57,252 bases of DNA, taken from Bacteroidaceae bacterium. Lineage in GTDB: Bacteria; Bacteroidota; Bacteroidia; Bacteroidales; Bacteroidaceae. Positions 1 through 57,252 of this stretch are shown here, one piece after another (the stretch's first letter is position 1; each line of letters opens with the position of its first letter). Below the pieces are notes generated by a model, which made no database searches, was not told where the DNA came from, and saw only the letters and a program-made list of their open reading frames with translations. A program made the translations under genes and the position numbers. The stretch covers positions 1 through 57,252 of the forward strand of contig JAZRFA010000099.1 of NCBI GenBank assembly GCA_045661085.1, read 5' to 3'.

Positions 1-179
1 ACAGTAGCCACGAGGGCATACCAGTTTGCTCCCAAAAACTCACACACCATGTTGTACCCCTCGCCAGAGAAGAGTGCAACAGCATTCATTGCCATGTGAA
101 ATGTCAAGAAAAGGATGAGGCCAAGTCCTGAAACGCTCATCACCAACTTTCTTCCGATGGATGAATCAATTAACCACAT
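1..179 (-). CDS. frdC: succinate dehydrogenase/fumarate reductase cytochrome b subunit, first 59 codons (gene runs off the window start)
   Basis: Not in the ORF track because it is truncated. The reverse complement from ATG 179-177 reads MWLIDSSIGRKLVMSVSGLGLILFLTFHMAMNAVALFSGEGYNMVCEFLGANWYALVAT. I recognise this as the Bacteroidales-type Frd/Sdh cytochrome b N-terminus (TM helix with a His). Confidence 0.75.
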   Translation of the reverse strand, partial: MWLIDSSIGRKLVMSVSGLGLILFLTFHMAMNAVALFSGEGYNMVCEFLGANWYALVAT

Positions 180-369
180 AAATGTTTAGTTTTTAAAGAA
201 TTAAGTTATTAATAAATGTTTATAGTTTTCGATTGATGGCAAATTTAGTTAAAAAGATGCAATAAACAAGCCAAAAACATAAGTTTTCGCCCTTTTATAT
301 AAAAATAGGTGAGAAACGACGGAGAGAATGGAAAAAATGTGTATTTTCGCAGAAAATATGTTTAGCCCT

Positions 370-804
370 ATGTTGAAAGTAGAAATCATAAACCGTTCGC
401 ACCACGCACTGCCTACCTATGCGACACCCTTGTCGGCAGGTATGGATTTGCGTGCTAACCTCACTGAACCCATCGTACTGAAACCCCTCGCACGCTGCAT
501 CGTGCCCACAGGACTCTTCATCGCCCTGCCCGAAGGGTATGAGGCACAGGTACGCCCACGCAGCGGACTGGCCATCAAGAAGGGTATCACCGTACTCAAC
601 TCGCCCGGCACCGTGGATGCCGACTATCGTGGAGAGGTGGGCGTGATCCTGGTGAACCTCTCATCGGAAGACTTCGTCATCGAAGATGGCGAGCGTATAG
701 CACAGATGGTCATTGCACGCCACGAACAGGTGGAGTGGGAGGCCGTGGAAGTACTCAGCGAGACAGAGCGCGGTGCCGGTGGATTCGGGCATACGGGAGT
801 GTGA
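370..804 (+). CDS. dut: dUTP diphosphatase (dUTPase)
   Basis: ORF 328..804 carries the dUTPase motifs [24 protein letters not shown] and [14 protein letters not shown] 370 (MLKVEI...) gives the usual ~144 aa. ATG 328 or 358 are possible alternative starts. Confidence 0.9.
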
Positions 805-808
805 TTTT

Positions 809-970
809 AAATTGAAAATTGAGAATTGAAAGTTCGTGCAAGCGCCGACGCGGTATGGAAGCGTCGGTTGCGACGATGGAAACTTCAGTTTCCCAAAGGA
901 GTTTCAAGATCACTTGTAGTCTCTCAGCGAGCGAAGCCGAAGTTCGACGAAGTCAAAATTGAAAATTATC
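809..970. repeat. intergenic repeat block: AATTGAAAATTGAGAATTGAAA motif at both ends (809-833, 953-970) flanking an AGCGAGCGAAG-type core
   Basis: Same motif families recur at 4872-4890, 36895-36960, 39361-39522, 40150-40200, 40374-40404, 48015-48175 and 49984-50045. Confidence 0.55.
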
Positions 971-2716
971 GTGCATCGTTTTAGGCATATCCTATTGATC
1001 CTCTTCATTGTGCTGTTCTCTTCGTGTGGGGCGGCACGCAAGGCGACTTTGCCCGAGAAGAAGGGAGAGGTGGTGCTATCAAGCTCCGACCAGCGCAAGT
1101 ATGAATATTACTTCCTCGAAGCACTGCGCTTGGAGCATCAGGGCCGCTATGATGAGGCCTACGAGATGCTGCAACATTGTTTGGCGATATGCCCCGCAGC
1201 GCCATCGGCACAGCACAAGTTGGCCAGCTACCATTTTGCTTTCAATGAGAAGGATAAGGCCGCTGCGGCATTGCTGGCGGCTGTGGATGGCGCCCCCGAC
1301 AATTATTGGTATCGTAAGTCGTTGGTGTCATACTATCAAGGCAGTCGCGAGTATGATAAGGCAATAACCGTCATTGAGGAGATGCAAGAGCTGTTCCCAA
1401 AACGCAATGGTGAGCTGCTGCCTGCCTTGGTGGGGTTGTACAATCATACGGGACAGTACGACAAGGTGATTGATGCCCTTTCCCGTCTCGAACTCCTTAC
1501 GGGTAAGTCCGAAGCCATCAGTATGGAGAAGGTGCGCAACTACTTGCTTATGGGCAATTCTGAGGATGCTTTCAGCGAGGTCGAGGCATTGGCTGCTGAG
1601 TACCCCGACAATAGCTATTATCGTGTTGTGCTTGCCGAGGTGTATATGGATTATGGACGCGTAGCCGAAGCGGAACCCATCCTTCAGAAGGTGCTCACCG
1701 AAGAACCCGACAACGGAGCGGCTAGGATAACTCTTGCACAGTATTACAATCAGACCAACGACACCACACGCTTCTTGGCTATGGTCGACTCGATAATGAT
1801 GTCAGTTGGGGTGAACGAAGACTTTAAAATAAACTTGATGACGCAACTCATCAAAGAGAATAGGGATAGTGTATGGTTGATGAATCTCTTCGAGCGGGCC
1901 ATCGCTCTTCCTCAGCAGTCGGCTCGTCTCGGGCACCTGTGTGCGCAGTATATGCTACACCTGCAGCAGCCCGAGGAGCGCATACGCCCCATCCTGTTGC
2001 GTATGCTTGAGGTTGAGCCCGACCACATTCCTGCACGTAGCCAACTGCTTTCCTATGCTGCCCAGCGCAACGATGTGGAGGAAATGGTGGCTATCTGTTC
2101 CGAGGGCATCGACTATAATCCCGAAGTGCTCGAATACTATTATTATAAAGGTATAGGCTTGTGCTACTACTTGGACCGTCCCGATGAGGCGTTGGATATT
2201 CTCCGTCAGGCCACCAGACAGATTACCGAGGGGAGCAATGCCCAGATGGTGTCAGACATCTATACCGCTATGGGTAATATCTTGCAAGACGCTGGTAAGA
2301 TGTCCGAGGCCTACGCCTGCTACGATTCGGCCCTGGAGTATACCCCGGACAATATCCTGGTGCTCAACAACTATGCCTATTTCCTTGCCGTTGAGGGACG
2401 CGATCTCGAGAAAGCCGAGCACATGAGTCGCCGTGCCATCGAGGCCGAGCCCGGCAATGCCACCTACCTTGATACCTACGCCTGGGTGATGTATATGCTA
2501 CAGCGCTACGATGAGGCGCTCACCTATATCACGCGAGCCTTCGAGGCTGATTCGCAGCCGAGTGCCGAGCTCTACGAGCACGCAGGCGACATCCACTTCC
2601 GTTTGGGCAATGTCTCGCAAGCGCTTCAGTATTGGCGCAAGGCTCTCGACCAGAAACGCGAGGCCGGCGAGGTAGATAAAGATTTGGAAAAGAAGATAAA
2701 GAGCAAAAAATTATAA
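959..2716 (+). CDS. TPR-repeat lipoprotein
   Basis: 585-aa ORF. The track start is TTG 959, with GTG 971 as an alternative and no ATG nearby. Lipoprotein-type signal LFIVLFSSCG. The body is degenerate 34-aa TPR-like helix pairs (e.g. YYFLEALRLEHQGRYDEAYEMLQHCLAICP, AYACYDSALEYTPDN). Confidence 0.8.
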   Translation: MKIIVHRFRHILLILFIVLFSSCGAARKATLPEKKGEVVLSSSDQRKYEYYFLEALRLEHQGRYDEAYEMLQHCLAICPAAPSAQHKLASYHFAFNEKDKAAAALLAAVDGAPDNYWYRKSLVSYYQGSREYDKAITVIEEMQELFPKRNGELLPALVGLYNHTGQYDKVIDALSRLELLTGKSEAISMEKVRNYLLMGNSEDAFSEVEALAAEYPDNSYYRVVLAEVYMDYGRVAEAEPILQKVLTEEPDNGAARITLAQYYNQTNDTTRFLAMVDSIMMSVGVNEDFKINLMTQLIKENRDSVWLMNLFERAIALPQQSARLGHLCAQYMLHLQQPEERIRPILLRMLEVEPDHIPARSQLLSYAAQRNDVEEMVAICSEGIDYNPEVLEYYYYKGIGLCYYLDRPDEALDILRQATRQITEGSNAQMVSDIYTAMGNILQDAGKMSEAYACYDSALEYTPDNILVLNNYAYFLAVEGRDLEKAEHMSRRAIEAEPGNATYLDTYAWVMYMLQRYDEALTYITRAFEADSQPSAELYEHAGDIHFRLGNVSQALQYWRKALDQKREAGEVDKDLEKKIKSKKL

Positions 2717-2730
2717 CACACACAATTCCT

Positions 2731-3561
2731 ATGAAAAAACTTCAAGGTACATATCTCGTGGCAGCAGTGCTGCTCTTCACCCTTGCCTTCACGGGCTGTC
2801 GTTCATCACGTCAGGCAGGCTCTTCTGCCGCCTTCACCAAGAGACAGCGTACCGAGCTGCTTACCCCTTTGGCGCAATATCCTGTTGACGTGCAGTATAT
2901 GAGTGCCAAGACTACCATTGCACTTAACTACAATGGTCTGTCGGCAACCGTAAAGGGCAAGCTGCGTATGCGTCGCGACGAAGTGGTACAGATGAGCATC
3001 ACCGCTCTCGGACTGATGGAGATTGCCAGCATTGAATTCACCCCCAAGGCCGCCTATATCATCGACCGGGTGAATAGGCGGTATGCCGTGCTTGACTACT
3101 CATCGGGGCTTCTGCAGAGTATTGGCGCCAACTTCGGCACTGTGCAGGATCTCTTCTGGAACCGCCTTTTCATCCCTGGCGAAGAGGAGGTGTGGAACAA
3201 GACCGAGGATTTCACCATCACCGATGCCGGTACGCAATGTGTCGTAGAGCCTAGCCGTCAGCGCATGCTCAAGTGCAAGTTCTACACCGATACCGACTTC
3301 GGGCAGCTGCAACAGACTAATCTCAATCTCCAGCACTATGCCGCCACATGGCGTTATGGGCAGTTTGAGACAATCGGTAACTACACCTATCCTGCGATGC
3401 ACGATGTCTCAGTGAGTGGTTCGTCGCGTGCCGTAGGCGCTCGCATTGGCCTTACCGATATTTCCACTCTCGATACGGGTTCTCAGAACACTACCAACCT
3501 CAGCAACTACAAGCAGGTAGACCTCGAGCAACTGTTGTCGATACTCAATATGCTTAAGTGA
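2731..3561 (+). CDS. DUF4292-like (LolB-fold) outer-membrane lipoprotein
   Basis: 276-aa ORF with lipobox LAFTGCRS. Its position between the TPR protein and the M23 protein is a synteny I recall as conserved in Bacteroidales. The family name is from memory only. Confidence 0.55.
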   Translation: MKKLQGTYLVAAVLLFTLAFTGCRSSRQAGSSAAFTKRQRTELLTPLAQYPVDVQYMSAKTTIALNYNGLSATVKGKLRMRRDEVVQMSITALGLMEIASIEFTPKAAYIIDRVNRRYAVLDYSSGLLQSIGANFGTVQDLFWNRLFIPGEEEVWNKTEDFTITDAGTQCVVEPSRQRMLKCKFYTDTDFGQLQQTNLNLQHYAATWRYGQFETIGNYTYPAMHDVSVSGSSRAVGARIGLTDISTLDTGSQNTTNLSNYKQVDLEQLLSILNMLK

Positions 3562-3562
3562 C

Positions 3563-4825
3563 ATGAATCGTCTTCTCGTCTTCTTTGCTCTATCGTTTCT
3601 TCTCGCCACTGCCTACGGACAGACCAATCCGAAGGTGGCCGAGATGGAGAGCCAGCGCAGCAAGCTCGAGCAGCAAATCAGCGAGTCGAAGCAACTGCTC
3701 ACCACTGCTGAGAAGGATACCGAGAGCCAGTTGCAGGCCCTCTCGGCCCTGACTGCGCAGTTCAAGAAGCAGCAGCAGCTTGTCGATAGGCTGGATGCCG
3801 ATGTTCGTGCCACCGACCGCGAGCTAAAGAGTATCGGGGAGCAGATTACTACCTTGCAGGCCGAGCTTGACCGTTGTCGCGAGCACTATGCTCACGCCCT
3901 ACGTCTGATGACGGCCAAGAACTCCTTCGAGAACCGTCTGATGTTCCTCCTCTCGGCCGATTCGTTCAACCAGATGGTGCGCCGCCTGCGCTATCTGCGC
4001 GAGTACTCCACCTATCAGCAGAAGCAGGGCGAGGAGCTGATGGCCAAGCAGGAGGAACTGAACCGCAAGCGTGCCGAGCTGGAGCATACACGCAAGGCCA
4101 AGCAGGCCCTTCTCGCCAAGCGCATAGCAGAAAAGAAAGAGCTCGACCTCCGCAAGGCCGAGCAGCAGAAGCTTGTGGGCTCGCTCAAGAAAAAGCAGAA
4201 GGAGATACGCGACCGCATAGCCCGCCAGCAGAAGGAGCGCAACAAACTGAACGAGGAGATCAACCGCATCATCGAAGCCGAGATAGCTGCCCGCAACGCC
4301 GAGCAACAGAAGGCTGAAGGCAAGGCCGACGAAGCATCCGCTTCTACCCAGCCGTCGGGCAAGGCCATGCCCGCCTACCGCCAGAACGCGGCCGACAAGA
4401 AACTCTCCGGCTCCTTCGAAAGCAACAAGGGTCGCCTCCCCGTACCCATCACCGGTCCCTATCTGGTGACCTCGCACTATGGAGTCAACTACGTAGAGGG
4501 GCTCAAGAATGTGAAGTACAACAATAACGGTGTCGATATCCGTGGCCAGCAGAACTGTCAGGCACGAGCCGTCTTCGATGGTACCGTGTCGTTCATCTTC
4601 GAACATCCGCAGATACAGGGATCATACATCGTAATGATACGCCACGGGCAATACATCTCGGCCTACTTCAACCTCACCTCGCTGAAGGTGAAGAAGGGCG
4701 ACAAGGTGAAGACCAACGAACCTTTGGGCCTCGTCCGCCCCGATGCTTCGGGTAACTGCACTATGCAGTTCCAGCTTCGCAAGGACACCCAAAGTCTCAA
4801 CCCCGAACAATGGGTGGCGTTGTAG
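3563..4825 (+). CDS. M23/LytM-domain protein with long coiled coil (EnvC-like murein hydrolase activator)
   Basis: Signal peptide MNRLLVFFALSFLLATAYGQ, then ~230 aa of Q/E/K/L-rich coiled coil and a C-terminal LytM fold (GVDIRG...IVMIRHGQYISAYFNL...GDKVKTNEPLG). The metal-ligand positions look substituted, as in non-catalytic EnvC. Confidence 0.8.
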   Translation: MNRLLVFFALSFLLATAYGQTNPKVAEMESQRSKLEQQISESKQLLTTAEKDTESQLQALSALTAQFKKQQQLVDRLDADVRATDRELKSIGEQITTLQAELDRCREHYAHALRLMTAKNSFENRLMFLLSADSFNQMVRRLRYLREYSTYQQKQGEELMAKQEELNRKRAELEHTRKAKQALLAKRIAEKKELDLRKAEQQKLVGSLKKKQKEIRDRIARQQKERNKLNEEINRIIEAEIAARNAEQQKAEGKADEASASTQPSGKAMPAYRQNAADKKLSGSFESNKGRLPVPITGPYLVTSHYGVNYVEGLKNVKYNNNGVDIRGQQNCQARAVFDGTVSFIFEHPQIQGSYIVMIRHGQYISAYFNLTSLKVKKGDKVKTNEPLGLVRPDASGNCTMQFQLRKDTQSLNPEQWVAL

Positions 4826-4889
4826 GGTTTACTGTGTAGAGTTTAGTGTTTATAGTTGCCATTCGGATGGTTAATTCTCAATTCTCTCA

Positions 4890-5756
4890 ATGAAATCCAT
4901 AGAACATCTCCTCACCCAAGTCGTGCGTGAGCTCACTACCCCCGAGCCTGCTAATGCGCCCCTCTGCCATCATGCCGATGGCCACCCCTTGCCCTCGCTC
5001 GCAACCCTAGCCGAGGTCGTTGACCTCTGCCGTGCCATCCTCTTCCCCGGTTACTTCGGTCACTCCGGCATCAGCAGCCACACCATAGCCTATCACACGG
5101 GAGTCAACGTCGAGAACCTCTACCACAAGCTCGTCGGTCAGGTGAAGGCCGGACTCTGCTTTGCCGATAAGAGCGAGTGCTCCCGGGGCGAAGCCGAGCG
5201 CATCGTCAGCCAGTTCGTCAGCCGTCTGCCCCAGCTGCGCCGCCTCCTTGCCACCGATGTGGTGGCTGCCTACGAGGGCGACCCTGCCGCCACCAGCTAT
5301 GGCGAGGTCATCAGCTGCTACCCGGCCATACGCGCCATCACGGGCTACCGCATAGCCCACGAGCTGCATCTCTTGGGCGTACCCCTCATCCCCCGCATCA
5401 TCACCGAGATGGCCCATAGCGAGACGGGCATCGACATACACCCTGCCGCCACCATCGGCAGCCACTTCACCATCGACCATGGCACAGGTGTCGTCATTGG
5501 TGCCACCAGTATCCTCGGCAACCACGTAAAGCTCTACCAGGGTGTCACCCTCGGTGCCAAGAGCTTCCCTCTCGACGAGCAGGGCAACCCTATCAAGGGT
5601 ATCGACCGCCATCCCATCCTCGGCGACAATGTCATCGTGTACAGCAACAGCACCATCCTTGGGCGCATCACCATCGGCCACGATGCTGTCATCGGTGGCA
5701 ACGTGTGGGTTACCGAAGATGTTGCCCCTGGAGCCAAGGTACTACAACGCCGCTGA
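4890..5756 (+). CDS. cysE: serine O-acetyltransferase
   Basis: 288 aa. N-terminal SATase helical domain plus left-handed hexapeptide repeats (GTGVVIGATSILGNHVKLYQGVTLG...ILGDNVIVYSNSTILGRITIGHDAVIGGNVWV). Confidence 0.85.
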   Translation: MKSIEHLLTQVVRELTTPEPANAPLCHHADGHPLPSLATLAEVVDLCRAILFPGYFGHSGISSHTIAYHTGVNVENLYHKLVGQVKAGLCFADKSECSRGEAERIVSQFVSRLPQLRRLLATDVVAAYEGDPAATSYGEVISCYPAIRAITGYRIAHELHLLGVPLIPRIITEMAHSETGIDIHPAATIGSHFTIDHGTGVVIGATSILGNHVKLYQGVTLGAKSFPLDEQGNPIKGIDRHPILGDNVIVYSNSTILGRITIGHDAVIGGNVWVTEDVAPGAKVLQRR

Positions 5757-5883
5757 GGCCATTTCCGTGCTTCGCAATCGGATAGAAAAAACGAAGCTCT
5801 GCCGATGCCCCTATATATAATAGGTATATATGTATAGGTGCGACGTGTGCCCCTATGCCAATGTATTGTGCGTCAGGGGTTTC

Positions 5884-5917
5884 TTTGTGTGATGTAAAAA
5901 AATATAAAATATCTTTG
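5884..5917 (+). promoter_or_regulatory. candidate Bacteroidetes promoter (TTTG-N22-TAtcTTTG) upstream of giant gene 1
   Basis: TTTG at 5884-5887 and TATCTTTG at 5910-5917. The spacing is one nt longer than the usual 19-21. It would give a ~360-nt leader. Confidence 0.3.
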
Positions 5918-6139
5918 TCATACTAAAAAAAATCTCTAATTTTACTCCGACACTCCCTTCTTTACGCGAATCGGGTGGGTAAATTATTGTATTACAGCAA
6001 TTTGGCTGATGGTGCGCAGGGGATTGACTATGTCTGTTTCTTGTGGCATTTGTTGACAGTTATGCTATGCGTGCGTAGCAAAAAAGAGAAAGTGAAGAAT
6101 GGTGAAGAAAAAAATACACCTATATATAATATATAAACA

Positions 6140-6284
6140 AAAAATAGTATGAACCTTTAAAACGATTAAAACTACGAAACAGACAGTGAAGACAGACGAT
6201 CACAACACACGGAACAGCGATGCCTCATGAGGTGTCCGTTCGCAGCACAAGGAAAACTAATTTATTTATTTTAATATTTAAGTC
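6140..6284 (+). promoter_or_regulatory. conserved 5' leader of giant gene 1 (paralogous to 15975-16136)
   Basis: Shared blocks are TAGTAT, ACGAAACAGA, GACAGAC and ACACAGGAAACA. A small stem-loop (6219-6236) is centred ~58 nt before the ATG, followed by AAAACTAA...TTTATTTATT. Confidence 0.5.
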
Positions 6285-9200
6285 ATGAGAAAATTAACTT
6301 TATTTTTCACAACGTTATTCCTATCCGTAGGAATGGCGTGGGCGCAGACGGCAACGTTGGAGGTATCCACTAATGTGGAGAATCCAGAGTTCCTGTATGA
6401 GCTTAGGAATGCCAATAATGTATGGATGGCTTCAAATACTGCTCCTACTCAAAACAACATTGCGTCTTTCGCTTTCTTTGGCACTGACAATGCCAATTTT
6501 TATAAAATCTATAGCTTCGACAAAAAGCAGTGGGTGTCTTATGACAAGTCAAACGGCAGCGCTGACTGCAGAGATTTCGTAAAGTTTGCTGACTCACAAG
6601 ATGCCGCAAACGCATGGAAGATTACCGAAGTAACCCGTGATGGGAATGCTGTATACCAGATTCAGCCGCAAAATAATGACGGTTCGGTGTCTAATAGATA
6701 CATGAACTGGAATGGCGGCGTTGCTACTAATGGTTGGGCATATACCTATGACGACACCAAAACCGTTGGTCTTTGGAGCGACAACGCGTCTTCGGACAAA
6801 GGCTCTGCATGGATATTGAGCGAGAAAGTCGTATCTCTCTCAGATGCTGCCGAGTTTGTAAATGGCGACATTTACACATTCGAAACAACACGTGGTTGGA
6901 TGGGTGCAAAGGCTGATAACGACTATGTTGTTTCTACAGTATATGGTGGTAACAACATTCCTGCAGCTGATGTGAAGAGAACCAATCCCTACTTCCAGTG
7001 GACAGTGTATAAGTCGGATAACGACAAGTACTACCTCTACAACATCGGTAAGGGCCAGTTCATGGGCGTTGAGAGCAACAACAACACGGCTGTGCCTTTT
7101 GTTGCAACTCCTGCCGGATTGGGGTTGACCTTCAAAAAGTCAAGCAACACAAATTACCCCATCATGTTCTCAACAGACAACAAGGCTGTTGTGAACCACT
7201 CGGGCAATCATCAATATGGTCTTATCTCTTGGACCGATGGTTGGAATACCCTTAATGACGGTGGTAGCAACCACAAGGTTGTGAAGGTTGGTGTTCTCGA
7301 CGAGACTACTCTTTCTACAATAGTAGATCTTGTTGCTAATTATGAAGAAACTGCAATACTCAAAATGCCCGAGGCCGGTAAGTATTACCGCATCATGGCT
7401 GTTGAGGGTTGGAACGATGATGCACGCTATCTTGGTTCTAAGAACTCTACAGTAAATACCAGTCGTGCTGAATATGTTGCCAACGCTGATGCATACACCA
7501 TTTTCTATTTTGATGGCAACTATTTGAAGTCATACGCAACGGGCAACTATCTCGTGAGCAATAGCAACTTCCTTGGTTACAATGGCGTTCAGGCTACGGG
7601 CTCTAAGATTGGTTTCAAAGAAGACTCAAACGTAGCAGGTGTTTATAACATCAGCTTTAACGACGGTGGCCGTTGGTTGTATGTCCACCAGAACAACTAC
7701 ACCGATGCTGGTAGTAGCGCAGAAAATAAGAATGGTTACCGCTTCAACATCGAGGAGGTAACACAGCTTCCTGTAGCTCAAGGTGGTAACACAGTTTACT
7801 ATACCCTTACTGATGCTAAAGCTAATGTTAAGGCCGGCGAGACACTTACATTGTTTGTCGACACCGACGAGACAATAGAACTCCCAATTGGTGTAATCCT
7901 TGACAAGAACGGCCATACAGCCGATAACGTAACAGTTGCAACTCCTGTTGCCAAGGTTGGTGAGGCTGAGTACGCTTCTCTCGCTGCAGCAATTAAGGCT
8001 GCTTCAGCTGGTGCAACAATCACTTTTGTTGACAATATCAAAGAGAGCGTTACACTCAGCAAGAACGTAACCATCGACGGTGCAGGCAAGACTTACACCG
8101 GTACAATGTCTGCAAACAATGCTTTGACAGTTACTGTGCAGAATGTGCACTTTGTCAATGGTGGTTTTGCAAAGAATAATAGCGGTACAAGCGGCACTTA
8201 TACCATCAAGGATTGTACATTCGATGGCGAGGGTAAATATGCTTATCCTGTTTTGGCAAGTAATATTGGAACTCTCAATGTAGAGAACTGTACTGTCAAG
8301 GACTACCAGTATGGTTTCCTTTACGTTAAAAAACAATCAACAAAAGTTTCTGTGAAGAGCGTAACAGTTGAAAACTGTCCTAACTATGCCGTTTACTTCG
8401 CTTCAGGTGTAACTACTGCTACATTTGAGAATTTGACGGTGAAGAACTCTGGTAGTGGTTTCGTTATCAATAACGCTGCAAACAGAAGCCTCACCATCAA
8501 GAATTGCAAGATGGAGAATGTCACTACTGCCATCAACCACTTTAAAGGTACATCTGCCATCACAGCCAATGTTCAGGGTCAGAATAACTTTGGCGCAGCT
8601 GTGTTGAGCCAGTATGCCAAGTGTGTTCTTGCCGAAGATGCTACTTTGGCTGCTACAACAGCAGGCTTGAATGTTACTACTAACGTCGAGGGCAAAGAGG
8701 TGGTTTACCAGGGTGGTACATACTCAGTTGCAGTAAAGAGAGACCCCGCAGGTTCAGTCGCTTATCGTGCAGACGTTACCGACAAGGAGGACCGCGAGGG
8801 TATCGCTATCCTCTTGAAGGATCCTTATGCAAAGAAGTCTCTTGTAGTAAAGGTATACAATGGTGAGACATTGATGTTCACATGTACCCGTCGCGACATC
8901 GACGATGAGGGCAAGGTGATGTTCCCTGTAACTGCTAATACTACAGCCAACATCGTTCTCTCGGGTAAGGAATCAGGTTCTTGGATCAATGAAATTCACG
9001 TAGCTCCTACAGAACTCAATGTTCCCAACAGAGTTGAGATCTGGGCTGACGAAGTATTGGTTCAGAACTACACTCACGAGAGCGGTACCATTCTTGGTTC
9101 TAACCTCGAGAAGTACCTCGCTTTGGCATGCGTGAAGAAGTTCGACGCTAAGATTGGCAACGCAGGTTACGAAACATTGGCTGCTGCTATCGAGGATGCA

Positions 9201-12200
9201 CAGGCTGGTGAGGAAATCGTTCTCCTCCGCGACATCACAGCTTCTGATATCATCACAATCAACAAGGCAATCACTCTCGACGGTAACGGCAAGAAGTTGA
9301 CATCAACTGCTACAGGTTCAGAAGCTCGCGCCATCAACGTGAGCGGTGCTAAGGGTGTTACTATCAAGAACCTTACTATCGATGCTAAGGGTCAGCGTGC
9401 AATCAACGTTATCCAGAACGCTACAAACGTAACAATCGATGGCGTTACTGCTACTGCAGCTAACTACACTGTTAACGTTGCAGGTTCTGCTGCTAATGCA
9501 GTTGTTGCAATCAACAACTCTACATTGAACGGTCTCTGCACAGTTAACGTTTCTGCTGCAGGTGCACAGGTGACTGTTGATAACAGTACAGTAAACTGTA
9601 ACGACAACAACACAACTACAGGTGAGGCTTATGCAGCTCTCAGCTTGAATAAGGAGGCCGTAGGTGGTTCAATCGTTGCTACAAACTCTACTATCAACGT
9701 TACCGATGGTTCTGACTCTATGAAGGGTAGAAACGGTGCCGAGAATGGTACAGTAACTATCAACGGTTCTGCCGAGGGCGTTGCTGTAATGGTTGCAGCG
9801 ATCACATACGCTGGTTCTGATAACTATCACGCTTTCGCAACTCTTAAAGCTGCTGTTGAGTTTGCACAGGCAGGCCAGACAGTTACTCTTCTCCGCAATG
9901 CTACAGGCGCAGGCGTTGTAATTGATAAGGATATCACTATCGACTTCAATGAAAAGACCTACACTGCAAACGCAGGCGTTGGTTCAGCAGGTACACAGAC
10001 ACTTGCTCTCCAGATCCTCAAGGAGAACAACGTAACCTTGATGAACGGTACATTGACTTCAGAGGGTGAGAACATCAAGATGCTCATCAACAACTATGCA
10101 AACCTCACTGTTAACAACATGAAGCTTGTTGACGCTACAGACGCAATCCAGTATGTATTGTCAAACAACAGCGGTACAGTAAATATTGTTAACGGTTCTG
10201 TAATCAGCAGCGACGCTGTGGCATTGGATGCATGTAAGTATGCAAGCTACGCAGCTCCCACAGTAACTGTTGCCAAGGATGCTATTGTAAACGGTAACGT
10301 TGAGGTATCAGCTACTCTCAACATGAACGGTACATTGAACGGTAACATCGTTATCAACGGTGCCGAGGGTGTTGTAAACGGTGCCCAGGGCTTGAACGTA
10401 ACAGCAATGGACGATTACAAAGTAGCTTATGCCGACGGTGCTTACACTATCGTTAAGAAGCACTACGTAGCACAGGTTGGCGAGGCTAAGTACGAGACAT
10501 TCGCTGCTGCTGTTGCTGCTGCTCCTGCAGGTTCAACCATCACTTTGATTGACGATGCTACTGAGGCTGCTACTGTTGTATTGACCAAGAACCTCACCAT
10601 CGATGGTGACGGCAAAACATTCACCGGTGCAATAGAGTTCAAGAAGACCAACGGTTCATTCACAGTGAAGAATGTGAAGTTCAACGGTGCAGGTGACCGT
10701 GTATACGCCCTCAAGTCACAGTCAAGTACAACCAACCTCACAGTTGAGAATTGTGAAGCAACTGACTACACCTATGGTTTCCTCTATGCTAATAGCGCAA
10801 TAGCAAATGTAACTGTTACGGATGTAACTGTTAAGGATGTAAACTATGGTGTGCACTCTGCACGTGGAACAAATGTTACACTCAACAACTTTGTGGCAGA
10901 GAATGTAGAGTATGGCGTAATGCTTCAGAACTATAGCGGACGTAACGTTGTTTTGAACAACTGTTCATTCACCGGTAGCGAGAATCCTCTCTACATCTGG
11001 GAGCGTAACCAGACCTACAAGATCACCTTCAACTTCAAGGGTGTCAACGAGATGGGCAAGGACGACTTCTGCACCAGCGGCTATGCTGTTGTCAATGCCG
11101 ATGCAGTTGTGGGTACAAAGGTTTGCGGTACTCTTGCCGAGGCTGTTGAGGCTGCCGAGGCAGGCGATGCAGTAACTCTCCTCCGCAACGTAGAGCTCGA
11201 TGCGCTCCTTACAATTGACAAGTCTATCACTCTCGACTTGGGTGAGTATAACATCACTCGCGATGCTCGTACTGCACTCTATGTAGAAGGTGACGACGTT
11301 GAGGTTACTATCAATGGTAAAGGCACTGTAAGCGGTAAGCAGGCTCTCTATGTAGGTGGTGGTCTTGTAAAGGTTTACGGCGGTAACTTCCACGGTCTTA
11401 CCGAGGCTGTGTATGTACAGCACTCTGGTAAAGCTGAGATTTACGGCGGTAAATTCTCATCAGATAATGTTACCTATGTACTCAACGAGTACGACTCTAC
11501 TCGCGAGACTTCTGATATCACTGTTTACGGTGGTACATTCGTAGGCTTCAACCCCGCTGACAATGCTGCCGAGGGCCAGGGTACCAACTTTGTTGCTGCA
11601 GGCTTGATGGCTGTTGACAACGGCGACGGCACATTTGGCATAGCAAAGGCCAATATCAAGATGGGCGACAGCTACTACGCTACTCTTGCCGAGGCTATCG
11701 CAGCCATCGGTTCAGGTGACGTGGTTATCGAGCTGTTGGCCGACGCTACACTCGACTACGGTGCACGTGAGGCTTACGGTACTGCCGAGACAACTTCTGT
11801 AACCATCAACGGTAACGGCAATACTCTTACCTTGAACCAGACCAACAGCGACTGGTCATCATTCGGCCTGGCTGCTGCTGCAGGTAAGGTGGCGTTCAAC
11901 GACATGACTATCGAAAAGACTGGCCATGGCGACACCAGCGGTGCTTGGAACACCCACGCCATCATCTTCAGCTCACCCGTTGAAATGACCGACGTTACTA
12001 TTAATAATGGTATAGCTGTTCAGGGTGGTGCTACATTGAACAATGTAAAAATCAACGAGGCTAACGGCTACTATGGCTTGTGGGTTAACGGCAATGGCCA
12101 GGCTGTGACTGTTAACGGCGGTGCTATCAACGCTACCAACGGCGGTCGCGGTATCAAGATTGCCGACCAGTACATCGATGCTCCTGCTCAGGTTACATTG

Positions 12201-15200
12201 ACTGTTAACGGTACAGTATTCAAAACTGCTAAGAAGGCTGCCGTTTTGGTAAGCTCTAAGGCCGGTGCACAGATTGCTGCTGCCAACGTGAACATCGAGA
12301 ATGTTGTAGAGGATCAGGTGAACTTCGTATGGGTTGATGAGGACTGGTCACAGTACTTTGCTGAAGTTGAGGTGACAGGTGCTACCAAGGCTCAGGAGGG
12401 TCTTGATAACCTCGTGGCTCAGCGCAGCAATGGCGCAAGCTACAAGACTCTCGCCGAGGCTATCGCTGCTGCTCAGGCAGGTGAGACAATTACCTTGATT
12501 GGCAACACAGAAGAGGACGTGACTGTAAGCAAGAACCTCATTATCGAGGGTGCAGGCATGCAGTACACTGGTACAATGACACTCAACAAAGTGAATGTGA
12601 CAGTACAGAACCTGAACTTCGTTAAGGGTCAGATCTCCAAGAGCAAGAACTACAATGGCGGCAATGTCACCATCGTGAACTGTAACTTCGACGGTCAGGG
12701 AATGAACAGCTATGCAGTGAACGTGGCACGTACAGGCAGTGTGGTAATTAAGGATGTAACAGCACAGAATTACGGTTATGGATTCCTGCAGCTGTCTCAC
12801 GCCAATAATGAGCTGTCAATCAAGGATGTTAAGGTAATGAGCACCAACTACGCACTGAAGATCGACTACTCTAACGGTGTGACCATCGATGGACTCAAAG
12901 TCGAGAATGTTGCGATTGCAGCTATCTACAACTCTAACTATGGCACCAAGACCTACACCATCACAAACAGTGACTTCAGCGGTGCAACTGAGGCCATCAA
13001 GATGTGGGAGCGCAACACAACGGTGTACAACACATTCGTGTTTGCTGGCGGCAACACACTTGGCGACGCTACATTGAGCACCAGCCAATATGCAATCTAC
13101 AAAGGCGTAGTGGCTGAGGTAGGCACCAAGAAGTTCCTTGATCTCCGTGCTGCATTCGACGCAGCACAGGATGGCGAGACAGTGAAGATGTTGGACAATG
13201 TAACATTGGATACCAAGACCCTTGCAACTCAGAACGACGGTTATGCAACTATCATCAACGTTGCTGGTAAGGCAGTGACTCTCGACCTCAATGGCAAGAA
13301 CATTACTGTTGACGCTGCGGCTGCCGACTTGGAGAACGCTGGCAAGATGTTGCTTGGTGTGTTCTCGGCCGACCTTGGTGGTCACCTGACATTGACCGAC
13401 AACTCTGACGCTAAGAACGGTGCCGTTACAGTAAACGTTAACGACGCTAATATTTACAGCGTGTTCGTAAGCGAAAGCTCACTGAGCGACAAGAGCAACA
13501 ACGGTAAGATTACTGTAAACGGTGGTAACTACACTACTGTAGGTAAGGTTTCTAACGCTATGTTCTTCACCGATGCAAACGAGGTAATCACCGTTAACGG
13601 TGGTAACTTCTACTGCGACGGCGCAACTACAACAGCTTCTTATCCTTGGATGTTCAATACCTATGGTAACAACGAACGTCACGTGATTGTTAACGGTGGT
13701 ACATTCAACGTTGACGTTAATCACCAGCACCGTCCGTTCGAGGTTAAGATTGCCGAGACTTCGGCTGTTAATCCTAACGGTGACGGAACTTGGACAGTTG
13801 TTCCTGCGGTAGCTTACATTACTGAGATGATTGGTTCTACTGTTAACGAGCCTGGTGACAATGCTCGCAAGGTGGGTTACGCTACATTGGCTGCAGCTGT
13901 TGAGGCTGCCGAGGCTGATGAGGTTGTAACACTGCTCGCTCACGTTACAGGCGCAGGCTTGGTAATCAACAAGGATGTAACTATCGACTTCAACGAGAAG
14001 ACCTATACCTTCAATGAAGGTGTTGGTTCTAATGGTACTGAGTCAAACGGCTTCCAGATTTTGAAGGGTAACAATGTTACCTTGCAGAATGGTACATTGG
14101 ACGTTGCTGCCGAGGCTGCCGACAAGTTCTACATCCTCGTTCAGAACTATGCTAACCTCACTGTAGAGGATATGACCCTCGATGGTACAAACCTCGACAA
14201 GTGGTCAGCTACCGACGGTGACTCTTATGTACTCTCTAACAACAGCGGTGAGGTCCTCATCACTGGCAACACCGACATCATTGCCAACAATGAGGGCGAC
14301 AAGGCATTTGCCTTCGACGCTTGCGACAAGACTGCCGCCGGCTACGAGCTTCCCAAGGTATATGTTCAGAAGACTGCTGATGATGATGTAATCACTATCA
14401 CTGGTAAGATTGAGCGCACAGGTAAGGCTGCCATCGCTATCTCAAGCGGTATCTTCACCACACCTATCGCTGATGACTGGTGTGCCGAGTACTATGTACC
14501 TGTACAGAATGCCGATGGTACATGGACAGTAGATTACCGTTACATCGACGAGAAGACTATCGTGGATGATGATTATACACCTTTTGAGAACTTGGTTGAG
14601 AAAACAGTTGGTGAATTGACTTACAAGCGTACAATTCCAACAGCAGATGTATGGCAATCAATCTACGTTCCGTTCGAGATTCCTGTTGAGGAGTTGACTA
14701 AGCGTGGTTACGATGTGGCATACTACCTTGATGTTCACTTTGAAGTAGTAAATGGCAAAATTAATATGGAAAAGGCACCTGAGGTTCATCTAATATTGAT
14801 TAATGAAGGCACGTTGAAAGCCAACTTCCCGTATGCTATAAGAGCTAAATCTTCAGAGAACGCGGATTTGGATCTTGAGCTTGTATTTGAGAATGCTAAA
14901 TTGTACAGCACAGCAGCTGAGAATATGAATTCAGTCGAGTCTGGTTCTACTGTAAATCGTTTCGTATTTGCAGGTACATATACAAGATCTATTCCCTCTG
15001 TACTGACTGGTAACGATACCACTCCTTGTTATGCTGTTACCAAGAAAGGCGAGTTCAAAAAGATGGGTGTAACTGCCGGTTTGCCTCCTTTCCGTGTATA
15101 CATGTCTATTATAGCTAAGGATGGCTCACCATTCATTTCTAGCAGTGCTCATGCAGAGTCGATTCGTATGCGCGTCATTGGTGAGGAAAGCGAGGATGAG

Positions 15201-15335
15201 ACTACCGGCATCAAGTTCTACGAATTTGACAACGAGCAGGCCTCAGACTACATCTACGACCTCCACGGCCGTCGCGTCCTTGAGCCTCAGAAGGGTGGTA
15301 TCTACATCGTGAACGGTAAAAAGGTTATTTTCTAA
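6285..15335 (+). CDS. giant secreted modular beta-helix repeat protein with T9SS C-terminal sorting domain (3016 aa)
   Basis: Uninterrupted 9051-nt ORF with signal peptide MRKLTLFFTTLFLSVGMAWAQ. An aromatic-rich N-terminal region of ~530 aa may be lectin-like. Nine modules follow, each opening with a cap such as AKVGEAEYASLAAAIKAASAGATITFVDN or AKIGNAGYETLAAAIEDAQAGEEIVLLRD, then short NVT-I-x-N strand repeats typical of right-handed beta-helices. The C-terminus ...DYIYDLHGRRVLEPQKGGIYIVNGKKVIF matches the type-A T9SS CTD. Confidence 0.92.
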   Translation: MRKLTLFFTTLFLSVGMAWAQTATLEVSTNVENPEFLYELRNANNVWMASNTAPTQNNIASFAFFGTDNANFYKIYSFDKKQWVSYDKSNGSADCRDFVKFADSQDAANAWKITEVTRDGNAVYQIQPQNNDGSVSNRYMNWNGGVATNGWAYTYDDTKTVGLWSDNASSDKGSAWILSEKVVSLSDAAEFVNGDIYTFETTRGWMGAKADNDYVVSTVYGGNNIPAADVKRTNPYFQWTVYKSDNDKYYLYNIGKGQFMGVESNNNTAVPFVATPAGLGLTFKKSSNTNYPIMFSTDNKAVVNHSGNHQYGLISWTDGWNTLNDGGSNHKVVKVGVLDETTLSTIVDLVANYEETAILKMPEAGKYYRIMAVEGWNDDARYLGSKNSTVNTSRAEYVANADAYTIFYFDGNYLKSYATGNYLVSNSNFLGYNGVQATGSKIGFKEDSNVAGVYNISFNDGGRWLYVHQNNYTDAGSSAENKNGYRFNIEEVTQLPVAQGGNTVYYTLTDAKANVKAGETLTLFVDTDETIELPIGVILDKNGHTADNVTVATPVAKVGEAEYASLAAAIKAASAGATITFVDNIKESVTLSKNVTIDGAGKTYTGTMSANNALTVTVQNVHFVNGGFAKNNSGTSGTYTIKDCTFDGEGKYAYPVLASNIGTLNVENCTVKDYQYGFLYVKKQSTKVSVKSVTVENCPNYAVYFASGVTTATFENLTVKNSGSGFVINNAANRSLTIKNCKMENVTTAINHFKGTSAITANVQGQNNFGAAVLSQYAKCVLAEDATLAATTAGLNVTTNVEGKEVVYQGGTYSVAVKRDPAGSVAYRADVTDKEDREGIAILLKDPYAKKSLVVKVYNGETLMFTCTRRDIDDEGKVMFPVTANTTANIVLSGKESGSWINEIHVAPTELNVPNRVEIWADEVLVQNYTHESGTILGSNLEKYLALACVKKFDAKIGNAGYETLAAAIEDAQAGEEIVLLRDITASDIITINKAITLDGNGKKLTSTATGSEARAINVSGAKGVTIKNLTIDAKGQRAINVIQNATNVTIDGVTATAANYTVNVAGSAANAVVAINNSTLNGLCTVNVSAAGAQVTVDNSTVNCNDNNTTTGEAYAALSLNKEAVGGSIVATNSTINVTDGSDSMKGRNGAENGTVTINGSAEGVAVMVAAITYAGSDNYHAFATLKAAVEFAQAGQTVTLLRNATGAGVVIDKDITIDFNEKTYTANAGVGSAGTQTLALQILKENNVTLMNGTLTSEGENIKMLINNYANLTVNNMKLVDATDAIQYVLSNNSGTVNIVNGSVISSDAVALDACKYASYAAPTVTVAKDAIVNGNVEVSATLNMNGTLNGNIVINGAEGVVNGAQGLNVTAMDDYKVAYADGAYTIVKKHYVAQVGEAKYETFAAAVAAAPAGSTITLIDDATEAATVVLTKNLTIDGDGKTFTGAIEFKKTNGSFTVKNVKFNGAGDRVYALKSQSSTTNLTVENCEATDYTYGFLYANSAIANVTVTDVTVKDVNYGVHSARGTNVTLNNFVAENVEYGVMLQNYSGRNVVLNNCSFTGSENPLYIWERNQTYKITFNFKGVNEMGKDDFCTSGYAVVNADAVVGTKVCGTLAEAVEAAEAGDAVTLLRNVELDALLTIDKSITLDLGEYNITRDARTALYVEGDDVEVTINGKGTVSGKQALYVGGGLVKVYGGNFHGLTEAVYVQHSGKAEIYGGKFSSDNVTYVLNEYDSTRETSDITVYGGTFVGFNPADNAAEGQGTNFVAAGLMAVDNGDGTFGIAKANIKMGDSYYATLAEAIAAIGSGDVVIELLADATLDYGAREAYGTAETTSVTINGNGNTLTLNQTNSDWSSFGLAAAAGKVAFNDMTIEKTGHGDTSGAWNTHAIIFSSPVEMTDVTINNGIAVQGGATLNNVKINEANGYYGLWVNGNGQAVTVNGGAINATNGGRGIKIADQYIDAPAQVTLTVNGTVFKTAKKAAVLVSSKAGAQIAAANVNIENVVEDQVNFVWVDEDWSQYFAEVEVTGATKAQEGLDNLVAQRSNGASYKTLAEAIAAAQAGETITLIGNTEEDVTVSKNLIIEGAGMQYTGTMTLNKVNVTVQNLNFVKGQISKSKNYNGGNVTIVNCNFDGQGMNSYAVNVARTGSVVIKDVTAQNYGYGFLQLSHANNELSIKDVKVMSTNYALKIDYSNGVTIDGLKVENVAIAAIYNSNYGTKTYTITNSDFSGATEAIKMWERNTTVYNTFVFAGGNTLGDATLSTSQYAIYKGVVAEVGTKKFLDLRAAFDAAQDGETVKMLDNVTLDTKTLATQNDGYATIINVAGKAVTLDLNGKNITVDAAAADLENAGKMLLGVFSADLGGHLTLTDNSDAKNGAVTVNVNDANIYSVFVSESSLSDKSNNGKITVNGGNYTTVGKVSNAMFFTDANEVITVNGGNFYCDGATTTASYPWMFNTYGNNERHVIVNGGTFNVDVNHQHRPFEVKIAETSAVNPNGDGTWTVVPAVAYITEMIGSTVNEPGDNARKVGYATLAAAVEAAEADEVVTLLAHVTGAGLVINKDVTIDFNEKTYTFNEGVGSNGTESNGFQILKGNNVTLQNGTLDVAAEAADKFYILVQNYANLTVEDMTLDGTNLDKWSATDGDSYVLSNNSGEVLITGNTDIIANNEGDKAFAFDACDKTAAGYELPKVYVQKTADDDVITITGKIERTGKAAIAISSGIFTTPIADDWCAEYYVPVQNADGTWTVDYRYIDEKTIVDDDYTPFENLVEKTVGELTYKRTIPTADVWQSIYVPFEIPVEELTKRGYDVAYYLDVHFEVVNGKINMEKAPEVHLILINEGTLKANFPYAIRAKSSENADLDLELVFENAKLYSTAAENMNSVESGSTVNRFVFAGTYTRSIPSVLTGNDTTPCYAVTKKGEFKKMGVTAGLPPFRVYMSIIAKDGSPFISSSAHAESIRMRVIGEESEDETTGIKFYEFDNEQASDYIYDLHGRRVLEPQKGGIYIVNGKKVIF
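13110..13866 (+). repeat. ~250-aa cassette shared with giant gene 2 (25031-25790; diverged third copy 26719-27452); coordinates approximate
   Basis: KFLDLRAAFDAAQDGETVKMLDNVTLDTKTLATQNDGYA...GKITVNGGNYTTVGKVSNAMFFTDANEVITVNGGNF...NHQHRPFEV aligns almost residue for residue with the gene 2 segment. By eye, nucleotide identity is roughly 80-90 percent, with near-identical runs of ~100 nt. Confidence 0.85.
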
Positions 15336-15356
15336 ACAAAGATTTGCATTAACCCT

Positions 15357-15384
15357 CCCACGGGTGGTGAAAGCCACTCGTGGG
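15357..15384 (+). promoter_or_regulatory. stem-loop 22 nt after the giant gene 1 stop, without a U-tract
   Basis: CCCACGgGTGG-tgaaag-CCACtCGTGGG forms 10 bp with two single-nt bulges. It is followed by AATAATAAAAAC, not a T-run. It could be a processing or stabilising structure, or a partial terminator. Confidence 0.45.
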
Positions 15385-15406
15385 AATAATAAAAACAAGA
15401 AAGACT

Positions 15407-15583
15407 ATGGTAAAAAAAGAGTATGTAAAGCCTGAAATGGTAGTGGAGGAGTTTATGGCAGAGATCGCCTTTTTGGAAGCAAGTACAGGCGGATCAACTA
15501 TTCCTGGTGGTAGTACTGACGAAGGAGGAGATGGTGAATTCTCCAACGAGCGTCGCGGCGGCTGGGGCAACCTTTGGGATTAA
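15407..15583 (+). CDS. 58-aa acidic Gly-rich small protein of unknown function
   Basis: ATG 15407 gives MVKKEYVKPEMVVEEFMAEIAFLEASTGGSTIPGGSTDEGGDGEFSNERRGGWGNLWD. The track start at 15380 is a GTG inside the hairpin. The ORF lies between the hairpin at 15357-15384 and the strong terminator at 15623-15657. It has no signal peptide, no Cys and a net charge of about -7. Confidence 0.5.
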   Translation: MVKKEYVKPEMVVEEFMAEIAFLEASTGGSTIPGGSTDEGGDGEFSNERRGGWGNLWD

Positions 15584-15622
15584 AACAAGCAAGTAGAGTT
15601 TACAGCTCTATGATCTATAGTA

Positions 15623-15657
15623 ATGAGGGCACGGAGATTTCCGTGCCCTCATTTTTG
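15623..15657 (+). terminator. intrinsic terminator
   Basis: ATGAGGGCACGG-agattt-CCGTGCCCTCAT forms a perfect 12-bp stem followed by TTTTT. Confidence 0.85.
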
Positions 15658-15721
15658 CAATAGCACAGGAGTTACCCAACATCCCAAACACACCCTATCA
15701 TTACCAAAAACACATTAGCGG

Positions 15722-15729
15722 TAATTTTG
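15722..15729 (+). promoter_or_regulatory. candidate -7 box TAatTTTG upstream of giant gene 2
   Basis: Exact TAnnTTTG match, but there is no TTTG at -33. It would give a ~400-nt leader, similar in length to gene 1. Confidence 0.3.
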
Positions 15730-15974
15730 TAACAGACCCCGAGAAGACTGCGATCTCCTGCCTCCAATCTTGAGTGTTAAAAATTCAAGTTTATTTGTTT
15801 ATTTTTCAAAAAGTTTATACCTTAGCTCGTTGTATATTATCATTGGTCTACTCCAATCAGGGGATAGTCTATATCTGCATGAATATCAATTTATTAGACA
15901 TTCGCGCAAATATAGACCGATATCTTCGTTATTGGGAGGGGGATTGTAATATACGGCTGACAACTGGATAAAAT

Positions 15975-16136
15975 TAGTATAAAACGTTAAAAAACATGAG
16001 TATTAACAATTAAAAATCAACATTACGAAACAGAAAGGAAAGACAGACAAAACACAGGAAACAACATGAGCACCTTGTATAAGGTATTCGAAAGAAAAAA
16101 ACTAACATTTTATTTATTAACTAAATTATTTCATTT
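15975..16136 (+). promoter_or_regulatory. conserved 5' leader of giant gene 2 (paralogous to 6140-6284)
   Basis: Same ordered blocks as the gene 1 leader. The stem-loop ACCTT-gtat-AAGGT (16072-16085) is centred ~59 nt before the ATG. Confidence 0.5.
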
Positions 16137-19100
16137 ATGAAACTAAAGCAATTCATTTTTGCTCTTGCGGTGATGTTGTCCGGTTTCGCTATTTCTGTCA
16201 ATGCACAAGAAGCAAAGATAGGAACAACTACCTACGGGACACTCGCAGAGGCTGTCAAGGCAGCTGCAGCAGGAGATGAAATCGTATTGTTGAAGAATGT
16301 CACATTGACTGGTGGCTATGCAGATGACCCGACGGCAGGTCTGCGCATCGAGAAAGCACTTACCATCAATGGTAACAAGAAGACAATCGATTGCGGAACG
16401 TTCAAAGACGGTATCCGCGTGTACATCAACAGCAACTCAAAAGCTGATGTTGAGTTCAACAATGTAACTATCAAGAACGACAACCCTTATGGACGTTGTA
16501 TTGATATGCGTACAGGCAAAATTGCGCTCGAAGTTAAAGGAGGCGCGAAGTTGATTGCACATGGTGTCAACTCTCAACCTTTGACTGTAGGCGGTTCAGC
16601 GGCTACATATCGTGTTCGTGTTTCGAATGCGACTATTGATGCCGGTGAGACAGGTTATGGTATCATCTCTTTCGTACGCGTAACCAATAACATTGAGTTT
16701 TCTTCAAGTGTAAAGATTAGCGGTCTCGCAGCTCTTTACTTGAAGGAAGGTGCCAACAATACTACCGTAACGATGGGTAATGGTACTTACACAGGTACTA
16801 ACCTCAATTCTGCAGCGAGCGGTATGTTCGGTACAGTTGTTATTGAAGGCAAAAACAACACGATTACTGTAAATCACGAGAAGGCGGTTATTAAGGCTGT
16901 TGCCGGAAATGATGCAAATCAAGCTGTACAGGCTGCATTCTTGCTTAAGGAAGGCGCGACTGGCAATAAGATCCAAGTGACCAATGCCAACGCACAAGTA
17001 CTGACCGAAGGTGCTCAGGCACAGTGGGCTACTGTTGCTACCGATGCAACAAATAATGTGCTCATTAATAAAGGTCAGACCGTCAACTTCGCTGTTGAAT
17101 ACAATGGCTATCAATTTATGGATGCCAACGAAGTGTTCAGCAAATTTGTTCCCCAAGAAAAAGAGGCTACTATCAAACTCTTGAGCGACGTTGCACTTGA
17201 TGAGACTTGGACTGTTGCCGCAGGTCAGAATATCACACTTGACCTTAATGGCAAGACTGCATCAATGGCTTATACCAAAGATGCTACAGCTAACCACGCT
17301 ATGATCAGCAATAAGGGTAACTTGACAATCGTTGATAGCAGCAATGGAGGAAAGCTCAGCTATACCTACGCTGGAGCAAATTTGGGTACAACCTACGCAG
17401 CTAACACTATCACATCAGAGCCAGGCTCTGTATTGACTGTGAAGAACGGCATTATAGAGAACCTCACCTACGACCATGCAACTATTGCTTACGCTATCGA
17501 TGGTCGCACTAACGGCGGTGCTGGCGACGTGACTGTCAACATCGAGGGTGGCGTAATCACCTCAAAGCGTCAGGCTGTACGTATCTTCGCTAACTCTACC
17601 ACTAAGACAGGTACTCTCAACATCAGCAATGGTGACTTCACCGGTCGCGTGATCGTTCAGAATGCAAGTGCTAATGCGAACAAGGCTGTTTTGAATATCA
17701 CTGGCGGTACATTCAATGCTAACGAGTACAAGAGCGATGTTCTTTACCTTGGTGGTAGCAATAGTGCAACAATCGATATCAACGCTTCTGTAAGCGGCGG
17801 TACATTCAACGGAGAGATTACACAAACCAACGTCAAGGGATTCATCAGCGGCGGTACATTCAGTCAGCCTGTAGCTGAAGCTTTCTGCGCTAAGGGTTAC
17901 GCTCCCATTGAATTGGGCAATGGCACATACGGTGTTCAAGAAGGACAAATCGTTGCATTGATTGGCAGCGCTAAGTATTTCTCACTTGCCGATGCGCTTG
18001 CAGCAGCTAAGGATGGTGAGACCATCAGCCTCCAGTGGCGCGACGACTACACTCCTATCGCCATGAACGGTTCATTGTATGGCAAGAGCGTTACCATCAC
18101 CGGTACTGCAACGGTTGACTGGAGCAAGGGCTTCTTGTTCGTAGGTCGTGGTGGTGTAGGCAATGCAAAGCTTACATTCGACAATGCGAACCTTACCTCT
18201 GCTTCTAATCAGGCTACATATGGTATCCACGTATCGGGCCGCGAGAATGAAACTGCCGACAAGTACGACGGTACTCTGGTTATCAAGGAATCTACAATCG
18301 AGCTCGACTACCTTATTAATAAGGGTGCGATGACTCTCGACAAATCTTCTCTCACAGTAAAGAACGGTTTCGACCTCAACGGTCGTCCTGCTTCTGAGAC
18401 AGAGAACGGCGAGGACGCTAATGCAACCTTGGCATTGGCTAACAACTCTAAGCTCGTTGTGAACAACCACAACGGTATGGGTATCGGTCGCGAAGGTAAG
18501 GGTGAGTTGACAGTTGACGCTTCTTCTACATTCGAGCACACTCAGGACTTCATTGTACGCGCTAAGGGTACAATGGACGTTAAGGGTACACTTGTATCAA
18601 ACGGCAAGAAGTTGACCAACAATGGTGAGGTGAAGTTCACTGCTACCAAGCTCACTGCTGCTACCATCGAGGGTACAGGTACTACACGTTTCTATAACGA
18701 CGTAAACTTCTACGGTGCAAACAGCATTACAACAGGTATCAACGGTACTCCTTTCCACTTGGTGGTTAACGAGGGGGCAAACCTCTTGATCTCTCGCTTT
18801 ACATTGGGTTACGACCGTAACATCACTGTAAATGGTACTATCGCCGATGCTTCTACATTCAACCCCGCAGGCCAGACTCCTTCTTTGAAGTTCAACAGCA
18901 CAAGCGGTGTGAGCGTAGGTGGTACAGGTACAGGTAACATCACAGCCAAGAATGCTTATGTGGAATTTGGCAACTCAAGCTGGAAGAGTGCACAGGGTAC
19001 TTATGACTGGAACTTCGAGAACTGCTACGTTTCGGCAACAAGCTTCACTAATGCAGCTGGACCGGGTGCTGATGCAGCAAAGTGGGATGTAACATTCAAC

Positions 19101-22100
19101 AAATCTGTTCTTGCAGCAAAGAATTATATCAAGAACGGTAAGAACGTTACATATAACTTCACAAACAATTCTCGCGGTACAACTGGTAGCCTCCGCATCG
19201 ATGGTGTACTCAACATCGACGCTACAAGTTCTGTGGTAACTACTTCACAGCAGAACAACGTACAGGGTGCTGTTGACGAGCACGGCGGTATCAACGGTAC
19301 TGTAAATGTTGCTGGTAACTTGACTATCGGTTCTAATGCCAAGACACAGCTCGAGGTACTCGGTGGTACAGTAAACGTTAACGAGGGTGCTACTCTTGCT
19401 CTTGGCAACAATACAATGACACTGGATGCAGCTTCTGCAATGCAGAGTGCCGGTAACATCAGCGGTGCCATCACAGCTGCCGACGGTGCTAACGTTGCCA
19501 TTACCGGTGGTACATATACACAGGATGTAAGCAACTGGTGTGCTGATGGCTTCATGACACAGCAGAACGCAGACGGCTCATTCGGTATCGCAAAGGCTGT
19601 TGCCAAGGTTGGTGACAAGAAGTATGCGACACTTGAGGAGGCATTCAAGGCTGCTACAAGCGGTTGTACAATCGAAATTGTATCAGACGTGACTGTTGAC
19701 TATAACTGGGATGCACGTAACACTGGTGGTAAGTTCACAGTTCCTGTGACAATTAACGGTAACGACAAGACAATCAAGTTTACTGCTTCTGTAAATGACA
19801 ACAACTATCAGGCTCCTTTCCGTTTCGAGGCTGATGCAACTGTTAAGAACCTTATCGTTGATATGAGCGAGGTAACAGATAGTCGTTTCCGCGCAATATC
19901 TTCAAAGGGTAACTTGACTGTTGACGGCTGTAAGTTCATCGGTAAGGATGAGACTCTCAACTGTAGAGCAATCATCTTTGGTGAGGGTGCAGGTGCAAAT
20001 GTTGGTAACCTCGCTATCGCTATCACAAACAGTGAGTTCATCAACTGGAAGCGTGGTATCACTGACAACGAGAACGCTCAGGATGTGAAGACTGTAACTA
20101 TCACAGGCAACAAATTGACCGATGCTGGTGTTGGTGTAAGTGCTAAGGAGAAGGTTACATTCACAGGCAACACTGTTGAAGGTGCTTATGTAGACATCAA
20201 GTCTTACACTACAGGCAACAAGCTCGCTGTAACTGCTACAGGCAACACACTCGCAGCAAATACCGATGCTGCTTATAACGTCATCGATGCAGGTGGTGTT
20301 GTTAATGCCGAAGGCTTTAAGGTTGTTGCCAAGGGTGACAACTTCAACGGTTACACAGGTGCTGACGGTATCTGGGGTGAGACTTGGGGTAACGCTAAGG
20401 AGAGCTTCGTTATTAAGGTGCTCGATGCCAATGGCGACGTAATGGGTACAACAAGTCTGAACAACATTGGCGGTATCATCAACGGTAATGTAAACGTTTC
20501 TTGGAACCTCAAGTTCAACGCTGCTGCAAACACCGACGAGTACTGGACAATGGAGTGGACAACAGCTCCCTCTATCAGCAACATGCCTGCCAAGGTTGAA
20601 CTTTGGGTTGACGGCACACGTGTTAGCGGTGGTGATGTTGTTCTCAACGGTCCCGATGACTTGAACAAGATCGTTGCTGCTGTAACCGACGCTGATGGTA
20701 AGATTATCTCTTGCCACACTTCTGTTGCCAACGCAGCCGCTACCAATGCTACAAACATCGCTCTGTTGCGCAATACAACTGAGGAGATTATTCTGCCTGC
20801 AGGTGTGAAGCTCAACGCTAACGGTTTCACTGCAGCTAACGTAAAAACTGCTGTTGCTGTTATCGGTACACAGAAGTTCGCTTCCCTCCAGGCTGCTGTC
20901 AATGCAGTTAAGGATGGTGGGACCATCACATTGGTTGACAATGTAACAGGTAATGTAACTCTTACCGAGAAGGTAGGTCTCCACTACACACTCGATGGTG
21001 CTGGCAAGCAGTTCAAGGGTTCAATCTCAGTTAACTCTTTGAGCGATACTAACGACAACCGCCGTATCACAATCAAGGATATCAAGTTTGTTGATACTGC
21101 TGATGCTAAAGTTGACTTCATCTCTTCAGTTAATACAAACCACTATCCACGTCTCACAATCGAGGGCTGTACTTTCACCGGTTCAGGTAACGATGGCGAC
21201 GTTGCTGTTCGCTTGAAGTCAAGCCACAGCGTGGTTATCAAGGATTGTACAGGTACAGGCCTGCACTCATTCTTGCAGAACACAAGCGGCTGGAACCTCA
21301 CAATTGAGAACGTTAAGGTAACAGACTCTAAGGGTGCATTCGCTCTTGGTACTGTACAGGGTGTAACTGTTAAGGGTTCTACTATCGATGTTGCTACCTA
21401 CGGTATCCGCATCGATGCTGACACTTACAACAACAACGCCGTTATCGAAAGCAACGAGGTAACTGCATTCATCCCCGTTGTAGTTCGCAAGGTTAATGCA
21501 GAAAGCAACGTAACATTCACAGGTGAGAATATATTCACTGCTGAGAACACAGACGAAAAGTGGATGGTTATCGGTACTACAGAGTACGAGGCTGGTGTGG
21601 CACTCCCTGCTGAGGTTGCTACAGGTAATGTTGTAGTAGCACTCAACAACACGAACCTCACTTACGACGGCATCCACGGTGCAGGTCTTGCAGGTAAGGG
21701 TACAGCCGAGGCTCCATACCTTATTAATAATGTTGCCGAGCTCGAAATCTTCCGCAACAGCGTTAACGCAGGTTCTACTAAGTACAACAAAGATGGTCTT
21801 TGTGTAGCTTTGAACGCTGACATCGACATGGCTGGTAATGACTGGAGCGTGAACATCGGTGATGACTGCGCTAACACATTCGACGGTATTTTCGATGGTA
21901 CGAACCATACCATCAAGAACCTTAAATCAGTAGAGACAGCTCAGAAGGCTGATGGCTACATCTGTACAGGTCTCTTCGGCGCTATCGGTGGTAATGCTGT
22001 AGTAAAGAACTTCACTATTGAGAACGTAACTATTAATACAGGTGACTTCACAGGTAACAACGTTGCCGCTGTGGTAGGTTTCGCTTACAACGCTAAGGGC

Positions 22101-25100
22101 TCTATTGAAAACGTGAAGGTGACCGGTGACATCAACATCAATGCTAAGAATGCAGTTGGTGTAGGTGCAATCCTGGGTTATGACTATTACAGCCCTGAAT
22201 TAGTTGTTAAGAACTGTGAAGTAAAGGGTAACTCTGGTTCTGCTATCGTAGGTTTGTCTTACGTTGGTGGTGCTGTAGGTTATGCTTCTAACAAGATTCA
22301 GTTGCTTAGCAATAGTGTCGAGAACGTGAGCATTACAGCCAACAACGCTGCTGCCGGTGGTGTTGCAGGTATAATGCTTGCAGGAGGTTCTGCGGCTGAT
22401 AACGCTGTTAAGGATGTTGTTCTTGCATCAAATCACGCTAACTGGAAAAACGCTGTCGGTGTGGTTGCAGGTACAATCACTTCAGGTAAGGTGACTATTG
22501 CCAACACCACAATAGAGAATGTCAATACGGATGCTGTTGCCGGTGCTGTACATGCTGACAAGCCTACAACTCCTGTTGCTAAGGTAGAGGCACGCATTGG
22601 TGATGCTTACTATACTACACTTGATGCAGCACTTGCTGCCGATGGTGATGAGGTAGAGCTTCTTGTTCCTGTAACAGTCGCTAAGGATGAGACACGTGTT
22701 CTCGACCTCAAAGGCAAGACAGTAAGCCACTCTAAGGCTTGCGCAGCTTCTTATGAGATGATTAAGAACTTGGGTAACCTCACCATCAAGAACGGTACAC
22801 TCAGCTTCACTGATACAAGCGCTGGTGATCGTTCATTCGGTTGGGGCTCATACACCATCAACAACTATGGTACACTCGTAGTTGAGGAAGGCGCTACAAT
22901 CCAGCACCTCGGAGCTCAGGAATTCGCCACACATATGATAGCTGCTATCCAGCAGGCTAAGGGCTCTACCACAATCAACGGTGGTGTTATTTCAACTCCC
23001 AACTATCGCTCAGTACGCATCAATGGCGGCGCACTCGCTATCAATGGTGGTGAGTTCGACGGTCAGGTATGGTTGCAGCCTAACCAGGGTGACGTGACTA
23101 TCGCTGTAGATGGCGGTACATTCGGTCCTAATGGTCGCGACGGCTCATCAATCTTCATGACCAATGTAGGTGAGAACAACACTGTAACTTCTGCTTCAAT
23201 TACTGGCGGTACCTTCACCACCAAGATTGGTTGCACTGACCCTGCTGCACTTGCAGGCATCATCACCGGCGGTAAGTTCACTGAAGCTGCTATGACTGCT
23301 ACAAATGGTGCTCTTATTGGTGATGGATTCACATTTGATAAGAATGCCGAAAACGGCTACTATGCTGTTGTTGCAGGTCTCGATGGTGACGGAACAGAGG
23401 CTGCTCCTTATATGATTACTTCTGTTAAGGAACTCGAACTCTTCCGCGAGAGCGTAAACAAGGGCGAAACCAAGTACAACGCTCCTGGCGTTTGGGTAGC
23501 TCTTGGTGCTGACATCGACCTTGCAAATGCAGAATGGACAGTTGGTATCGGTGACGGTCACAACTACTCATTCGACGGTAACTTCGATGGTAAGAACCAT
23601 ACTATCAAGAACCTCAAAATCAAGCCTTATGCTGATGCTGACAACTACCTCTGCGGTGGTCTCTTCGGTTACACATACGGTGGTGTGACTATCAAGAACC
23701 TCGTAATTGAGAATGCAGCAGTTAACTTTACTGGTGCTGAAACAGGCAAGGACTACCACTGCGTGGGTATCCTCGTTGGCTTTGCTAACAACAACGGTGG
23801 TAAGTTGAACGTCGACAATGTGACCGTGAAGGGTGACATCAAGGTTTACGCTCCACAGACATTCGGTGTAGGTGCTATCGTTGGTTATAGCTACCGTGCT
23901 ATGGGTTCTATCACTAACACTAAGGTACTTGCAAACGCAGGTTCTTACATCAAGGGTGAGCGCTTTGTAGGTGGTATCACTGGTTACAGCGATGCCAATG
24001 CAATCATAGAGAACTGTACCGTAGAAAACCTCGCTATCTCTGGTGCTAACGGTGTGGCCGGTATCGCAGGTCTCGCATTGGACGGTAACAAGATTACCAA
24101 CTGTACAGTCACAAATGTAACAGTAAGCGGTAACAAGAATGTTGCTTACATCGTTGGCGAACTTGGTTCTGGCGACGGTGGTAACGTATTGGTTAACAAC
24201 TGTAATGCTCCCCAGCCTTGGGTAGGTGGTAGCTATGGAACAGGCGAATCATTCGTTGCTACTATCGGTACTAAGTACTACACCTCTATTGCTAAGGCTA
24301 TTGAGGTTGCTAAGGAAACTGACGTGATCACATTGATCATCGACATTACCGCTACAGAGCCTATCGCTATTCCTACAGGCAAGAAGGTAACTCTTGACCT
24401 CAACGGCAAGACAATCACTGGTACTGACAATACTACAAAGAGCTACGGCTTGATCAACATCAACCCTGGTGCAGAGTTGACAATCAACGACACGGCTGGT
24501 AACGGTGCCATCACTTTGACAGCTACTAACAACCGCGGTTGGGATGCTTACTCTTCTGTAATCTCTAACCAGCGTGGTAAGCTCACTGTTAACGGTGGTA
24601 CCATCGAGCACCTTGGCGGTACAGACATGGCTTATGCTATCGACAACCTCACAAACGGTAAGGGTACATATGCCGAGACCATCATCAACGGTGGTACAAT
24701 GAAGTCTACCTACCGTGCAGTACGTCAGTTCTTGAACGGCACAGAGGCTCAGAACATCCTCACCGTAAACGGCGGTACAATCGAAGGTGCCAACAAGTCC
24801 ATCTGGATGCAGAATGCCAATGCAAATGCTAACCCTGGTGACTTGACCGTTGCTGAGACTGCTGAGATTAAGGGTGATGTATATGTATCAGGTGCTGGTG
24901 CTGCTAACTTCCCCGTTGAAATCTCTGTTGCCAATGCTGCATTGAAGGATGGTGCAACCGTTCTTCCTTCTAATGTACATGAGTCATTTGCTATTGCCAA
25001 CAATAATGGCGTTTGGGGTATCACCTCTTCTGTAGCTTCTGCAAACGGTGTGGGTTATGCTTCATTCCTTGAGGCTATCGACGCTGCTAAGAGTGGCGAG

Positions 25101-28100
25101 ACAGTAACTCTCCTTGCTGACGTGACATTGGATACCAAGACCCTCGCAACTCAGGACGACGGCTATGCTGTCCTTGTAAATGTTAAGGGTAAGGCAATCA
25201 CTCTCGACCTCAATGGTAAGAACGTTACTGTCGACGCTGCAGCTGCCGACTTGGCAAGCGCTAAGAGTAAGATGCTCCTCGGTGTGTTCTCTGCTGACCT
25301 TGGCGGTCACTTGACATTGACTGACAACAGTGACGCGAAGAACGGTGCTGTTACAGTAAACCTTAACGATGCTGCGGTTTACAGCGTGTTCGTAAGCGAA
25401 AGCGCACAGAAAGACAAGAGCAACAGCGGTAAGATTACTGTTGACGGTGGTAACTACACTACTGTTGGTAAGGTTTCTAACGCAATGTTCTTCACCGATG
25501 CTAACGAGGTAATCACTGTCAACGGTGGTAACTTCCATTGCGATCAGGTTTCTAACACAGCTAACTATCCTTGGATGTTCAATACACTTGGCAACAACGA
25601 ACTTCACGTGATTGTCAATGGTGGTACATTCAATATTGACATCAACCACCAGCACCGTCCATTCGAGGTTCTGGTTCCTGAGACTTTGGCTGTGAGGGCT
25701 AACGATAACGGTACTTGGACAGTTGTTGAGGCTGAGGCTTACATCACTGAAAAGCTCGGTTCTACAGTTAACGAGGCCGGCGAATGGGGCCACAACGTAG
25801 GTTACGCTACTCTCGCTGAGGCTATCGCAGCTGTTAACGAGCTTGGCAACAAGGTTTCTATGGCCAAGGATGTTGAGTTGACAGAGACAGTTGTTGTTCC
25901 TGCCGACAAGACAGTTGTTCTCGACCTCAATGGTAAGACAGTTTCTATGAACGATGCTTCAGGCGCTGCTGCTGCATTGCTCAAGAACAATGGAAACTTG
26001 ACTATCATGGATGGTACTGAGGCTAAGGCTGGTAAGCTCAGCTTCAAGACAACAACTCCTAGCGCTGCTAACGCATACGCAAGCAACACTATCAGCAACT
26101 ATGGTGTGATCACCATCGAAAGCGGTAATGTTGAGAACCTCTCTGTAGGTGGTGGCGCATGCTACGCTCTCGACAACTACGCAGGTAGCACAGCTACTAT
26201 CAACGGTGGTAAGCTCACTGCTGAGAAGACAGCTGTACGCATCTTCAACTGGACAAACGGTGAAGAGGCTAAGGCTACTATCAACATGAACGGTGGTGAG
26301 ATCTACAGCAAGAACGGTTATGGTATCAACGTTAACTCTGGTAACGCTCCGTTCGTAGCACTCAACATCGCTGGCGGTACTATCACTACAGACTATGCTG
26401 ACTACAAGCTTGCAGTATATGTTGTGAACAAGAATAGTGCTGAAAACCTCACAATCAATGTGACTGGCGGTACATTCAACGGTATCTTCGCACTCAACGG
26501 CGTAACTGCTCAGACTATGAAGCAGGGTGCTGTGGCTGTAAGCGGTGGTACATTCGAGGGTGTTACTTGCTACGATGATCCTGCATACGGCTTCGTAAGC
26601 GGCGGTACATTCAAGTCTGCTGTTGATGCTAAGGCTGTTGCTACAGGCTTCATCTGCAAGGACAACGGTGACGGCACATTCGGTGTTATCGTCGATCCTA
26701 AGCATGGCATGGTGGCTCAGATTATCAGAAATGACTACTACGCCGAGAACCAGTACTTCGCTACTATCAACGACGCTGTTCAGGCTGCACAGAGCGGTGA
26801 GACTGTAACCTTGATTGCCGATGTTGAGACATCTGCTGCAGGTTATGCTACAATCACTGACAACTATGCGGTAATCGTGGCTGTTAAGGAGAAGAATATT
26901 ACTCTCGACCTCAACGGTAAGAGCGTGACTGTTACTCCTACTGCTGAGGAGTTGGCTAATGCTGAGGGCAAGATGCTGATGTCTGTATTCGGTATGGATA
27001 CAAACGGTAAGCTCACGCTCACAGGTAACGGTTCTGTAAAGGTTAACGCTAACGGCGCTAATGTTTACTCACTTGTTGCTGCTTACGGCGAGGGTTCTGC
27101 TGTAGTAATCGAAAACGGTAACTACGAGGCCGATGCTGTGAATGCAAACGGTTCACTCATATACGCTCAGCAGGCTGAATGCATCGCTGTAATGGGTGGT
27201 ACATTCAACCTTGGTAACTTGGGCACCGGTGCTAACGGTTCACCATGGATTTTCAACACCAAGGGTCAGAACTATACAGGTGTTAAGGTTGTTGGCGGTA
27301 CATATCCTACCGATATCAACCACCAGTTCTGGGCTAACGAGGTACTCGTACCTGAGGCATACGCTCTCGAGGACAATGGCGATGGCACATGGACTGTTGT
27401 TCCTGCTGTTGCTTACACCAATGAGAAGGCTACTTCACGCGGTGCTTCATGGCGTCACGTTGGTTATGCTTCACTTGAGGACGCTATCGCTGCTACAGGT
27501 AAGTATAACTGCCAGGGCAACACAGTAACAATGATTAAGGACATTACTCTTGAGCCTATCACTGTTGCTAACGGTGTTAAGGTTGCTATCGACCTGAACG
27601 GTAAGACAATCAGCGGTACCGACAAGGGCACTGCAAGCTATGGTTTGATTACCAACAAGGGTGACTTGACAATCGACGGTACCGGTGCTATCACATTGGA
27701 AGCTACTCAGGACCGCGGTTGGGGTGCTTACTCTTCAGTAATCTCTAACCAGGTAGGCGGTAAGCTCACTGTGAACGGTGGTACAATCCAGCACCTCGGT
27801 GGTACATCAATGGCTTATGCTATCGATAACCTCACCAACGGTAAGGATACTTATGCCGAGACCATCATCAACGGTGGTGAAATCAAGTCAACATACCGTC
27901 CTATCCGTATGTTCTTGAACGGCGTTGAGGCTCAGAACATCCTCACTGTTAACGCTGGTACTATCGAGGGTACAGGTGGTAACAAGGCTGCTATCTGGAT
28001 GCAGACTGCAGGCGACGTTGCTCACTCTGGTACTTTGTACGTTGGTGCAGATGCTGTAATCAAGAACAATGTATATCTTGATGCTGATAACCTCAAGAAC

Positions 28101-28955
28101 GTTCGCGAATATCCTGTTGAGGCTTTCATTGCTAAGGCTGCTCTTGCTGAGGGTATGACTGTTCTTGCTGACGCAATTCCTGCTGAAACTGCCGCACTCG
28201 TTGAGTACGACACATTCTGGCAGGTTGAGCAGAAGAACCTTGCCGAGCTTACTATCGAGGATGCTTGCGAGGAGTACATCAACAAGATTGAGAAGAATGT
28301 TGAAGTGTTGACTTACGAGCGTTACTTCAATGACACTGAGTGGCAGACTATCGTATTGCCGTTCGATGTTCCTGTTGCAAACTTGATGGATCAGTTCGAG
28401 GTAGCTTACATCTACAACGCTTCTTATAAGGGCAAGCAGGCTACTATCGACTATGTAGTTATTGAGGATTCTGAATTTGTTCTTGCTGCTAACTATCCTT
28501 ACATGATTCGTGCTAAGGAGACAGGCTGGAACAACATCGTTGTTGAGAATGCCAAGTTGATGCCTACTGAGGTTGAGATACTTGACTGTTCTTCTATCTT
28601 CGAGAAGTTCAGCTTCATCGGTAGCTATGCTACAGTTGATACAGATGAACTCGATGCTAAGTACGGTTACTTCAACTTGACTTCAGGTACTTGGAGCAAG
28701 AAGGGTACTGTTAACCCCTTCCGCTTCTACATGCAGATTGAGTTGCGTAACGGTAAGGACTTCGAGTATCCTGCTTCTAATGAGTCAATCCGTATGCGTC
28801 GCGTAGACGAGAACGGCAATGCCGACACTACTGGCATCGACGGTGTTGACGCTGAGAATGCAGGTGACTTCATCTTCGACCTCCATGGACGTCGCGTCCT
28901 CGAGCCTCTGAAGGGTGGTCTCTACATCATCAACGGTAAGAAGGTTATCTTCTAA
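16137..28955 (+). CDS. giant secreted modular beta-helix/GLUG-like repeat protein with T9SS C-terminal sorting domain (4272 aa)
   Basis: Uninterrupted 12819-nt ORF with signal peptide MKLKQFIFALAVMLSGFAISVNAQ. About eleven cap-plus-beta-helix modules are present (AKIGTTTYGTLAEAVKAAAAGDEIVLLKN, AKVGDKKYATLEEAFKAATSGCTIEIVSD and others). Two GLUG-like regions follow, then a pre-CTD domain homologous to gene 1. The C-terminus ...DFIFDLHGRRVLEPLKGGLYIINGKKVIF is a T9SS CTD. Confidence 0.92.
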   Translation: MKLKQFIFALAVMLSGFAISVNAQEAKIGTTTYGTLAEAVKAAAAGDEIVLLKNVTLTGGYADDPTAGLRIEKALTINGNKKTIDCGTFKDGIRVYINSNSKADVEFNNVTIKNDNPYGRCIDMRTGKIALEVKGGAKLIAHGVNSQPLTVGGSAATYRVRVSNATIDAGETGYGIISFVRVTNNIEFSSSVKISGLAALYLKEGANNTTVTMGNGTYTGTNLNSAASGMFGTVVIEGKNNTITVNHEKAVIKAVAGNDANQAVQAAFLLKEGATGNKIQVTNANAQVLTEGAQAQWATVATDATNNVLINKGQTVNFAVEYNGYQFMDANEVFSKFVPQEKEATIKLLSDVALDETWTVAAGQNITLDLNGKTASMAYTKDATANHAMISNKGNLTIVDSSNGGKLSYTYAGANLGTTYAANTITSEPGSVLTVKNGIIENLTYDHATIAYAIDGRTNGGAGDVTVNIEGGVITSKRQAVRIFANSTTKTGTLNISNGDFTGRVIVQNASANANKAVLNITGGTFNANEYKSDVLYLGGSNSATIDINASVSGGTFNGEITQTNVKGFISGGTFSQPVAEAFCAKGYAPIELGNGTYGVQEGQIVALIGSAKYFSLADALAAAKDGETISLQWRDDYTPIAMNGSLYGKSVTITGTATVDWSKGFLFVGRGGVGNAKLTFDNANLTSASNQATYGIHVSGRENETADKYDGTLVIKESTIELDYLINKGAMTLDKSSLTVKNGFDLNGRPASETENGEDANATLALANNSKLVVNNHNGMGIGREGKGELTVDASSTFEHTQDFIVRAKGTMDVKGTLVSNGKKLTNNGEVKFTATKLTAATIEGTGTTRFYNDVNFYGANSITTGINGTPFHLVVNEGANLLISRFTLGYDRNITVNGTIADASTFNPAGQTPSLKFNSTSGVSVGGTGTGNITAKNAYVEFGNSSWKSAQGTYDWNFENCYVSATSFTNAAGPGADAAKWDVTFNKSVLAAKNYIKNGKNVTYNFTNNSRGTTGSLRIDGVLNIDATSSVVTTSQQNNVQGAVDEHGGINGTVNVAGNLTIGSNAKTQLEVLGGTVNVNEGATLALGNNTMTLDAASAMQSAGNISGAITAADGANVAITGGTYTQDVSNWCADGFMTQQNADGSFGIAKAVAKVGDKKYATLEEAFKAATSGCTIEIVSDVTVDYNWDARNTGGKFTVPVTINGNDKTIKFTASVNDNNYQAPFRFEADATVKNLIVDMSEVTDSRFRAISSKGNLTVDGCKFIGKDETLNCRAIIFGEGAGANVGNLAIAITNSEFINWKRGITDNENAQDVKTVTITGNKLTDAGVGVSAKEKVTFTGNTVEGAYVDIKSYTTGNKLAVTATGNTLAANTDAAYNVIDAGGVVNAEGFKVVAKGDNFNGYTGADGIWGETWGNAKESFVIKVLDANGDVMGTTSLNNIGGIINGNVNVSWNLKFNAAANTDEYWTMEWTTAPSISNMPAKVELWVDGTRVSGGDVVLNGPDDLNKIVAAVTDADGKIISCHTSVANAAATNATNIALLRNTTEEIILPAGVKLNANGFTAANVKTAVAVIGTQKFASLQAAVNAVKDGGTITLVDNVTGNVTLTEKVGLHYTLDGAGKQFKGSISVNSLSDTNDNRRITIKDIKFVDTADAKVDFISSVNTNHYPRLTIEGCTFTGSGNDGDVAVRLKSSHSVVIKDCTGTGLHSFLQNTSGWNLTIENVKVTDSKGAFALGTVQGVTVKGSTIDVATYGIRIDADTYNNNAVIESNEVTAFIPVVVRKVNAESNVTFTGENIFTAENTDEKWMVIGTTEYEAGVALPAEVATGNVVVALNNTNLTYDGIHGAGLAGKGTAEAPYLINNVAELEIFRNSVNAGSTKYNKDGLCVALNADIDMAGNDWSVNIGDDCANTFDGIFDGTNHTIKNLKSVETAQKADGYICTGLFGAIGGNAVVKNFTIENVTINTGDFTGNNVAAVVGFAYNAKGSIENVKVTGDININAKNAVGVGAILGYDYYSPELVVKNCEVKGNSGSAIVGLSYVGGAVGYASNKIQLLSNSVENVSITANNAAAGGVAGIMLAGGSAADNAVKDVVLASNHANWKNAVGVVAGTITSGKVTIANTTIENVNTDAVAGAVHADKPTTPVAKVEARIGDAYYTTLDAALAADGDEVELLVPVTVAKDETRVLDLKGKTVSHSKACAASYEMIKNLGNLTIKNGTLSFTDTSAGDRSFGWGSYTINNYGTLVVEEGATIQHLGAQEFATHMIAAIQQAKGSTTINGGVISTPNYRSVRINGGALAINGGEFDGQVWLQPNQGDVTIAVDGGTFGPNGRDGSSIFMTNVGENNTVTSASITGGTFTTKIGCTDPAALAGIITGGKFTEAAMTATNGALIGDGFTFDKNAENGYYAVVAGLDGDGTEAAPYMITSVKELELFRESVNKGETKYNAPGVWVALGADIDLANAEWTVGIGDGHNYSFDGNFDGKNHTIKNLKIKPYADADNYLCGGLFGYTYGGVTIKNLVIENAAVNFTGAETGKDYHCVGILVGFANNNGGKLNVDNVTVKGDIKVYAPQTFGVGAIVGYSYRAMGSITNTKVLANAGSYIKGERFVGGITGYSDANAIIENCTVENLAISGANGVAGIAGLALDGNKITNCTVTNVTVSGNKNVAYIVGELGSGDGGNVLVNNCNAPQPWVGGSYGTGESFVATIGTKYYTSIAKAIEVAKETDVITLIIDITATEPIAIPTGKKVTLDLNGKTITGTDNTTKSYGLININPGAELTINDTAGNGAITLTATNNRGWDAYSSVISNQRGKLTVNGGTIEHLGGTDMAYAIDNLTNGKGTYAETIINGGTMKSTYRAVRQFLNGTEAQNILTVNGGTIEGANKSIWMQNANANANPGDLTVAETAEIKGDVYVSGAGAANFPVEISVANAALKDGATVLPSNVHESFAIANNNGVWGITSSVASANGVGYASFLEAIDAAKSGETVTLLADVTLDTKTLATQDDGYAVLVNVKGKAITLDLNGKNVTVDAAAADLASAKSKMLLGVFSADLGGHLTLTDNSDAKNGAVTVNLNDAAVYSVFVSESAQKDKSNSGKITVDGGNYTTVGKVSNAMFFTDANEVITVNGGNFHCDQVSNTANYPWMFNTLGNNELHVIVNGGTFNIDINHQHRPFEVLVPETLAVRANDNGTWTVVEAEAYITEKLGSTVNEAGEWGHNVGYATLAEAIAAVNELGNKVSMAKDVELTETVVVPADKTVVLDLNGKTVSMNDASGAAAALLKNNGNLTIMDGTEAKAGKLSFKTTTPSAANAYASNTISNYGVITIESGNVENLSVGGGACYALDNYAGSTATINGGKLTAEKTAVRIFNWTNGEEAKATINMNGGEIYSKNGYGINVNSGNAPFVALNIAGGTITTDYADYKLAVYVVNKNSAENLTINVTGGTFNGIFALNGVTAQTMKQGAVAVSGGTFEGVTCYDDPAYGFVSGGTFKSAVDAKAVATGFICKDNGDGTFGVIVDPKHGMVAQIIRNDYYAENQYFATINDAVQAAQSGETVTLIADVETSAAGYATITDNYAVIVAVKEKNITLDLNGKSVTVTPTAEELANAEGKMLMSVFGMDTNGKLTLTGNGSVKVNANGANVYSLVAAYGEGSAVVIENGNYEADAVNANGSLIYAQQAECIAVMGGTFNLGNLGTGANGSPWIFNTKGQNYTGVKVVGGTYPTDINHQFWANEVLVPEAYALEDNGDGTWTVVPAVAYTNEKATSRGASWRHVGYASLEDAIAATGKYNCQGNTVTMIKDITLEPITVANGVKVAIDLNGKTISGTDKGTASYGLITNKGDLTIDGTGAITLEATQDRGWGAYSSVISNQVGGKLTVNGGTIQHLGGTSMAYAIDNLTNGKDTYAETIINGGEIKSTYRPIRMFLNGVEAQNILTVNAGTIEGTGGNKAAIWMQTAGDVAHSGTLYVGADAVIKNNVYLDADNLKNVREYPVEAFIAKAALAEGMTVLADAIPAETAALVEYDTFWQVEQKNLAELTIEDACEEYINKIEKNVEVLTYERYFNDTEWQTIVLPFDVPVANLMDQFEVAYIYNASYKGKQATIDYVVIEDSEFVLAANYPYMIRAKETGWNNIVVENAKLMPTEVEILDCSSIFEKFSFIGSYATVDTDELDAKYGYFNLTSGTWSKKGTVNPFRFYMQIELRNGKDFEYPASNESIRMRRVDENGNADTTGIDGVDAENAGDFIFDLHGRRVLEPLKGGLYIINGKKVIF
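21678..22560 (+). repeat. GLUG-like region 1 inside giant gene 2 (approximate)
   Basis: GKGTAEAPYLINNVAELEIFRNSVNAG...TGLFGAIGG...VGGAVGYASN...AGGVAGIML shows the periodic G-hydrophobic-x-G motifs that I associate with the GLUG motif family. Confidence 0.6.
23374..24250 (+). repeat. GLUG-like region 2, paralogous to 21678-22560 (approximate)
   Basis: GDGTEAAPYMITSVKELELFRESVNKG...GGLFGYTYGG...VGGITGYSD...VAGIAGLAL is colinear with region 1. Confidence 0.6.
24251..25030 (+). repeat. intragenic cassette, paralogous to 27453-28200 (approximate)
   Basis: VTLDLNGKTITGTDNTTKSYGLIN...NNRGWDAYSSVISNQRGKLTVNGGTIEHLGGTDMAYAIDNLTNGKGTYAETIINGG compares with AIDLNGKTISGTDKGTASYGLIT...QDRGWGAYSSVISNQVGGKLTVNGGTIQHLGGTSMAYAIDNLTNGKDTYAETIINGG. 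Confidence 0.8.
25031..25790 (+). repeat. cassette shared with giant gene 1 (13110-13866)
   Basis: See 13110-13866. Here it reads GYASFLEAIDAAKSGETVTLLADVTLDTKTLATQDDGYA...NHQHRPFEV. Confidence 0.85.
26719..27452 (+). repeat. diverged third copy of the 13110/25031 cassette
   Basis: YFATINDAVQAAQSGETVTLIADVETSAAGYATITDNYA...KMLMSVFGMDTNGKLTLTGNG...NHQFWANEV keeps the same order of motifs at lower identity. Confidence 0.65.
27453..28200 (+). repeat. intragenic cassette, paralogous to 24251-25030
   Basis: See 24251-25030. Confidence 0.8.
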
Positions 28956-29018
28956 ACCAGACAACCTAAGACCCTAATTGGCTCAGCGATGATTTATCGC
29001 TGAACCAATCCAACAGAA

Positions 29019-29052
29019 GAGGGGTGCGGTAATTACCGCACCCCTCGCTTTT
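29019..29052 (+). terminator. intrinsic terminator of giant gene 2
   Basis: GAGGGGTGCGGT-aatt-ACCGCACCCCTC forms a perfect 12-bp stem followed by GCTTTT. A second hairpin, TTGGcTCAGCGAT...ATCGCTGAaCCAA, lies at 28978-29008. Confidence 0.85.
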
Positions 29053-29083
29053 GGTAAGCATCCGATAAAATACATCTTGTAGT

Positions 29084-29135
29084 AGTTGTAGTTGTGTTAT
29101 ACTTTTGCCCCGCAATAGTGCACACAACTACAACT
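29084..29135. repeat. 14-bp perfect inverted repeat with 24-nt spacer at the right edge of island A
   Basis: AGTTGTAGTTGTGT (29084-29097) pairs with ACACAACTACAACT (29122-29135). Confidence 0.6.
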
Positions 29136-29258
29136 GTTATAAATATGAATTAAGAAGAATTACCGTGGTGTTTCCTTTCGCACACAATCCTGTTCGATGG
29201 TGAAATTACTATTACAAATTATTGCCGGGAATATTTCTTCTATGTTCGGTTTGCACTA

Positions 29259-29360
29259 ATTCTCGGCCGCATCACCATCGGGCACGATGCCGTCATCGGT
29301 GGCAACGTGTGGGTCACCGAGGACGTACCTCCTGGAACCAAGGTACTGCAACGGCGATAA
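29259..29360 (+). pseudogene. displaced 3' end of a cysE allele (last 33 codons plus stop), lacking the rest of the gene
   Basis: It aligns codon for codon with 5655-5756. I count 86/102 identical nt and 31/33 identical aa (ILGRITIGHDAVIGGNVWVTEDVPPGTKVLQRR*). Nearly all differences are synonymous third-position changes. Homology stops at the stop codon and at the ILGR codons. Confidence 0.85.
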
Positions 29361-29408
29361 GGGTGAGTCTGGAAAGCGTTGGACTCTTTGTATCGTAGAA
29401 ACCCCAAA

Positions 29409-29437
29409 GAAGAGAAGCCAAGACTAGGCTTCTCTTC
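29409..29437. terminator. terminator-like hairpin, homologous to 34050-34085
   Basis: GAAGAGAAGCC-aagacta-GGCTTCTCTTC shares the AAGAGAAGC core with the hairpin beside the intact tRNA. It sits at the same distance from the tRNA-derived sequence. Confidence 0.55.
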
Positions 29438-29447
29438 CTGTTGTGGT

Positions 29448-29485
29448 ATCTAGGGCCTGGATCTAGGACCTCCAGATTATGAGTC
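29448..29485 (-). pseudogene. displaced tRNA 3'-half fragment (anticodon stem-loop through T-arm)
   Basis: 35/38 nt are identical to 34096-34133 of the intact tRNA. Identity ends inside the anticodon stem-loop. The three mismatches destroy the TTC of the T-loop, and the acceptor 3' strand is degraded. Confidence 0.8.
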
Positions 29486-29580
29486 GTGCCAAGTATGCTA
29501 GAGGTTTGATGCGACATATTGCGCTTATTATTGCACATATCCAATCTTTTATATACCTTTACGCATTCAAACGCGAAATA

Positions 29581-32500
29581 ATGCCTAGAACTATGAAACG
29601 CATCATCTCCTTATGTCTCGCAACAGCATTGTGCATCGTTTCCATAGCACAGAATGTAACAACATCCAGCAGCTCCATGACTACGAGTCCTTGGGCAGTA
29701 AGTGTACCCTACAACATTGCCGATGAGGGCACGAAGTATGAATTCAAGTTCGGCATGGGTGGCTGGAGCTGGGACTTCTTTGCCCTCCAGCAACGCAACC
29801 ACTGCGGCAAGGAGAACCTCGACATCGCTCGTGTGGGGTTTAATGGCCGCTTCGACAAGGCCTACGACGCCCTCACCGCTGAGCAGAAGAACACTATGGA
29901 TACCGAGCTCCGCAACATTGTGCAGACGGGTGTGAAGTCCATCTTCCTCCTGTGCGGTATCGGTAACCTGGGCGACCAGCTGGGCGACCTCACCAGTGCT
30001 CCCGTATGGAACGAGACGACACGCACCAACTATGTGAACGATATCGTGCGCGCCGTGGAGTATGTAGAAGGCAAGGGCTACAAGGTGTTTGCCGTGGCTC
30101 CCTTCAATGAACCCGACTTCGAGAAGACCTATACGGGTACTGCTACCAACTTCAATGCCGTGGCTGCCATCATGCAGACAAAGCCCCAGTTGGCAGGCAG
30201 GGTGTTCGGCCCCAGCACACTCAACAGCTCTGAGGCTCCCAAGTGGTACGCCACCGTAAAGAATAACGTCAACTATGCCAATACCCACCAGTTGGCAGGT
30301 GGTAAGTTCTCCGACTATACGGGATTCTGGGCACAGGCCTATAAGGATGGCAAGTACCCCGTGGCCGACGAGATGCACAATGTGATGGAGGCGATGGTGT
30401 GTATCAACTATGGTGGCGTGGCCGGCACCTGGTGGGGATGGGACGGTATCACCCGAGGAGAGTATATCCGCATGATCAAGGGCGGCACGCAGCTCGCCTA
30501 TAAGGAGCGCCCCAATGAGTGGATGACAGCCTCGGTAAACAAATATACGGGCGAGAACGGGCGCGTAGAGGCCTTCATCGGTACCTCGGAGCGTCAGGCC
30601 AAGGCCTCGGCATTCACCTTCGTCTCTAAGGACCGACTGGCCTACTATGATGGCCACGGCCCTGCCTATGACCACACCGAGGAGGTGCCGGGCGACCCCA
30701 CAGGAGCCTATCAGAAGGGGCAGACCAATGCCGAGCGCCTCATCCAGATCCATACCGGTGAGGATGTGCCTGTGGAGCCCATTAACGGACAATATAAGAT
30801 CGTCAACAAGGCCACTGGCAAGGTGCTCTCGCTCAATGGAGGCAGGGCCGTGCGCGGTAACGTATACCAATGGGCCGATGGCGGACAGGACAACCAGGCG
30901 TGGGACGTATACCCCATCGACAAGTACATGAAGAATGCCGACGGAGCAAGTATCGTCGCCGACTACAGCTACTCGGTCATCCGTAACGCCAACACCTCGG
31001 GCGTTCCTCTCTACCTTGACGCACAGCAGTGGGCCATGGATAGCGGGGCGAATGTGACGGTACAGTCTGATGGGGATGCCTTGAGCACGAACCCCAATGT
31101 GTGGCAGCGCTGGCACTTGCGCTATATGGGCGACGGGTACTACCAGATCATCAACCACTTCACGGGACTGCACGTAGGCGTTATTGGGGGTAACACCGCC
31201 AATGGTGCCAATGTGGTGGAGCTGAACAATAACGGAGGCGACAACCTGTTGTGGAAGTTTATCCCTGCCGACAGCAAGGTGGAGACCACCGCTCCTGAGG
31301 CTCCCACGGGGCTGACGACAACAGCACAGTCGGGTGCCGTGAAACTGACTTGGACCGCCAACGGCGAAACCGACCTCTACGGCTACATGGTGTACCGCTA
31401 TAACGACGAGGTTGGTATATGGGAGTGTATAGGCCGTAAGGTCAAGGGTACCACATTCATCGATAACACCTGCCGTAAGGGACAGCCCCTGCGCTACCGC
31501 ATCAAGGCACTCGACGCGGCATATAACTTGAGTGAGGCATCGGCTGAGGCGACAGGACAGACTGCTGCCGACAATGCCCGTATCGCCCAATGGACCGGCC
31601 TATCGAACAGGGACAATGGCAGCAACAAGCTCCATGCCGTATTGAATGGAGTGACGCTGACAACCAGTGGCAGCCGCCCCGTCTTCTCATTTGATGGAGA
31701 GGATGACTACATGAAGCTCCCCTATCACGTGGGCGACATGGAGCAGATGACCTTCACCGCATGGGTCAAGGGGGGCAGCACTACCGCTTGGCAGCGCATC
31801 TTCGACTTCGGCAATGGCGAGGATGAGTATCTCTTCCTCACGCCTACCAATGGCAGCACGATGCGGTTTGAGATAAAGAAAGATGGTGTCGTACAGGGGC
31901 TCAACGCCACCACGGCACTCGGCACCAGCTCATGGAAGCATATCGCTGTGACCATCGGCACCAGCGGTGTGAGCATCTACATCGATGGAGAGCTCAACGC
32001 CTCCACCGCAGACATCACCCTGCGCCCGTCAGATGTGGCTCCCGCAATGAGCTACCTGGGTCGTTCGCAGTTTGATGCCGACCCCGCCTTCAAGGGAACG
32101 ATGAGCGACGTGCGCATCTACAACTATGCCCTCACCGCGGAGGAAGTGAAGTCTGTATCCGAGGAGACCGTGGTCGCCGAAGGTGTTGACATCACAGCAG
32201 AGCGCATTCCAGGCGTAGCTGATGACTTGAATAACTGGACCTACACGGGCTCGTGGGCCACATGGACAGACGAGACGGAGAATGCCGGCACACTGACCTC
32301 GCCCTATGTGCGCACCACAGCTGCAGGGGTAAGCACGCTGAGCAAGACCCTTACCTATCTGCCCGAGGGCCAGTACAAGCTGGAGGCCAATGTATATGCC
32401 TACTACAACAGCTATTCTGCGAGAAAGAATCAGCATCTGTACCTCAACGACCAGACACTGACCATCAACTCTGCAAGAAACCGCACAGCTACCCTGCGCA

Positions 32501-33834
32501 GCATCATCGGTACCGTGGCGGCTGACGGCAAGATGGAGTTTGGCCTCAAGGCCACCTCTTCGACCAGTGCCACCAATATGGCTATGGACAATGTGAAGCT
32601 GGTATACCAGGGTACAGTGGACGAATATATCGAGGGCATCAACGCTATGGGCAACGATGTGTATGCTGAGGCTTTGACGCTCGTGGACAAACCGATGAAT
32701 GCCACCGCAAAGGCTGCATTGCAGGCTGTGGTTGAGGCCATGACAGTGGCCAAGGATGCCTATACCGCCCACGTCAAGGGTGGCACAGCCTCTTCGGCGG
32801 ATGTCGAGGCGTGGATAAGCGCATTGGAGGGCATACCTGCCGCTGTGAGAAGTGCCAAGGTGTCCATTGAGGCCTACAAGCCACTGGCAGAGCAGGTTGC
32901 GGCTGCACATACCAAAGCTGCTACCTACCCGCAGGAGAATGGCAATGAGGCATTTGCCGAGGAGCTGGGTGCTGTGGAGGCCAAGCTTGTAGCAGGCGAA
33001 TATGCCGACAGCGACATCGCAGCCGTTATCCTTGAGGTCAAGGGAATCACTAACCGCTACCTGATGGCCGATGCCATGGTAGAGGCGAGCAGAAAGAACC
33101 CCTTCGATGTGACCGCCCTGGTGGTCGAGCAGGCCTCCTTTGAGGACAATGCCTGCACCTCGTGGATCGTCTCTCCCGCTCCGACATCGATGGCCTATGG
33201 CATGGTCGAGTTCTCCAACACCACCTTCGACATGTACCAGGTGCTTTATGGTATGCCTGCCGGTGTATATCAGCTGCAGGCACAGGCCTTCTACCGCTAT
33301 GGTGGAGCAACAGCCCACTACTCGGCCTATACCAACGGAAGCATCAAGCGCAATGTCAAGCTCTACATCAGCCATGTCTCGGCTGGAACCAACACTGCCG
33401 ATGTGATGGCCATCTCTGACGATCCGTCGGAGGTCCATGAGACGGGCGAGTGGTCGACCCGACTGTATGAGGGTCATCCCGTACCCGATGACATGGTGGC
33501 AGCTGGCGAAGCTTTCGATACCCACCGCAAATATATGCCTAAGGAGGGATACAACAGTGTAGAGGCCAAGGTTACTGAGATTGGCGACCTCACCATCGGT
33601 GCCAAGAAGGAGGCCAAGAGGTCGAGCGACTGGAGCGTTATCGGAGGTTTCAGCCTCCTCTACCTGGGCGATGGAGAAGAGGGGGACGACATGGATGTGG
33701 AAGCGATCACTTCCAGTGAGGCCACCGTGGTAGCTATCTACAACGTCAGCGGCATACGCATCACCACCATGCAGAAGGGTCTCAATATCCTCCATATGAG
33801 CGATGGCACGACGGTCAAGGTGCTGGTGAAATAG
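29581..33834 (+). CDS. multidomain secreted protein: GH clan-A-like TIM barrel + ricin-B lectin + FN3 + LamG/concanavalin-like + two jelly-roll-like domains + T9SS CTD
   Basis: Signal peptide MKRIISLCLATALCIVSIAQN. ATG 29581 or 29593 is the likely start, since the track start 29479 lies in the tRNA fragment. Domain evidence: FAVAPFNEPDFE (NEP acid/base-like motif); QYKIVNKATGKVLSLNG...YQWADGGQDNQAWDV (QxW ricin repeats); PEAPTGLTTTAQSGAVKLTWTANGETDLYGYMVYRY (FN3); FDGEDDYMKLPY...TFTAWVKGG...WKHIAVTI...SIYIDGEL...VRIYNYALTAEEV (LamG). The C-terminus VVAIYNVSGIRITTMQKGLNILHMSDGTTVKVLVK is a T9SS CTD. Confidence 0.85.
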   Translation: MPRTMKRIISLCLATALCIVSIAQNVTTSSSSMTTSPWAVSVPYNIADEGTKYEFKFGMGGWSWDFFALQQRNHCGKENLDIARVGFNGRFDKAYDALTAEQKNTMDTELRNIVQTGVKSIFLLCGIGNLGDQLGDLTSAPVWNETTRTNYVNDIVRAVEYVEGKGYKVFAVAPFNEPDFEKTYTGTATNFNAVAAIMQTKPQLAGRVFGPSTLNSSEAPKWYATVKNNVNYANTHQLAGGKFSDYTGFWAQAYKDGKYPVADEMHNVMEAMVCINYGGVAGTWWGWDGITRGEYIRMIKGGTQLAYKERPNEWMTASVNKYTGENGRVEAFIGTSERQAKASAFTFVSKDRLAYYDGHGPAYDHTEEVPGDPTGAYQKGQTNAERLIQIHTGEDVPVEPINGQYKIVNKATGKVLSLNGGRAVRGNVYQWADGGQDNQAWDVYPIDKYMKNADGASIVADYSYSVIRNANTSGVPLYLDAQQWAMDSGANVTVQSDGDALSTNPNVWQRWHLRYMGDGYYQIINHFTGLHVGVIGGNTANGANVVELNNNGGDNLLWKFIPADSKVETTAPEAPTGLTTTAQSGAVKLTWTANGETDLYGYMVYRYNDEVGIWECIGRKVKGTTFIDNTCRKGQPLRYRIKALDAAYNLSEASAEATGQTAADNARIAQWTGLSNRDNGSNKLHAVLNGVTLTTSGSRPVFSFDGEDDYMKLPYHVGDMEQMTFTAWVKGGSTTAWQRIFDFGNGEDEYLFLTPTNGSTMRFEIKKDGVVQGLNATTALGTSSWKHIAVTIGTSGVSIYIDGELNASTADITLRPSDVAPAMSYLGRSQFDADPAFKGTMSDVRIYNYALTAEEVKSVSEETVVAEGVDITAERIPGVADDLNNWTYTGSWATWTDETENAGTLTSPYVRTTAAGVSTLSKTLTYLPEGQYKLEANVYAYYNSYSARKNQHLYLNDQTLTINSARNRTATLRSIIGTVAADGKMEFGLKATSSTSATNMAMDNVKLVYQGTVDEYIEGINAMGNDVYAEALTLVDKPMNATAKAALQAVVEAMTVAKDAYTAHVKGGTASSADVEAWISALEGIPAAVRSAKVSIEAYKPLAEQVAAAHTKAATYPQENGNEAFAEELGAVEAKLVAGEYADSDIAAVILEVKGITNRYLMADAMVEASRKNPFDVTALVVEQASFEDNACTSWIVSPAPTSMAYGMVEFSNTTFDMYQVLYGMPAGVYQLQAQAFYRYGGATAHYSAYTNGSIKRNVKLYISHVSAGTNTADVMAISDDPSEVHETGEWSTRLYEGHPVPDDMVAAGEAFDTHRKYMPKEGYNSVEAKVTEIGDLTIGAKKEAKRSSDWSVIGGFSLLYLGDGEEGDDMDVEAITSSEATVVAIYNVSGIRITTMQKGLNILHMSDGTTVKVLVK

Positions 33835-33882
33835 ACTACTAATAAGCTGAAGTCCATTGTTTTAGAAACAAAATAAAGTTTT

Positions 33883-33965
33883 GTCATCCTGAACGAACGT
33901 GAAGGATCTCGCGCTGGAACTTCGCATGAGACGTTTGCGAGATCCTTCACTACGCTCAGGATGAC
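33883..33965. repeat. 83-bp palindromic element (GTCATCCTGAACGAACGTGAAGGATCTCGC ... GCGAGATCCTTCACTACGCTCAGGATGAC)
   Basis: ~29-bp inverted arms. It resembles the GTCATCCTGAGCG...GAAGGATC palindromic intergenic repeats that I recall as widespread in Bacteroidota. Confidence 0.7.
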
Positions 33966-34049
33966 AGAGACCTCTGGGTAAACTACTATGTTATTGCTAT
34001 GATGTTTGACAGAGAGAGGGGGGGAGTTGTAAGTGCAAATAAGCAAAAG

Positions 34050-34085
34050 AAAGAAGAGAGAAGCACATCTGCTTCTCTCTTCTTT
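34050..34085. terminator. bidirectional terminator hairpin (1451-aa gene / tRNA)
   Basis: AAAGAAGAGAGAAGC-acatct-GCTTCTCTCTTCTTT forms a perfect 15-bp stem with T-runs on both strands. Confidence 0.8.
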
Positions 34086-34089
34086 GTCG

Positions 34090-34163
34090 TGGGCCATCTA
34101 GGGCTTGAACCTAGGACCTCCAGATTATGAGTCTGTTGCTCTAACCAACTGAGCTAAAAGCCC
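34090..34163 (-). tRNA. tRNA with CAT anticodon (Met, or Ile2 if lysidine-modified)
   Basis: The reverse complement is GGGCTTTTAGCTCAGTTGGTTAGAGCAACAGACTCATAATCTGGAGGTCCTAGGTTCAAGCCCTAGATGGCCCA. It has a D-arm GCTC/GAGC, an anticodon loop CTCATAA, a T-arm CTAGG-TTCAAGC-CCTAG and a 7-bp acceptor stem with one U-U mismatch. No CCA is encoded. Confidence 0.85.
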
Positions 34164-34329
34164 GACACAAATGCGAGGTCTCCCCCGTTTGCGGATACAA
34201 AAGTACGTGCTTTATTTGAATCCACCAAGAATTTTAGTCAAAAAGAACTAAAAAACTGTTTTTTGCAATTGCTCATAGGAGTGAAGAGTCTCATCCGGAT
34301 GGTGTCCTCTAACCCATCACCATTACTCG

Positions 34330-34995
34330 TCACTCCCTGCCGAAGTGTCCTCTCGCGGGGCGGTAGTAGCCTCGGCTCATGGGGACGTGCTCCATCACCC
34401 CCTGGGCGATGTACTCCTTGAGCAGCGCGCGGGCGGCGGTCTCCTTATATCCGCAGAGGATGGCAAACTGCTTCACGGTGATGGCCTCGTTGCCCTTCTC
34501 GGCGAAGTACTCGTAGAGTGCCATATCGAGCGACTCGGCATCGGTGGGCTCGAGGCAGTGGTTGTCTATCTTGAAGGTCACGCTCTGCAGCTGCTTCAGC
34601 AACAGAGCACCGGGCTTGAAGCTGACGCTGCCCACCTCGATGTCGGCAGGGCGCAGGCGTGTGCCCGGCTCCTTGAGTTCCTTGGTGCGTACGTCGAGGG
34701 ACAGTATGCCTAGTTCGCCCAGCTCTACGCGCTGACCATTGGCTAGGGCCTCGGCGATGATAACCTCAAGCATGCTCCATGCGGCTATCACATCGGACTG
34801 GGTCACCGTGCAGCGCTGTTGGGTAATGGCACCCATCTCCTCCATGTCGATCTTCTCTTGCGGTACGAGGGTGGCTCCCACGCCCCATGCCTGGCTATCG
34901 GCACTGCCATTCATCTTGCGGCGGCGGATGGCACGACAGTGCATTACGGGACTGCTGTCGCTCGGCTTAATCTTGGTATTTGGGTTTCGTTTCAT
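34330..34995 (-). CDS. HU-like DNA-binding protein with C-terminal extension (HU-HIG type)
   Basis: 221 aa. The central segment ITQQRCTVTQSDVIAAWSMLEVIIAEALANGQRVELGELGILSLDVRTK resembles the HU/IHF fold arrangement of the Bacteroidales histone-like proteins often found next to DUF3987 genes. The family call is from memory. Confidence 0.55.
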   Translation of the reverse strand: MKRNPNTKIKPSDSSPVMHCRAIRRRKMNGSADSQAWGVGATLVPQEKIDMEEMGAITQQRCTVTQSDVIAAWSMLEVIIAEALANGQRVELGELGILSLDVRTKELKEPGTRLRPADIEVGSVSFKPGALLLKQLQSVTFKIDNHCLEPTDAESLDMALYEYFAEKGNEAITVKQFAILCGYKETAARALLKEYIAQGVMEHVPMSRGYYRPARGHFGRE

Positions 34996-35086
34996 AGGTT
35001 CTTGTTTTTATGAGTGTAAAGATAATAAAAGTTTTTGATAACAATATAAATGTATACCTAAACGTCTTATGTCATGCGCATAACTT

Positions 35087-35122
35087 TCGGTAGGTTCATC
35101 GGTAGGTTTTTCGGTAGGTTCT
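35087..35122 (+). repeat. three tandem 12-bp repeats TCGGTAGGTTnn (plus a fourth copy at 35166-35175)
   Basis: Copies start at 35087, 35099 and 35111 with an exact 12-bp period. This is the reverse complement of the CCTACCGAAA array at 37584-37629. Confidence 0.8.
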
Positions 35123-35173
35123 TAATACGGAAGTGTTATGATAAACAGCAAGATAACCTGTAGTTTCGGTAGG

Positions 35174-36841
35174 TCATGCAACCTGCTTATATTTTTTTGC
35201 GACATGCGCCACCTTGCAGTACACTCCCTTCTTCAGGCGTTGTATATATCCTTTGGTATACAGTGTGCGAAGGTGTAGCCCTACGGCACGCTCCTTGATG
35301 CCTAACTCCTCCCCAATCTTATTGGCCGTAGCTGTGGTGAACTGCCTGGACAATAGTTGGAAGAAGGCAAGGGCACTCACCTTGGGTTGCTTGGGCCTAT
35401 CCTTTTCCTCACGGCGCAGGCGATTGTAGATGGCCGAGGTCTGCATCATGGTGTAGAAGATATAGGCCAATCCCCAGCGGAGGTCCTCCTCGGTGGTGGT
35501 GAACACCTTCTCCTCGAACAGCCCCTCTGCCGTGCCCATAGCTTCGTGGCGACGGAGCACGGCAATAATCATCAGCATACGGTAGAGGTTGAGTCGGGTG
35601 CGCAGGATGGGCGCGCGCAAGTCCCTGTCTGGCTGGGTGAGGGCAATGAAAGTCACCAGCTGACGGTAATAGTCATTGATCATCTCACGATGGGCATCGC
35701 TGAGCATCAGGCGGGGCAGCTCCTCATCCGTCTTTCCATCAAACTGGCGCAGCTCGCTCCATATCGCGGTGAGCTGACCACGATAATGAGAGTACACATC
35801 ATTGAAGGCCTCGGCCATCGCTTCATCCATCTCGTCGCGCACGTCGCTCTTGGCGGGCAGGTTGTGGTAGAGGAAGCGGGTCGAGAGGCCATCTTCGAGG
35901 TTAGGGATGAAGGCACGCACCGACGACTCCGTACCCGTAGCCACAAGGGCGAGGCGGGTGTGCTCGATGCGGAAGTCCTCATCGTCGGTCTTGCGGGCCG
36001 TGTGCAGGGGCTCCTCGTTCTGTGCCGCCAGCATCATATACGTGAAGTCGCCGAAGGCGGTGCGGTTGGCGGCATTCAGCTCGGCCAGCTCGGGGATGTG
36101 CAGGTAGGAGATTTGGCCTCCATTGGCATAGAGCAGCTTGTGGTAATTGGCTGCCGTGGTCTTCGAGGGCAGCTTGTGCATGCGGCGTAGGGGCTTCTCG
36201 GGTTCGTCCACATCGCTTGCAATATCATGGATGTCTACCAGCTGGCTGAGGTCACGCCTTGCGGCTCCATCGAGCTGCTTGCCCAATCGTTCGTAGCGCT
36301 TCTGCTTCTTGCGATAGTCGACCATCTCCTGTGCCGACTCGGCGCAGATGATCTCGTTGATCTCATCGACTAGGCTCGCCACATCACCCACGGCGCCCTT
36401 GCCCGAGGCGGAGGGGCCGATGCACACGTTCATCATGCCCAGTGAGTAGAGACGACGCTCGTGACGCACGCGTACATTACTCATTGCCGAGCCCAGGGTG
36501 GGCATCATGGCCATGAGGAGCATGGTGCGGATGTCGGCATCCTCATACATTGAGAGGGGTTCGCTCATCATCTGCGGCAGATGCTTCACCATCGTGCCGG
36601 GCAGGGCGCAGGGTACCACTACGCCATCCTCATCTGTTTGAGCGTTCATTAAGGTTAAAGGGGCTGCTACAAGCCCCTGGGCGACCTCGCCGAGCAGAGG
36701 GAACTCCTCCTGCATGGTTTCTCTCAGGGTGTCGGCATACGATAGGGGTTGAGTGTCCAAGTTTTTGAGTTCTTGAGTTGGTAGGTTTTCCATAGTTTGT
36801 GCGTTGTTTAGTTCTTCGGTTTTGGGGGGTGTTTGTGTCAT
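35174..36841 (-). CDS. DUF3987-like P-loop protein (mobile-element replication/helicase-associated family)
   Basis: 555 aa with a Walker-A-like CIGPSASGKGAV and a C-terminal wHTH-like tail (IGEELGIKERAVGLHLRTLYTKGYIQRLKKGVY). Its size and organisation match the DUF3987 proteins I recall from Bacteroidales integrated elements. Confidence 0.55.
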   Translation of the reverse strand: MTQTPPKTEELNNAQTMENLPTQELKNLDTQPLSYADTLRETMQEEFPLLGEVAQGLVAAPLTLMNAQTDEDGVVVPCALPGTMVKHLPQMMSEPLSMYEDADIRTMLLMAMMPTLGSAMSNVRVRHERRLYSLGMMNVCIGPSASGKGAVGDVASLVDEINEIICAESAQEMVDYRKKQKRYERLGKQLDGAARRDLSQLVDIHDIASDVDEPEKPLRRMHKLPSKTTAANYHKLLYANGGQISYLHIPELAELNAANRTAFGDFTYMMLAAQNEEPLHTARKTDDEDFRIEHTRLALVATGTESSVRAFIPNLEDGLSTRFLYHNLPAKSDVRDEMDEAMAEAFNDVYSHYRGQLTAIWSELRQFDGKTDEELPRLMLSDAHREMINDYYRQLVTFIALTQPDRDLRAPILRTRLNLYRMLMIIAVLRRHEAMGTAEGLFEEKVFTTTEEDLRWGLAYIFYTMMQTSAIYNRLRREEKDRPKQPKVSALAFFQLLSRQFTTATANKIGEELGIKERAVGLHLRTLYTKGYIQRLKKGVYCKVAHVAKKYKQVA

Positions 36842-37034
36842 ATTATATAAGTTTTAAGGGTTAGTAAAAGCTTTTCAAAGTTCATTGTCGCAAAATCGCG
36901 GTTAAGCGAGAGCAGAGATAAGCTTGTTTGTCTATGCCGAGCGATAGCGATTAAGCGGAAGAATGAATATCGGATGCGATATTCCGAGATCTTTTTTAAA
37001 GAGCTCGAAAGGGTGTAATCCCTTAATTCTTTCG

Positions 37035-37042
37035 CAAAGGTA
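37035..37042 (-). promoter_or_regulatory. candidate -7 box TAccTTTG (minus strand) for the DUF3987 gene
   Basis: The plus strand reads CAAAGGTA, an exact TAnnTTTG on the minus strand ~190 nt upstream of ATG 36841. Confidence 0.35.
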
Positions 37043-37161
37043 ATACAAATATTTTTAATGATTTCAGGTTGATTTTCAGTGGATAATGGCATCAGAAAAG
37101 GCACTACTGAACGCCGATTTTCGCTTTACATTCCTCCGTTTTTCTCACTACTCAAATCATT

Positions 37162-37245
37162 CCGCGGTAACTACCGCGGTATGGCGCGATAACTACCGCG
37201 CCACACCTCGCTAACTACCGAGGAGCACCGCGGTAGTTACCGCGG
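37162..37245. repeat. iteron cluster: TAACTACCG x3 at 22-bp spacing plus one inverted copy, bounded by an 18-bp inverted repeat
   Basis: Direct copies lie at 37168, 37190 and 37212, and the inverted CGGTAGTTA at 37231. CCGCGGTAACTACCGCGG (37162-37179) pairs with CCGCGGTAGTTACCGCGG (37228-37245). An A/T-rich tract follows at 37344-37368. Confidence 0.75.
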
Positions 37246-37519
37246 AAGCAATTGTGCAAAGAGAAAATCAGGAATCAAGCCTAAGGGCACACGTCACAGC
37301 GCCTACCGAATGAAGAAGCATGAGGAGGTCCAACCACCAGAAACACATTTTTTTTGATTTTATCATCACTGCAAGGCAGAGCGAAGGCACTATAAACCAA
37401 AGCATTGCATCAGTGCTCCATACCCTCGAAAGGCAAGAAAGCAACTTTTTTTACAAAATTCTGGAATATGGATTCTGTATACACAAACCATTCTCAATAT
37501 GTCGCAAAAAACATCAGCA

Positions 37520-37629
37520 GGTAGGCGAACCTACCGAAACTATACAATATCTTACTGATTATATGTTATTTGCACCATCGCAACCTGCCGAAAAACCTAC
37601 CGAAAGTCCTACCGAAACTCTTGCCGAAG
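37520..37629. repeat. CCTACCGAAA repeat array: palindrome GGTAGGcgaaCCTACC plus four 12-bp-phased copies
   Basis: The palindrome is at 37520-37535. Phased copies start at 37584, 37596, 37608 and 37620, with the outer two degenerate. An extra copy lies at 37302-37310. Confidence 0.75.
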
Positions 37630-37713
37630 CCTGCGAGAAACCAAGTACAATACACCTCCTCTTTAGCTTCTGTCGAGGGTTACTCAATTCCCACATCCAA
37701 CATTGGAAGATGG

Positions 37714-37791
37714 GGATTATGTGAAATATAAGCACTAAATAAGGCGGATTATGTGAAATATATACCGATTTATAGGGAGGATTATGTGAAA
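37714..37791 (+). repeat. three direct repeats GGATTATGTGAAA spaced 32-33 bp
   Basis: Copies start at 37714, 37746 and 37779, directly upstream of the toxin-antitoxin promoter. Confidence 0.75.
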
Positions 37792-37848
37792 AGTGCTCTC
37801 CTTTCGGCGATCCTAATAGGTGAATTAACATTAAAACAACTCGTTTTT

Positions 37849-37880
37849 TTTGGAAGAATAGAAACGAACCTATATCTTTG
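37849..37880 (+). promoter_or_regulatory. Bacteroidetes-type promoter TTTG-N20-TAtcTTTG for the toxin-antitoxin operon
   Basis: TTTG at 37849-37852 and TATCTTTG at 37873-37880. ATG 37908 lies 28 nt downstream. Confidence 0.6.
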
Positions 37881-37907
37881 TATCAATAAAAATCAAAAGA
37901 AGGGAAT

Positions 37908-38102
37908 ATGTTGCAGAGTTATGTTATCGCACAGGATGCCAACGTTGTGACCGTAAAGATGAGTCGTAGCCGTTGGAACCGTCTCCAAAAGCTGGAGGAG
38001 TCATACAAAGTGGCAGCATCTATCAGAAAAGGGCTGAAGCAAATTGAGAAAGCTTCGGCAATGTCTATGGAAGAAGCCGTTGAGAGCTTGCGTGCGCTAT
38101 GA
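37908..38102 (+). CDS. putative antitoxin (64 aa)
   Basis: Small ORF whose stop overlaps the toxin start in ATGA. The family is not recognised, so the call rests on position. Confidence 0.55.
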   Translation: MLQSYVIAQDANVVTVKMSRSRWNRLQKLEESYKVAASIRKGLKQIEKASAMSMEEAVESLRAL

Positions 38103-38419
38103 GAATCAAGATTTCCGGTGAGTTCAAGATTGCTTACAAGCGCTTGAAGAAACGCCATCGTTCCTTAGAAGCAGACTTCGAATCCTTACTGCTCTCTTTG
38201 CAAGTAGACCCGTATCAAGGGGTGGAAATAATCGAAGGGCTCAGAAAGGTAAGAATGAATGTTACCTCCAAAGGGCGTGGAAAAAGCGGCGGGGCACGTG
38301 TTATCATCCGTCTGAGAATAGTGGATGACGAGTTACAACTGATTTACATCTACGATAAGGCTGACTTTGAGAATGTCAGCGATAGCTATTTGCGAGACAT
38401 ATTGAAGCGCATGGCATAA
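38099..38419 (+). CDS. RelE/ParE-superfamily toxin (106 aa)
   Basis: MRIKISGEFKIAYKRLKK...GLRKVRMNVTSKGRGKSGGARVIIRL...IYIYDKADFENVS. The size, the K/R-rich N-terminus and the GKSGGxRVI motif are typical of RelE/HigB-like toxins. Confidence 0.75.
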   Translation: MRIKISGEFKIAYKRLKKRHRSLEADFESLLLSLQVDPYQGVEIIEGLRKVRMNVTSKGRGKSGGARVIIRLRIVDDELQLIYIYDKADFENVSDSYLRDILKRMA

Positions 38420-38501
38420 CAAGTCCCCACTATTTCTTCTCGCAACGGAATCATTCAAAGCTGTTCGCTATGAGGAGTAGGGGAAGATGAATTGAAAACT
38501 G

Positions 38502-38538
38502 AAAGCCAGCTTGTCGTTGATGGACAAGCTGGCTTTTT
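38502..38538 (+). terminator. intrinsic terminator after the toxin gene
   Basis: AAAGCCAGCTTGTC-gttgatg-GACAAGCTGGCTTT forms a 14-bp stem followed by TT. Confidence 0.8.
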
Positions 38539-38717
38539 AGTCATATTGTGACTATATTGTTGGGATTGCAAATCCCTATACTCATGCACGGTTGATTACA
38601 AATCAGTCGTGACGGAGCCAACTTGGAAAAAACGAGAAGATTTTCTCGCTTTGGGGACGAAACTCCTTTGGAAAAGTGATTTGTGCTCTATAGAAAAGTT
38701 ATAACATATTAGTATAC

Positions 38718-38748
38718 TTGCTTATGCAAAAGCAAACCATTACCTTTG
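38718..38748 (+). promoter_or_regulatory. candidate promoter (c)TTG-N20-TAccTTTG for the HAD gene
   Basis: TACCTTTG at 38741-38748 and a partial -33 at 38718-38720. ATG 38771 follows. Confidence 0.5.
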
Positions 38749-38770
38749 TCTATCAAAACGAAAAAGGACA

Positions 38771-39382
38771 ATGATCAAGAATATCATCTTTGACTGGGGT
38801 GGGGTGCTCATACACCTCGACAAGGCGCGTTGCACGGAGGCGTTCCGGCAGCTGGGCGTGGAGGTGAGCGACGAGCTGACCAACCCCTATGGGCAGCGTG
38901 CCGACCTGATGGACTTCGAGAAGGGACTGATGACGGTGGCGGAGTTTCACGACACGGTGCGCCGCGTGTATGCACCTGAGCTCACCGATGAGCAGATTGA
39001 CCATGCATGGAGCGCTCTGCTGCTCGACATCCCCACGTATAAGCTCGACACGCTGCTGGAGCTGAAGCAGCGCTACCGTCTGTTCCTCTTGAGCAATACC
39101 AATGCAGTGCACTGGGAGGAGGGGCGCAAGCGATTCGACTACAAGGGCTACAGAGCCGAGGACTACTTTGACCAGATATTCCTCTCGCACGAGATACACG
39201 AGCTGAAGCCGACAGCCGAGGCCTTCCTCAAGGTGGCTCAGCTGGCGGGGATCGAACCCGAGGAGACGCTCTTCGTGGATGACCTGGAGGTGAGCTGCAA
39301 GTCTGCCGAGGCACTGGGCTTCCACACCTATTGCCCGATAGCCAATACAGATTGGCGCTTGGAATTGAAAATTGAAAACTGA
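38771..39382 (+). CDS. HAD-superfamily hydrolase (subfamily IA phosphatase-like)
   Basis: MIKNIIFDWGGVLI provides the DxG motif I, LLSNTN motif II, and FVDD motif IV. The last residues, ELKIEN, are encoded by the AATTGAAAATTGAAAA repeat. Confidence 0.8.
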   Translation: MIKNIIFDWGGVLIHLDKARCTEAFRQLGVEVSDELTNPYGQRADLMDFEKGLMTVAEFHDTVRRVYAPELTDEQIDHAWSALLLDIPTYKLDTLLELKQRYRLFLLSNTNAVHWEEGRKRFDYKGYRAEDYFDQIFLSHEIHELKPTAEAFLKVAQLAGIEPEETLFVDDLEVSCKSAEALGFHTYCPIANTDWRLELKIEN

Positions 39383-39522
39383 GATTGAGCGAGAGCAGAG
39401 GTCGTTTGCGAGTTCTGCCGAGCGTTAGTAGTTTCGACGAAGTTAACGATGAAAGATGAACGTGGTCTTGAGATGAGTAGTTTGGCATTTAATTCTCAAT
39501 TTTCAATTCTCAATTTTCAATT
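39361..39522. repeat. MITE-like unit: inverted AATTGAAAATTGA(G/A)AA blocks (39361-39390 and 39491-39522) around an AGCGAG-type core
   Basis: GGAATTGAAAATTGAAAACTGAGATTG pairs with AATTCTCAATTTTCAATTCTCAATTTTCAATT in inverse orientation. The core, GAGCGAGAGCAGAGG...GCCGAGCG, resembles 36895-36960. Confidence 0.6.
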
Positions 39523-40633
39523 GGGTTCTGTTGCCACCATCGGTTCGTTTGATGGGGTGCATCGGGGGCATCAGTGCTTGCTCTCTCAGGTGCGCCATAT
39601 CGCTGATGAGCGGGGGCTGAGGGCTATGGCCATCACCTTCGGCACATCGCCGAGGAGCGTGCTGGGCAGGGGCGACTGTCCCCAGCTGACCACTGCCGAT
39701 GAGCGTACCGCCTTGCTCCGGCAGGTAGGGATGGATGAGGTGGCGGTGCTCGACTTTACGCCTCAGATGGCCGCGATGACGGCACGCGACTTCATGCAAC
39801 AGGTGCTCAGGGATCAGCTACACGTGGCGGTGCTGGTCATCGGGTATGACCACCGCTTCGGGCGTGGACGCAGCGAGGGATTCGACGACTATGTGCGCTA
39901 TGGCCAGGAGATGGGCATCGAGGTGGTGCGTGGCGAGGCCTGCATCGAGGATGGAGAGCCTGTGAGCTCGACCCGCATTCGCCATCTGCTGGAAGAGGGC
40001 CAGGTGGATGAGGCTGCACAGCTGCTGGGCTACCGCTATACCCTGCGCGGCAGGGTGGTGGGCGGCTACCGGGAGGGACGCAAGATGGGCTTCCCCACGG
40101 CAAACATAAGCATTGACAACGGACAACAGACAACGGACAAGGTTTGTGCCAGCGAGCGAAACGCAAGTGCACTTGCGTTTTCTCAGCGAGTGCAACCAAA
40201 TCTCAACAACGAAGTTGTTAGCGGACAACAGACAACGGACGAGGTGACTGATTGCAAATTGATACCTGCCGATGGGGTGTATGCGGTGTGGGTGAAGATT
40301 GGACAACAGACAACAGACAACGGACAACGGACGACAGACAAGACTTGTGCCCATGAACCTCAAGAAAAAAATAATTTTCCATTCTCAATTTTCCATTCTC
40401 AATTAAAAAAGGGTATGCTCAACATCGGCTATCGCCCCACGCTGAACAATGGCAAGGAGCGCAGCATCGAGGTGCATATCCTCGACTTCGAGGGCGATCT
40501 CTACGGCAAGGATATCACGGTGGAGTTTGTTTGCCGCTTGCGCGATGAACGCACATTTGCCAATACAGAAGAACTGACCGGGCAGCTGATGCGGGATCGA
40601 GAGCAGGTGAGCGAACTGCTCACGACAAAATGA
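39449..40633 (+). CDS. ribF: bifunctional riboflavin kinase / FMN adenylyltransferase with in-frame repeat insertions
   Basis: ATIGSFDGVHRGHQ (FMNAT motif), GRKMGFPTANI, GVYAVWV, NIGYRPT and EVHILDFEGDLYG (kinase domain). The start is uncertain: ATG 39449, ATG 39473 or TTG 39521, because the 5' end overlaps the AATTCTCAATTTTC repeat. The ORF is ~70-80 aa longer than the RibF proteins I know. Confidence 0.85.
   Translation: MKDERGLEMSSLAFNSQFSILNFQLGSVATIGSFDGVHRGHQCLLSQVRHIADERGLRAMAITFGTSPRSVLGRGDCPQLTTADERTALLRQVGMDEVAVLDFTPQMAAMTARDFMQQVLRDQLHVAVLVIGYDHRFGRGRSEGFDDYVRYGQEMGIEVVRGEACIEDGEPVSSTRIRHLLEEGQVDEAAQLLGYRYTLRGRVVGGYREGRKMGFPTANISIDNGQQTTDKVCASERNASALAFSQRVQPNLNNEVVSGQQTTDEVTDCKLIPADGVYAVWVKIGQQTTDNGQRTTDKTCAHEPQEKNNFPFSIFHSQLKKGMLNIGYRPTLNNGKERSIEVHILDFEGDLYGKDITVEFVCRLRDERTFANTEELTGQLMRDREQVSELLTTK
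40118..40258 (+). repeat. insertion 1 inside ribF: GGACAACAGACAACGGAC(A/G)AGG direct repeats 102 bp apart flanking an AGCGAGCGAAA-hairpin-AGCGAGTGCAA core
   Basis: Direct repeats lie at 40121 and 40223. The core, AGCGAGCGAAACGCAAGTGCACTTGCGTTTTCTCAGCGAGTGCAA, has the same architecture as the intergenic repeat at 48028-48078. It translates as NGQQTTDKVCASERNASALAFSQRVQPNLNNEVVSGQQTTDEVTDC, between PTANISID and KLIPADGVYA. Confidence 0.7.
40301..40406 (+). repeat. insertion 2 inside ribF: third GGACAACAGACAAC copy plus an AATTCTCAATTTTCC-type repeat
   Basis: GGACAACAGACAACAGACAACGGACAACGGACGACAGACAAG ... TTTTCCATTCTCAATTTTCCATTCTCAATT translates as GQQTTDNGQRTTDKTCAHEPQEKNNFPFSIFHSQLKK, between VWVKI and GMLNIGYRPT. 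Confidence 0.7.
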
Positions 40634-40719
40634 AGATTTTGGGAGTGAATTGTGGCTCAAAGTCAACAAAAAAGCGTACTTTTGCACGATAATAGCATCG
40701 TAATAATGAATTATAGGAT

Positions 40720-43182
40720 ATGAAGAAAGAAAGTCTGTGGCAGCGATATGGTGCCTATGCTGTGGCATTGGCATTGTTTGTGGCATTGGCGTGCATCTAT
40801 TGCTCGCCTGCATTGGAGGGCAAGGTAATCCAGTCGGGTGACAGCACCAATGCAACCTCGGCCGTGCGCGAGGTGGGAGAGTATGTCAAGAATACGGGTG
40901 ACAACTCATTCTGGACAGGCTCGATGTTTAGCGGTATGCCCAACTATCAGATCGGTGGCGGGCGCTATGAGTCGACAGCTTGGCTGAAGCCCTTCCGCAG
41001 CATCATGCTCAAGGGACATGGCAGCGCGCCGTGGGTACTCATCGTGTACTTCGTGTGTTTCTATATGCTGATGCGGGCATTCAATATCAACAAGTGGCTC
41101 AGTATCGTGGGCGCGATGGCCACGGGATTCTCTTCCTACTTCCTCGTCATCATTGCGGCAGGACACAACTCGAAGACCTCCTCGATAGCCCTCGTCTCGG
41201 TGGTGGTGGCAGGATTCTACCTGATATTCCGCAAACGCTATGGGTGGGGCGTGGTGCTGACTATGCTCTTTACGGCTATCGGATTTGCCAACCATCCGCA
41301 GATGTCGTATTACCTGTTTATGATGATTGGACTCTTCTACTTTGCCGAGTTGAGTATCCATATCAAGGAGAAGCGTTACAAGGATCTTGCTGTTGGCTCG
41401 CTGTTGTTCTTCGGCTCGTTGGCTGTGGGATTGGGTACGGGAACCTCCAAGACATTCGCCAATATGGAGTATGCCGAGCAGACCATGCGAGGCGGCCACT
41501 CTGACCTGCAAAAAACCTCGGATGGGGAAAACAAGACCAAGGGCCTCGACCTCGACTATGCCACGGCCTGGAGCTATGGCATTGATGAAACATTGTCGTT
41601 CCTGATACCAGGAGCATTGGGCGGTGCCTCAAGTTATGATGTGGGCACCGACTCGGAGCTGTACAAGTCGTTGGTGAAGCATGGCGTGCCTCGCCAGTCG
41701 GCAGCACAGTTCTGTGCCAATGTGCCGCTCTATTGGGGCGACCAGCCCTTCACGGCGGGTAACGTATATATGGGTGCTGTCGTGTGCTTCCTCTTCGTGT
41801 TGGGTCTGCTCATTGTGCAGGGACCCTACAAGTGGGCCATATTGGCAGCTACGCTCTTCTCAGTGCTCCTGGCCTTAGGGCACAACTTCATGTGGCTCAC
41901 GGAACTGTTCTTCAACTACTTCCCCATGTACAGCAAGTTCCGTGCCGTGTCGTCTATTCTCATTGTGGCCGAGGTGGCCATGCCGCTGCTCGGATTCTTG
42001 GCGGTGAAGGTACTGATGGACGGTAAGCTCACGCGCGAGAAGGCTGTCAAGAATATCTATATCGCAGCGGGTGTGACAGCAGGGCTCTGCCTTGCCGTAG
42101 CGCTCTTCGGCGGTGCGATGTTTGACTTCACAGCTCCGATTGATGGTAGCCTTGCCAAGCAGCTCCCCGACTTTGCCTACCAGGGTATACTGGCCGAGCG
42201 TGAGGCACTGATGAAGGGTGATGCATGGCGTTCGTTCCTCTTTATCGTACTGGCTACCGCTACGTTGTGGGTGTTTGCTCAGGGCAAGCTCAAGTGGGGA
42301 TATATGGTGGCTATCTTGGGTGTGTTGGTGGTGGTCGATATGTGGCCTGTGAACAAGCGATACTTCAACGACAGTCATTTTGTGACGAAGAAGAGCAATG
42401 ACACTGCCTTCCAGATGCAACCCTATGAGAAGCTTATCCTACAGGACAAAGACCCACACTTCCGCGTGATGAACCTGGCTTCGAACACGTTCAACGATGC
42501 GCGTACGTCATATTACCTGAAGTCGATAGGTGGTTACCATGCAGCCAAGTTGCGTCGATACCAAGACTTGATAGACCAGCACATCTCGAAGATGAATATG
42601 AATGTCATCGGAATGCTCAATGCTAAGTACTTCATCGTGCCCGACAAGAAGGGAGGGCAGCCCCAGGTGCAACACAATCCCTATGCTATGGGCAATGCGT
42701 GGTTTGTGGATACGCTGCTCGTGGCAGAGAACGCCAATGAGGAGAGCGACGCACTCAACTACATAGACCTGCACACTACGGCTGTGCTCGACAAGGAGTT
42801 TGCCGGCTACGTGGAGGACTTCACGCCTGAGCGCGACCCCGAGGCTATGGTGCGCCTCACCCAATATACACCGCGCTACATCGATTACGAATACTCGACA
42901 AGCAAGCCGGGCACCATCGTATTCTCTGAAATCTACTATCCCTATGGATGGAAGGCTACGATTGATGGGCAGCCTGCCGATATCTATCGTGTGAACTATA
43001 TGCTACGTGCCATCAACGTGCCGGCTGGTACGCACAAGATCCATATGGAGTTTGCACCCGATAGCGTGAAGAAGGGCGACACCATTGCTATGGTGTGCAT
43101 CGTCATCATGTATGGTACGATGCTTGTGCTTTTAGCCTTGGGACTCTATGGCGCCATGCGCAAGCGTAAGGTGAAGGAGTGA
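40720..43182 (+). CDS. YfhO-family polytopic membrane protein (putative glycan/lipid-linked sugar transferase)
   Basis: 820 aa with ~12-13 predicted TM helices in the N-terminal 550 aa, a soluble ~230-aa domain and a final TM helix (IAMVCIVIMYGTMLVLLALGLYGAM). This is the YfhO architecture as I recall it. A TAcTTTTG box lies at 40677-40684. Confidence 0.55.
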   Translation: MKKESLWQRYGAYAVALALFVALACIYCSPALEGKVIQSGDSTNATSAVREVGEYVKNTGDNSFWTGSMFSGMPNYQIGGGRYESTAWLKPFRSIMLKGHGSAPWVLIVYFVCFYMLMRAFNINKWLSIVGAMATGFSSYFLVIIAAGHNSKTSSIALVSVVVAGFYLIFRKRYGWGVVLTMLFTAIGFANHPQMSYYLFMMIGLFYFAELSIHIKEKRYKDLAVGSLLFFGSLAVGLGTGTSKTFANMEYAEQTMRGGHSDLQKTSDGENKTKGLDLDYATAWSYGIDETLSFLIPGALGGASSYDVGTDSELYKSLVKHGVPRQSAAQFCANVPLYWGDQPFTAGNVYMGAVVCFLFVLGLLIVQGPYKWAILAATLFSVLLALGHNFMWLTELFFNYFPMYSKFRAVSSILIVAEVAMPLLGFLAVKVLMDGKLTREKAVKNIYIAAGVTAGLCLAVALFGGAMFDFTAPIDGSLAKQLPDFAYQGILAEREALMKGDAWRSFLFIVLATATLWVFAQGKLKWGYMVAILGVLVVVDMWPVNKRYFNDSHFVTKKSNDTAFQMQPYEKLILQDKDPHFRVMNLASNTFNDARTSYYLKSIGGYHAAKLRRYQDLIDQHISKMNMNVIGMLNAKYFIVPDKKGGQPQVQHNPYAMGNAWFVDTLLVAENANEESDALNYIDLHTTAVLDKEFAGYVEDFTPERDPEAMVRLTQYTPRYIDYEYSTSKPGTIVFSEIYYPYGWKATIDGQPADIYRVNYMLRAINVPAGTHKIHMEFAPDSVKKGDTIAMVCIVIMYGTMLVLLALGLYGAMRKRKVKE

Positions 43183-43205
43183 TGCTTCTATCGCGATATA
43201 CGACA

Positions 43206-43241
43206 ATCGGGTGCCTCTTGTAGGAGTGCACCCGATGTCTT
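43206..43241. terminator. bidirectional terminator between the YfhO-like gene and the fucosyltransferase gene
   Basis: ATCGGGTGC...GCACCCGAT forms a 9-bp stem, extendable by CTC/GAG, followed by GTCTTTTA. Confidence 0.6.
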
Positions 43242-44267
43242 TTATGTGAACCGCTTAATGAGGCGGTCAAGCTTCCAGAGTATGCCTTTGCGGCGATGCT
43301 TCCAGAAGTATTTCATGTAGAGGCGCTCGGCAATGCCGCGCAGGCTGTTACGGTAGGCCTTGGTGTGTTGCTGCATACGCTTTACGTAGCGGAGGCCCCA
43401 ATAGACGCGGTTGTAGCGTGTGGCTTGCTCAAGAGGTTGATCCACGATGTGGCAGAGGAAACGTGTGAGCTCTGCCATCTTGGCCTCGATGCTGTCGGCC
43501 TCAGGATGCTTGAGCGCAGGGGCTGCCAGCATACGGGCATAGAGCTCGGGGTCGGCATCGATGTGCTTGATGGTCTCCAATACCTCGTCCCACGAGGAAT
43601 AGCTGAGGCAGTTGATGAAGGCCTCTTCGTTGAAGGTTTCTGTGGCAGTGGGGTCGCCCCAATAGATGGGTACGGACTGTGCTGCAAACGATTGTACCAG
43701 CTTCTCGGTGCAGTAGCCGGGGTAGCTGCTGTTCTCGAAGGAGAAACTGAATTTGTGTTGCAGCTCGAAGGCGAGCTTGTCGGCCACAGGACCTCCTATA
43801 TTGTTGCGGTAGCGACCGCCTGATGAGACTTGCTTGTAGGTGGAGAGCTGATTGAAGAACTCCTCACGCACCGCCGAGGCTCTGTCGTTGGAGTAGACAA
43901 AGCTGCAGAATCCAGTCTTTGTGGGGGCAGGCTTGGTGTGCTTCTCCTGCATCAGTCGGAACGACTCCTGATAACGGTTGAGGTAGCAGATGGGTAGGCG
44001 CATATAGCGGTCGCCCAATGTCAGGTGCTCAAAGCCGAGGGCATAGTCGTAGAGGTTGAAGTCGGGGCACTGGTTCTCGCCAGTATAGAATATCTTCACG
44101 CAATCATAACGTAGGTGCTCCTCACCGAAGACCGAGCAGAAGAGGTAGTCGGGCGTGTCGGACAACTCCACATCGTAGTGCTCGCAGAGGAGCTGGTAGA
44201 AGATGTTCTTCTCGGGCAGGAAATCGTCCCAGAAGTCAACAAACTTGATACGGATATGTTTCTTCAT
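43242..44267 (-). CDS. GT10-family alpha-1,3-fucosyltransferase
   Basis: 341 aa. FSFSFENSSYPGYCTEKLVQSF matches the FxxxFENSxxxGYxTEK signature of GT10 fucosyltransferases. Confidence 0.75.
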   Translation of the reverse strand: MKKHIRIKFVDFWDDFLPEKNIFYQLLCEHYDVELSDTPDYLFCSVFGEEHLRYDCVKIFYTGENQCPDFNLYDYALGFEHLTLGDRYMRLPICYLNRYQESFRLMQEKHTKPAPTKTGFCSFVYSNDRASAVREEFFNQLSTYKQVSSGGRYRNNIGGPVADKLAFELQHKFSFSFENSSYPGYCTEKLVQSFAAQSVPIYWGDPTATETFNEEAFINCLSYSSWDEVLETIKHIDADPELYARMLAAPALKHPEADSIEAKMAELTRFLCHIVDQPLEQATRYNRVYWGLRYVKRMQQHTKAYRNSLRGIAERLYMKYFWKHRRKGILWKLDRLIKRFT

Positions 44268-45280
44268 AATTTCATCTTTGTTTTACGGATATACCAGGGC
44301 AACACCTTGAAGGAGATACGTATGCAATGGGTGATGAGTGCGTGTAACAGACGCAGCCTGTAATCAGAATGGTAGTAGGAGTTTCTCTTATAGTAGGGGA
44401 CGTAGCGGAGCAGGTGGTCGTAGTAGAGCTTGCGTACGATAAGCTGATTAGGCTCGTCCTCATTGTATATGTGGGTAAGGATACTGAGCAGGTAGCCTTT
44501 CTTGATATAGATGTAGTCGAGCTCCTCCTTGTCGGCCTCGTAGAGCCCTTGGCTGCGGGCAAACTGCATGAGCAGGTCGAAGGACTTTATCTTGTCGGCA
44601 TAGCGCTTGGGGTTGCGCACCTCGGAGAGCGACTCCTTATGGACGAGATATTGGTACAAGGGCTTGTCGACACAAGCGATGCGCTTTGTCGCCAGCAGCG
44701 AGGAGGTGAGGAAATAGCTGTCCTCGGCACTGTGCGTGGAGGGGAAACGGATGCCATACTCCTCGAGCAGGGAGCGGCGATAGAGGAAGGAAACGAATAG
44801 CGTGGTGTAGTGGGTGAGGAAGAATCGGCGCTTCTCTCCACTGAACTCCCCGCTTTCGAGTACGGGATTGGCAATCAGGGTCGTCTCATCAGGTTTGACG
44901 AGCTGGGCCTGGCAGTAAGCCAGGTCGGCATCGTACTCCTTGGCGGCGCGATAGAGCTGCTCGCAGAAGTCGGGCGCTACCACATCGTCGCTGTCGATGA
45001 AGGCGATGTACTCGCCCTGAGCTGCCTCGATACCTATGTTGCGTGCTGGGCCAGGGCCCATATTGTGTGGCGTGGCAAGGAAGCGGAACTGCTTGTCGCC
45101 CGAATATGCCTTGACGCAGGCTTGTGCTATCGGCATACTGTCGTCGTTGCCATGGTCGTCGACGAGCAGCACCTCGATGTTGTCCATGGTTTGAGCGATG
45201 AGCGAGGTGATGCAAGCCTCTATGTAGGAGCCTGCATTGTATACGGGGATGATGATGGATATCTTGGGTGTATTCAGCAT
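44264..45280 (-). CDS. GT2-family glycosyltransferase
   Basis: KISIIIPVYNAGSYIEACITSL...VDDHGNDDS...FIDSDD are the GT-A DxD motifs. A 4-nt overlap links it to the downstream gene. Confidence 0.85.
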   Translation of the reverse strand: MLNTPKISIIIPVYNAGSYIEACITSLIAQTMDNIEVLLVDDHGNDDSMPIAQACVKAYSGDKQFRFLATPHNMGPGPARNIGIEAAQGEYIAFIDSDDVVAPDFCEQLYRAAKEYDADLAYCQAQLVKPDETTLIANPVLESGEFSGEKRRFFLTHYTTLFVSFLYRRSLLEEYGIRFPSTHSAEDSYFLTSSLLATKRIACVDKPLYQYLVHKESLSEVRNPKRYADKIKSFDLLMQFARSQGLYEADKEELDYIYIKKGYLLSILTHIYNEDEPNQLIVRKLYYDHLLRYVPYYKRNSYYHSDYRLRLLHALITHCIRISFKVLPWYIRKTKMKL

Positions 45281-46254
45281 ACCAGTTTGTAGATTTTGAG
45301 TCCGAGAGTCAGGTTCATAGACATCAGCATGCCGCCCAGTTGTATCCTTATATTATTGGCCTTGCACATGCAGTGGAGCAGGTGGCGATTATCGCGTAGC
45401 ATCTTCGTGAGGGTGGCTGCCTCGCCTTCGCTCACTGATCCCAACGTGCGGAGTATGGTCTTCATGGCATTGCCAATCTGGGTGTAGATGCTGCGACGGT
45501 ATACACCGGTCATCTTCTGCTCGTCGGCAAAGGCGTAGATGCTGTTCATCACGGTGAAAAGATCGATGCCATTCTTCAGTTTCAGCACGGCGGTGATGCT
45601 GCTGTCATTTCCCTTGAAGTAGTTATAAGCCACCTTGTCGTATGAGGCACAGGTGTCGGCAAGGTATACCACCTTGGGCTTGAACTCGCTGTCCTCGTGG
45701 TAGATGCCTGGATGGAACAGCAGCTGATGCGTGACCAGCAAAGCCTTGCGGTAGACCATAAAGGGTACTGCGGCATGGTAGGTGTTTCGTACAAACCAAT
45801 CCTTGCTCTTCATGACTCCCTCGATTGTGGAGTAATGCTCATCATTCGGGGTGCCATCGGTATATACATTGCGGTATTGCAACTGTAGGATATCCACGTT
45901 GGTTTGGGTAAGACGCTGAATGATCTCATGTAGACATCCCTCTTCGATCCAATCGTCGGAGTCGATAAACCATACATACTCACCTTGGGCGGCCTTGAGC
46001 CCTGCATTGCGTGCCATGCTGAGGCCTTGGTTGTGCTGGTTGATGATGGTGACATTGTTGAGGCCATTTACCATCTCCTCCACGACCTGCATGCTGCTAT
46101 CCTTGGTGCCATCGTTGACAATCACCAACTCGTAGTCGTCGGCCGCGACATGCGGCTGGGACAAGCAACTCTGCAGGCAACGCCCGATGTATTGCTCTAC
46201 GTTGTAGACGGGGATGATGAGAGATAGTTTCATTGTGCGGCATCCTTTATCCAC
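45274..46254 (-). CDS. GT2-family glycosyltransferase
   Basis: MKLSLIIPVYNVEQYIGRCLQS...VNDGTKDSS...FIDSDD. The likely true start is ATG 46233 (MKLSLII). Confidence 0.85.
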   Translation of the reverse strand: MDKGCRTMKLSLIIPVYNVEQYIGRCLQSCLSQPHVAADDYELVIVNDGTKDSSMQVVEEMVNGLNNVTIINQHNQGLSMARNAGLKAAQGEYVWFIDSDDWIEEGCLHEIIQRLTQTNVDILQLQYRNVYTDGTPNDEHYSTIEGVMKSKDWFVRNTYHAAVPFMVYRKALLVTHQLLFHPGIYHEDSEFKPKVVYLADTCASYDKVAYNYFKGNDSSITAVLKLKNGIDLFTVMNSIYAFADEQKMTGVYRRSIYTQIGNAMKTILRTLGSVSEGEAATLTKMLRDNRHLLHCMCKANNIRIQLGGMLMSMNLTLGLKIYKLVC

Positions 46255-47024
46255 TTGATATTTCCGTGGACGATAATGTTTTTAGGTAATTGCATATAGT
46301 TCCCATACTTCTTTGTCAAATAGCTATGAGTGTCGTGCGGGGCAAAGAATGTTTTGCCCTCGAACTGAATCTCCTGCAAGGGGAACAGCTCTTTGGCATA
46401 TCGTTCGTCCCTGAATACCGTACCCAAGGTGTGCCGGTAGGCGCTGTTGGGATGGAATACAGAAACATACTTTCGGAGTAGGGGAAATACGACTCGGGTT
46501 AATAATGCACGGTTGAACTCATATAGCCAACGAACTTTGTAGATCTTGTGATGGCAGAGGTTTACATATAACCTGTTGGCTATACGAAAAATCGGATAAG
46601 GAGATTTCTCGACAGGGAAGATGTCGATGAAGCATCCGTTGAATTTCATCTTGAATTCATAATCCTCTTCGATGCAGGAGTTCTTGTCGCGTACTTTGGC
46701 GTATAGGTGGGGATAGTTGCTGTCAGATTGCCTGTCGTGGAGAAAATAATTGCAGGGGAGTTCTTTCCTGAGTAGAGGTAACAGGCGGAGGTAGTCTTCG
46801 CGTAGCAACTCTATGTCGAGGTCATCATCCCATGGGATGAACCCTCCATGGCGGACGGCTCCCAATAGTGTGCCCGAACTGAGCCAATAGGGAATGTCGT
46901 GGGCGCGGCAGATCTTGTCTACAGCGCCTAATATCTCCAACATGCGCAACTGCCCCTGGCGCAATAATGAACCATCGGGGTTGTATTTTGTGGTGAGCTG
47001 TTGCTGAGTGTCTGGTGCAATCAT
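46230..47024 (-). CDS. licD: LicD-family phosphotransferase (phosphocholine/phospho-alditol transfer to glycans)
   Basis: IPYWLSSGTLLGAVRHGGFIPWDDDLDIEL is the LicD signature. I place the start at ATG 47024 (MIAPDTQQ), overlapping the upstream stop in ATGA. The track ORF extends to 47138. Confidence 0.75.
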   Translation of the reverse strand: MIAPDTQQQLTTKYNPDGSLLRQGQLRMLEILGAVDKICRAHDIPYWLSSGTLLGAVRHGGFIPWDDDLDIELLREDYLRLLPLLRKELPCNYFLHDRQSDSNYPHLYAKVRDKNSCIEEDYEFKMKFNGCFIDIFPVEKSPYPIFRIANRLYVNLCHHKIYKVRWLYEFNRALLTRVVFPLLRKYVSVFHPNSAYRHTLGTVFRDERYAKELFPLQEIQFEGKTFFAPHDTHSYLTKKYGNYMQLPKNIIVHGNIKWIKDAAQ

Positions 47025-47989
47025 AGAGCCTTCAATCTGTTTTTTAGTTTCTTCAATTCTATAATAACCTCCCGAATCCAAAGATATATCTTGCTGAACG
47101 TAGGGTTGGGGAAACGTAGCGCAAAGCATTCCCACCACATACCTTTGCTTCCGTAGGTGCGGATGTCATCCAGGACTTGCTGATGTAACGGTGTGAGTGA
47201 ACGGGTGTTTGCCGTAAGATAATGGCCAACGATAATGTGGTTAGCTTTCAATATGTTGGCAATACAATATGGCATACACTTATCGCGAAGTGTTTCGGGG
47301 ATAACGCTTCTTTTGTAGTGATAGGATTTTTCAAGATACTCTAAGGTGTAGTTAAAGGTGTTCATGATACCCTCTGCATTGTCGCTGTAGTGATATACAG
47401 TCGTGGGGGAGACTCTAATGCCTCTTTGGCAAGCAAAGGCCAAACGAAGGTTCATGATGAAGTCTTCGCCCATCACAAAGTCGCGAGGAAGGTCAAAGGT
47501 GTTGTCGCTAAACAGCTCTCTCCTGAACAACTTGGCATAAGGCGATGAAGCGATATTGCCTTTATAAATCAATTTAGCAAGTTCTAATTTGTCTATTGCA
47601 CCATCGATGTATCTTTGGGGATTGCGGTCGTAACTCCCGATGACAATGTCGTACTTGTCGCTTGTCAAAGCGTATAAATCTTGTAAGGCTGTGGGAGGAA
47701 GGGAGTCGTCAGAATCGACGAAGGTGATATACTCACTGTCGTGTGCTTGGCTTACGCCCCATTCCCGTGCACGGTTGGCGCCGCTGTTGGGAATATGGAA
47801 TACACGTACCCGGTTGTCTCTTTCGGCAAACTCATCGCATATCGCCCCCGATCTGTCGGGGCTCCCATCGTCAACCAACAACAGTTCGAAATTCTTGAAT
47901 GTCTGTGACAGGATACTGTTGACACAACAATGCAAGAACTTCTCGGCTTTGTATATGGGAACCACAACGGAGATCTTCGGCTGTTTCAT
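47021..47989 (-). CDS. GT2-family glycosyltransferase
   Basis: KISVVVPIYKAEKFLHCCVNSI...VDDGSPDRS...FVDSDD. Confidence 0.85.
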   Translation of the reverse strand: MKQPKISVVVPIYKAEKFLHCCVNSILSQTFKNFELLLVDDGSPDRSGAICDEFAERDNRVRVFHIPNSGANRAREWGVSQAHDSEYITFVDSDDSLPPTALQDLYALTSDKYDIVIGSYDRNPQRYIDGAIDKLELAKLIYKGNIASSPYAKLFRRELFSDNTFDLPRDFVMGEDFIMNLRLAFACQRGIRVSPTTVYHYSDNAEGIMNTFNYTLEYLEKSYHYKRSVIPETLRDKCMPYCIANILKANHIIVGHYLTANTRSLTPLHQQVLDDIRTYGSKGMWWECFALRFPNPTFSKIYLWIREVIIELKKLKNRLKAL

Positions 47990-48014
47990 CTACTCTGACG
48001 GTGCAATTTATTGG

Positions 48015-48175
48015 CAAAGATACGAATAAGCGAGCGAGAAATATCAAGCTTGCTTGAATATTTTTTGTAGCGAGCGCAAGTATCTTGGAGATTTGAACTC
48101 AAAGATACGAATAAGCGAGCGAGAAATATCAAGCTTGCCTCAATATTTTTTTACGGAGAGCATAGCGTGTTTGCA
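48015..48175 (-). repeat. tandem (~85-bp period) duplication of a promoter-bearing repeat: TAtcTTTG -7 boxes (minus strand) at 48022-48015 and 48107-48100
   Basis: CAAAGATACGAATAAGCGAGCGAGAAATATCAAGCTTGC(T/C)T(G/C)AATATTTTTT occurs twice. The proximal box is 26 nt upstream of the GT2 start at 47989. Confidence 0.65.
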
Positions 48176-48256
48176 TAGGTAATAACAAGATGGCAAGCAG
48201 ACTGGTCTGCTTGTCATCTTGTTTGGGTATGTTTGTAATACTTTGTCCTGGTGTAT

Positions 48257-48691
48257 TCAAATCAAAGCAAACGACAGGTTGCCGCTGCAGCAAAGTTTTC
48301 CCTCGACTTTAGCTTCGGCCTTAGCGAAGATAAGTGATTGTCGTCGCTCGGTGATGGTAGAACGCAAGATGATAGTATCGCCAGGTCGCACCTGATACTT
48401 GAATCTCACTTTGTCGATGCCTGTGTAGAGAGGGCGCTTGCTTTTGAGGTCATCGCTAAGGAGCAAGGCGCACGACTGGGCCATCATCTCGCAAAGGATA
48501 ACGCCGGGCACTACAGGATAGTCGGGGAAATGACCCTGCAAAAAGAATTCATCACCACGTACACGATATACTCCTATGGCGTAGCGAGTGACTTCACCTT
48601 TGTCATTGGTCACAGTCTCCTCCTCAAGGCTATCGACAAGTAGCATTGGCTCGCGATGAGGAAGGAAGGTCTTGATTTCTTCTTGAGTCAT
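48257..48691 (-). CDS. fabZ: 3-hydroxyacyl-ACP dehydratase, FabZ family (stand-alone)
   Basis: LPHREPMLLVD and GHFPDYPVVPGVILCEMMAQ are hotdog-fold FabZ motifs. Confidence 0.8.
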   Translation of the reverse strand: MTQEEIKTFLPHREPMLLVDSLEEETVTNDKGEVTRYAIGVYRVRGDEFFLQGHFPDYPVVPGVILCEMMAQSCALLLSDDLKSKRPLYTGIDKVRFKYQVRPGDTIILRSTITERRQSLIFAKAEAKVEGKLCCSGNLSFALI

Positions 48692-48695
48692 AGGC

Positions 48696-49937
48696 TTAAA
48701 TCTTCTTTAGTACCACGCATGCATTGTGTCCTCCGAACCCTAAGGAGTTGGACGCGGCCATGGTGAGGTTGGTCTCAACGGCTTGGTTAGGAACATAGTT
48801 GAGATCGCACTCGGGATCGGCTTCCTTGTAGTTGATGGTGGGAGGTACGATTCCGTTTTTAACTGCCAAGGCGGTTGCTATAAGTTCTACTGCACCTGCA
48901 GCTCCGAGCATATGACCAGTCATCGATTTTGTGGAGCTGATGAGTGCTTTGCGGGCATTCTCCTCACCGAGCGCCAATTTGATGGCATTGGTCTCGGTCT
49001 TGTCGTTGAGTGGTGTGCTGGTACCGTGTGCATTGATGTAGAGGGTCTCATCAGGGCTATATCCGGCCTCATCAAGTGCTATGCGGATAGCCTTGGAGGC
49101 AGGTATGCCGTCGGGGCGTGGAGCTGTGTAGTGATGGGCATCGCATGTGTTGCCATAGCCCGCAACCTCGGCATAAATGGTGGCGCCGCGCTTTATGGCG
49201 TGCTCATACTCTTCGAATACGAGAATGCCCGCACCTTCGGCCATAGTGAAGCCGCTGCGACGAGCGTCAAATGGTGTGCAGGCATCTTCCAGAGTCTCAG
49301 CGTTGGTGAGTGCTCTACTATTGGCAAAGCCTCCGATGGCTAAGGGGTGTATGGCAGCTTCGGAACCACCGGTAATGATGGCATCGGCTTGGCCGTACTT
49401 GATGGCGCGATATGCTTCACCGGCAGAGTGGGTGCCTGTAGCGCAGGCGGTCACAATGGGTAGGCAAGGGCCCTGGGCATTGTGGCGGATAGCGATGTTG
49501 CCTCCGGCGATATTGGCAATCATCGTCGGAATAAAGAGGGGCGACACTCGGCGTGCACCCTCGGTGAGGAGCTTCTCGGTCTCTCGTGCAAAGGTGCTGA
49601 TGCCACCGATGCCTGAGCCTACGTATACTCCGAAGCGCTCGGGCTCAATATTTTCCCCACTTACTAAGCCACTATCGGCGACGGCCTGATTGGCTGCAGC
49701 TATGGCATATTGGCAGAAAAGGTCCATCTTGCGCACATTGGCACGGTCAAGGCCATTGGCGATGGGATCGAATTCTTTTACTTGAGCGACGATGCGTACG
49801 GGAAGATCTATATCATCAAACCCTTGAATAAAATTCAAGCCGCTCTTGCCCTTGATGAGGCTGTTCCAAAAATCGGTGACTGTATTTCCTACAGGGCTAA
49901 TAGTGCCCAATCCTGTAATTACAACTCTTCTTTCCAT
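48696..49937 (-). CDS. fabF: beta-ketoacyl-ACP synthase II
   Basis: 413 aa with active-site motifs TACATGTHS (Cys), HGTSTPLND, TGHMLGAAG (His/His) and NSLGFGGHNA. Confidence 0.9.
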   Translation of the reverse strand: MERRVVITGLGTISPVGNTVTDFWNSLIKGKSGLNFIQGFDDIDLPVRIVAQVKEFDPIANGLDRANVRKMDLFCQYAIAAANQAVADSGLVSGENIEPERFGVYVGSGIGGISTFARETEKLLTEGARRVSPLFIPTMIANIAGGNIAIRHNAQGPCLPIVTACATGTHSAGEAYRAIKYGQADAIITGGSEAAIHPLAIGGFANSRALTNAETLEDACTPFDARRSGFTMAEGAGILVFEEYEHAIKRGATIYAEVAGYGNTCDAHHYTAPRPDGIPASKAIRIALDEAGYSPDETLYINAHGTSTPLNDKTETNAIKLALGEENARKALISSTKSMTGHMLGAAGAVELIATALAVKNGIVPPTINYKEADPECDLNYVPNQAVETNLTMAASNSLGFGGHNACVVLKKI

Positions 49938-49983
49938 CTCAAATAATGTTTTTTGCTATTAACAAAATTGGTAAACAATTGTG

Positions 49984-50045
49984 CAAAGATACACACAGAC
50001 GAGCGAGAGACTTGTTTCAATATTTTCCGCAGCGAGTGTAGTGTA
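49984..50045 (-). promoter_or_regulatory. repeat-borne promoter box TAtcTTTG (minus strand, 49991-49984) upstream of fabF
   Basis: GTGCAAAGATACACACAGACGAGCGAGAGACTTGTTTCAATATTTTCCGCAGCGAGTG belongs to the same repeat family as 48015-48175. Confidence 0.5.
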
Positions 50046-50070
50046 TGTTCGCAGTTTGCTGCAAAGGTAA

Positions 50071-50262
50071 TTATTTATTCCATTCGATGATGCAAGCACC
50101 CGAGGTAAATCCTGCACCAAAAGCACTAAATGCGAGCAAATCGCCCTTTTTCATCCTTCCATTACGGTTCAGTTCGTCGAGTAGCATAGGGATACTAGCT
50201 GAAGAGGTGTTCCCATATTTATCTACATTCATAGCAGTTTTCGTGTTGCCATCGTCAAAAGA
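50071..50262 (-). pseudogene. fabH: 3' remnant (~60 codons) of a fabH (KAS III) gene
   Basis: NVDKYGNTSSASIPMLLDELNRNGRMKKGDLLAFSAFGAGFTSGACIIEWN is the FabH C-terminus. No FabH-like sequence appears in any frame upstream of ~50265. Confidence 0.7.
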
Positions 50263-50414
50263 GTGATGGCACTCTCCGATTCTACAATGCCTCGACAATG
50301 TGTATCGAAAGGCAATCGAATGTATGTCAATGTGGGTAAAGAAAGATGTCAAAAGGACAAAAACACAAAGTAGAGGTAGGGGGAAAAGTCTTATAGGGAA
50401 AAAAAGAGCCGATG

Positions 50415-50447
50415 ATTGCTCTAAATATCGATAAAATCGTATCTTTG
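50415..50447 (+). promoter_or_regulatory. candidate promoter (a)TTG-N21-TAtcTTTG for the LytTR gene
   Basis: TATCTTTG at 50440-50447. ATG 50552 follows. Confidence 0.45.
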
Positions 50448-50551
50448 CATCGAAAAAGACGAAAAAAATGACGATGACAATATCCTAAACCGACTATTCT
50501 GAATGAAAACACTGTGTCTGTATTGATGTCATCGAATCATAAGAAAAAATT

Positions 50552-51439
50552 ATGGATTTAAAAAAGAAAGCGCCTCGTTTCCTTCTTGAAAGCAGAACTC
50601 TTGCAGGTTCTGTTATCGCCATTGTGCTCTTCTCCATCATATTTATGCTAATATACGGCCCTTATTCTTCAACCTCTTGGCTCACATTGTTGGCCGATCA
50701 ATCTCAGGGAGTAGGGCTGATGAGCGAGTTCCATACGGTAATGGCCTCTGTGGTATTTTATCTCGTGGCTATTGCTTTCCTCATTTTGAGTAAGGTGATA
50801 CTTTATCATACGGGGCATAAGTTCCAGCTATATAATGTACACTTGGTTTCTTGGATTGGTGGCGAAGTGGTGTTGATATCGTTTGTCTATACCGTATTTA
50901 CCGCCTTGTTCAACCTTGCTGACAAAGATTTATTCCTACCCATTTGGGGACGCTCGGTATTAGTGCTTTCGTTTATCATCGTTGTGCCTTATATCATATG
51001 CCTTCAGAACGCTACCAACCGGCACCAACGGAAGTTGCTAGATCGCTTAGGGATGAATGTCATAAACGATAAGGCTGATGATTCTGACTCGAAGCTTATC
51101 CATCTTGTTGATGGTACTGGACGTCTTAGGATGAGTATCAGCATTGATAGTCTCTACTATGTGGAGTCGCAAGATAACTATGTGAAAATCTATTACGATT
51201 CTGACGGCAAACTTTGCAACTATATGTTGCGTAGTACGACCAAGGCCATCGAGACTAAGTTTGGTGATTGGCTCGTTCGTTGCCACCGCGGCTATCTTGT
51301 CAACAAGAACAAAATACGTATCTTCCGCAACGACCGCGACGGTATGTATATCCGTCTCATGCATGACAATATCCGACAGATTCCTGTGTCGAAGTCGTAT
51401 GCCTCGAATATACAGCGAGTAATATCACGTGGCGAGTGA
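50552..51439 (+). CDS. membrane-anchored LytTR-domain DNA-binding protein
   Basis: 295 aa with four predicted TM helices in the first ~150 aa. A C-terminal LytTR fold follows (IDSLYYVESQDNYVKIYY...LRSTTKAIETKF...FVRCHRGYLVNKNKI). Confidence 0.75.
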   Translation: MDLKKKAPRFLLESRTLAGSVIAIVLFSIIFMLIYGPYSSTSWLTLLADQSQGVGLMSEFHTVMASVVFYLVAIAFLILSKVILYHTGHKFQLYNVHLVSWIGGEVVLISFVYTVFTALFNLADKDLFLPIWGRSVLVLSFIIVVPYIICLQNATNRHQRKLLDRLGMNVINDKADDSDSKLIHLVDGTGRLRMSISIDSLYYVESQDNYVKIYYDSDGKLCNYMLRSTTKAIETKFGDWLVRCHRGYLVNKNKIRIFRNDRDGMYIRLMHDNIRQIPVSKSYASNIQRVISRGE

Positions 51440-51588
51440 AGAGGTGGTGAGAACGCTCACCAAATAAGCCTATAAATCCCTAAAAAACGCGAAAAAGCGT
51501 AAGTCGGCATGAGAATGTCGAATAAAAATCCTATATTTGCACTTATCATAGGATCGCACCCGTGTGTGCTCCACATAAAGTCTAAATC

Positions 51589-52677
51589 ATGGAAATGAAA
51601 CAGAATAATTATTGTGTCATTATGGCTGGCGGTATCGGAAGTCGTTTCTGGCCTCAAAGTCGAGTTCATCGTCCTAAACAGTTTGTCGATTTCTTTGGTA
51701 TGGGGAAATCGCTTCTGCAGCAGACCTACGATCGCTTTGCACGTATCATACCGAAAGAGAATATCATCATTTCAACCCACTCGGACTACTCGGAACTCGT
51801 GCGCGAGCAACTCCCAGAATTACCTCTGGAGCAGATTTTGCACGAACCTGCCCACAAGGGAACGGCTCCGAGTATGGCTTTTGCTGCTTATCACATACGT
51901 ACGCTCAATCCTGAAGCCAATATCGTGATGGCTCCCTCGGATCAAGTGATATTGGATGAGGAGGCATTTGCGAATGATATGTATAACGCACTCGCCCATG
52001 TGGCAGGGCATGATTGCCTGCTGACGGTAGGCATCAGTCCCACTCATCCCGAGACTCGATATGGATATATACAGGCTGGGGGAGAGGCTGTAGACGGGTT
52101 CAGTAAGGTAAAGACCTTTACTGAGAAACCGGAGTATGAGTTTGCTCGCGTATTCGTTGAGAGTGGCGAGTTCTTCTGGAATACCGGTCTGTTTGTGTGG
52201 AATGTAAATGCCATTATCGACACAATGAATAGACAGCTTCCCGAGATGAGTGCCCGATTGGATGCTATCTTCAAGGAGGAACCTAATCGCGACAAGCGTC
52301 GTGCTGCACTATATGAGTGCTACGAATCGTTCCCTAATATCTCGGTGGATTATGCTGTTATCGAGCGTGCTACGAACGTATATATGCAGGTAGGTACCTT
52401 TGGCTGGGCTGATATGGGACGCTGGGACGATGTGTACCGCTATTCAAGTAAGGATGCCGAAGGTAATGTGACACACGGAGGTAAGGTGGAGTACTACAAT
52501 AGCCGTAACAATTTGGTTTCGGCCGCTTCAAACAAGGTGGTTATTCTACAGGACCTTGAGGGATACCTGATTAACGATTCAGAAGATGTGCTAGTCATCT
52601 GCAAAAAAGATGAGGATGACGACTTCAAGAAGTTCCGCACCAATGTGATGCTCAAGCATGGAGAAAAATACATGTAG
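51589..52677 (+). CDS. manC: mannose-1-phosphate guanylyltransferase
   Basis: IMAGGIGSRFWPQS nucleotidyltransferase loop. The 362-aa short form lacks the isomerase cupin domain, as in Bacteroidales. Confidence 0.8.
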   Translation: MEMKQNNYCVIMAGGIGSRFWPQSRVHRPKQFVDFFGMGKSLLQQTYDRFARIIPKENIIISTHSDYSELVREQLPELPLEQILHEPAHKGTAPSMAFAAYHIRTLNPEANIVMAPSDQVILDEEAFANDMYNALAHVAGHDCLLTVGISPTHPETRYGYIQAGGEAVDGFSKVKTFTEKPEYEFARVFVESGEFFWNTGLFVWNVNAIIDTMNRQLPEMSARLDAIFKEEPNRDKRRAALYECYESFPNISVDYAVIERATNVYMQVGTFGWADMGRWDDVYRYSSKDAEGNVTHGGKVEYYNSRNNLVSAASNKVVILQDLEGYLINDSEDVLVICKKDEDDDFKKFRTNVMLKHGEKYM

Positions 52678-52682
52678 GGGAT

Positions 52683-52713
52683 TTTGTTAATTCAAAAAAG
52701 TTACCTACCTTTG
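52683..52713 (+). promoter_or_regulatory. canonical Bacteroidetes promoter TTTG-N19-TAccTTTG in the manC-greA spacer
   Basis: TTTG at 52683-52686 and TACCTTTG at 52706-52713. Confidence 0.55.
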
Positions 52714-52737
52714 CAAACACATAGATGGCCTGAAGGG

Positions 52738-52769
52738 TTCCGACATGCACAGTGTCGGGATTCTTTTTT
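52738..52769 (+). terminator. intrinsic terminator ~25-55 nt downstream of that promoter and 87 nt upstream of greA
   Basis: TTCCGACA-tgcacag-TGTCGGGA forms 8 bp including one G-U, followed by TTCTTTTTT. Confidence 0.7.
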
Positions 52770-52855
52770 GTTTAGCTTAAACGAAAAGGAAACTTTTGTG
52801 TTAATGATAGGATAAATAACAATAAATAAATTAAATAAAATAAAGGAATAATACT

Positions 52856-53323
52856 ATGGCTTATATGTCACAAGAGGGCTACGACCAACTGTTAGCCGAA
52901 CTCAAGAGATTGGAGAGCGTGGAGCGCCCCGAGATTTCACGCCAAATCGCTGAAGCACGCGATAAGGGCGACTTGTCAGAGAATGCAGAGTATGATGCGG
53001 CCAAGGAGGCACAGGGCATGCTCGAGATGAAGATTAACCAGCTGAAGCTGACCATCAGCGAAGCACGCATCATCGACACCAGCAAGCTCAAGACCGACAC
53101 CGTGCAGGTGCTCACTAAGGTGGAGCTGAAGAATGTGAAGACTGGCATGAAGATGTGTTATGCCATCGTGCCCGAAAGCGAAGCTAACCTTAAGGCTGGT
53201 AAGATTTCGGTAAACACACCTATTGCGCAGGGACTGCTCGGCAAGAAGCCTGGTGATGTGGCCGACATCAAGACGCCTGGTGGTATGATCAGCCTCGAAG
53301 TGCTCAGCATCAGTATCGCATAA
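52856..53323 (+). CDS. greA: transcription elongation factor GreA
   Basis: GYDQLLAELKRLESVERPEISRQIAEARDKGDLSENAEYDAAKEAQ is the coiled-coil with the acidic tip. A C-terminal globular domain follows. Confidence 0.92.
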   Translation: MAYMSQEGYDQLLAELKRLESVERPEISRQIAEARDKGDLSENAEYDAAKEAQGMLEMKINQLKLTISEARIIDTSKLKTDTVQVLTKVELKNVKTGMKMCYAIVPESEANLKAGKISVNTPIAQGLLGKKPGDVADIKTPGGMISLEVLSISIA

Positions 53324-53353
53324 TACAAACTATATAATAAGGAGCACAGAGCT

Positions 53354-53746
53354 ATGGCAAGCATATTTAGCAGAATCGTAGCAGGCGAGATTCCCTGCTA
53401 CAAGGTGGCCGAGAATGAGAACTACTTTGCCTTTCTTGATATCAACCCCATGGTGAAAGGGCACACACTTGTCATCCCCAAGCGCGAAGTGGACTATATC
53501 TTCGACCTCGAAGATGAGGAGTTGGCAGGCTTGCACCTCTTTGCCAAGCAGATAGCTGTGGCACTGAAGAAGGCCTTCCCCTGCCAGCGTATCGGTATGG
53601 CTGTATTGGGTATGGAGGTGCCTCATACACACATCCACCTCATTCCCTTGCAGAAGGAGAGCGATATGCTCTTCAGCAATCCCAAGCTCTCGTTCACTCC
53701 CGAGGAGTTTGCCGAAATTGCTGCCAAGATACGCGAACAGATGTAA
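53354..53746 (+). CDS. HIT-family nucleotide hydrolase
   Basis: IFSRIVAGEIPCYKV...GHTLVIPK...HTHIHLIP (histidine triad). Confidence 0.88.
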   Translation: MASIFSRIVAGEIPCYKVAENENYFAFLDINPMVKGHTLVIPKREVDYIFDLEDEELAGLHLFAKQIAVALKKAFPCQRIGMAVLGMEVPHTHIHLIPLQKESDMLFSNPKLSFTPEEFAEIAAKIREQM

Positions 53747-53754
53747 GGCATCCT

Positions 53755-54741
53755 ATGCGTTATATTCGCAACAACAGCACCGACGTCTACTTCAATATGG
53801 CGTTCGATGAGTATGCCTTAGAGCAACTGCCGCTCGATGAGCCACTATTCTATCTGTGGCAGAATCGGTCGGCAGTTATCATTGGTATCAACCAGAACAT
53901 TTATACAGAGGTAGACCTCGACTATGCCCGTCAACATGATATTGCCGTAGCCCGTCGCATTACGGGCGGTGGAGCGGTGTACCATGACCTGGGAAATCTG
54001 AACTATACCATCGTAGGACGCAGCTCCGATATGGAGCGCGACTACCCTGAATATGCTCGCTATATGCTGCACGCCCTGCAAGCTTTGGGCATACGCGCCG
54101 AGCTTTCGGGACGCAATGATATTGTGGTTGATGGACGTAAGGTGTCGGGCTATGCCAAGCGTGTATACAAGGACCGTCTTATGGTGCATGGTACGCTGAT
54201 GTATGATGTGGACATAGAACAACTCACTCGTGTGCTTACCCCACCGGCAGGCAAGCTGGAGTCGAAGGGTATTGCCTCGGTGAAGAGCCGCGTACTCAAC
54301 TTACGCGAATACTTGCCCCAGTATGCCGGCATCAATGCTCTCATCCAAGCTCTGGAACGATATCTCTCCCGTCAGTACCAAGATGCGGAGTATCAGCTCA
54401 CCGAGGAACAGCTGAGTGAAATACGCGGCATAGCAGGGAATAAGTTTGCTACGCCCGACTGGCTGTATGGCCGTTCACCGAACAATGCTGTTGCCTATGC
54501 CAAGCGTCTGTCTTGTGGCAATGTGGCTATACATATGGATATCAAGAGGGGCGTCATCGCACAGTGCTCCATTACGGGCGATTTCTTGGGCAATGCGCCC
54601 ATAGCTGCAATAGAGACCCTCTTGCAAGGATGCCTCTATGAACGTACTGCACTGCAACAACGCCTTGCCACGGTGAGACTACAGGATTACCTGGACAATA
54701 CCGATAACGAAACATTCATCAACCTTCTTTTTAATTTGTAA
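53755..54741 (+). CDS. lplA: lipoate-protein ligase A
   Basis: 328 aa. RRITGGGAVYHDLGNLNY and KVSGYAKR are motifs of the LplA/LipB family catalytic domain, followed by the LplA C-terminal domain. Confidence 0.85.
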   Translation: MRYIRNNSTDVYFNMAFDEYALEQLPLDEPLFYLWQNRSAVIIGINQNIYTEVDLDYARQHDIAVARRITGGGAVYHDLGNLNYTIVGRSSDMERDYPEYARYMLHALQALGIRAELSGRNDIVVDGRKVSGYAKRVYKDRLMVHGTLMYDVDIEQLTRVLTPPAGKLESKGIASVKSRVLNLREYLPQYAGINALIQALERYLSRQYQDAEYQLTEEQLSEIRGIAGNKFATPDWLYGRSPNNAVAYAKRLSCGNVAIHMDIKRGVIAQCSITGDFLGNAPIAAIETLLQGCLYERTALQQRLATVRLQDYLDNTDNETFINLLFNL

Positions 54742-54745
54742 TACT

Positions 54746-55507
54746 ATGCCTATACGTAACGCTATCTTTACCATCATCAAACTGACTTTGTATTATTTTG
54801 CCTATCAGCTGGGTTTCAGTGCTGTAGCAATGGGAGTGTCACACTTGATTGTCCCAATGGATATGGTTACGATGACCTCATTGGCCATGGTCGCCTCCAC
54901 ATTGGTAATGTCGTGGCATTTAGTGCATTTTGGTTACGTGAGCCTTGCAAGGGATAGATACAGAGAGGTGAACCTTCTTGTGTTGGGGGTGTCGGCAGTT
55001 TTTATCTTCTCTGCGATGTATGTACTTAATCTACTAATCGAGCAAATAGGCCTTCCCAACACGATGGAAGACACCTTTATCGCCATGAGCCGTAATCCCT
55101 TCGGTGTGCTTTCTATTGCTTTACTGGCACCTCTGCTCGAAGAACTGCTCTTTCGTGGCGCCATACAGGGCATTCTGCTGGATACGCTGCGGAAACCGTG
55201 GATGGCCATCCTCATATCGTCGCTCATCTTCGGTGTTGTGCATATGAACCCTGCGCAAATACCCTTTGCTTTTCTCCTTGGCACGATGTTTGGCTGGCTT
55301 TACTATCGCACAGGTAGTCTGCTCCCTGGTATCATTGGGCACGTGCTTAACAACTCCGTAGCTGCTGTAAATATGATGCTCTACGGCAATGCTACCATCG
55401 AAGAACAAATCGAGAATCCGCTGACGATGTGGATATGGGCTGTAGTGGCAATAGTTGGATGTTGTATTGCTGCGTTATGGCTCAATAAAAACCTAAGGAA
55501 GCAATAA
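54746..55507 (+). CDS. CPBP-family intramembrane glutamic endopeptidase (CAAX protease-like)
   Basis: Polytopic, with motifs EELLFRG, FGVVHMN and HVLNN. Confidence 0.85.
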   Translation: MPIRNAIFTIIKLTLYYFAYQLGFSAVAMGVSHLIVPMDMVTMTSLAMVASTLVMSWHLVHFGYVSLARDRYREVNLLVLGVSAVFIFSAMYVLNLLIEQIGLPNTMEDTFIAMSRNPFGVLSIALLAPLLEELLFRGAIQGILLDTLRKPWMAILISSLIFGVVHMNPAQIPFAFLLGTMFGWLYYRTGSLLPGIIGHVLNNSVAAVNMMLYGNATIEEQIENPLTMWIWAVVAIVGCCIAALWLNKNLRKQ

Positions 55508-55510
55508 AAA

Positions 55511-55544
55511 GAAGCAGGCCCCCCGCTGCATTAGGGCCTGCTTC
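55511..55544 (-). terminator. terminator of korB (possibly bidirectional)
   Basis: GAAGCAGGCCC-12 nt-GGGCCTGCTTC forms an 11-bp stem. The T-run TTTTT follows on the minus strand. Confidence 0.7.
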
Positions 55545-55584
55545 GACGTAAGATGTGAGTTGTAAGATTACGCAGCGGTTTTTA

Positions 55585-56619
55585 TTATTTCACTTCCCAA
55601 GTGTCATTGGTGAGGAGCAGCTCCTCGAAGGTGTGGTAGGGCTTCTTGGCCTTTACCTCTTCGATTTGTGCCTCTACTGCCTCATCGTAGGTGGGAGCCT
55701 CTACGTCGCGAATCACACCGAGGGCGATGGGGAAGTCGGGGCCCTCCATCAAGGCGAGCTTGAGTTGTACGGTGTTGTCCTCGCAGTGGGCATCATGTAT
55801 GAGGATATCATCGATGGAAATGCCGTTCTCGCCAATCTTCACCACCTTAAGTCCGAAGCCCTCTTGCACGAGGCCATACTCGTTGTTCTCGCCGAACACC
55901 ATGGGTTCTCCGTGGTGCAGGTAGATAGCGTTCTTGGCACGCCCCTCCTTGTTGTAGATGCTGTCGTGAGTGCCGTCGTTGAAGATCACGCAGTTTTGCA
56001 TAATCTCGCACACCGAAGCACCCTTGTGGGCATGGGCAGCCTTGAGTATCTCTACGGTGCCTGTAGCATCGGTAGCTACGGCACGGGCAAAGAAGCGGCC
56101 ACGGGCACCGAAGCAGAGCTCGGCAGGGCGGAAGGGGTCTTCGACCGTACCATAGGGACTTGACTTGCTGACGAAGCCACGCGGACTGGTGGGCGAATAT
56201 TGTCCCTTGGTGAGACCATAGATGCGGTTGTTGAGCAATATCATGTTGAGGTTGATATTGCGGCGGTTGGCATGGATGAAGTGGTTGCCACCGATGGCGA
56301 GTCCGTCACCGTCGCCGCTCACCTGCCATACCGACAACTCGGGATTGGCAACCTTACAGCCTGTAGCAATAGCAGCTGCACGACCGTGGATGGTGTTCAT
56401 GCCATAGGTATTCATATAGTGGGGCAAGCGGCTTGAGCAACCGATACCTGAAATCACGGCAATATTGTGCGGTGCTACGCCAATCTCGGCCATAGCCTTG
56501 TGCAATGAGGCGAGGAAGAAGTGGTCGCCACAGCCAGGACACCAGCGGGGCAAACCTTTCTTATAGTCGGCAGCAGTCCAAACTCGGTCCCCCTCATTCC
56601 CCCCTTGGGGGGATGACAT
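55585..56619 (-). CDS. korB: 2-oxoacid:ferredoxin oxidoreductase beta subunit (TPP-binding)
   Basis: RWCPGCGDH and GDGDGLAIGGNH are TPP-binding motifs. The start is ATG 56619 (MSSPQGGNEGDRVW) or ATG 56649. Both lie in or next to the inserted cassette. Confidence 0.88.
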   Translation of the reverse strand: MSSPQGGNEGDRVWTAADYKKGLPRWCPGCGDHFFLASLHKAMAEIGVAPHNIAVISGIGCSSRLPHYMNTYGMNTIHGRAAAIATGCKVANPELSVWQVSGDGDGLAIGGNHFIHANRRNINLNMILLNNRIYGLTKGQYSPTSPRGFVSKSSPYGTVEDPFRPAELCFGARGRFFARAVATDATGTVEILKAAHAHKGASVCEIMQNCVIFNDGTHDSIYNKEGRAKNAIYLHHGEPMVFGENNEYGLVQEGFGLKVVKIGENGISIDDILIHDAHCEDNTVQLKLALMEGPDFPIALGVIRDVEAPTYDEAVEAQIEEVKAKKPYHTFEELLLTNDTWEVK

Positions 56620-57067
56620 GCAGGCAGTATTGCATTTATTCTGTTCCATATATTATATTCTTTTTAATTGACAATAATACATTATCTATATCACATAAGA
56701 CTTGTTCATTCGTGAAGCGGATGACTTTGAATCCATGCTGCTGCAACCATTGAGTACGCTCTTCATCGCTAATCTGCTGTTCGGGCAAAGAGTGGTAACG
56801 TCCATCCAACTCTATGATTATCCTTGCCGGCAAACAAACAAAATCGGCAATAAACTCACCTATTATATGCTGTCGTCGAAAAGGCACTCCCAACTGATGT
56901 CCTCTCAATCCTCTCCATAACACCATTTCCGCTTCAGTTGGCCTTGCTCTATTTTCACGAGCAAACTCTTTCAACAACTTGTAGATGTATGGAGCAGCTG
57001 TACAGTATGAATAGCCATCCATGACGTCACGCCTGGGTCTTCCCCCCTTGGGGGGATAAGAGGGGGG
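56589..57067. mobile_element. ~480-bp cassette carrying a DUF559 endonuclease-like gene, bounded by C6-TT-G6 hairpin repeats
   Basis: The left end is CCCCCTCATTCCCCCCTTGGGGGGAT (56589-56614). The right end is TTCCCCCCTTGGGGGGATAAGAGGGGGG (57040-57067). The 18-mer TTCCCCCCTTGGGGGGAT is a direct repeat. Because the core is self-complementary, the ends also read as imperfect ~26-bp terminal inverted repeats. Confidence 0.6.
56636..57022 (-). CDS. DUF559 (Vsr-like endonuclease fold) domain protein
   Basis: ARENRARPTEAEMVLWRGLRGHQLGVPFRRQHIIGEFIADFVCLPARIIIELDGRYH...DEERTQWLQQHGFKVIRFTNEQV matches the DUF559 pattern (TxAExxLW...FRRQ...DF...ElDG..H...D..R...L...G..v.RF.N.ev). Confidence 0.85.
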   Translation of the reverse strand: MDGYSYCTAAPYIYKLLKEFARENRARPTEAEMVLWRGLRGHQLGVPFRRQHIIGEFIADFVCLPARIIIELDGRYHSLPEQQISDEERTQWLQQHGFKVIRFTNEQVLCDIDNVLLSIKKNIIYGTE

Positions 57068-57252
57068 CTAATGCATTGACTAGTGTGCTGACCTCGAAAG
57101 GCTGTCCCTTCACTTCGTTGTACTGCATAGGAACGAAGCCATCGACCTTCATGCGCAACCATGCGGCAAGCTGTCCGCCGTTCTGCTCGGCCACAACTAC
57201 CTTAGGATACTTGCGCAATACCTCGGCCGTGTTGGCAGGCAGGGGGTTGATG
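57027..57252 (-). CDS. korA: 2-oxoacid:ferredoxin oxidoreductase alpha subunit, C-terminal 74 codons (gene runs off the window end)
   Basis: ...LPANTAEVLRKYPKVVVAEQNGGQLAAWLRMKVDGFVPMQYNEVKGQPF... shows position and similarity to KorA/PorA C-termini. The last residues, SPQGGKTQA, are encoded by the cassette repeat. Confidence 0.7.
   Translation of the reverse strand, partial: INPLPANTAEVLRKYPKVVVAEQNGGQLAAWLRMKVDGFVPMQYNEVKGQPFEVSTLVNALAPLLSPQGGKTQA

Follow-up and report, generated by a model that had tools for sequence, protein, structure and literature searches.

Replacement islands are surface-antigen regions, such as O-antigen or capsule loci, that are swapped between strains via flanking homology. 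The locus described here, which lies between cysE and a tRNA(CAT) gene in a Bacteroidaceae bacterium, resembles such islands in being bounded by conserved genes (cysE at one end and tRNA-HAD-ribF at the other), in its lineage-specific content and in its lower-GC import. It differs in that it carries arrays of single giant secreted-protein genes, each accompanied by a small partner peptide gene, rather than biosynthetic operons.

Islands and prophages that insert into tRNA genes provide a second point of comparison. A displaced tDNA fragment marks the border of such an island, the principle that underlies Islander (PMC4383910), and the anticodon loop is one sublocation at which these elements cross over (Williams 2002, as cited in PMC4383910). 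Like these elements, the locus has an orphan tRNA 3′ half that runs from the anticodon stem in direct orientation with the intact gene, an exact-base occupied/empty polymorphism in related strains and, in viral contigs, a tyrosine integrase by attP. In contrast to them, the element in the window appears to be gone save for 14-24 nt and the interval is now filled by a putative resident gene, while the attP of the phage family concerned mimics a whole tRNA with a covarying 12-bp hairpin inserted in its D-arm.

A third parallel comes from homology-facilitated illegitimate recombination, a concept found in one study (PMC3240628) and used to explain orphan gene arrays in another (PMC5361080). In orphan immunity and Rhs/CDI 3′-end arrays, as here, a conserved upstream gene provides the homologous anchor, new cargo arrives with donor-type sequence on the anchor side, the old gene end is pushed downstream and the locus needs no recombinase gene (PMC3240628, PMC5361080). 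Here, however, it is a housekeeping gene, cysE, that has had its 3′ end displaced, and not a toxin or immunity module, and the cargo consists of 23.5 kb of giant surface-protein genes.

We analysed a 57-kb window (the whole stretch of 57,252 nucleotides, which is our sole view of the source organism) and compared it with sequences that are all metagenome contigs. The original prediction had described two integrase-less islands, A and B, inserted back to back between cysE and the tRNA. Our comparisons instead suggest that the repeats at this locus are probably ordinary scars of gene swapping and of a lost prophage, not the borders of two such mobile islands, and that the orphan cysE end and the orphan tRNA half were likely left by two different processes. 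The features are collected in Table 1.

Table 1. Features of the cysE-tRNA(CAT) interval and its flanks; positions are counted from the first nucleotide of the window.
Feature	Coordinates	Strand	Basis or remarks
Intact cysE, serine acetyltransferase, mosaic gene	4890..5756	+	Hexapep match
Island A, strain-specific	5757..29258	+	Absent from L091; lower GC
A1, 3016 aa	6285-15335		Island A
Small partner peptide gene	15407-15583		Island A
A2, 4272 aa	16137-28955		Island A; followed by terminators and an orphaned promoter-like box
cysE′, displaced last 34 codons + 12 nt of resident cysE allele	29259..29372	+	L091 comparison
Old cysE-tRNA spacer with terminator hairpin hp′ (stem 29409-29437)	29373..29439	.	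-22 kcal/mol, z -5.6
tRNA′, orphan decayed 3′ half of tRNA(CAT), anticodon stem to 3′ end	29440..29485	-	
Phage/element arm remnant by old crossover, gtgccaagtatgct + ~10 nt	29486..29503	.	12/14 match
Gene B, 1413 aa, LamG + ricin-type lectin domains	29593..33834	+	Pfam matches
Terminator hairpin beside intact tRNA	34050..34085	.	-25 kcal/mol, z -5
Intact tRNA, anticodon CAT	34089..34163	-	ARAGORN
Third strain-specific block, between tRNA promoter region and HAD	34250..38740	.	Pfam matches

The repeats themselves are real. In an alignment within the window, cysE positions 5655-5756 recur at 29259-29360 with 86 of 102 nucleotides identical, the translations of the two 3′ ends share 31 of 33 residues and the copy closes with a stop codon of its own, all as originally described. 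A 38-mer at 29448-29485 matches 34096-34133 at 35 positions, giving the pairing of an intact tDNA with a direct-orientation displaced 3′ fragment that Islander-type searches look for. Shuffled sequences produced no match to this 38-mer and none, in 100 shuffles, to a 53-nt core of the cysE repeat (which matches at 3 mismatches). The tRNA copy is longer than the predicted 38 nt, with lower-identity homology carrying it on to the tRNA 3′ end at 29440 (about 40/46 identical in a by-eye count on the alignment). The hairpin near the orphan cysE end and the terminator on the tRNA side are both stable when folded (z about -5).

Related contigs show what this 227-bp block once was. The intact tRNA is identical at 75 of 75 positions in L082, L104 and L106, and the 3′ arm of its neighbouring hairpin together with the tRNA is 100% identical in L104, L105 and L001. 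A hairpin of the hp′ type also adjoins the tRNA 3′ end in L104, L082 and L100. In L104, from a related species, cysE is followed by 174 nt with a hairpin, the tRNA and HAD, with no gene in between, which is the empty site that had been anticipated. The block is what remains of an older haplotype that had cysE next to the tRNA, as its earlier description as an orphaned older cysE/hairpin/tRNA junction had proposed.

Between this empty state and the window lies a range of occupied ones, the interval holding from zero to six or more genes depending on lineage. It contains a 1341-aa gene and a 61-aa gene in L082; an 858-aa gene, a 58-aa gene, an orthologue of gene B and more in L097; and six called genes (four large and two small, B last) in the 10 kb before the tRNA in L106, where cysE lies outside that stretch. 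Gene content differs in each lineage sampled; a small peptide gene like that of island A is common to the arrays at the homologous locus in L082, L097 and L106. Within island A, which has a GC content of 44-49% compared to 50-56% in the core, A1 and A2 are paralogous and the A2 C-terminus has a top database homologue with 57% identity. The giant genes had been termed type IX secretion (T9SS) cargo, a label that finds no backing in Pfam or NCBIfam, where neither A1, A2 nor B has a C-terminal-domain match. A third block beyond the tRNA encodes HU-HIG, DUF3987/AbiEi_4, two small ORFs and a RelE-like protein and is absent from L082, L104 and L106, where HAD begins ~120-140 nt after the tRNA. On balance, we favor the view that a hypervariable array of genes for very large secreted/surface proteins fills the interval from cysE to the convergent tRNA(CAT)-HAD-ribF-YfhO block.

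The orphan tRNA half is accounted for by a phage family that, judging from contig comparisons, appears to cross over at the anticodon region of tRNA(CAT). L104 and L105 share 99.86% identity as far as the base directly following 'gagtc' in the anticodon stem and then diverge, with L105 occupied and L104 empty at this tRNA base; the L001 boundary is identical, and the same junction is present in L001 and L100-L102 in other genomic contexts. Integrated copies are known from the attL side, the occupied contigs all ending within 2 kb of attL. The family's attP is a tRNA-like sequence with a pseudo 5′ part and a hairpin in the D-arm; this GCAA-capped 12-bp hairpin covaries (double changes in 4/12 pairs; 96.7% of cells paired), and a promoter-like box lies upstream of attP. 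In the phage arm, direct repeats of 7-10 nt occur in pairs with a spacing of 11 nt, and the members of a pair vary in concert from one lineage to another. In the viral contigs L108 and L109, the tRNA-like site has a tyrosine integrase and an anti-repressor as neighbors. L108 encodes a 407-aa integrase (Arm-DNA-bind_5, SAM_5, Phage_integrase) 1.2 kb from the site and the anti-repressor on the site's other side, and L109, a 35.9-kb IMG/VR contig, has the same tRNA-like site and anti-repressor.

The window fragment has the same junction, and the 14 nucleotides that follow tRNA′ are identical at 12 positions to the same position in L001, L105, L100, L101 and L102, and the similarity of tRNA′ to other sequences reaches 29499, where it matches the phage arm and not the tRNA. 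The segment formed by tRNA′ and 29486-29499 has two properties expected of an attL, namely a polymorphism at a fixed base and a tyrosine integrase by attP in the free form. The prediction that this orphan half marks an anticodon-region integrase site was sound, since a tyrosine-integrase element family really uses it: tRNA′ is the host side of an old attL, a true integrase scar that was not made by B. The scar's likely source is an element that encoded a tyrosine integrase, either a temperate phage or an integrative element, and just 14-24 nt of it would remain. Six of the 46 positions of tRNA′ are changed, three of them in the acceptor stem, and it is a decayed pseudogene because universal T-loop positions are altered (TCCAGGC, compared to TTCAAGC in the tRNA). 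L091, whose homology to the window picks up again at 29504, lacks hp′ and tRNA′ within a 131-nt indel; we read this as a deletion, though it may alternatively reflect an insertion in the window lineage.

Gene B is a different matter from the scar beside it. A large ORF is present as predicted, but the 29479 start that made it 1451 aa long is the orphan anticodon read as ATG on the complementary strand. As called, the gene has 1413 aa and starts at 29593 with a signal peptide (MKRIISL). B is 98% identical in L091, has an orthologue with 63% amino acid identity downstream of cysE in L097 and has an 82% (nucleotide) orthologue in L106 directly before hairpin-tRNA-HAD, with no tRNA fragment. Its GC content of 55-57% is core-like, and its divergence from the L106 orthologue is similar to that of neighboring core genes such as YfhO (80%). 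B had been cast as the element that split the tRNA, a role at odds with the conserved B-hairpin-tRNA-HAD order, with the core-like GC and with the bases beside the orphan half, which come from the phage arm and not from B. An island of the Islander type would also have an integrase within the interval and be absent where the tRNA is unsplit, but the interval holds just gene B, and L106 has B without the fragment. These comparisons indicate that gene B is a resident chromosomal neighbor of the tRNA.

Could B instead have been integrase-distal cargo of the ancient, since decayed phage-type element that split the tRNA, with the B-tRNA adjacency in L106 stemming from the same event? B occupies precisely the stretch that separates the orphan half and its arm remnant from the intact tRNA, tRNA′ is old by its six changes and B-family genes are found at another locus in L107. 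We nevertheless regard this origin as unlikely: neither an orphan tRNA half nor an arm lies upstream of the L082 and L097 arrays, the viral form has the integrase and a 236-aa gene adjoining the tRNA-like 3′ half and no lectin gene there, and B has diverged from its L106 orthologue much as core YfhO has. If B is resident, a later deletion or replacement would have brought it beside the tRNA scar. We infer the order of events on this side, for which at least two scenarios fit equally: B came from outside into an occupied empty site, or a locus that already bore B acquired the scar by import.

Island A has a different history. It is missing in L091, where gene B comes directly after cysE and which thus represents the single-island variant that had been predicted; the pre-insertion comparison rests on this one close haplotype (3.5 kb, 97% identical). 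Compared with L091, cysE has a mismatch rate of 1.8% as far as 5480, of 9.8% over 5481-5654 and of 13.7% over 5655-5756. The second of these rates exceeds the first (Fisher 1.7e-7) and is statistically indistinguishable from the third (p = 0.33), and the change-point falls at 5498 (support 5440-5501; delta lnL 14.9 against 5655). From this pattern, cysE from 4890 to ~5497 would be the resident allele and ~5498-5756 a foreign one, presumably a third allele because this tract is equally far from L091 and L087. The displaced end, on the other hand, is identical to the L091 cysE end at 98 of 102 positions and over the following 12 nt; it is the resident allele, in line with the earlier proposal that the orphan end was the original and had diverged from its replacement. 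The early change-point could also be imitated by a recombination patch of separate origin, either in L091 or in the window.

Donor-type sequence runs from 5498 to the cysE stop, 9.8-13.7% divergent, and continues into island A. Similarity to cysE ends at the right join, 29258/29259, where donor-side comparison is limited to the A2 homologue at 57%. The divergence from ~5498 fits a homologous crossover inside cysE combined with a non-homologous join at 29258/29259, and homology-facilitated illegitimate recombination is accordingly the pattern that we consider the likelier route of entry for island A. Under this mechanism, the island would have arrived as a single foreign piece from the homologous locus of a diverged strain, comprising the last ~260 nt of the donor cysE, A1, the small peptide gene, A2 and the first part of the following cassette. 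Its left end would have recombined by homology within cysE near 5498 and its right end would have been joined without homology 34 codons ahead of the resident stop, such that cysE remained intact while the resident end was displaced 23.5 kb downstream.

One alternative is that A entered site-specifically at 5655 and that the 5498-5654 divergence is a separate recombination patch in the window or L091. A second small mismatch cluster at 5145-5206 shows that mosaic patches do occur in cysE. This alternative nonetheless seems rather improbable: it needs two events where one suffices, divergence is alike on both sides of 5655, and the putative site comes with no integrase domain in the 30 long ORFs scanned and does not recur in 60 loci compared.

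The original model of two integrative islands with surrogate gene ends, one (A) targeted to the 3′ end of cysE and the other (B) to the anticodon loop of the tRNA, their integrases lost or acting in trans, fares worse still and is in our judgment very unlikely. Both gene ends are directly repeated in the orientation that it expects, with the displaced original at the far border of island A as for elements that target gene 3′ ends; empty and single-island haplotypes exist; and the tRNA boundary falls at one of the classical sublocations (PMC4383910, and Williams 2002 as cited there). On the A side, however, such an element would leave the resident sequence unaltered up to the repeat, yet the foreign tract begins ~157 nt before it, and of 60 other loci that match the 3′ end of cysE, none has a second, orphan cysE end. 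On the B side, the model conflicts with the fragment-free B-hairpin-tRNA-HAD order of L106, with the GC content of B and with the origin of the bases adjoining tRNA′ in a different element. The reported lack of integrase and transposase genes was borne out by a domain scan of 30 long ORFs over the whole window, which returned none and counts further against the model; it poses little of a puzzle, as neither A nor B reads as an integrative island.

Misassembly of the repeats or of the L091 'single-island' contig, a concern with metagenome contigs, is extremely improbable given that L091 already differs in haplotype before the repeat begins, that the L104/L105/L001 boundary recurs in independent samples and that the cysE copies are just 85% identical and so offer an assembler no long exact repeat to collapse.

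A more speculative idea, to which we assign little credence, is that the tRNA-like attP is transcribed as a tRNA mimic and serves some function besides recombination, or that the cysE-tRNA interval is a dedicated, phage-aided landing pad for giant-protein cassettes. The mimic's role may, for example, lie in lysogeny control or in interference with tRNA(CAT) maturation.

These observations suggest that gene-end duplications around apparent islands need not imply site-specific integration: one scar at this locus would trace to one-sided homologous recombination and the other to a prophage since lost. An annotation pipeline that matches tRNAs to their fragments would miscall gene B as a genomic island. 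The phage family identified here and the precise site at which it attaches to tRNA(CAT) offer a possible means of typing strains or of integrating DNA. More broadly, the locus shows that genes for very large surface proteins turn over rapidly in Bacteroidaceae of the gut or rumen.

The end of cysE and part of the tRNA(CAT) downstream of it occur twice in the window. The last 102 nt of cysE are repeated at 29259-29360 (86/102 bases identical; 31/33 residues the same in translation) in a copy, cysE', that has its own stop codon. The 53-nt core of this repeat contains 3 mismatches between the copies and found no match in 100 shuffles. Similarly, a 38-mer at 29448-29485 is identical at 35 of 38 positions to 34096-34133 within the intact tRNA, again with no match in shuffles, and weaker homology extends as far as the tRNA 3' end at 29440. 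Changes in this orphan tRNA half (tRNA') fall on universal T-loop positions, which marks it as a decayed pseudogene fragment. The hairpin between cysE' and tRNA' and the hairpin beside the intact tRNA both form stable folds. The repeated cysE end, hairpin and tRNA half described in the original prediction are thus real; the same prediction took them to border two integrase-less islands, A (5757-29258) and B, inserted between cysE and the tRNA. A scan of 30 long ORFs across the window identified no integrase or transposase domain.

Coordinates and content of features in the window and in contigs from related bacteria, metagenomes or viruses (L-handles)
Feature	Sequence	Position	Strand	Remark
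cysE	window	4890-5756	+	Hexapep match
tRNA, anticodon CAT	window	34089-34163	minus	ARAGORN, single tRNA found
HU-HIG, DUF3987/AbiEi_4, two small ORFs, RelE-like protein	window	~34250-38740		between tRNA promoter region and HAD
Mismatch rate to L091	window	up to 5480		1.8%
Mismatch rate to L091	window	5481-5654		9.8%
Mismatch rate to L091	window	5655-5756		13.7%
cysE-tRNA interval	L104			no genes: 174 nt with hairpin, then tRNA, HAD
cysE-tRNA interval	L082			1341-aa gene, 61-aa gene
Downstream of cysE	L097/L098			858-aa gene, 58-aa gene, B orthologue (63% aa), more
10 kb fetched before tRNA	L106			six called genes (four large, two small); cysE outside fetched stretch
tRNA(CAT)-like interrupted site	L001	5866-5969
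tRNA(CAT)-like interrupted site	L105	2878-2981
tRNA(CAT)-like interrupted site	L100	39-142
tRNA(CAT)-like interrupted site	L101	1997-2100
tRNA(CAT)-like interrupted site	L102	7277-7380
tRNA(CAT)-like interrupted site	L108 (MT839845.1), viral contig	2860-2964		1.2 kb from 407-aa tyrosine integrase with arm-binding domain; anti-repressor gene on other side
tRNA(CAT)-like interrupted site	L109, 35.9-kb IMG/VR contig	~7352-7456
Small peptide gene	window	15407-15583		directly after A1; conserved 58-62 aa
Small peptide gene	L082	15178-15363		after large secreted-protein gene
Small peptide gene	L097	8672-8848		after large secreted-protein gene
Small peptide gene	L106	3192-3380 and 6362-6544		after large secreted-protein genes

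Relatives of the window's cysE (83-97% identity) are common, and their contigs share a conserved frame of dUTPase, TPR, DUF4292, M23, cysE, a variable interval, tRNA(CAT) on the minus strand, HAD, ribF, YfhO and glycosyltransferases. Content of the cysE-tRNA interval varies by lineage, which identifies the locus as a hotspot of large secreted-protein genes. The empty site that had been predicted is present in L104. In L106, the last gene is an orthologue of gene B (82% nt), followed directly by the hairpin, tRNA and HAD; B-hairpin-tRNA-HAD is a long-standing chromosomal arrangement. More distant species have no tRNA within 10 kb of cysE. The HU-HIG/DUF3987 block is missing in L082, L104 and L106, contains no recombinase gene and is a third strain-specific insertion. 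A PHROGs scan of the block was uninformative, yielding just one weak DNA-binding match and a RelE-like family without assigned function. Replacement of the tRNA promoter by this block is ruled out, as the promoter region can still be aligned.

A comparison with L091, a 3.5-kb contig from a close strain, bears on how island A arrived. Across window positions 2924-5758 L091 shows 97.3% identity; after cysE it goes directly to the region preceding B and the first part of B (98.4% identity), without island A, and so provides the anticipated single-island variant. Its cysE end matches cysE' at 98/102 positions and over the next 12 nt, versus only 88/102 for the window's functional end, so cysE' is the displaced resident end, as originally proposed. 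The rise in mismatches to L091 is best described by a single change-point at 5498 (support 5440-5501), with a change-point at 5655 poorer by 14.9 log-likelihood units. Had the crossover been site-specific and at the repeat, resident sequence should extend to 5654, but the mismatches rise before that boundary. The foreign cysE tract is as distant from L091 as from another comparison sequence, L087, and thus stems from a third allele. On this sequence comparison, one continuous foreign tract from inside cysE into island A appears as the signature of a left homologous crossover. That L091 instead derives from the window arrangement by loss of A between the cysE copies is ruled out by its ~10% divergence from the window just upstream of the repeat. 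cysE also differs from L091 at 8 positions clustered within 62 nt (5145-5206), ahead of the main foreign tract, perhaps through an independent small patch of recombination.

At the other border, cysE similarity breaks off sharply at 29258/29259, ~150 nt past an orphaned promoter-like box with nothing left to drive. A second cysE end occurs in 0 of 60 loci that match the gene's 3' end, which is thus not a reused attachment site. Among homologues sought as a possible donor or alternative carrier of island A, none exceeded 57% identity, the value of the best match, to the A2 C-terminus; the right join therefore remains inferred. The pattern fits homology-facilitated illegitimate recombination (PMC3240628), a model also invoked to account for the downstream displacement of orphan genes in T6SS and Rhs arrays (PMC5361080).

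The tRNA half has a different source. In L001, the closest reference genome contig, cysE is followed by the hairpin, the tRNA 3' half, 38 unrelated hairpin-forming bases and the tRNA D-arm and 5' end, and this interrupted structure recurs in L105 and, with other neighbours, in metagenome contigs L100-L102. Throughout the family, two bases in the 3' strand of the D-stem give way to an insert of ~32 nt, which forms a 12-bp hairpin with a GCAA cap, or GCA in viral copies. The hairpin covaries, with double changes in 4 pairs and 96.7% of cells paired, a level unreached by any shuffle. Over 2.9 kb, L105 and L104 share 99.86% identity, which ends precisely at the base that follows 'gagtc' in the anticodon stem; past it, L104 continues as a normal tRNA and HAD, whereas L105 runs through the hairpin and a pseudo 5' part into foreign DNA. 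The alignment presents the two as occupied and empty forms of a polymorphism at one fixed position. The arm adjoining the site has a pair of direct repeats of 7-10 nt at a spacing of 11 nt, and both copies co-vary between lineages, as those of arm-type integrase sites do. Given the site beside an integrase in L108, the occupied/empty polymorphism, the arm repeats and the hairpin covariation, the interrupted tRNA is most plausibly the attP of a temperate element that carries an integrase; once integrated, this site would become attL, in which the host 3' half is joined to the element arm.

Two alternatives fail. A deletion scar is ruled out by the hairpin covariation, the unrelated contexts and the integrase adjacency in viral contigs, and a functional intron-bearing tRNA by unpaired acceptor stems in L100, L101 and L108 and impaired D and anticodon stems. 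ARAGORN called no tRNA at the interrupted site in L001, L100-L102 or L105, and the Rfam tRNA model gave a borderline score of 29.5 bits, treating 35 nt as an insertion in the D-loop. In scans of viral contigs, stricter patterns were without match and a relaxed pattern retrieved L109; a plasmid search returned plain tRNA matches only, and a PHROGs scan of genes beside attL in L001 and L102 gave no match. Separately, four phage records ('uncultured phage cr…', human/pig faeces, ~98-104 kb; NC_055895.1, NC_055899.1, NC_055903.1, NC_055904.1) have an annotated tRNA-Met with 95.5% identity to the 3' half (44 nt) of the window tRNA(CAT). In L101, a 54-nt direct repeat (1739-1792 and 105-158, or 205-258 and 1839-1892 when numbered downward from 1996; 87% identical) brackets ~1.6 kb with a BACON/Lcl-domain gene, adjoining the element arm.

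Because tRNA' shares with the element arm both the junction and 12 of the 14 next bases, it is a genuine scar of integrase action, placed at the anticodon-region sublocation (PMC4383910). The element behind the scar is gone, and gene B is not that element. Homology to L091 resumes near 29503/29504; L091 (2838-2845) lacks exactly 131 nt of the window (29373-29503), which comprise the former spacer with its hairpin, the tRNA half and what remains of the arm, and the breakpoints show no obvious microhomology. The scar could have come to lie left of B through import of B-hairpin-tRNA into an occupied empty site or of a cysE-spacer-scar segment into a B-bearing locus, and either route would involve a non-homologous join near 29503/29504.

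The two-island interpretation thus survives in its ancestral junction, its empty and single-island variants and integrase action at the tRNA, but not in A and B as integrative islands. Against A stand the foreign tract from ~5498 and the cysE end unrepeated in 60 loci; against B, the B-hairpin-tRNA-HAD order conserved in L106, a core-like GC content (55-57%; island A, 44-49%) and an arm next to tRNA' that comes from another element. The missing integrases of A and B need no special explanation. While this kind of event is known, the locus and phage attachment site appear to be undescribed.

Protein content also departs from what was first described. Gene B encodes 1413 aa rather than 1451, its signal peptide and called protein both beginning at 29593; the extension in the longest ORF (29479-29592) begins at an ATG complementary to the CAT anticodon of the orphan tRNA. 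T9SS C-terminal-domain profiles matched none of A1, A2 (the two giant genes of island A) and B, leaving the proposed T9SS cargo without a profile match. By exact-sequence look-up, none of the cysE, M23 and B proteins encoded in the window is on record. A1 and A2 are paralogues with DNA stretches 77-85% identical (13144-13643 vs 25066-25568; 15217-15337 vs 28837-28957), many internal repeat units and a common C-terminal end (...DLHGRRVLEP.KGG.YI.NGKKVIF). A B orthologue, 81% identical, lies in an unrelated context at L107:1523-5731, between CN_hydrolase and AAA_21/RloB genes near a tRNA-Lys, so B-family genes also move between loci. The small peptide gene after A1 has the motif MKK.Y..PEM...RRG.WGNLW, RRG.WGNLW being its end, and its placement as in L082, L097 and L106 indicates that island A is the same kind of array as those at the homologous locus elsewhere.

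Follow-up and report, generated by a model that had tools for sequence, protein, structure and literature searches.

Introduction

What could two giant repetitive genes do for the bacterium that carries them side by side, and how did they come to lie there? This question is raised by a metagenome-derived contig of a Bacteroidaceae bacterium (JAZRFA010000099.1), of which the whole analysed stretch of 57,252 nt is called the window here. Two intact open reading frames on the forward strand, gene 1 (6285..15335, 3016 aa) and gene 2 (16137..28955, 4272 aa), make up 38% of the window, a first-pass observation that was reproduced in our analysis. The first-pass annotation described them as surface or secreted adhesin-like T9SS cargo of a gut commensal, evolving by cassette duplication and by gene conversion between the tandem paralogues. 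The habitat was approximately right, since the relatives are rumen and gut Bacteroidaceae and Prevotella-like MAGs. Our own reading, to which we assign a probability of roughly 0.6, is that the pair encodes giant T9SS-exported cell-surface beta-helix fibres of a Prevotella-like rumen/gut bacterium, carried on an island in the 3' end of cysE.

Architecture of gene 1 and gene 2

The product of gene 1 is composed, in order, of a signal peptide (aa 1-20, MRKLTLFFTTLFLSVGMAWA/Q), a lectin-like head (aa ~21-554), ~9-10 capped beta-helix modules (aa 555-2764), a pre-CTD domain, a linker and a short CTD. That of gene 2 is composed of a signal peptide (aa 1-23, MKLKQFIFALAVMLSGFAISVNA/Q), ~11 capped modules with GLUG regions in two of them, a pre-CTD domain (aa 4030-4232) and a short CTD (aa 4233-4272). 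Both signal peptides, already noticed in the first pass, were confirmed by direct reading of the sequence; they are of the Sec type, and inspection of the sequence following them found no lipobox cysteine in either protein. Downstream of gene 1 lies a small ORF of 58 aa (MVKKEYVKPEMVVEEF..., 15407..15583, + strand), for which no family match was found, followed by a hairpin with a T-run (15622-15653); a comparable small ORF is also present 3' of the gene 1 type gene in a related locus, L005. Gene 2 is followed by an intrinsic-terminator-like hairpin (29019..29046, + strand) with a 12-pair stem, including nine GC pairs, and then a T-run.

When the contig index was searched for an exact match to gene 1, no record was returned. 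In the cluster look-up gene 1 is a singleton, and the cluster mate of gene 2 is a fragment of only 155 aa. Dozens of similar proteins of 2000-4800 aa exist, and the two genes are added members of a large, poorly annotated family of rumen/gut Prevotella-like bacteria. Most likely they are old paralogues. All comparisons gave dN/dS values of 0.07-0.43, in line with purifying selection.

The interior had been described as about 9 and 11 modules, each opening with an alanine-rich cap, and the count stands: the strict cap motif is matched eight times in gene 1 and nine times in gene 2, and about two degenerate copies in each bring the numbers to ~9-10 and 11. A module is ~230-320 aa long and forms ~6-7 coils of a right-handed beta-helix, with an alanine-rich helical cap at its start. 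The beta-helix assignment is corroborated at several levels. PF13229, which is present in many homologues, matches gene 1 at aa 680-798 with 34.1-34.7 bits (cut-off 25.9), while other modules give only sub-threshold matches to DUF4957, Pectate_lyase_5, Pectate_lyase_4 and NosD. Three gene 1 modules (aa 2045-2764) were modelled by AF2 with pLDDT 92.3 and pTM 0.80, showing one cap helix per module, and the top Foldseek matches of this model in the PDB are all parallel beta-helix proteins (PL6, pertactin, Ag43, HxuA and tailspikes). The E-values of the three-module model are weak (at least 1.3e-3) because single modules alone match.

As for the GLUG-like repeats ascribed to both genes in the first pass, they were found in gene 2 and not in gene 1, where PF07581 has no match. 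GLUG region 2 (gene 2 aa 2406-2706, 23352..24254, + strand) reaches 33.1 bits against a cut-off of 20.5 over three stretches, and GLUG-like region 1 (aa 1839-2150, 21651..22586, + strand) falls slightly below it with 18.4 bits; the two regions share 46% aa identity. In addition, capped beta-helix modules of the same kind, up to 52% identical, are present in Firmicutes-type proteins that use SLH or dockerin domains as anchors.

No Pfam family corresponds to the N-terminal head of gene 1 (aa 22-554, 6348..7946, + strand). Homologous heads occur in many short-CTD proteins of 600-800 aa, and 205 homologues were found; among 34 aligned ones, RicinB_lectin_2 is found in eight and Laminin_G_3 in seven. 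The gene 1 head itself matches RicinB_lectin_2 only below threshold (E 0.028). Neither internal repeats nor any similarity to the neighbouring RicinB/LamG gene was detected in it, and against PDB sequences the head profile matched only the tail region of 4KCA.

Adhesion versus catalysis

The first-pass suggestion of secreted or surface, adhesin-like proteins gains support from the Sec signal peptides and from the predicted fold. An adhesin or glycan-binding role is weakly inferred, from the modelled fold, from the lectin-like relatives of the head and from the absence of enzyme signatures. On the last point the earlier annotation was correct: no lyase or hydrolase model reaches its cut-off for either protein, whether searched whole or in 20 pieces, and the best enzyme-type scores are 18 bits for Pectate_lyase_4 (cut-off 24) and 22.4 bits for the Pectate_lyase_5 'adhesive domain' (cut-off 24.3).

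Could the proteins nevertheless be multi-catalytic polysaccharide degraders, that is, T9SS-secreted arrays of PL3-, PL6- or GH28-like beta-helices? These sub-threshold scores, and the fact that the best fold matches of single modules are PL3 pectate lyases (1EE6 and 3T9G over one module, with Foldseek probabilities of 1.00 and 0.97 and TM-scores of 0.51 and 0.45), speak for it, as do the rumen/gut setting, in which T9SS exports CAZymes (PMC8810776), and the occurrence of the same tail at the end of the rumen arabinanase 4KCA. However, the identity to PL3 is only 9-14%, no catalytic family reaches its cut-off, and nine to eleven catalytic copies per chain would be unusual. Moreover, such a beta-helix, in a protein with a related tail from a Bacteroidaceae MAG of the capybara gut, was shown to be a non-catalytic binding module. 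This is CapCBM89 (PDB 7JVI; PMC8810776), a glycan-binding right-handed beta-helix of a gut Bacteroidaceae xylanase, whose deposited chain ends in VYNLQGQRV...GIIITNGKKI. It is like the present modules in being a beta-helix in a secreted gut Bacteroidaceae protein. Unlike them, it consists of one helix of 14 turns joined to a GH10 enzyme, and no sequence similarity of this helix to the modules of gene 1 and gene 2 was detected. We therefore regard the enzymatic explanation as unlikely.

The C-terminal tail as a putative export signal

The two proteins end almost identically, as first noticed in the earlier annotation: 22 of the last 25 residues are the same, and 15246-15335 is 87.8% identical to 28866-28955 at the nucleotide level. 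The homologous domain reported ahead of the tail was also recovered, with ~200 aa and 34-37% aa identity between the genes. In gene 1 this beta-rich pre-CTD domain occupies aa 2765-2964 (14577..15176, + strand), and its AF2 pLDDT is mostly above 90. The domain has no Pfam or NCBIfam match, and the model of the pre-CTD and C-terminal part has no fold match in the PDB (best Foldseek E 0.07, TM < 0.16); in the viral library, the C-terminal model gave a weak match to a 'hemin binding protein' and one match that shares the domain and is probably a bacterial contaminant. At E<=1e-30, a profile of the pre-CTD domain plus tail matched 1628 cluster representatives, and in each of the matches listed it lay at the C-terminus; at E<=0.001 it matched 38,129 clusters (50% identity). 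LRR_5, Flg_new and lectin passengers are also fused to this C-terminal cassette.

Is this tail a T9SS signal? The first-pass annotation labelled it a T9SS C-terminal domain, and in the strict sense this label is not correct, since the tail is not the canonical domain. TIGR04183 and PF18962 match neither the whole proteins nor their C-terminal 243-252 aa. Even at E<=10, no NCBIfam or Pfam model matches the last 110 aa of gene 1, gene 2 or the neighbouring 1451-aa protein, or the 73-86-aa C-terminal ends of five homologues. The seven-strand (3+4) Ig-like sandwich is not predicted by AF2, which places short strands in the last 27 residues, and no CTD structure in the PDB was matched. By DSSP, the modelled gene 1 tail contains strands at E242-245 and E248-251 and two 2-residue bridges at 226-233, with pLDDT 71-85; a three-strand sheet would be compatible with this pattern, though not a clean one.

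Another class of signal fits better. MS has demonstrated cleavage and C-terminal glycosylation for the 48 short CTDs described in Prevotella intermedia (Ye et al., 2025, Open Biol, PMC11969387). Their lengths are reported as 40-51 and 43-55 aa, the cleavage motif is PT/GI with a conserved Ile, a flexible linker lies between the folded domain and the CTD, and cargo with 1-3 pectin-lyase domains is common. Here, the candidate short CTD of gene 1 (15207..15332, + strand) comprises the 42 aa past TT/GI, GIKFYEFDNEQASDYIYDLHGRRVLEPQKGGIYIVNGKKVIF, and that of gene 2 the 40 aa past TT/GI. In the gene 1 AF2 model, TT/GI falls in a low-confidence linker (residues 205-222, pLDDT < 50) with the short strands after it. 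The tails read IYDLHGRRV-LEPQKG-GIYI-VNG-KKV in gene 1 and IFDLHGRRV-LEPLKG-GLYI-ING-KKV in gene 2, containing motifs B (Y/F-D-L-H-G-R-R), D (G-I/L-Y-I) and E (KK). Thus length, TT/GI in a linker and motifs B, D and E all agree with the short CTDs, as judged against the text of that paper and not against its sequences. Related proteins share these features. T[GAS][IV] occurs in 84 of 119 related Prevotellaceae tails, mostly 39-48 aa before the end (median 42 aa in the 84), and regular expressions found motifs B, D and E in this order in 89 of 121 tails, with a median of five residues from B to D. The final residue of the homologues is K in 90 of 121, and otherwise F, R or Y. The tail matches the short-CTD class of P. 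intermedia, and export by T9SS is the best reading, by motif and literature and not by HMM. No T9SS components are encoded within the window.

Alternatively, the tail might not be a T9SS signal but a C-terminal element of another kind that serves sorting or anchoring, or else a module for binding, with export by another route. The failure of TIGR04183, TIGR04131-type and PF18962 models at E<=10, the three short predicted strands in place of seven, and a few matches on contigs binned as Clostridiales or Christensenella would fit such a view. Against it, the motifs and length agree with those of signals whose cleavage and glycosylation have been seen by MS, and the family with this tail is overwhelmingly Prevotellaceae/Bacteroidales, mainly from Prevotella, Prevotellaceae and Bacteroidaceae genomes. 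The tail is strictly C-terminal and follows a disordered linker, and related passengers carry canonical CTDs: the homologue P0110 combines a gene 1 type module with a canonical PF18962 CTD. The varied final residue also speaks against a signal of the kind used by outer-membrane beta-barrels, and a barrel is not predicted. We consider this alternative improbable. A type V autotransporter, which would have a 12-strand C-terminal beta-barrel and a terminal aromatic residue, was rejected on similar grounds, as the C-terminal 252-aa model matches no barrel in the PDB and the homologues end in K, F, R or Y.

If the short-CTD reading is correct, the route of the proteins can be sketched by analogy with PMC11969387. 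As a 'short' C-terminal signal of T9SS, the tail would bind PorV, the protein would pass the outer membrane via T9SS, and PorU would cleave at T/GI and link the new C-terminus to a surface glycolipid, so that the fibre would be held by its C-terminal end. The string of beta-helices would then reach out over tens of nanometres and carry the lectin-like head at its far end. With less assurance, we suggest that its function is to adhere to plant fibre, host mucus or other cells, or to bind glycans there, and not catalysis.

Comparison with known systems

Among known systems, the short-CTD cargo of P. intermedia (PMC11969387) resembles the present pair in its signal peptide, in a C-terminal signal of 40-55 aa, in T/GI within a flexible linker, and in motifs B (Y..G plus basic), D (GxY-I) and E (K plus an extra basic residue). 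Passengers with a pectin-lyase-fold beta-helix are common in that cargo. The three-strand sheet of that class is compatible with the short AF2 strands of the present tail (pLDDT 71-85), which do not make up a clean sheet. However, the number of beta-helix domains is 1-3 in P. intermedia cargo and 9-11 here, where gene 2 has GLUG regions in addition and gene 1 a lectin-like head. The present pair also differs in the distinct ~200-aa pre-CTD domain and in belonging to an uncultured rumen/gut lineage.

The type A CTD (TIGR04183/PF18962, as in RgpB, PorZ and HBP35) likewise lies at the extreme C-terminus, its motifs B, D and E follow one another as in the present tail, and it is used by homologous passengers such as P0110. 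In contrast, the present tail has no HMM match, is ~40 aa long instead of 70-80 aa, and has three predicted strands instead of the 3+4 beta-sandwich.

Pertactin, Ag43, HxuA and the FHA-type TpsA proteins are adhesin passengers with a long right-handed beta-helix and are among the top fold matches. They form one continuous helix and use type V export with a beta-barrel or TpsB partner, whereas gene 1 and gene 2 encode many short capped helices and a T9SS-type tail, with no barrel predicted. SprB and RemA of Flavobacterium are giant repetitive cell-surface proteins exported by T9SS. SprB has a type B CTD and different repeats and plays a role in gliding. No sequence relation of SprB or RemA to gene 1 or gene 2 was seen.

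An island in the 3' end of cysE

How did the genes come to lie there? They are carried by an island of 23.6 kb (~5655-29258) that lies as an insertion in the cysE 3' end. At its left, an attL-like repeat (5655..5758, + strand) is the island-borne surrogate 3' end that keeps cysE (4890..5756) intact at 288 aa; at its right, an attR-like repeat (29259..29362, + strand) is the original 3' end of cysE, displaced. The two 104-nt copies are 84.6% identical. The attR-like copy is 96-97% identical to the cysE 3' end in the island-less relatives (L081-L086), from which the attL-like copy departs. The island is absent in all six of these close relatives, whose flanks are 96-98% identical at the nucleotide level and in which cysE directly abuts the RicinB/LamG gene. 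Therefore the strain-level variation proposed in the first pass is real, and its form is the presence or absence of the whole pair. A chimeric assembly is an improbable source of the island, as two matching joins would have to fall within a repeat whose copies are only 85% identical.

No integrase or recombinase is encoded between the repeats, where there is room only for gene 1, the 58-aa ORF and gene 2. Past gene 2, at the right end of the island, lies an end remnant of an IS66-family element (29051..29161, + strand), which is 94.6% identical to L005 12212-12323; in another locus, L092, this sequence stands directly upstream of TnpB_IS66 and DDE_Tnp_IS66 genes, while the copy in the window has a dead tnpA start (ATG AAT TAA). 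A conserved 110-nt hairpin past gene 2, for which Rfam gave no match, had been considered as an att arm, a promoter or a small RNA and is instead this IS66 end. In L005 the genes occur in circularly permuted order, and cysE is not found in the 4 kb downstream, the comparison covering the downstream flank only.

The preference for T-ending codons, noted by eye in the first pass, was borne out by counting: gene 1 has GC3 0.49 and T3 0.35 and gene 2 has GC3 0.48 and T3 0.38, against GC3 of 0.70-0.77 and T3 of 0.14-0.19 in cysE, the 1451-aa gene and the DUF3987 gene. The codon usage of the island is foreign. One could also see in the bias the mark of native genes that are expressed at a very high level, for the pair avoids G-ending codons (G3 0.16-0.18), much as in the well-expressed housekeeping gene fabF in the window (G3 0.14). 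However, fabF has C3 0.42 and T3 0.24, unlike the T3 of the pair, and the segment is an insertion that is missing in six relatives and bounded by a diverged copy of its target, which makes native origin quite improbable. High expression and foreign origin are not mutually exclusive as sources of T-ending codons.

Age of the cassette similarity

All cassette pairs named in the first-pass annotation were recovered. The best one joins cassette X of gene 1 (aa 2276-2523, 13110..13853, + strand) to aa 2966-3214 of gene 2: 13156-13893 and 25078-25818 are 80.7% identical in nucleotides and 77.6% in amino acids (E 7.5e-130), with dS 0.55 and dN/dS 0.31, and at most 26 nt in a row are the same. Gene 2 contains a series Y-X-Z-X'-Y' (aa 2707-4029, 24255..28223, + strand), in which Y and Y' (24330-24884 and 27528-28076) share 75% nt and 60.5% aa identity, and the diverged third copy X' (aa 3533-3781) shares 46% aa identity with X. 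The remaining pairs are 21680-21926 and 23372-23618 (69% nt; 46% aa over 257 aa) and, within gene 1, 9849-10111 and 13893-14164 (68.8% nt, 53% aa). For all pairs other than the best, dS is 0.8 to above 2. Plain low-complexity similarity is ruled out by E-values down to 1e-130 and by codon-level alignments.

The cassette similarity is old. Gene 1 cassette X is 81-87% identical to P0076, P0077 and P0078, with 87% aa identity to P0076 of another organism, which is above the 77.6% to the gene 2 copy; gene 2 cassette Y is nearer to P0120 and P0111 than to Y'. Since dS is 0.55, the longest identical run is 26 nt and X has its closer counterparts in foreign proteins, the gene conversion between paralogues that was proposed in the first pass is not supported as a recent event, whereas cassette duplication and shuffling are upheld as the history of the family. 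Module order was compared with L005 (74% aa) and with protein fragments, no near-identical alleles being among the compared sequences. The order X-C-preCTD of gene 1 is conserved in P0076 and P0077, and that of the last five modules of gene 2 in the L005 orthologue, which has one extra module. Against the latter, dS for Y, X, Z, X' and Y' is 0.69, 0.72, 0.21, 0.36 and 0.25, respectively, and over the orthologous pair it varies from module to module between 0.21 and 1.2. L005 and the window thus differ in one whole module, in gene order and in the size of the gene 1 type protein (2006 versus 3016 aa). Module-scale mosaicism between lineages is supported.

That the tandem genes form an active variation system, in which frequent conversion or cassette exchange creates new surface variants within a strain, is very improbable: the cassettes common within and between the paralogues and the mosaic synonymous divergence from L005 are what one would expect of it, but the high dS, the short identical runs, the nearer foreign copies and the conserved module order oppose it, and no invertible-promoter-type inverted repeats are conserved between the upstream regions of the two genes. 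Instead, the diversity of these putative surface fibres would arise from gain and loss of whole genes, from module indels and from long-term module-scale recombination between lineages, and ongoing conversion between the two neighbours would not be a source of it.

Implications

These findings do not overturn current understanding. A bolder view, which we hold to be doubtful, is that the pair is a self-contained, transferable 'surface-fibre cassette' that travels between Prevotella-like genomes, combining an integrase-less island, a cross-phylum pool of modules and a hitherto undefined two-part C-terminal unit (pre-CTD domain plus short CTD) on which export would depend and which T9SS models would miss in tens of thousands of clusters.

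If the preferred reading of T9SS-exported fibres is true, short T9SS signals are not peculiar to Prevotella intermedia. Because the standard models miss the tail in all 10 C-terminal ends tested, the T9SS cargo of rumen/gut Prevotellaceae is probably under-counted. The widespread ~200-aa pre-CTD domain, without a Pfam family or a solved relative, would be a target for family definition and structure determination. The common pool of modules with SLH- and dockerin-anchored proteins would hint at cross-phylum exchange of the parts of rumen surface fibres. Finally, strains whose flanking genes are 97-98% identical could gain or lose whole giant surface proteins as one island, which would offer a concrete route to strain-level differences in adhesion.

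Architecture of the two giant genes

The tandem genes g1 (6285..15335, forward strand, 3016 aa) and g2 (16137..28955, forward strand, 4272 aa) would encode, by analogy with described cargo proteins and with a rough probability of 0.6, two giant surface-anchored beta-helix fibres, exported by the T9SS, probably serving as adhesins or glycan binders and carried on a strain-specific island. Both reading frames are intact, as the first-pass annotation had described, and both proteins begin with the signal peptide also noted there, which is of Sec type and ends in AWA/Q and VNA/Q, respectively; direct sequence reading finds no lipobox cysteine after either of them.

All the cassette pairs named in that annotation, that is, shared module units of about 250 aa, were recovered by nucleotide self-comparison, where the best pair (13156-13893 and 25078-25818) is 80.7% identical and the 3' ends of the two genes are 87.8% identical over 90 nt. 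The two proteins were also split at the alanine-rich caps, with which the modules start, and compared all against all. The best match joins g1 2276-2523 and g2 2966-3214 (77.6% aa identity, E 7.5e-130), followed by g2 2707-2965 and g2 3782-4029 (60.5%), g1 1176-1394 and g1 2524-2764 (53%), and the two GLUG halves of g2 (46%), while numerous weaker mutual matches connect the remaining modules. With E values down to this level, compositional similarity is ruled out as the cause of the likeness, and the cassettes are homologous.

The preference for T-ending codons was likewise found, with GC3 of 0.49 and 0.48 and T3 of 0.35 and 0.38 in g1 and g2, respectively, compared with GC3 of 0.70-0.77 in cysE, the 1451-aa gene and the DUF3987 gene. 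Codon usage of this foreign kind is consistent with acquisition of the segment, and high expression may contribute to the pattern, as fabF likewise has low G3. Each protein has three copies of the O-glycosylation sequon of Bacteroidota, D-[ST]-[AILVMT], a clear depletion against the approximately 12 (g1) and 16 (g2) expected from composition, an expectation that is crude and blind to neighbour effects.

Fold of the modules

In the Pfam scans, Beta_helix (PF13229) lies above the cut-off at aa 680-798 of g1, GLUG (PF07581) lies above it at aa 2406-2706 of g2 and slightly below it at aa 1839-2150, and other modules gave below-threshold matches to DUF4957, Pectate_lyase_5 ('adhesive domain'), Pectate_lyase_4 and NosD. 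For aa 2045-2764 of g1, which span three successive modules, an AF2 model was built on an alignment of 35 homologues and paralogous modules (pLDDT 92.3, pTM 0.80). The model is made up of short strands, and each module opens with a single helix, from which the alanine-rich cap is predicted to be a helical cap. Its top PDB matches in Foldseek are right-handed beta-helix proteins only, and PL3 pectate lyases match a single g1 module with prob 0.97-1.00 and TM 0.45-0.51. In family HMM scans of the two proteins, every enzyme family stayed below its cut-off.

The head of g1 (530 aa) is not covered by a dedicated family. It has 205 homologues, mostly proteins of 600-800 aa from Bacteroidaceae MAGs; RicinB_lectin_2 occurs in 8 of the 34 that were aligned and Laminin_G_3 in 7, and the consensus of the aligned homologues closes with the same kind of C-terminal tail as g1 and g2.

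The C-terminus and the putative export signal

The first-pass annotation had labelled both C-termini as T9SS C-terminal domains (CTDs), which holds in part: the tails show the features of short CTDs, but the standard models TIGR04183 and PF18962 give no match even at E<=10, whether run on the whole proteins, on their C-terminal 250 or last 110 aa, or on the tails of five homologues. Modelled by AF2 from 46 aligned sequences (pLDDT 87.9), the C-terminal 252 aa of g1 divide into a beta-rich domain of high confidence (residues 1-200), a low-confidence, disordered linker that holds TTGI (residues 205-222), and a small tail with short strands. For the pre-CTD domain of g1, which consists of about 200 aa before the tail, Foldseek found no fold match in the PDB. 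Searched against PDB sequences, the profile of the C-terminal region matches only the extreme C-termini of the chains of 4KCA, an arabinanase from a rumen metagenome (E 1.8e-7), and 7JVI, which is CapCBM89 from a capybara-gut Bacteroidaceae MAG (E 0.017).

In Prevotella intermedia, 48 'short CTDs' have been reported (Ye et al., 2025, PMC11969387). They are 40-55 aa long, with a PT/GI cleavage motif that has a conserved Ile and lies within a flexible linker, and contain motif B (Y..G and a basic residue), motif D (GxY-I) and motif E (K and an extra basic residue), motifs B and D being separated by few residues; the predicted structure is a sheet of three strands that correspond to strands 3, 6 and 7 of the long CTD, and motif B is placed in the lumen of PorV. 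Cleavage and C-terminal glycosylation of the cargo were detected by mass spectrometry, and pectin-lyase-fold cargo is frequent (PMC11969387). Judged from the text of that paper, the tails of g1 (TT/GIKFYEFDNEQASDYIYDLHGRRVLEPQKGGIYIVNGKKVIF, 42 aa) and g2 (TT/GIDGVDAENAGDFIFDLHGRRVLEPLKGGLYIINGKKVIF, 40 aa) match them in length, in the T/GI linker motif, in motifs B, D and E and in the short spacing of B and D. Among 119 related tails from Prevotellaceae/Bacteroidales genomes, T[GAS][IV] is present in 84, usually at a distance of 39-48 aa from the C-terminus (median 42), and the homologue P0110, which contains a g1-type module, ends in a canonical PF18962 CTD. The agreement with the P. intermedia short CTDs makes the following the best-supported mechanism, by motif and analogy: both proteins would be exported via the T9SS, PorU would cleave their tails, and the proteins would then be attached at the cell surface.

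The 1451-aa neighbour (29479-33834) contains RicinB_lectin_2 and Laminin_G_3 and is also present in relatives without the g1/g2 island. Its C-terminus, IYNVSGIRITTMQKGLNILHMSDGTTVKVLVK, is missed by the standard CTD models too, and resembles a short CTD of the GxN subtype to which PMC11969387 refers.

Divergence of g1 and g2

Gene conversion between the tandem genes had been proposed as well, and its recent or ongoing form is unsupported. In the codon-level comparison, dS is 0.55 and dN/dS 0.31 for the best cassette shared by g1 and g2, in which no more than 26 nt in a row are identical; the other cassette pairs have dS of 0.8 to >2. Cassette X of g1 is 81-87% identical (aa) to P0076, P0077 and P0078 from other organisms, compared with 77.6% to its g2 copy, and the g1 order of X, cassette C and pre-CTD is kept in these fragments. 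Cassette Y of g2 is also nearer to foreign proteins than to its paralogous copy Y'. Based on the dS values and the foreign-nearer cassettes, g1 and g2 are paralogues of long standing that have separate orthologues. Recombination over a longer time scale is supported.

An orthologue of g2 occurs in L005, a locus from a MAG labelled Phocaeicola sp.; it is collinear over the last 1600 aa, with one additional module between Y and X. The dS per module is 0.69, 0.72, 0.21, 0.36, 0.25, 0.58 and 1.2, and the aa identity ranges from 55% to 97%. At 7-11800 of L005, the g2-type gene comes first, then, 106 nt further on, a g1-type gene whose product has only 2006 aa, and finally a small ORF, an order that is a circular permutation of that in the window.

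An island at the 3' end of cysE

The last 104 nt of cysE (5655-5758) are repeated at 29259-29362 with 84.6% identity, and the segment between the repeats contains only g1, a 58-aa ORF and g2. On six contigs of close relatives, with flanks 96-98% identical, the RicinB/LamG gene directly follows cysE without g1 and g2, and the cysE 3' end matches the downstream copy of the window rather than the one by which cysE is now completed. Such a pattern is classic for an element that integrates into a gene's 3' end and supplies a surrogate for it. No integrase is present between the repeats, for which IS-mediated deletion would be a speculative reason.

After the terminator of g2, the truncated end of an IS66-family insertion sequence is located at 29051-29161, an identification that replaced that of the 110-nt sequence as a special element. 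This end has a strong hairpin and is 95% conserved between genomes (L005 12212-12386; L092 148-318). In the locus L092, TnpB_IS66 and DDE_Tnp_IS66 follow it directly, whereas the window and L005 retain only a dead remnant.

The more distant relatives L087 and L088 have entirely different genes 3' of cysE. Among CysE proteins with at least 90% identity (4890-5756 in the window and P0211-P0225), the last 11 residues are far more variable than the rest, the C-terminal variants being VAPGAK, VPPGTK, VPPGAK, VPSGAK, VPAGAK and VPPYAK. The 3' end of cysE resembles a hotspot of recurrent insertion.

Within the island, the small ORF after g1 (15407-15583, 58 aa, MVKKEYVKPEMVVEEF...) precedes a hairpin with a perfect 14-bp stem and a T-run (15622-15653), and that after the g1-type gene of L005 (11839-11946) encodes 35 aa (MILKDYVSPEVEIIEV...); a family match was found for neither. 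The upstream regions of g1 (5860-6284) and g2 (15700-16136) have conserved blocks in common, namely CAGGGGATnGnCTATnTCTG about 250-275 nt and TACGAAACAGAnAG..AAGACAGAC about 90-110 nt before each ATG. They are likely a duplicated regulatory region or 5' leader, and no inverted repeats are conserved around them.

Elsewhere in the window, at 34089-36841, tRNA-Met (34089-34163, minus strand) adjoins an HU-HIG DNA-binding gene and the DUF3987 gene, an arrangement typical of a mobile-element edge; these genes occur in the locus L081 and are missing from L087 and L088. A glycosyltransferase cluster at 43242-47989 (minus strand), with a GT10 alpha-1,3-fucosyltransferase, three GT2 genes and LicD, may be connected with surface glycan synthesis.

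Family size and significance

The profile of the pre-CTD domain and tail, searched against 1.84 billion cluster representatives, matches 38,129 of them at E<=1e-3 and 1,628 at E<=1e-30, with a C-terminal position in all 150 matches listed. Among these 150 best matches, 139 proteins were newly fetched, 29 of at least 2000 aa and 17 of at least 3000 aa, the longest having 4814 aa; many have a signal peptide and head of g1 or g2 type, and most have several caps. The best match differs by stretch, so that separate parts of g1 and g2 resemble separate giant relatives, and at the level of the family the architecture is clearly a shuffled module set. Module homologues are also found in SLH (PF00395), Flg_new and dockerin proteins (P0081, P0096, P0109, P0129-P0195), and the modules of an Oscillospiraceae protein are 52% identical to one g1 module, which suggests module exchange across phyla.

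Sequence databases contain many such giant relatives, which are apparently undescribed in the searched literature. T9SS cargo that combines a short CTD with a pectin-lyase fold has been published (PMC11969387). Four features go beyond the ordinary: the extent to which annotation misses short CTDs, a pre-CTD domain that is still uncharacterised, the fact that the g1/g2 pair is present or absent as one island, and the module pool in common with Gram-positive-type surface proteins.
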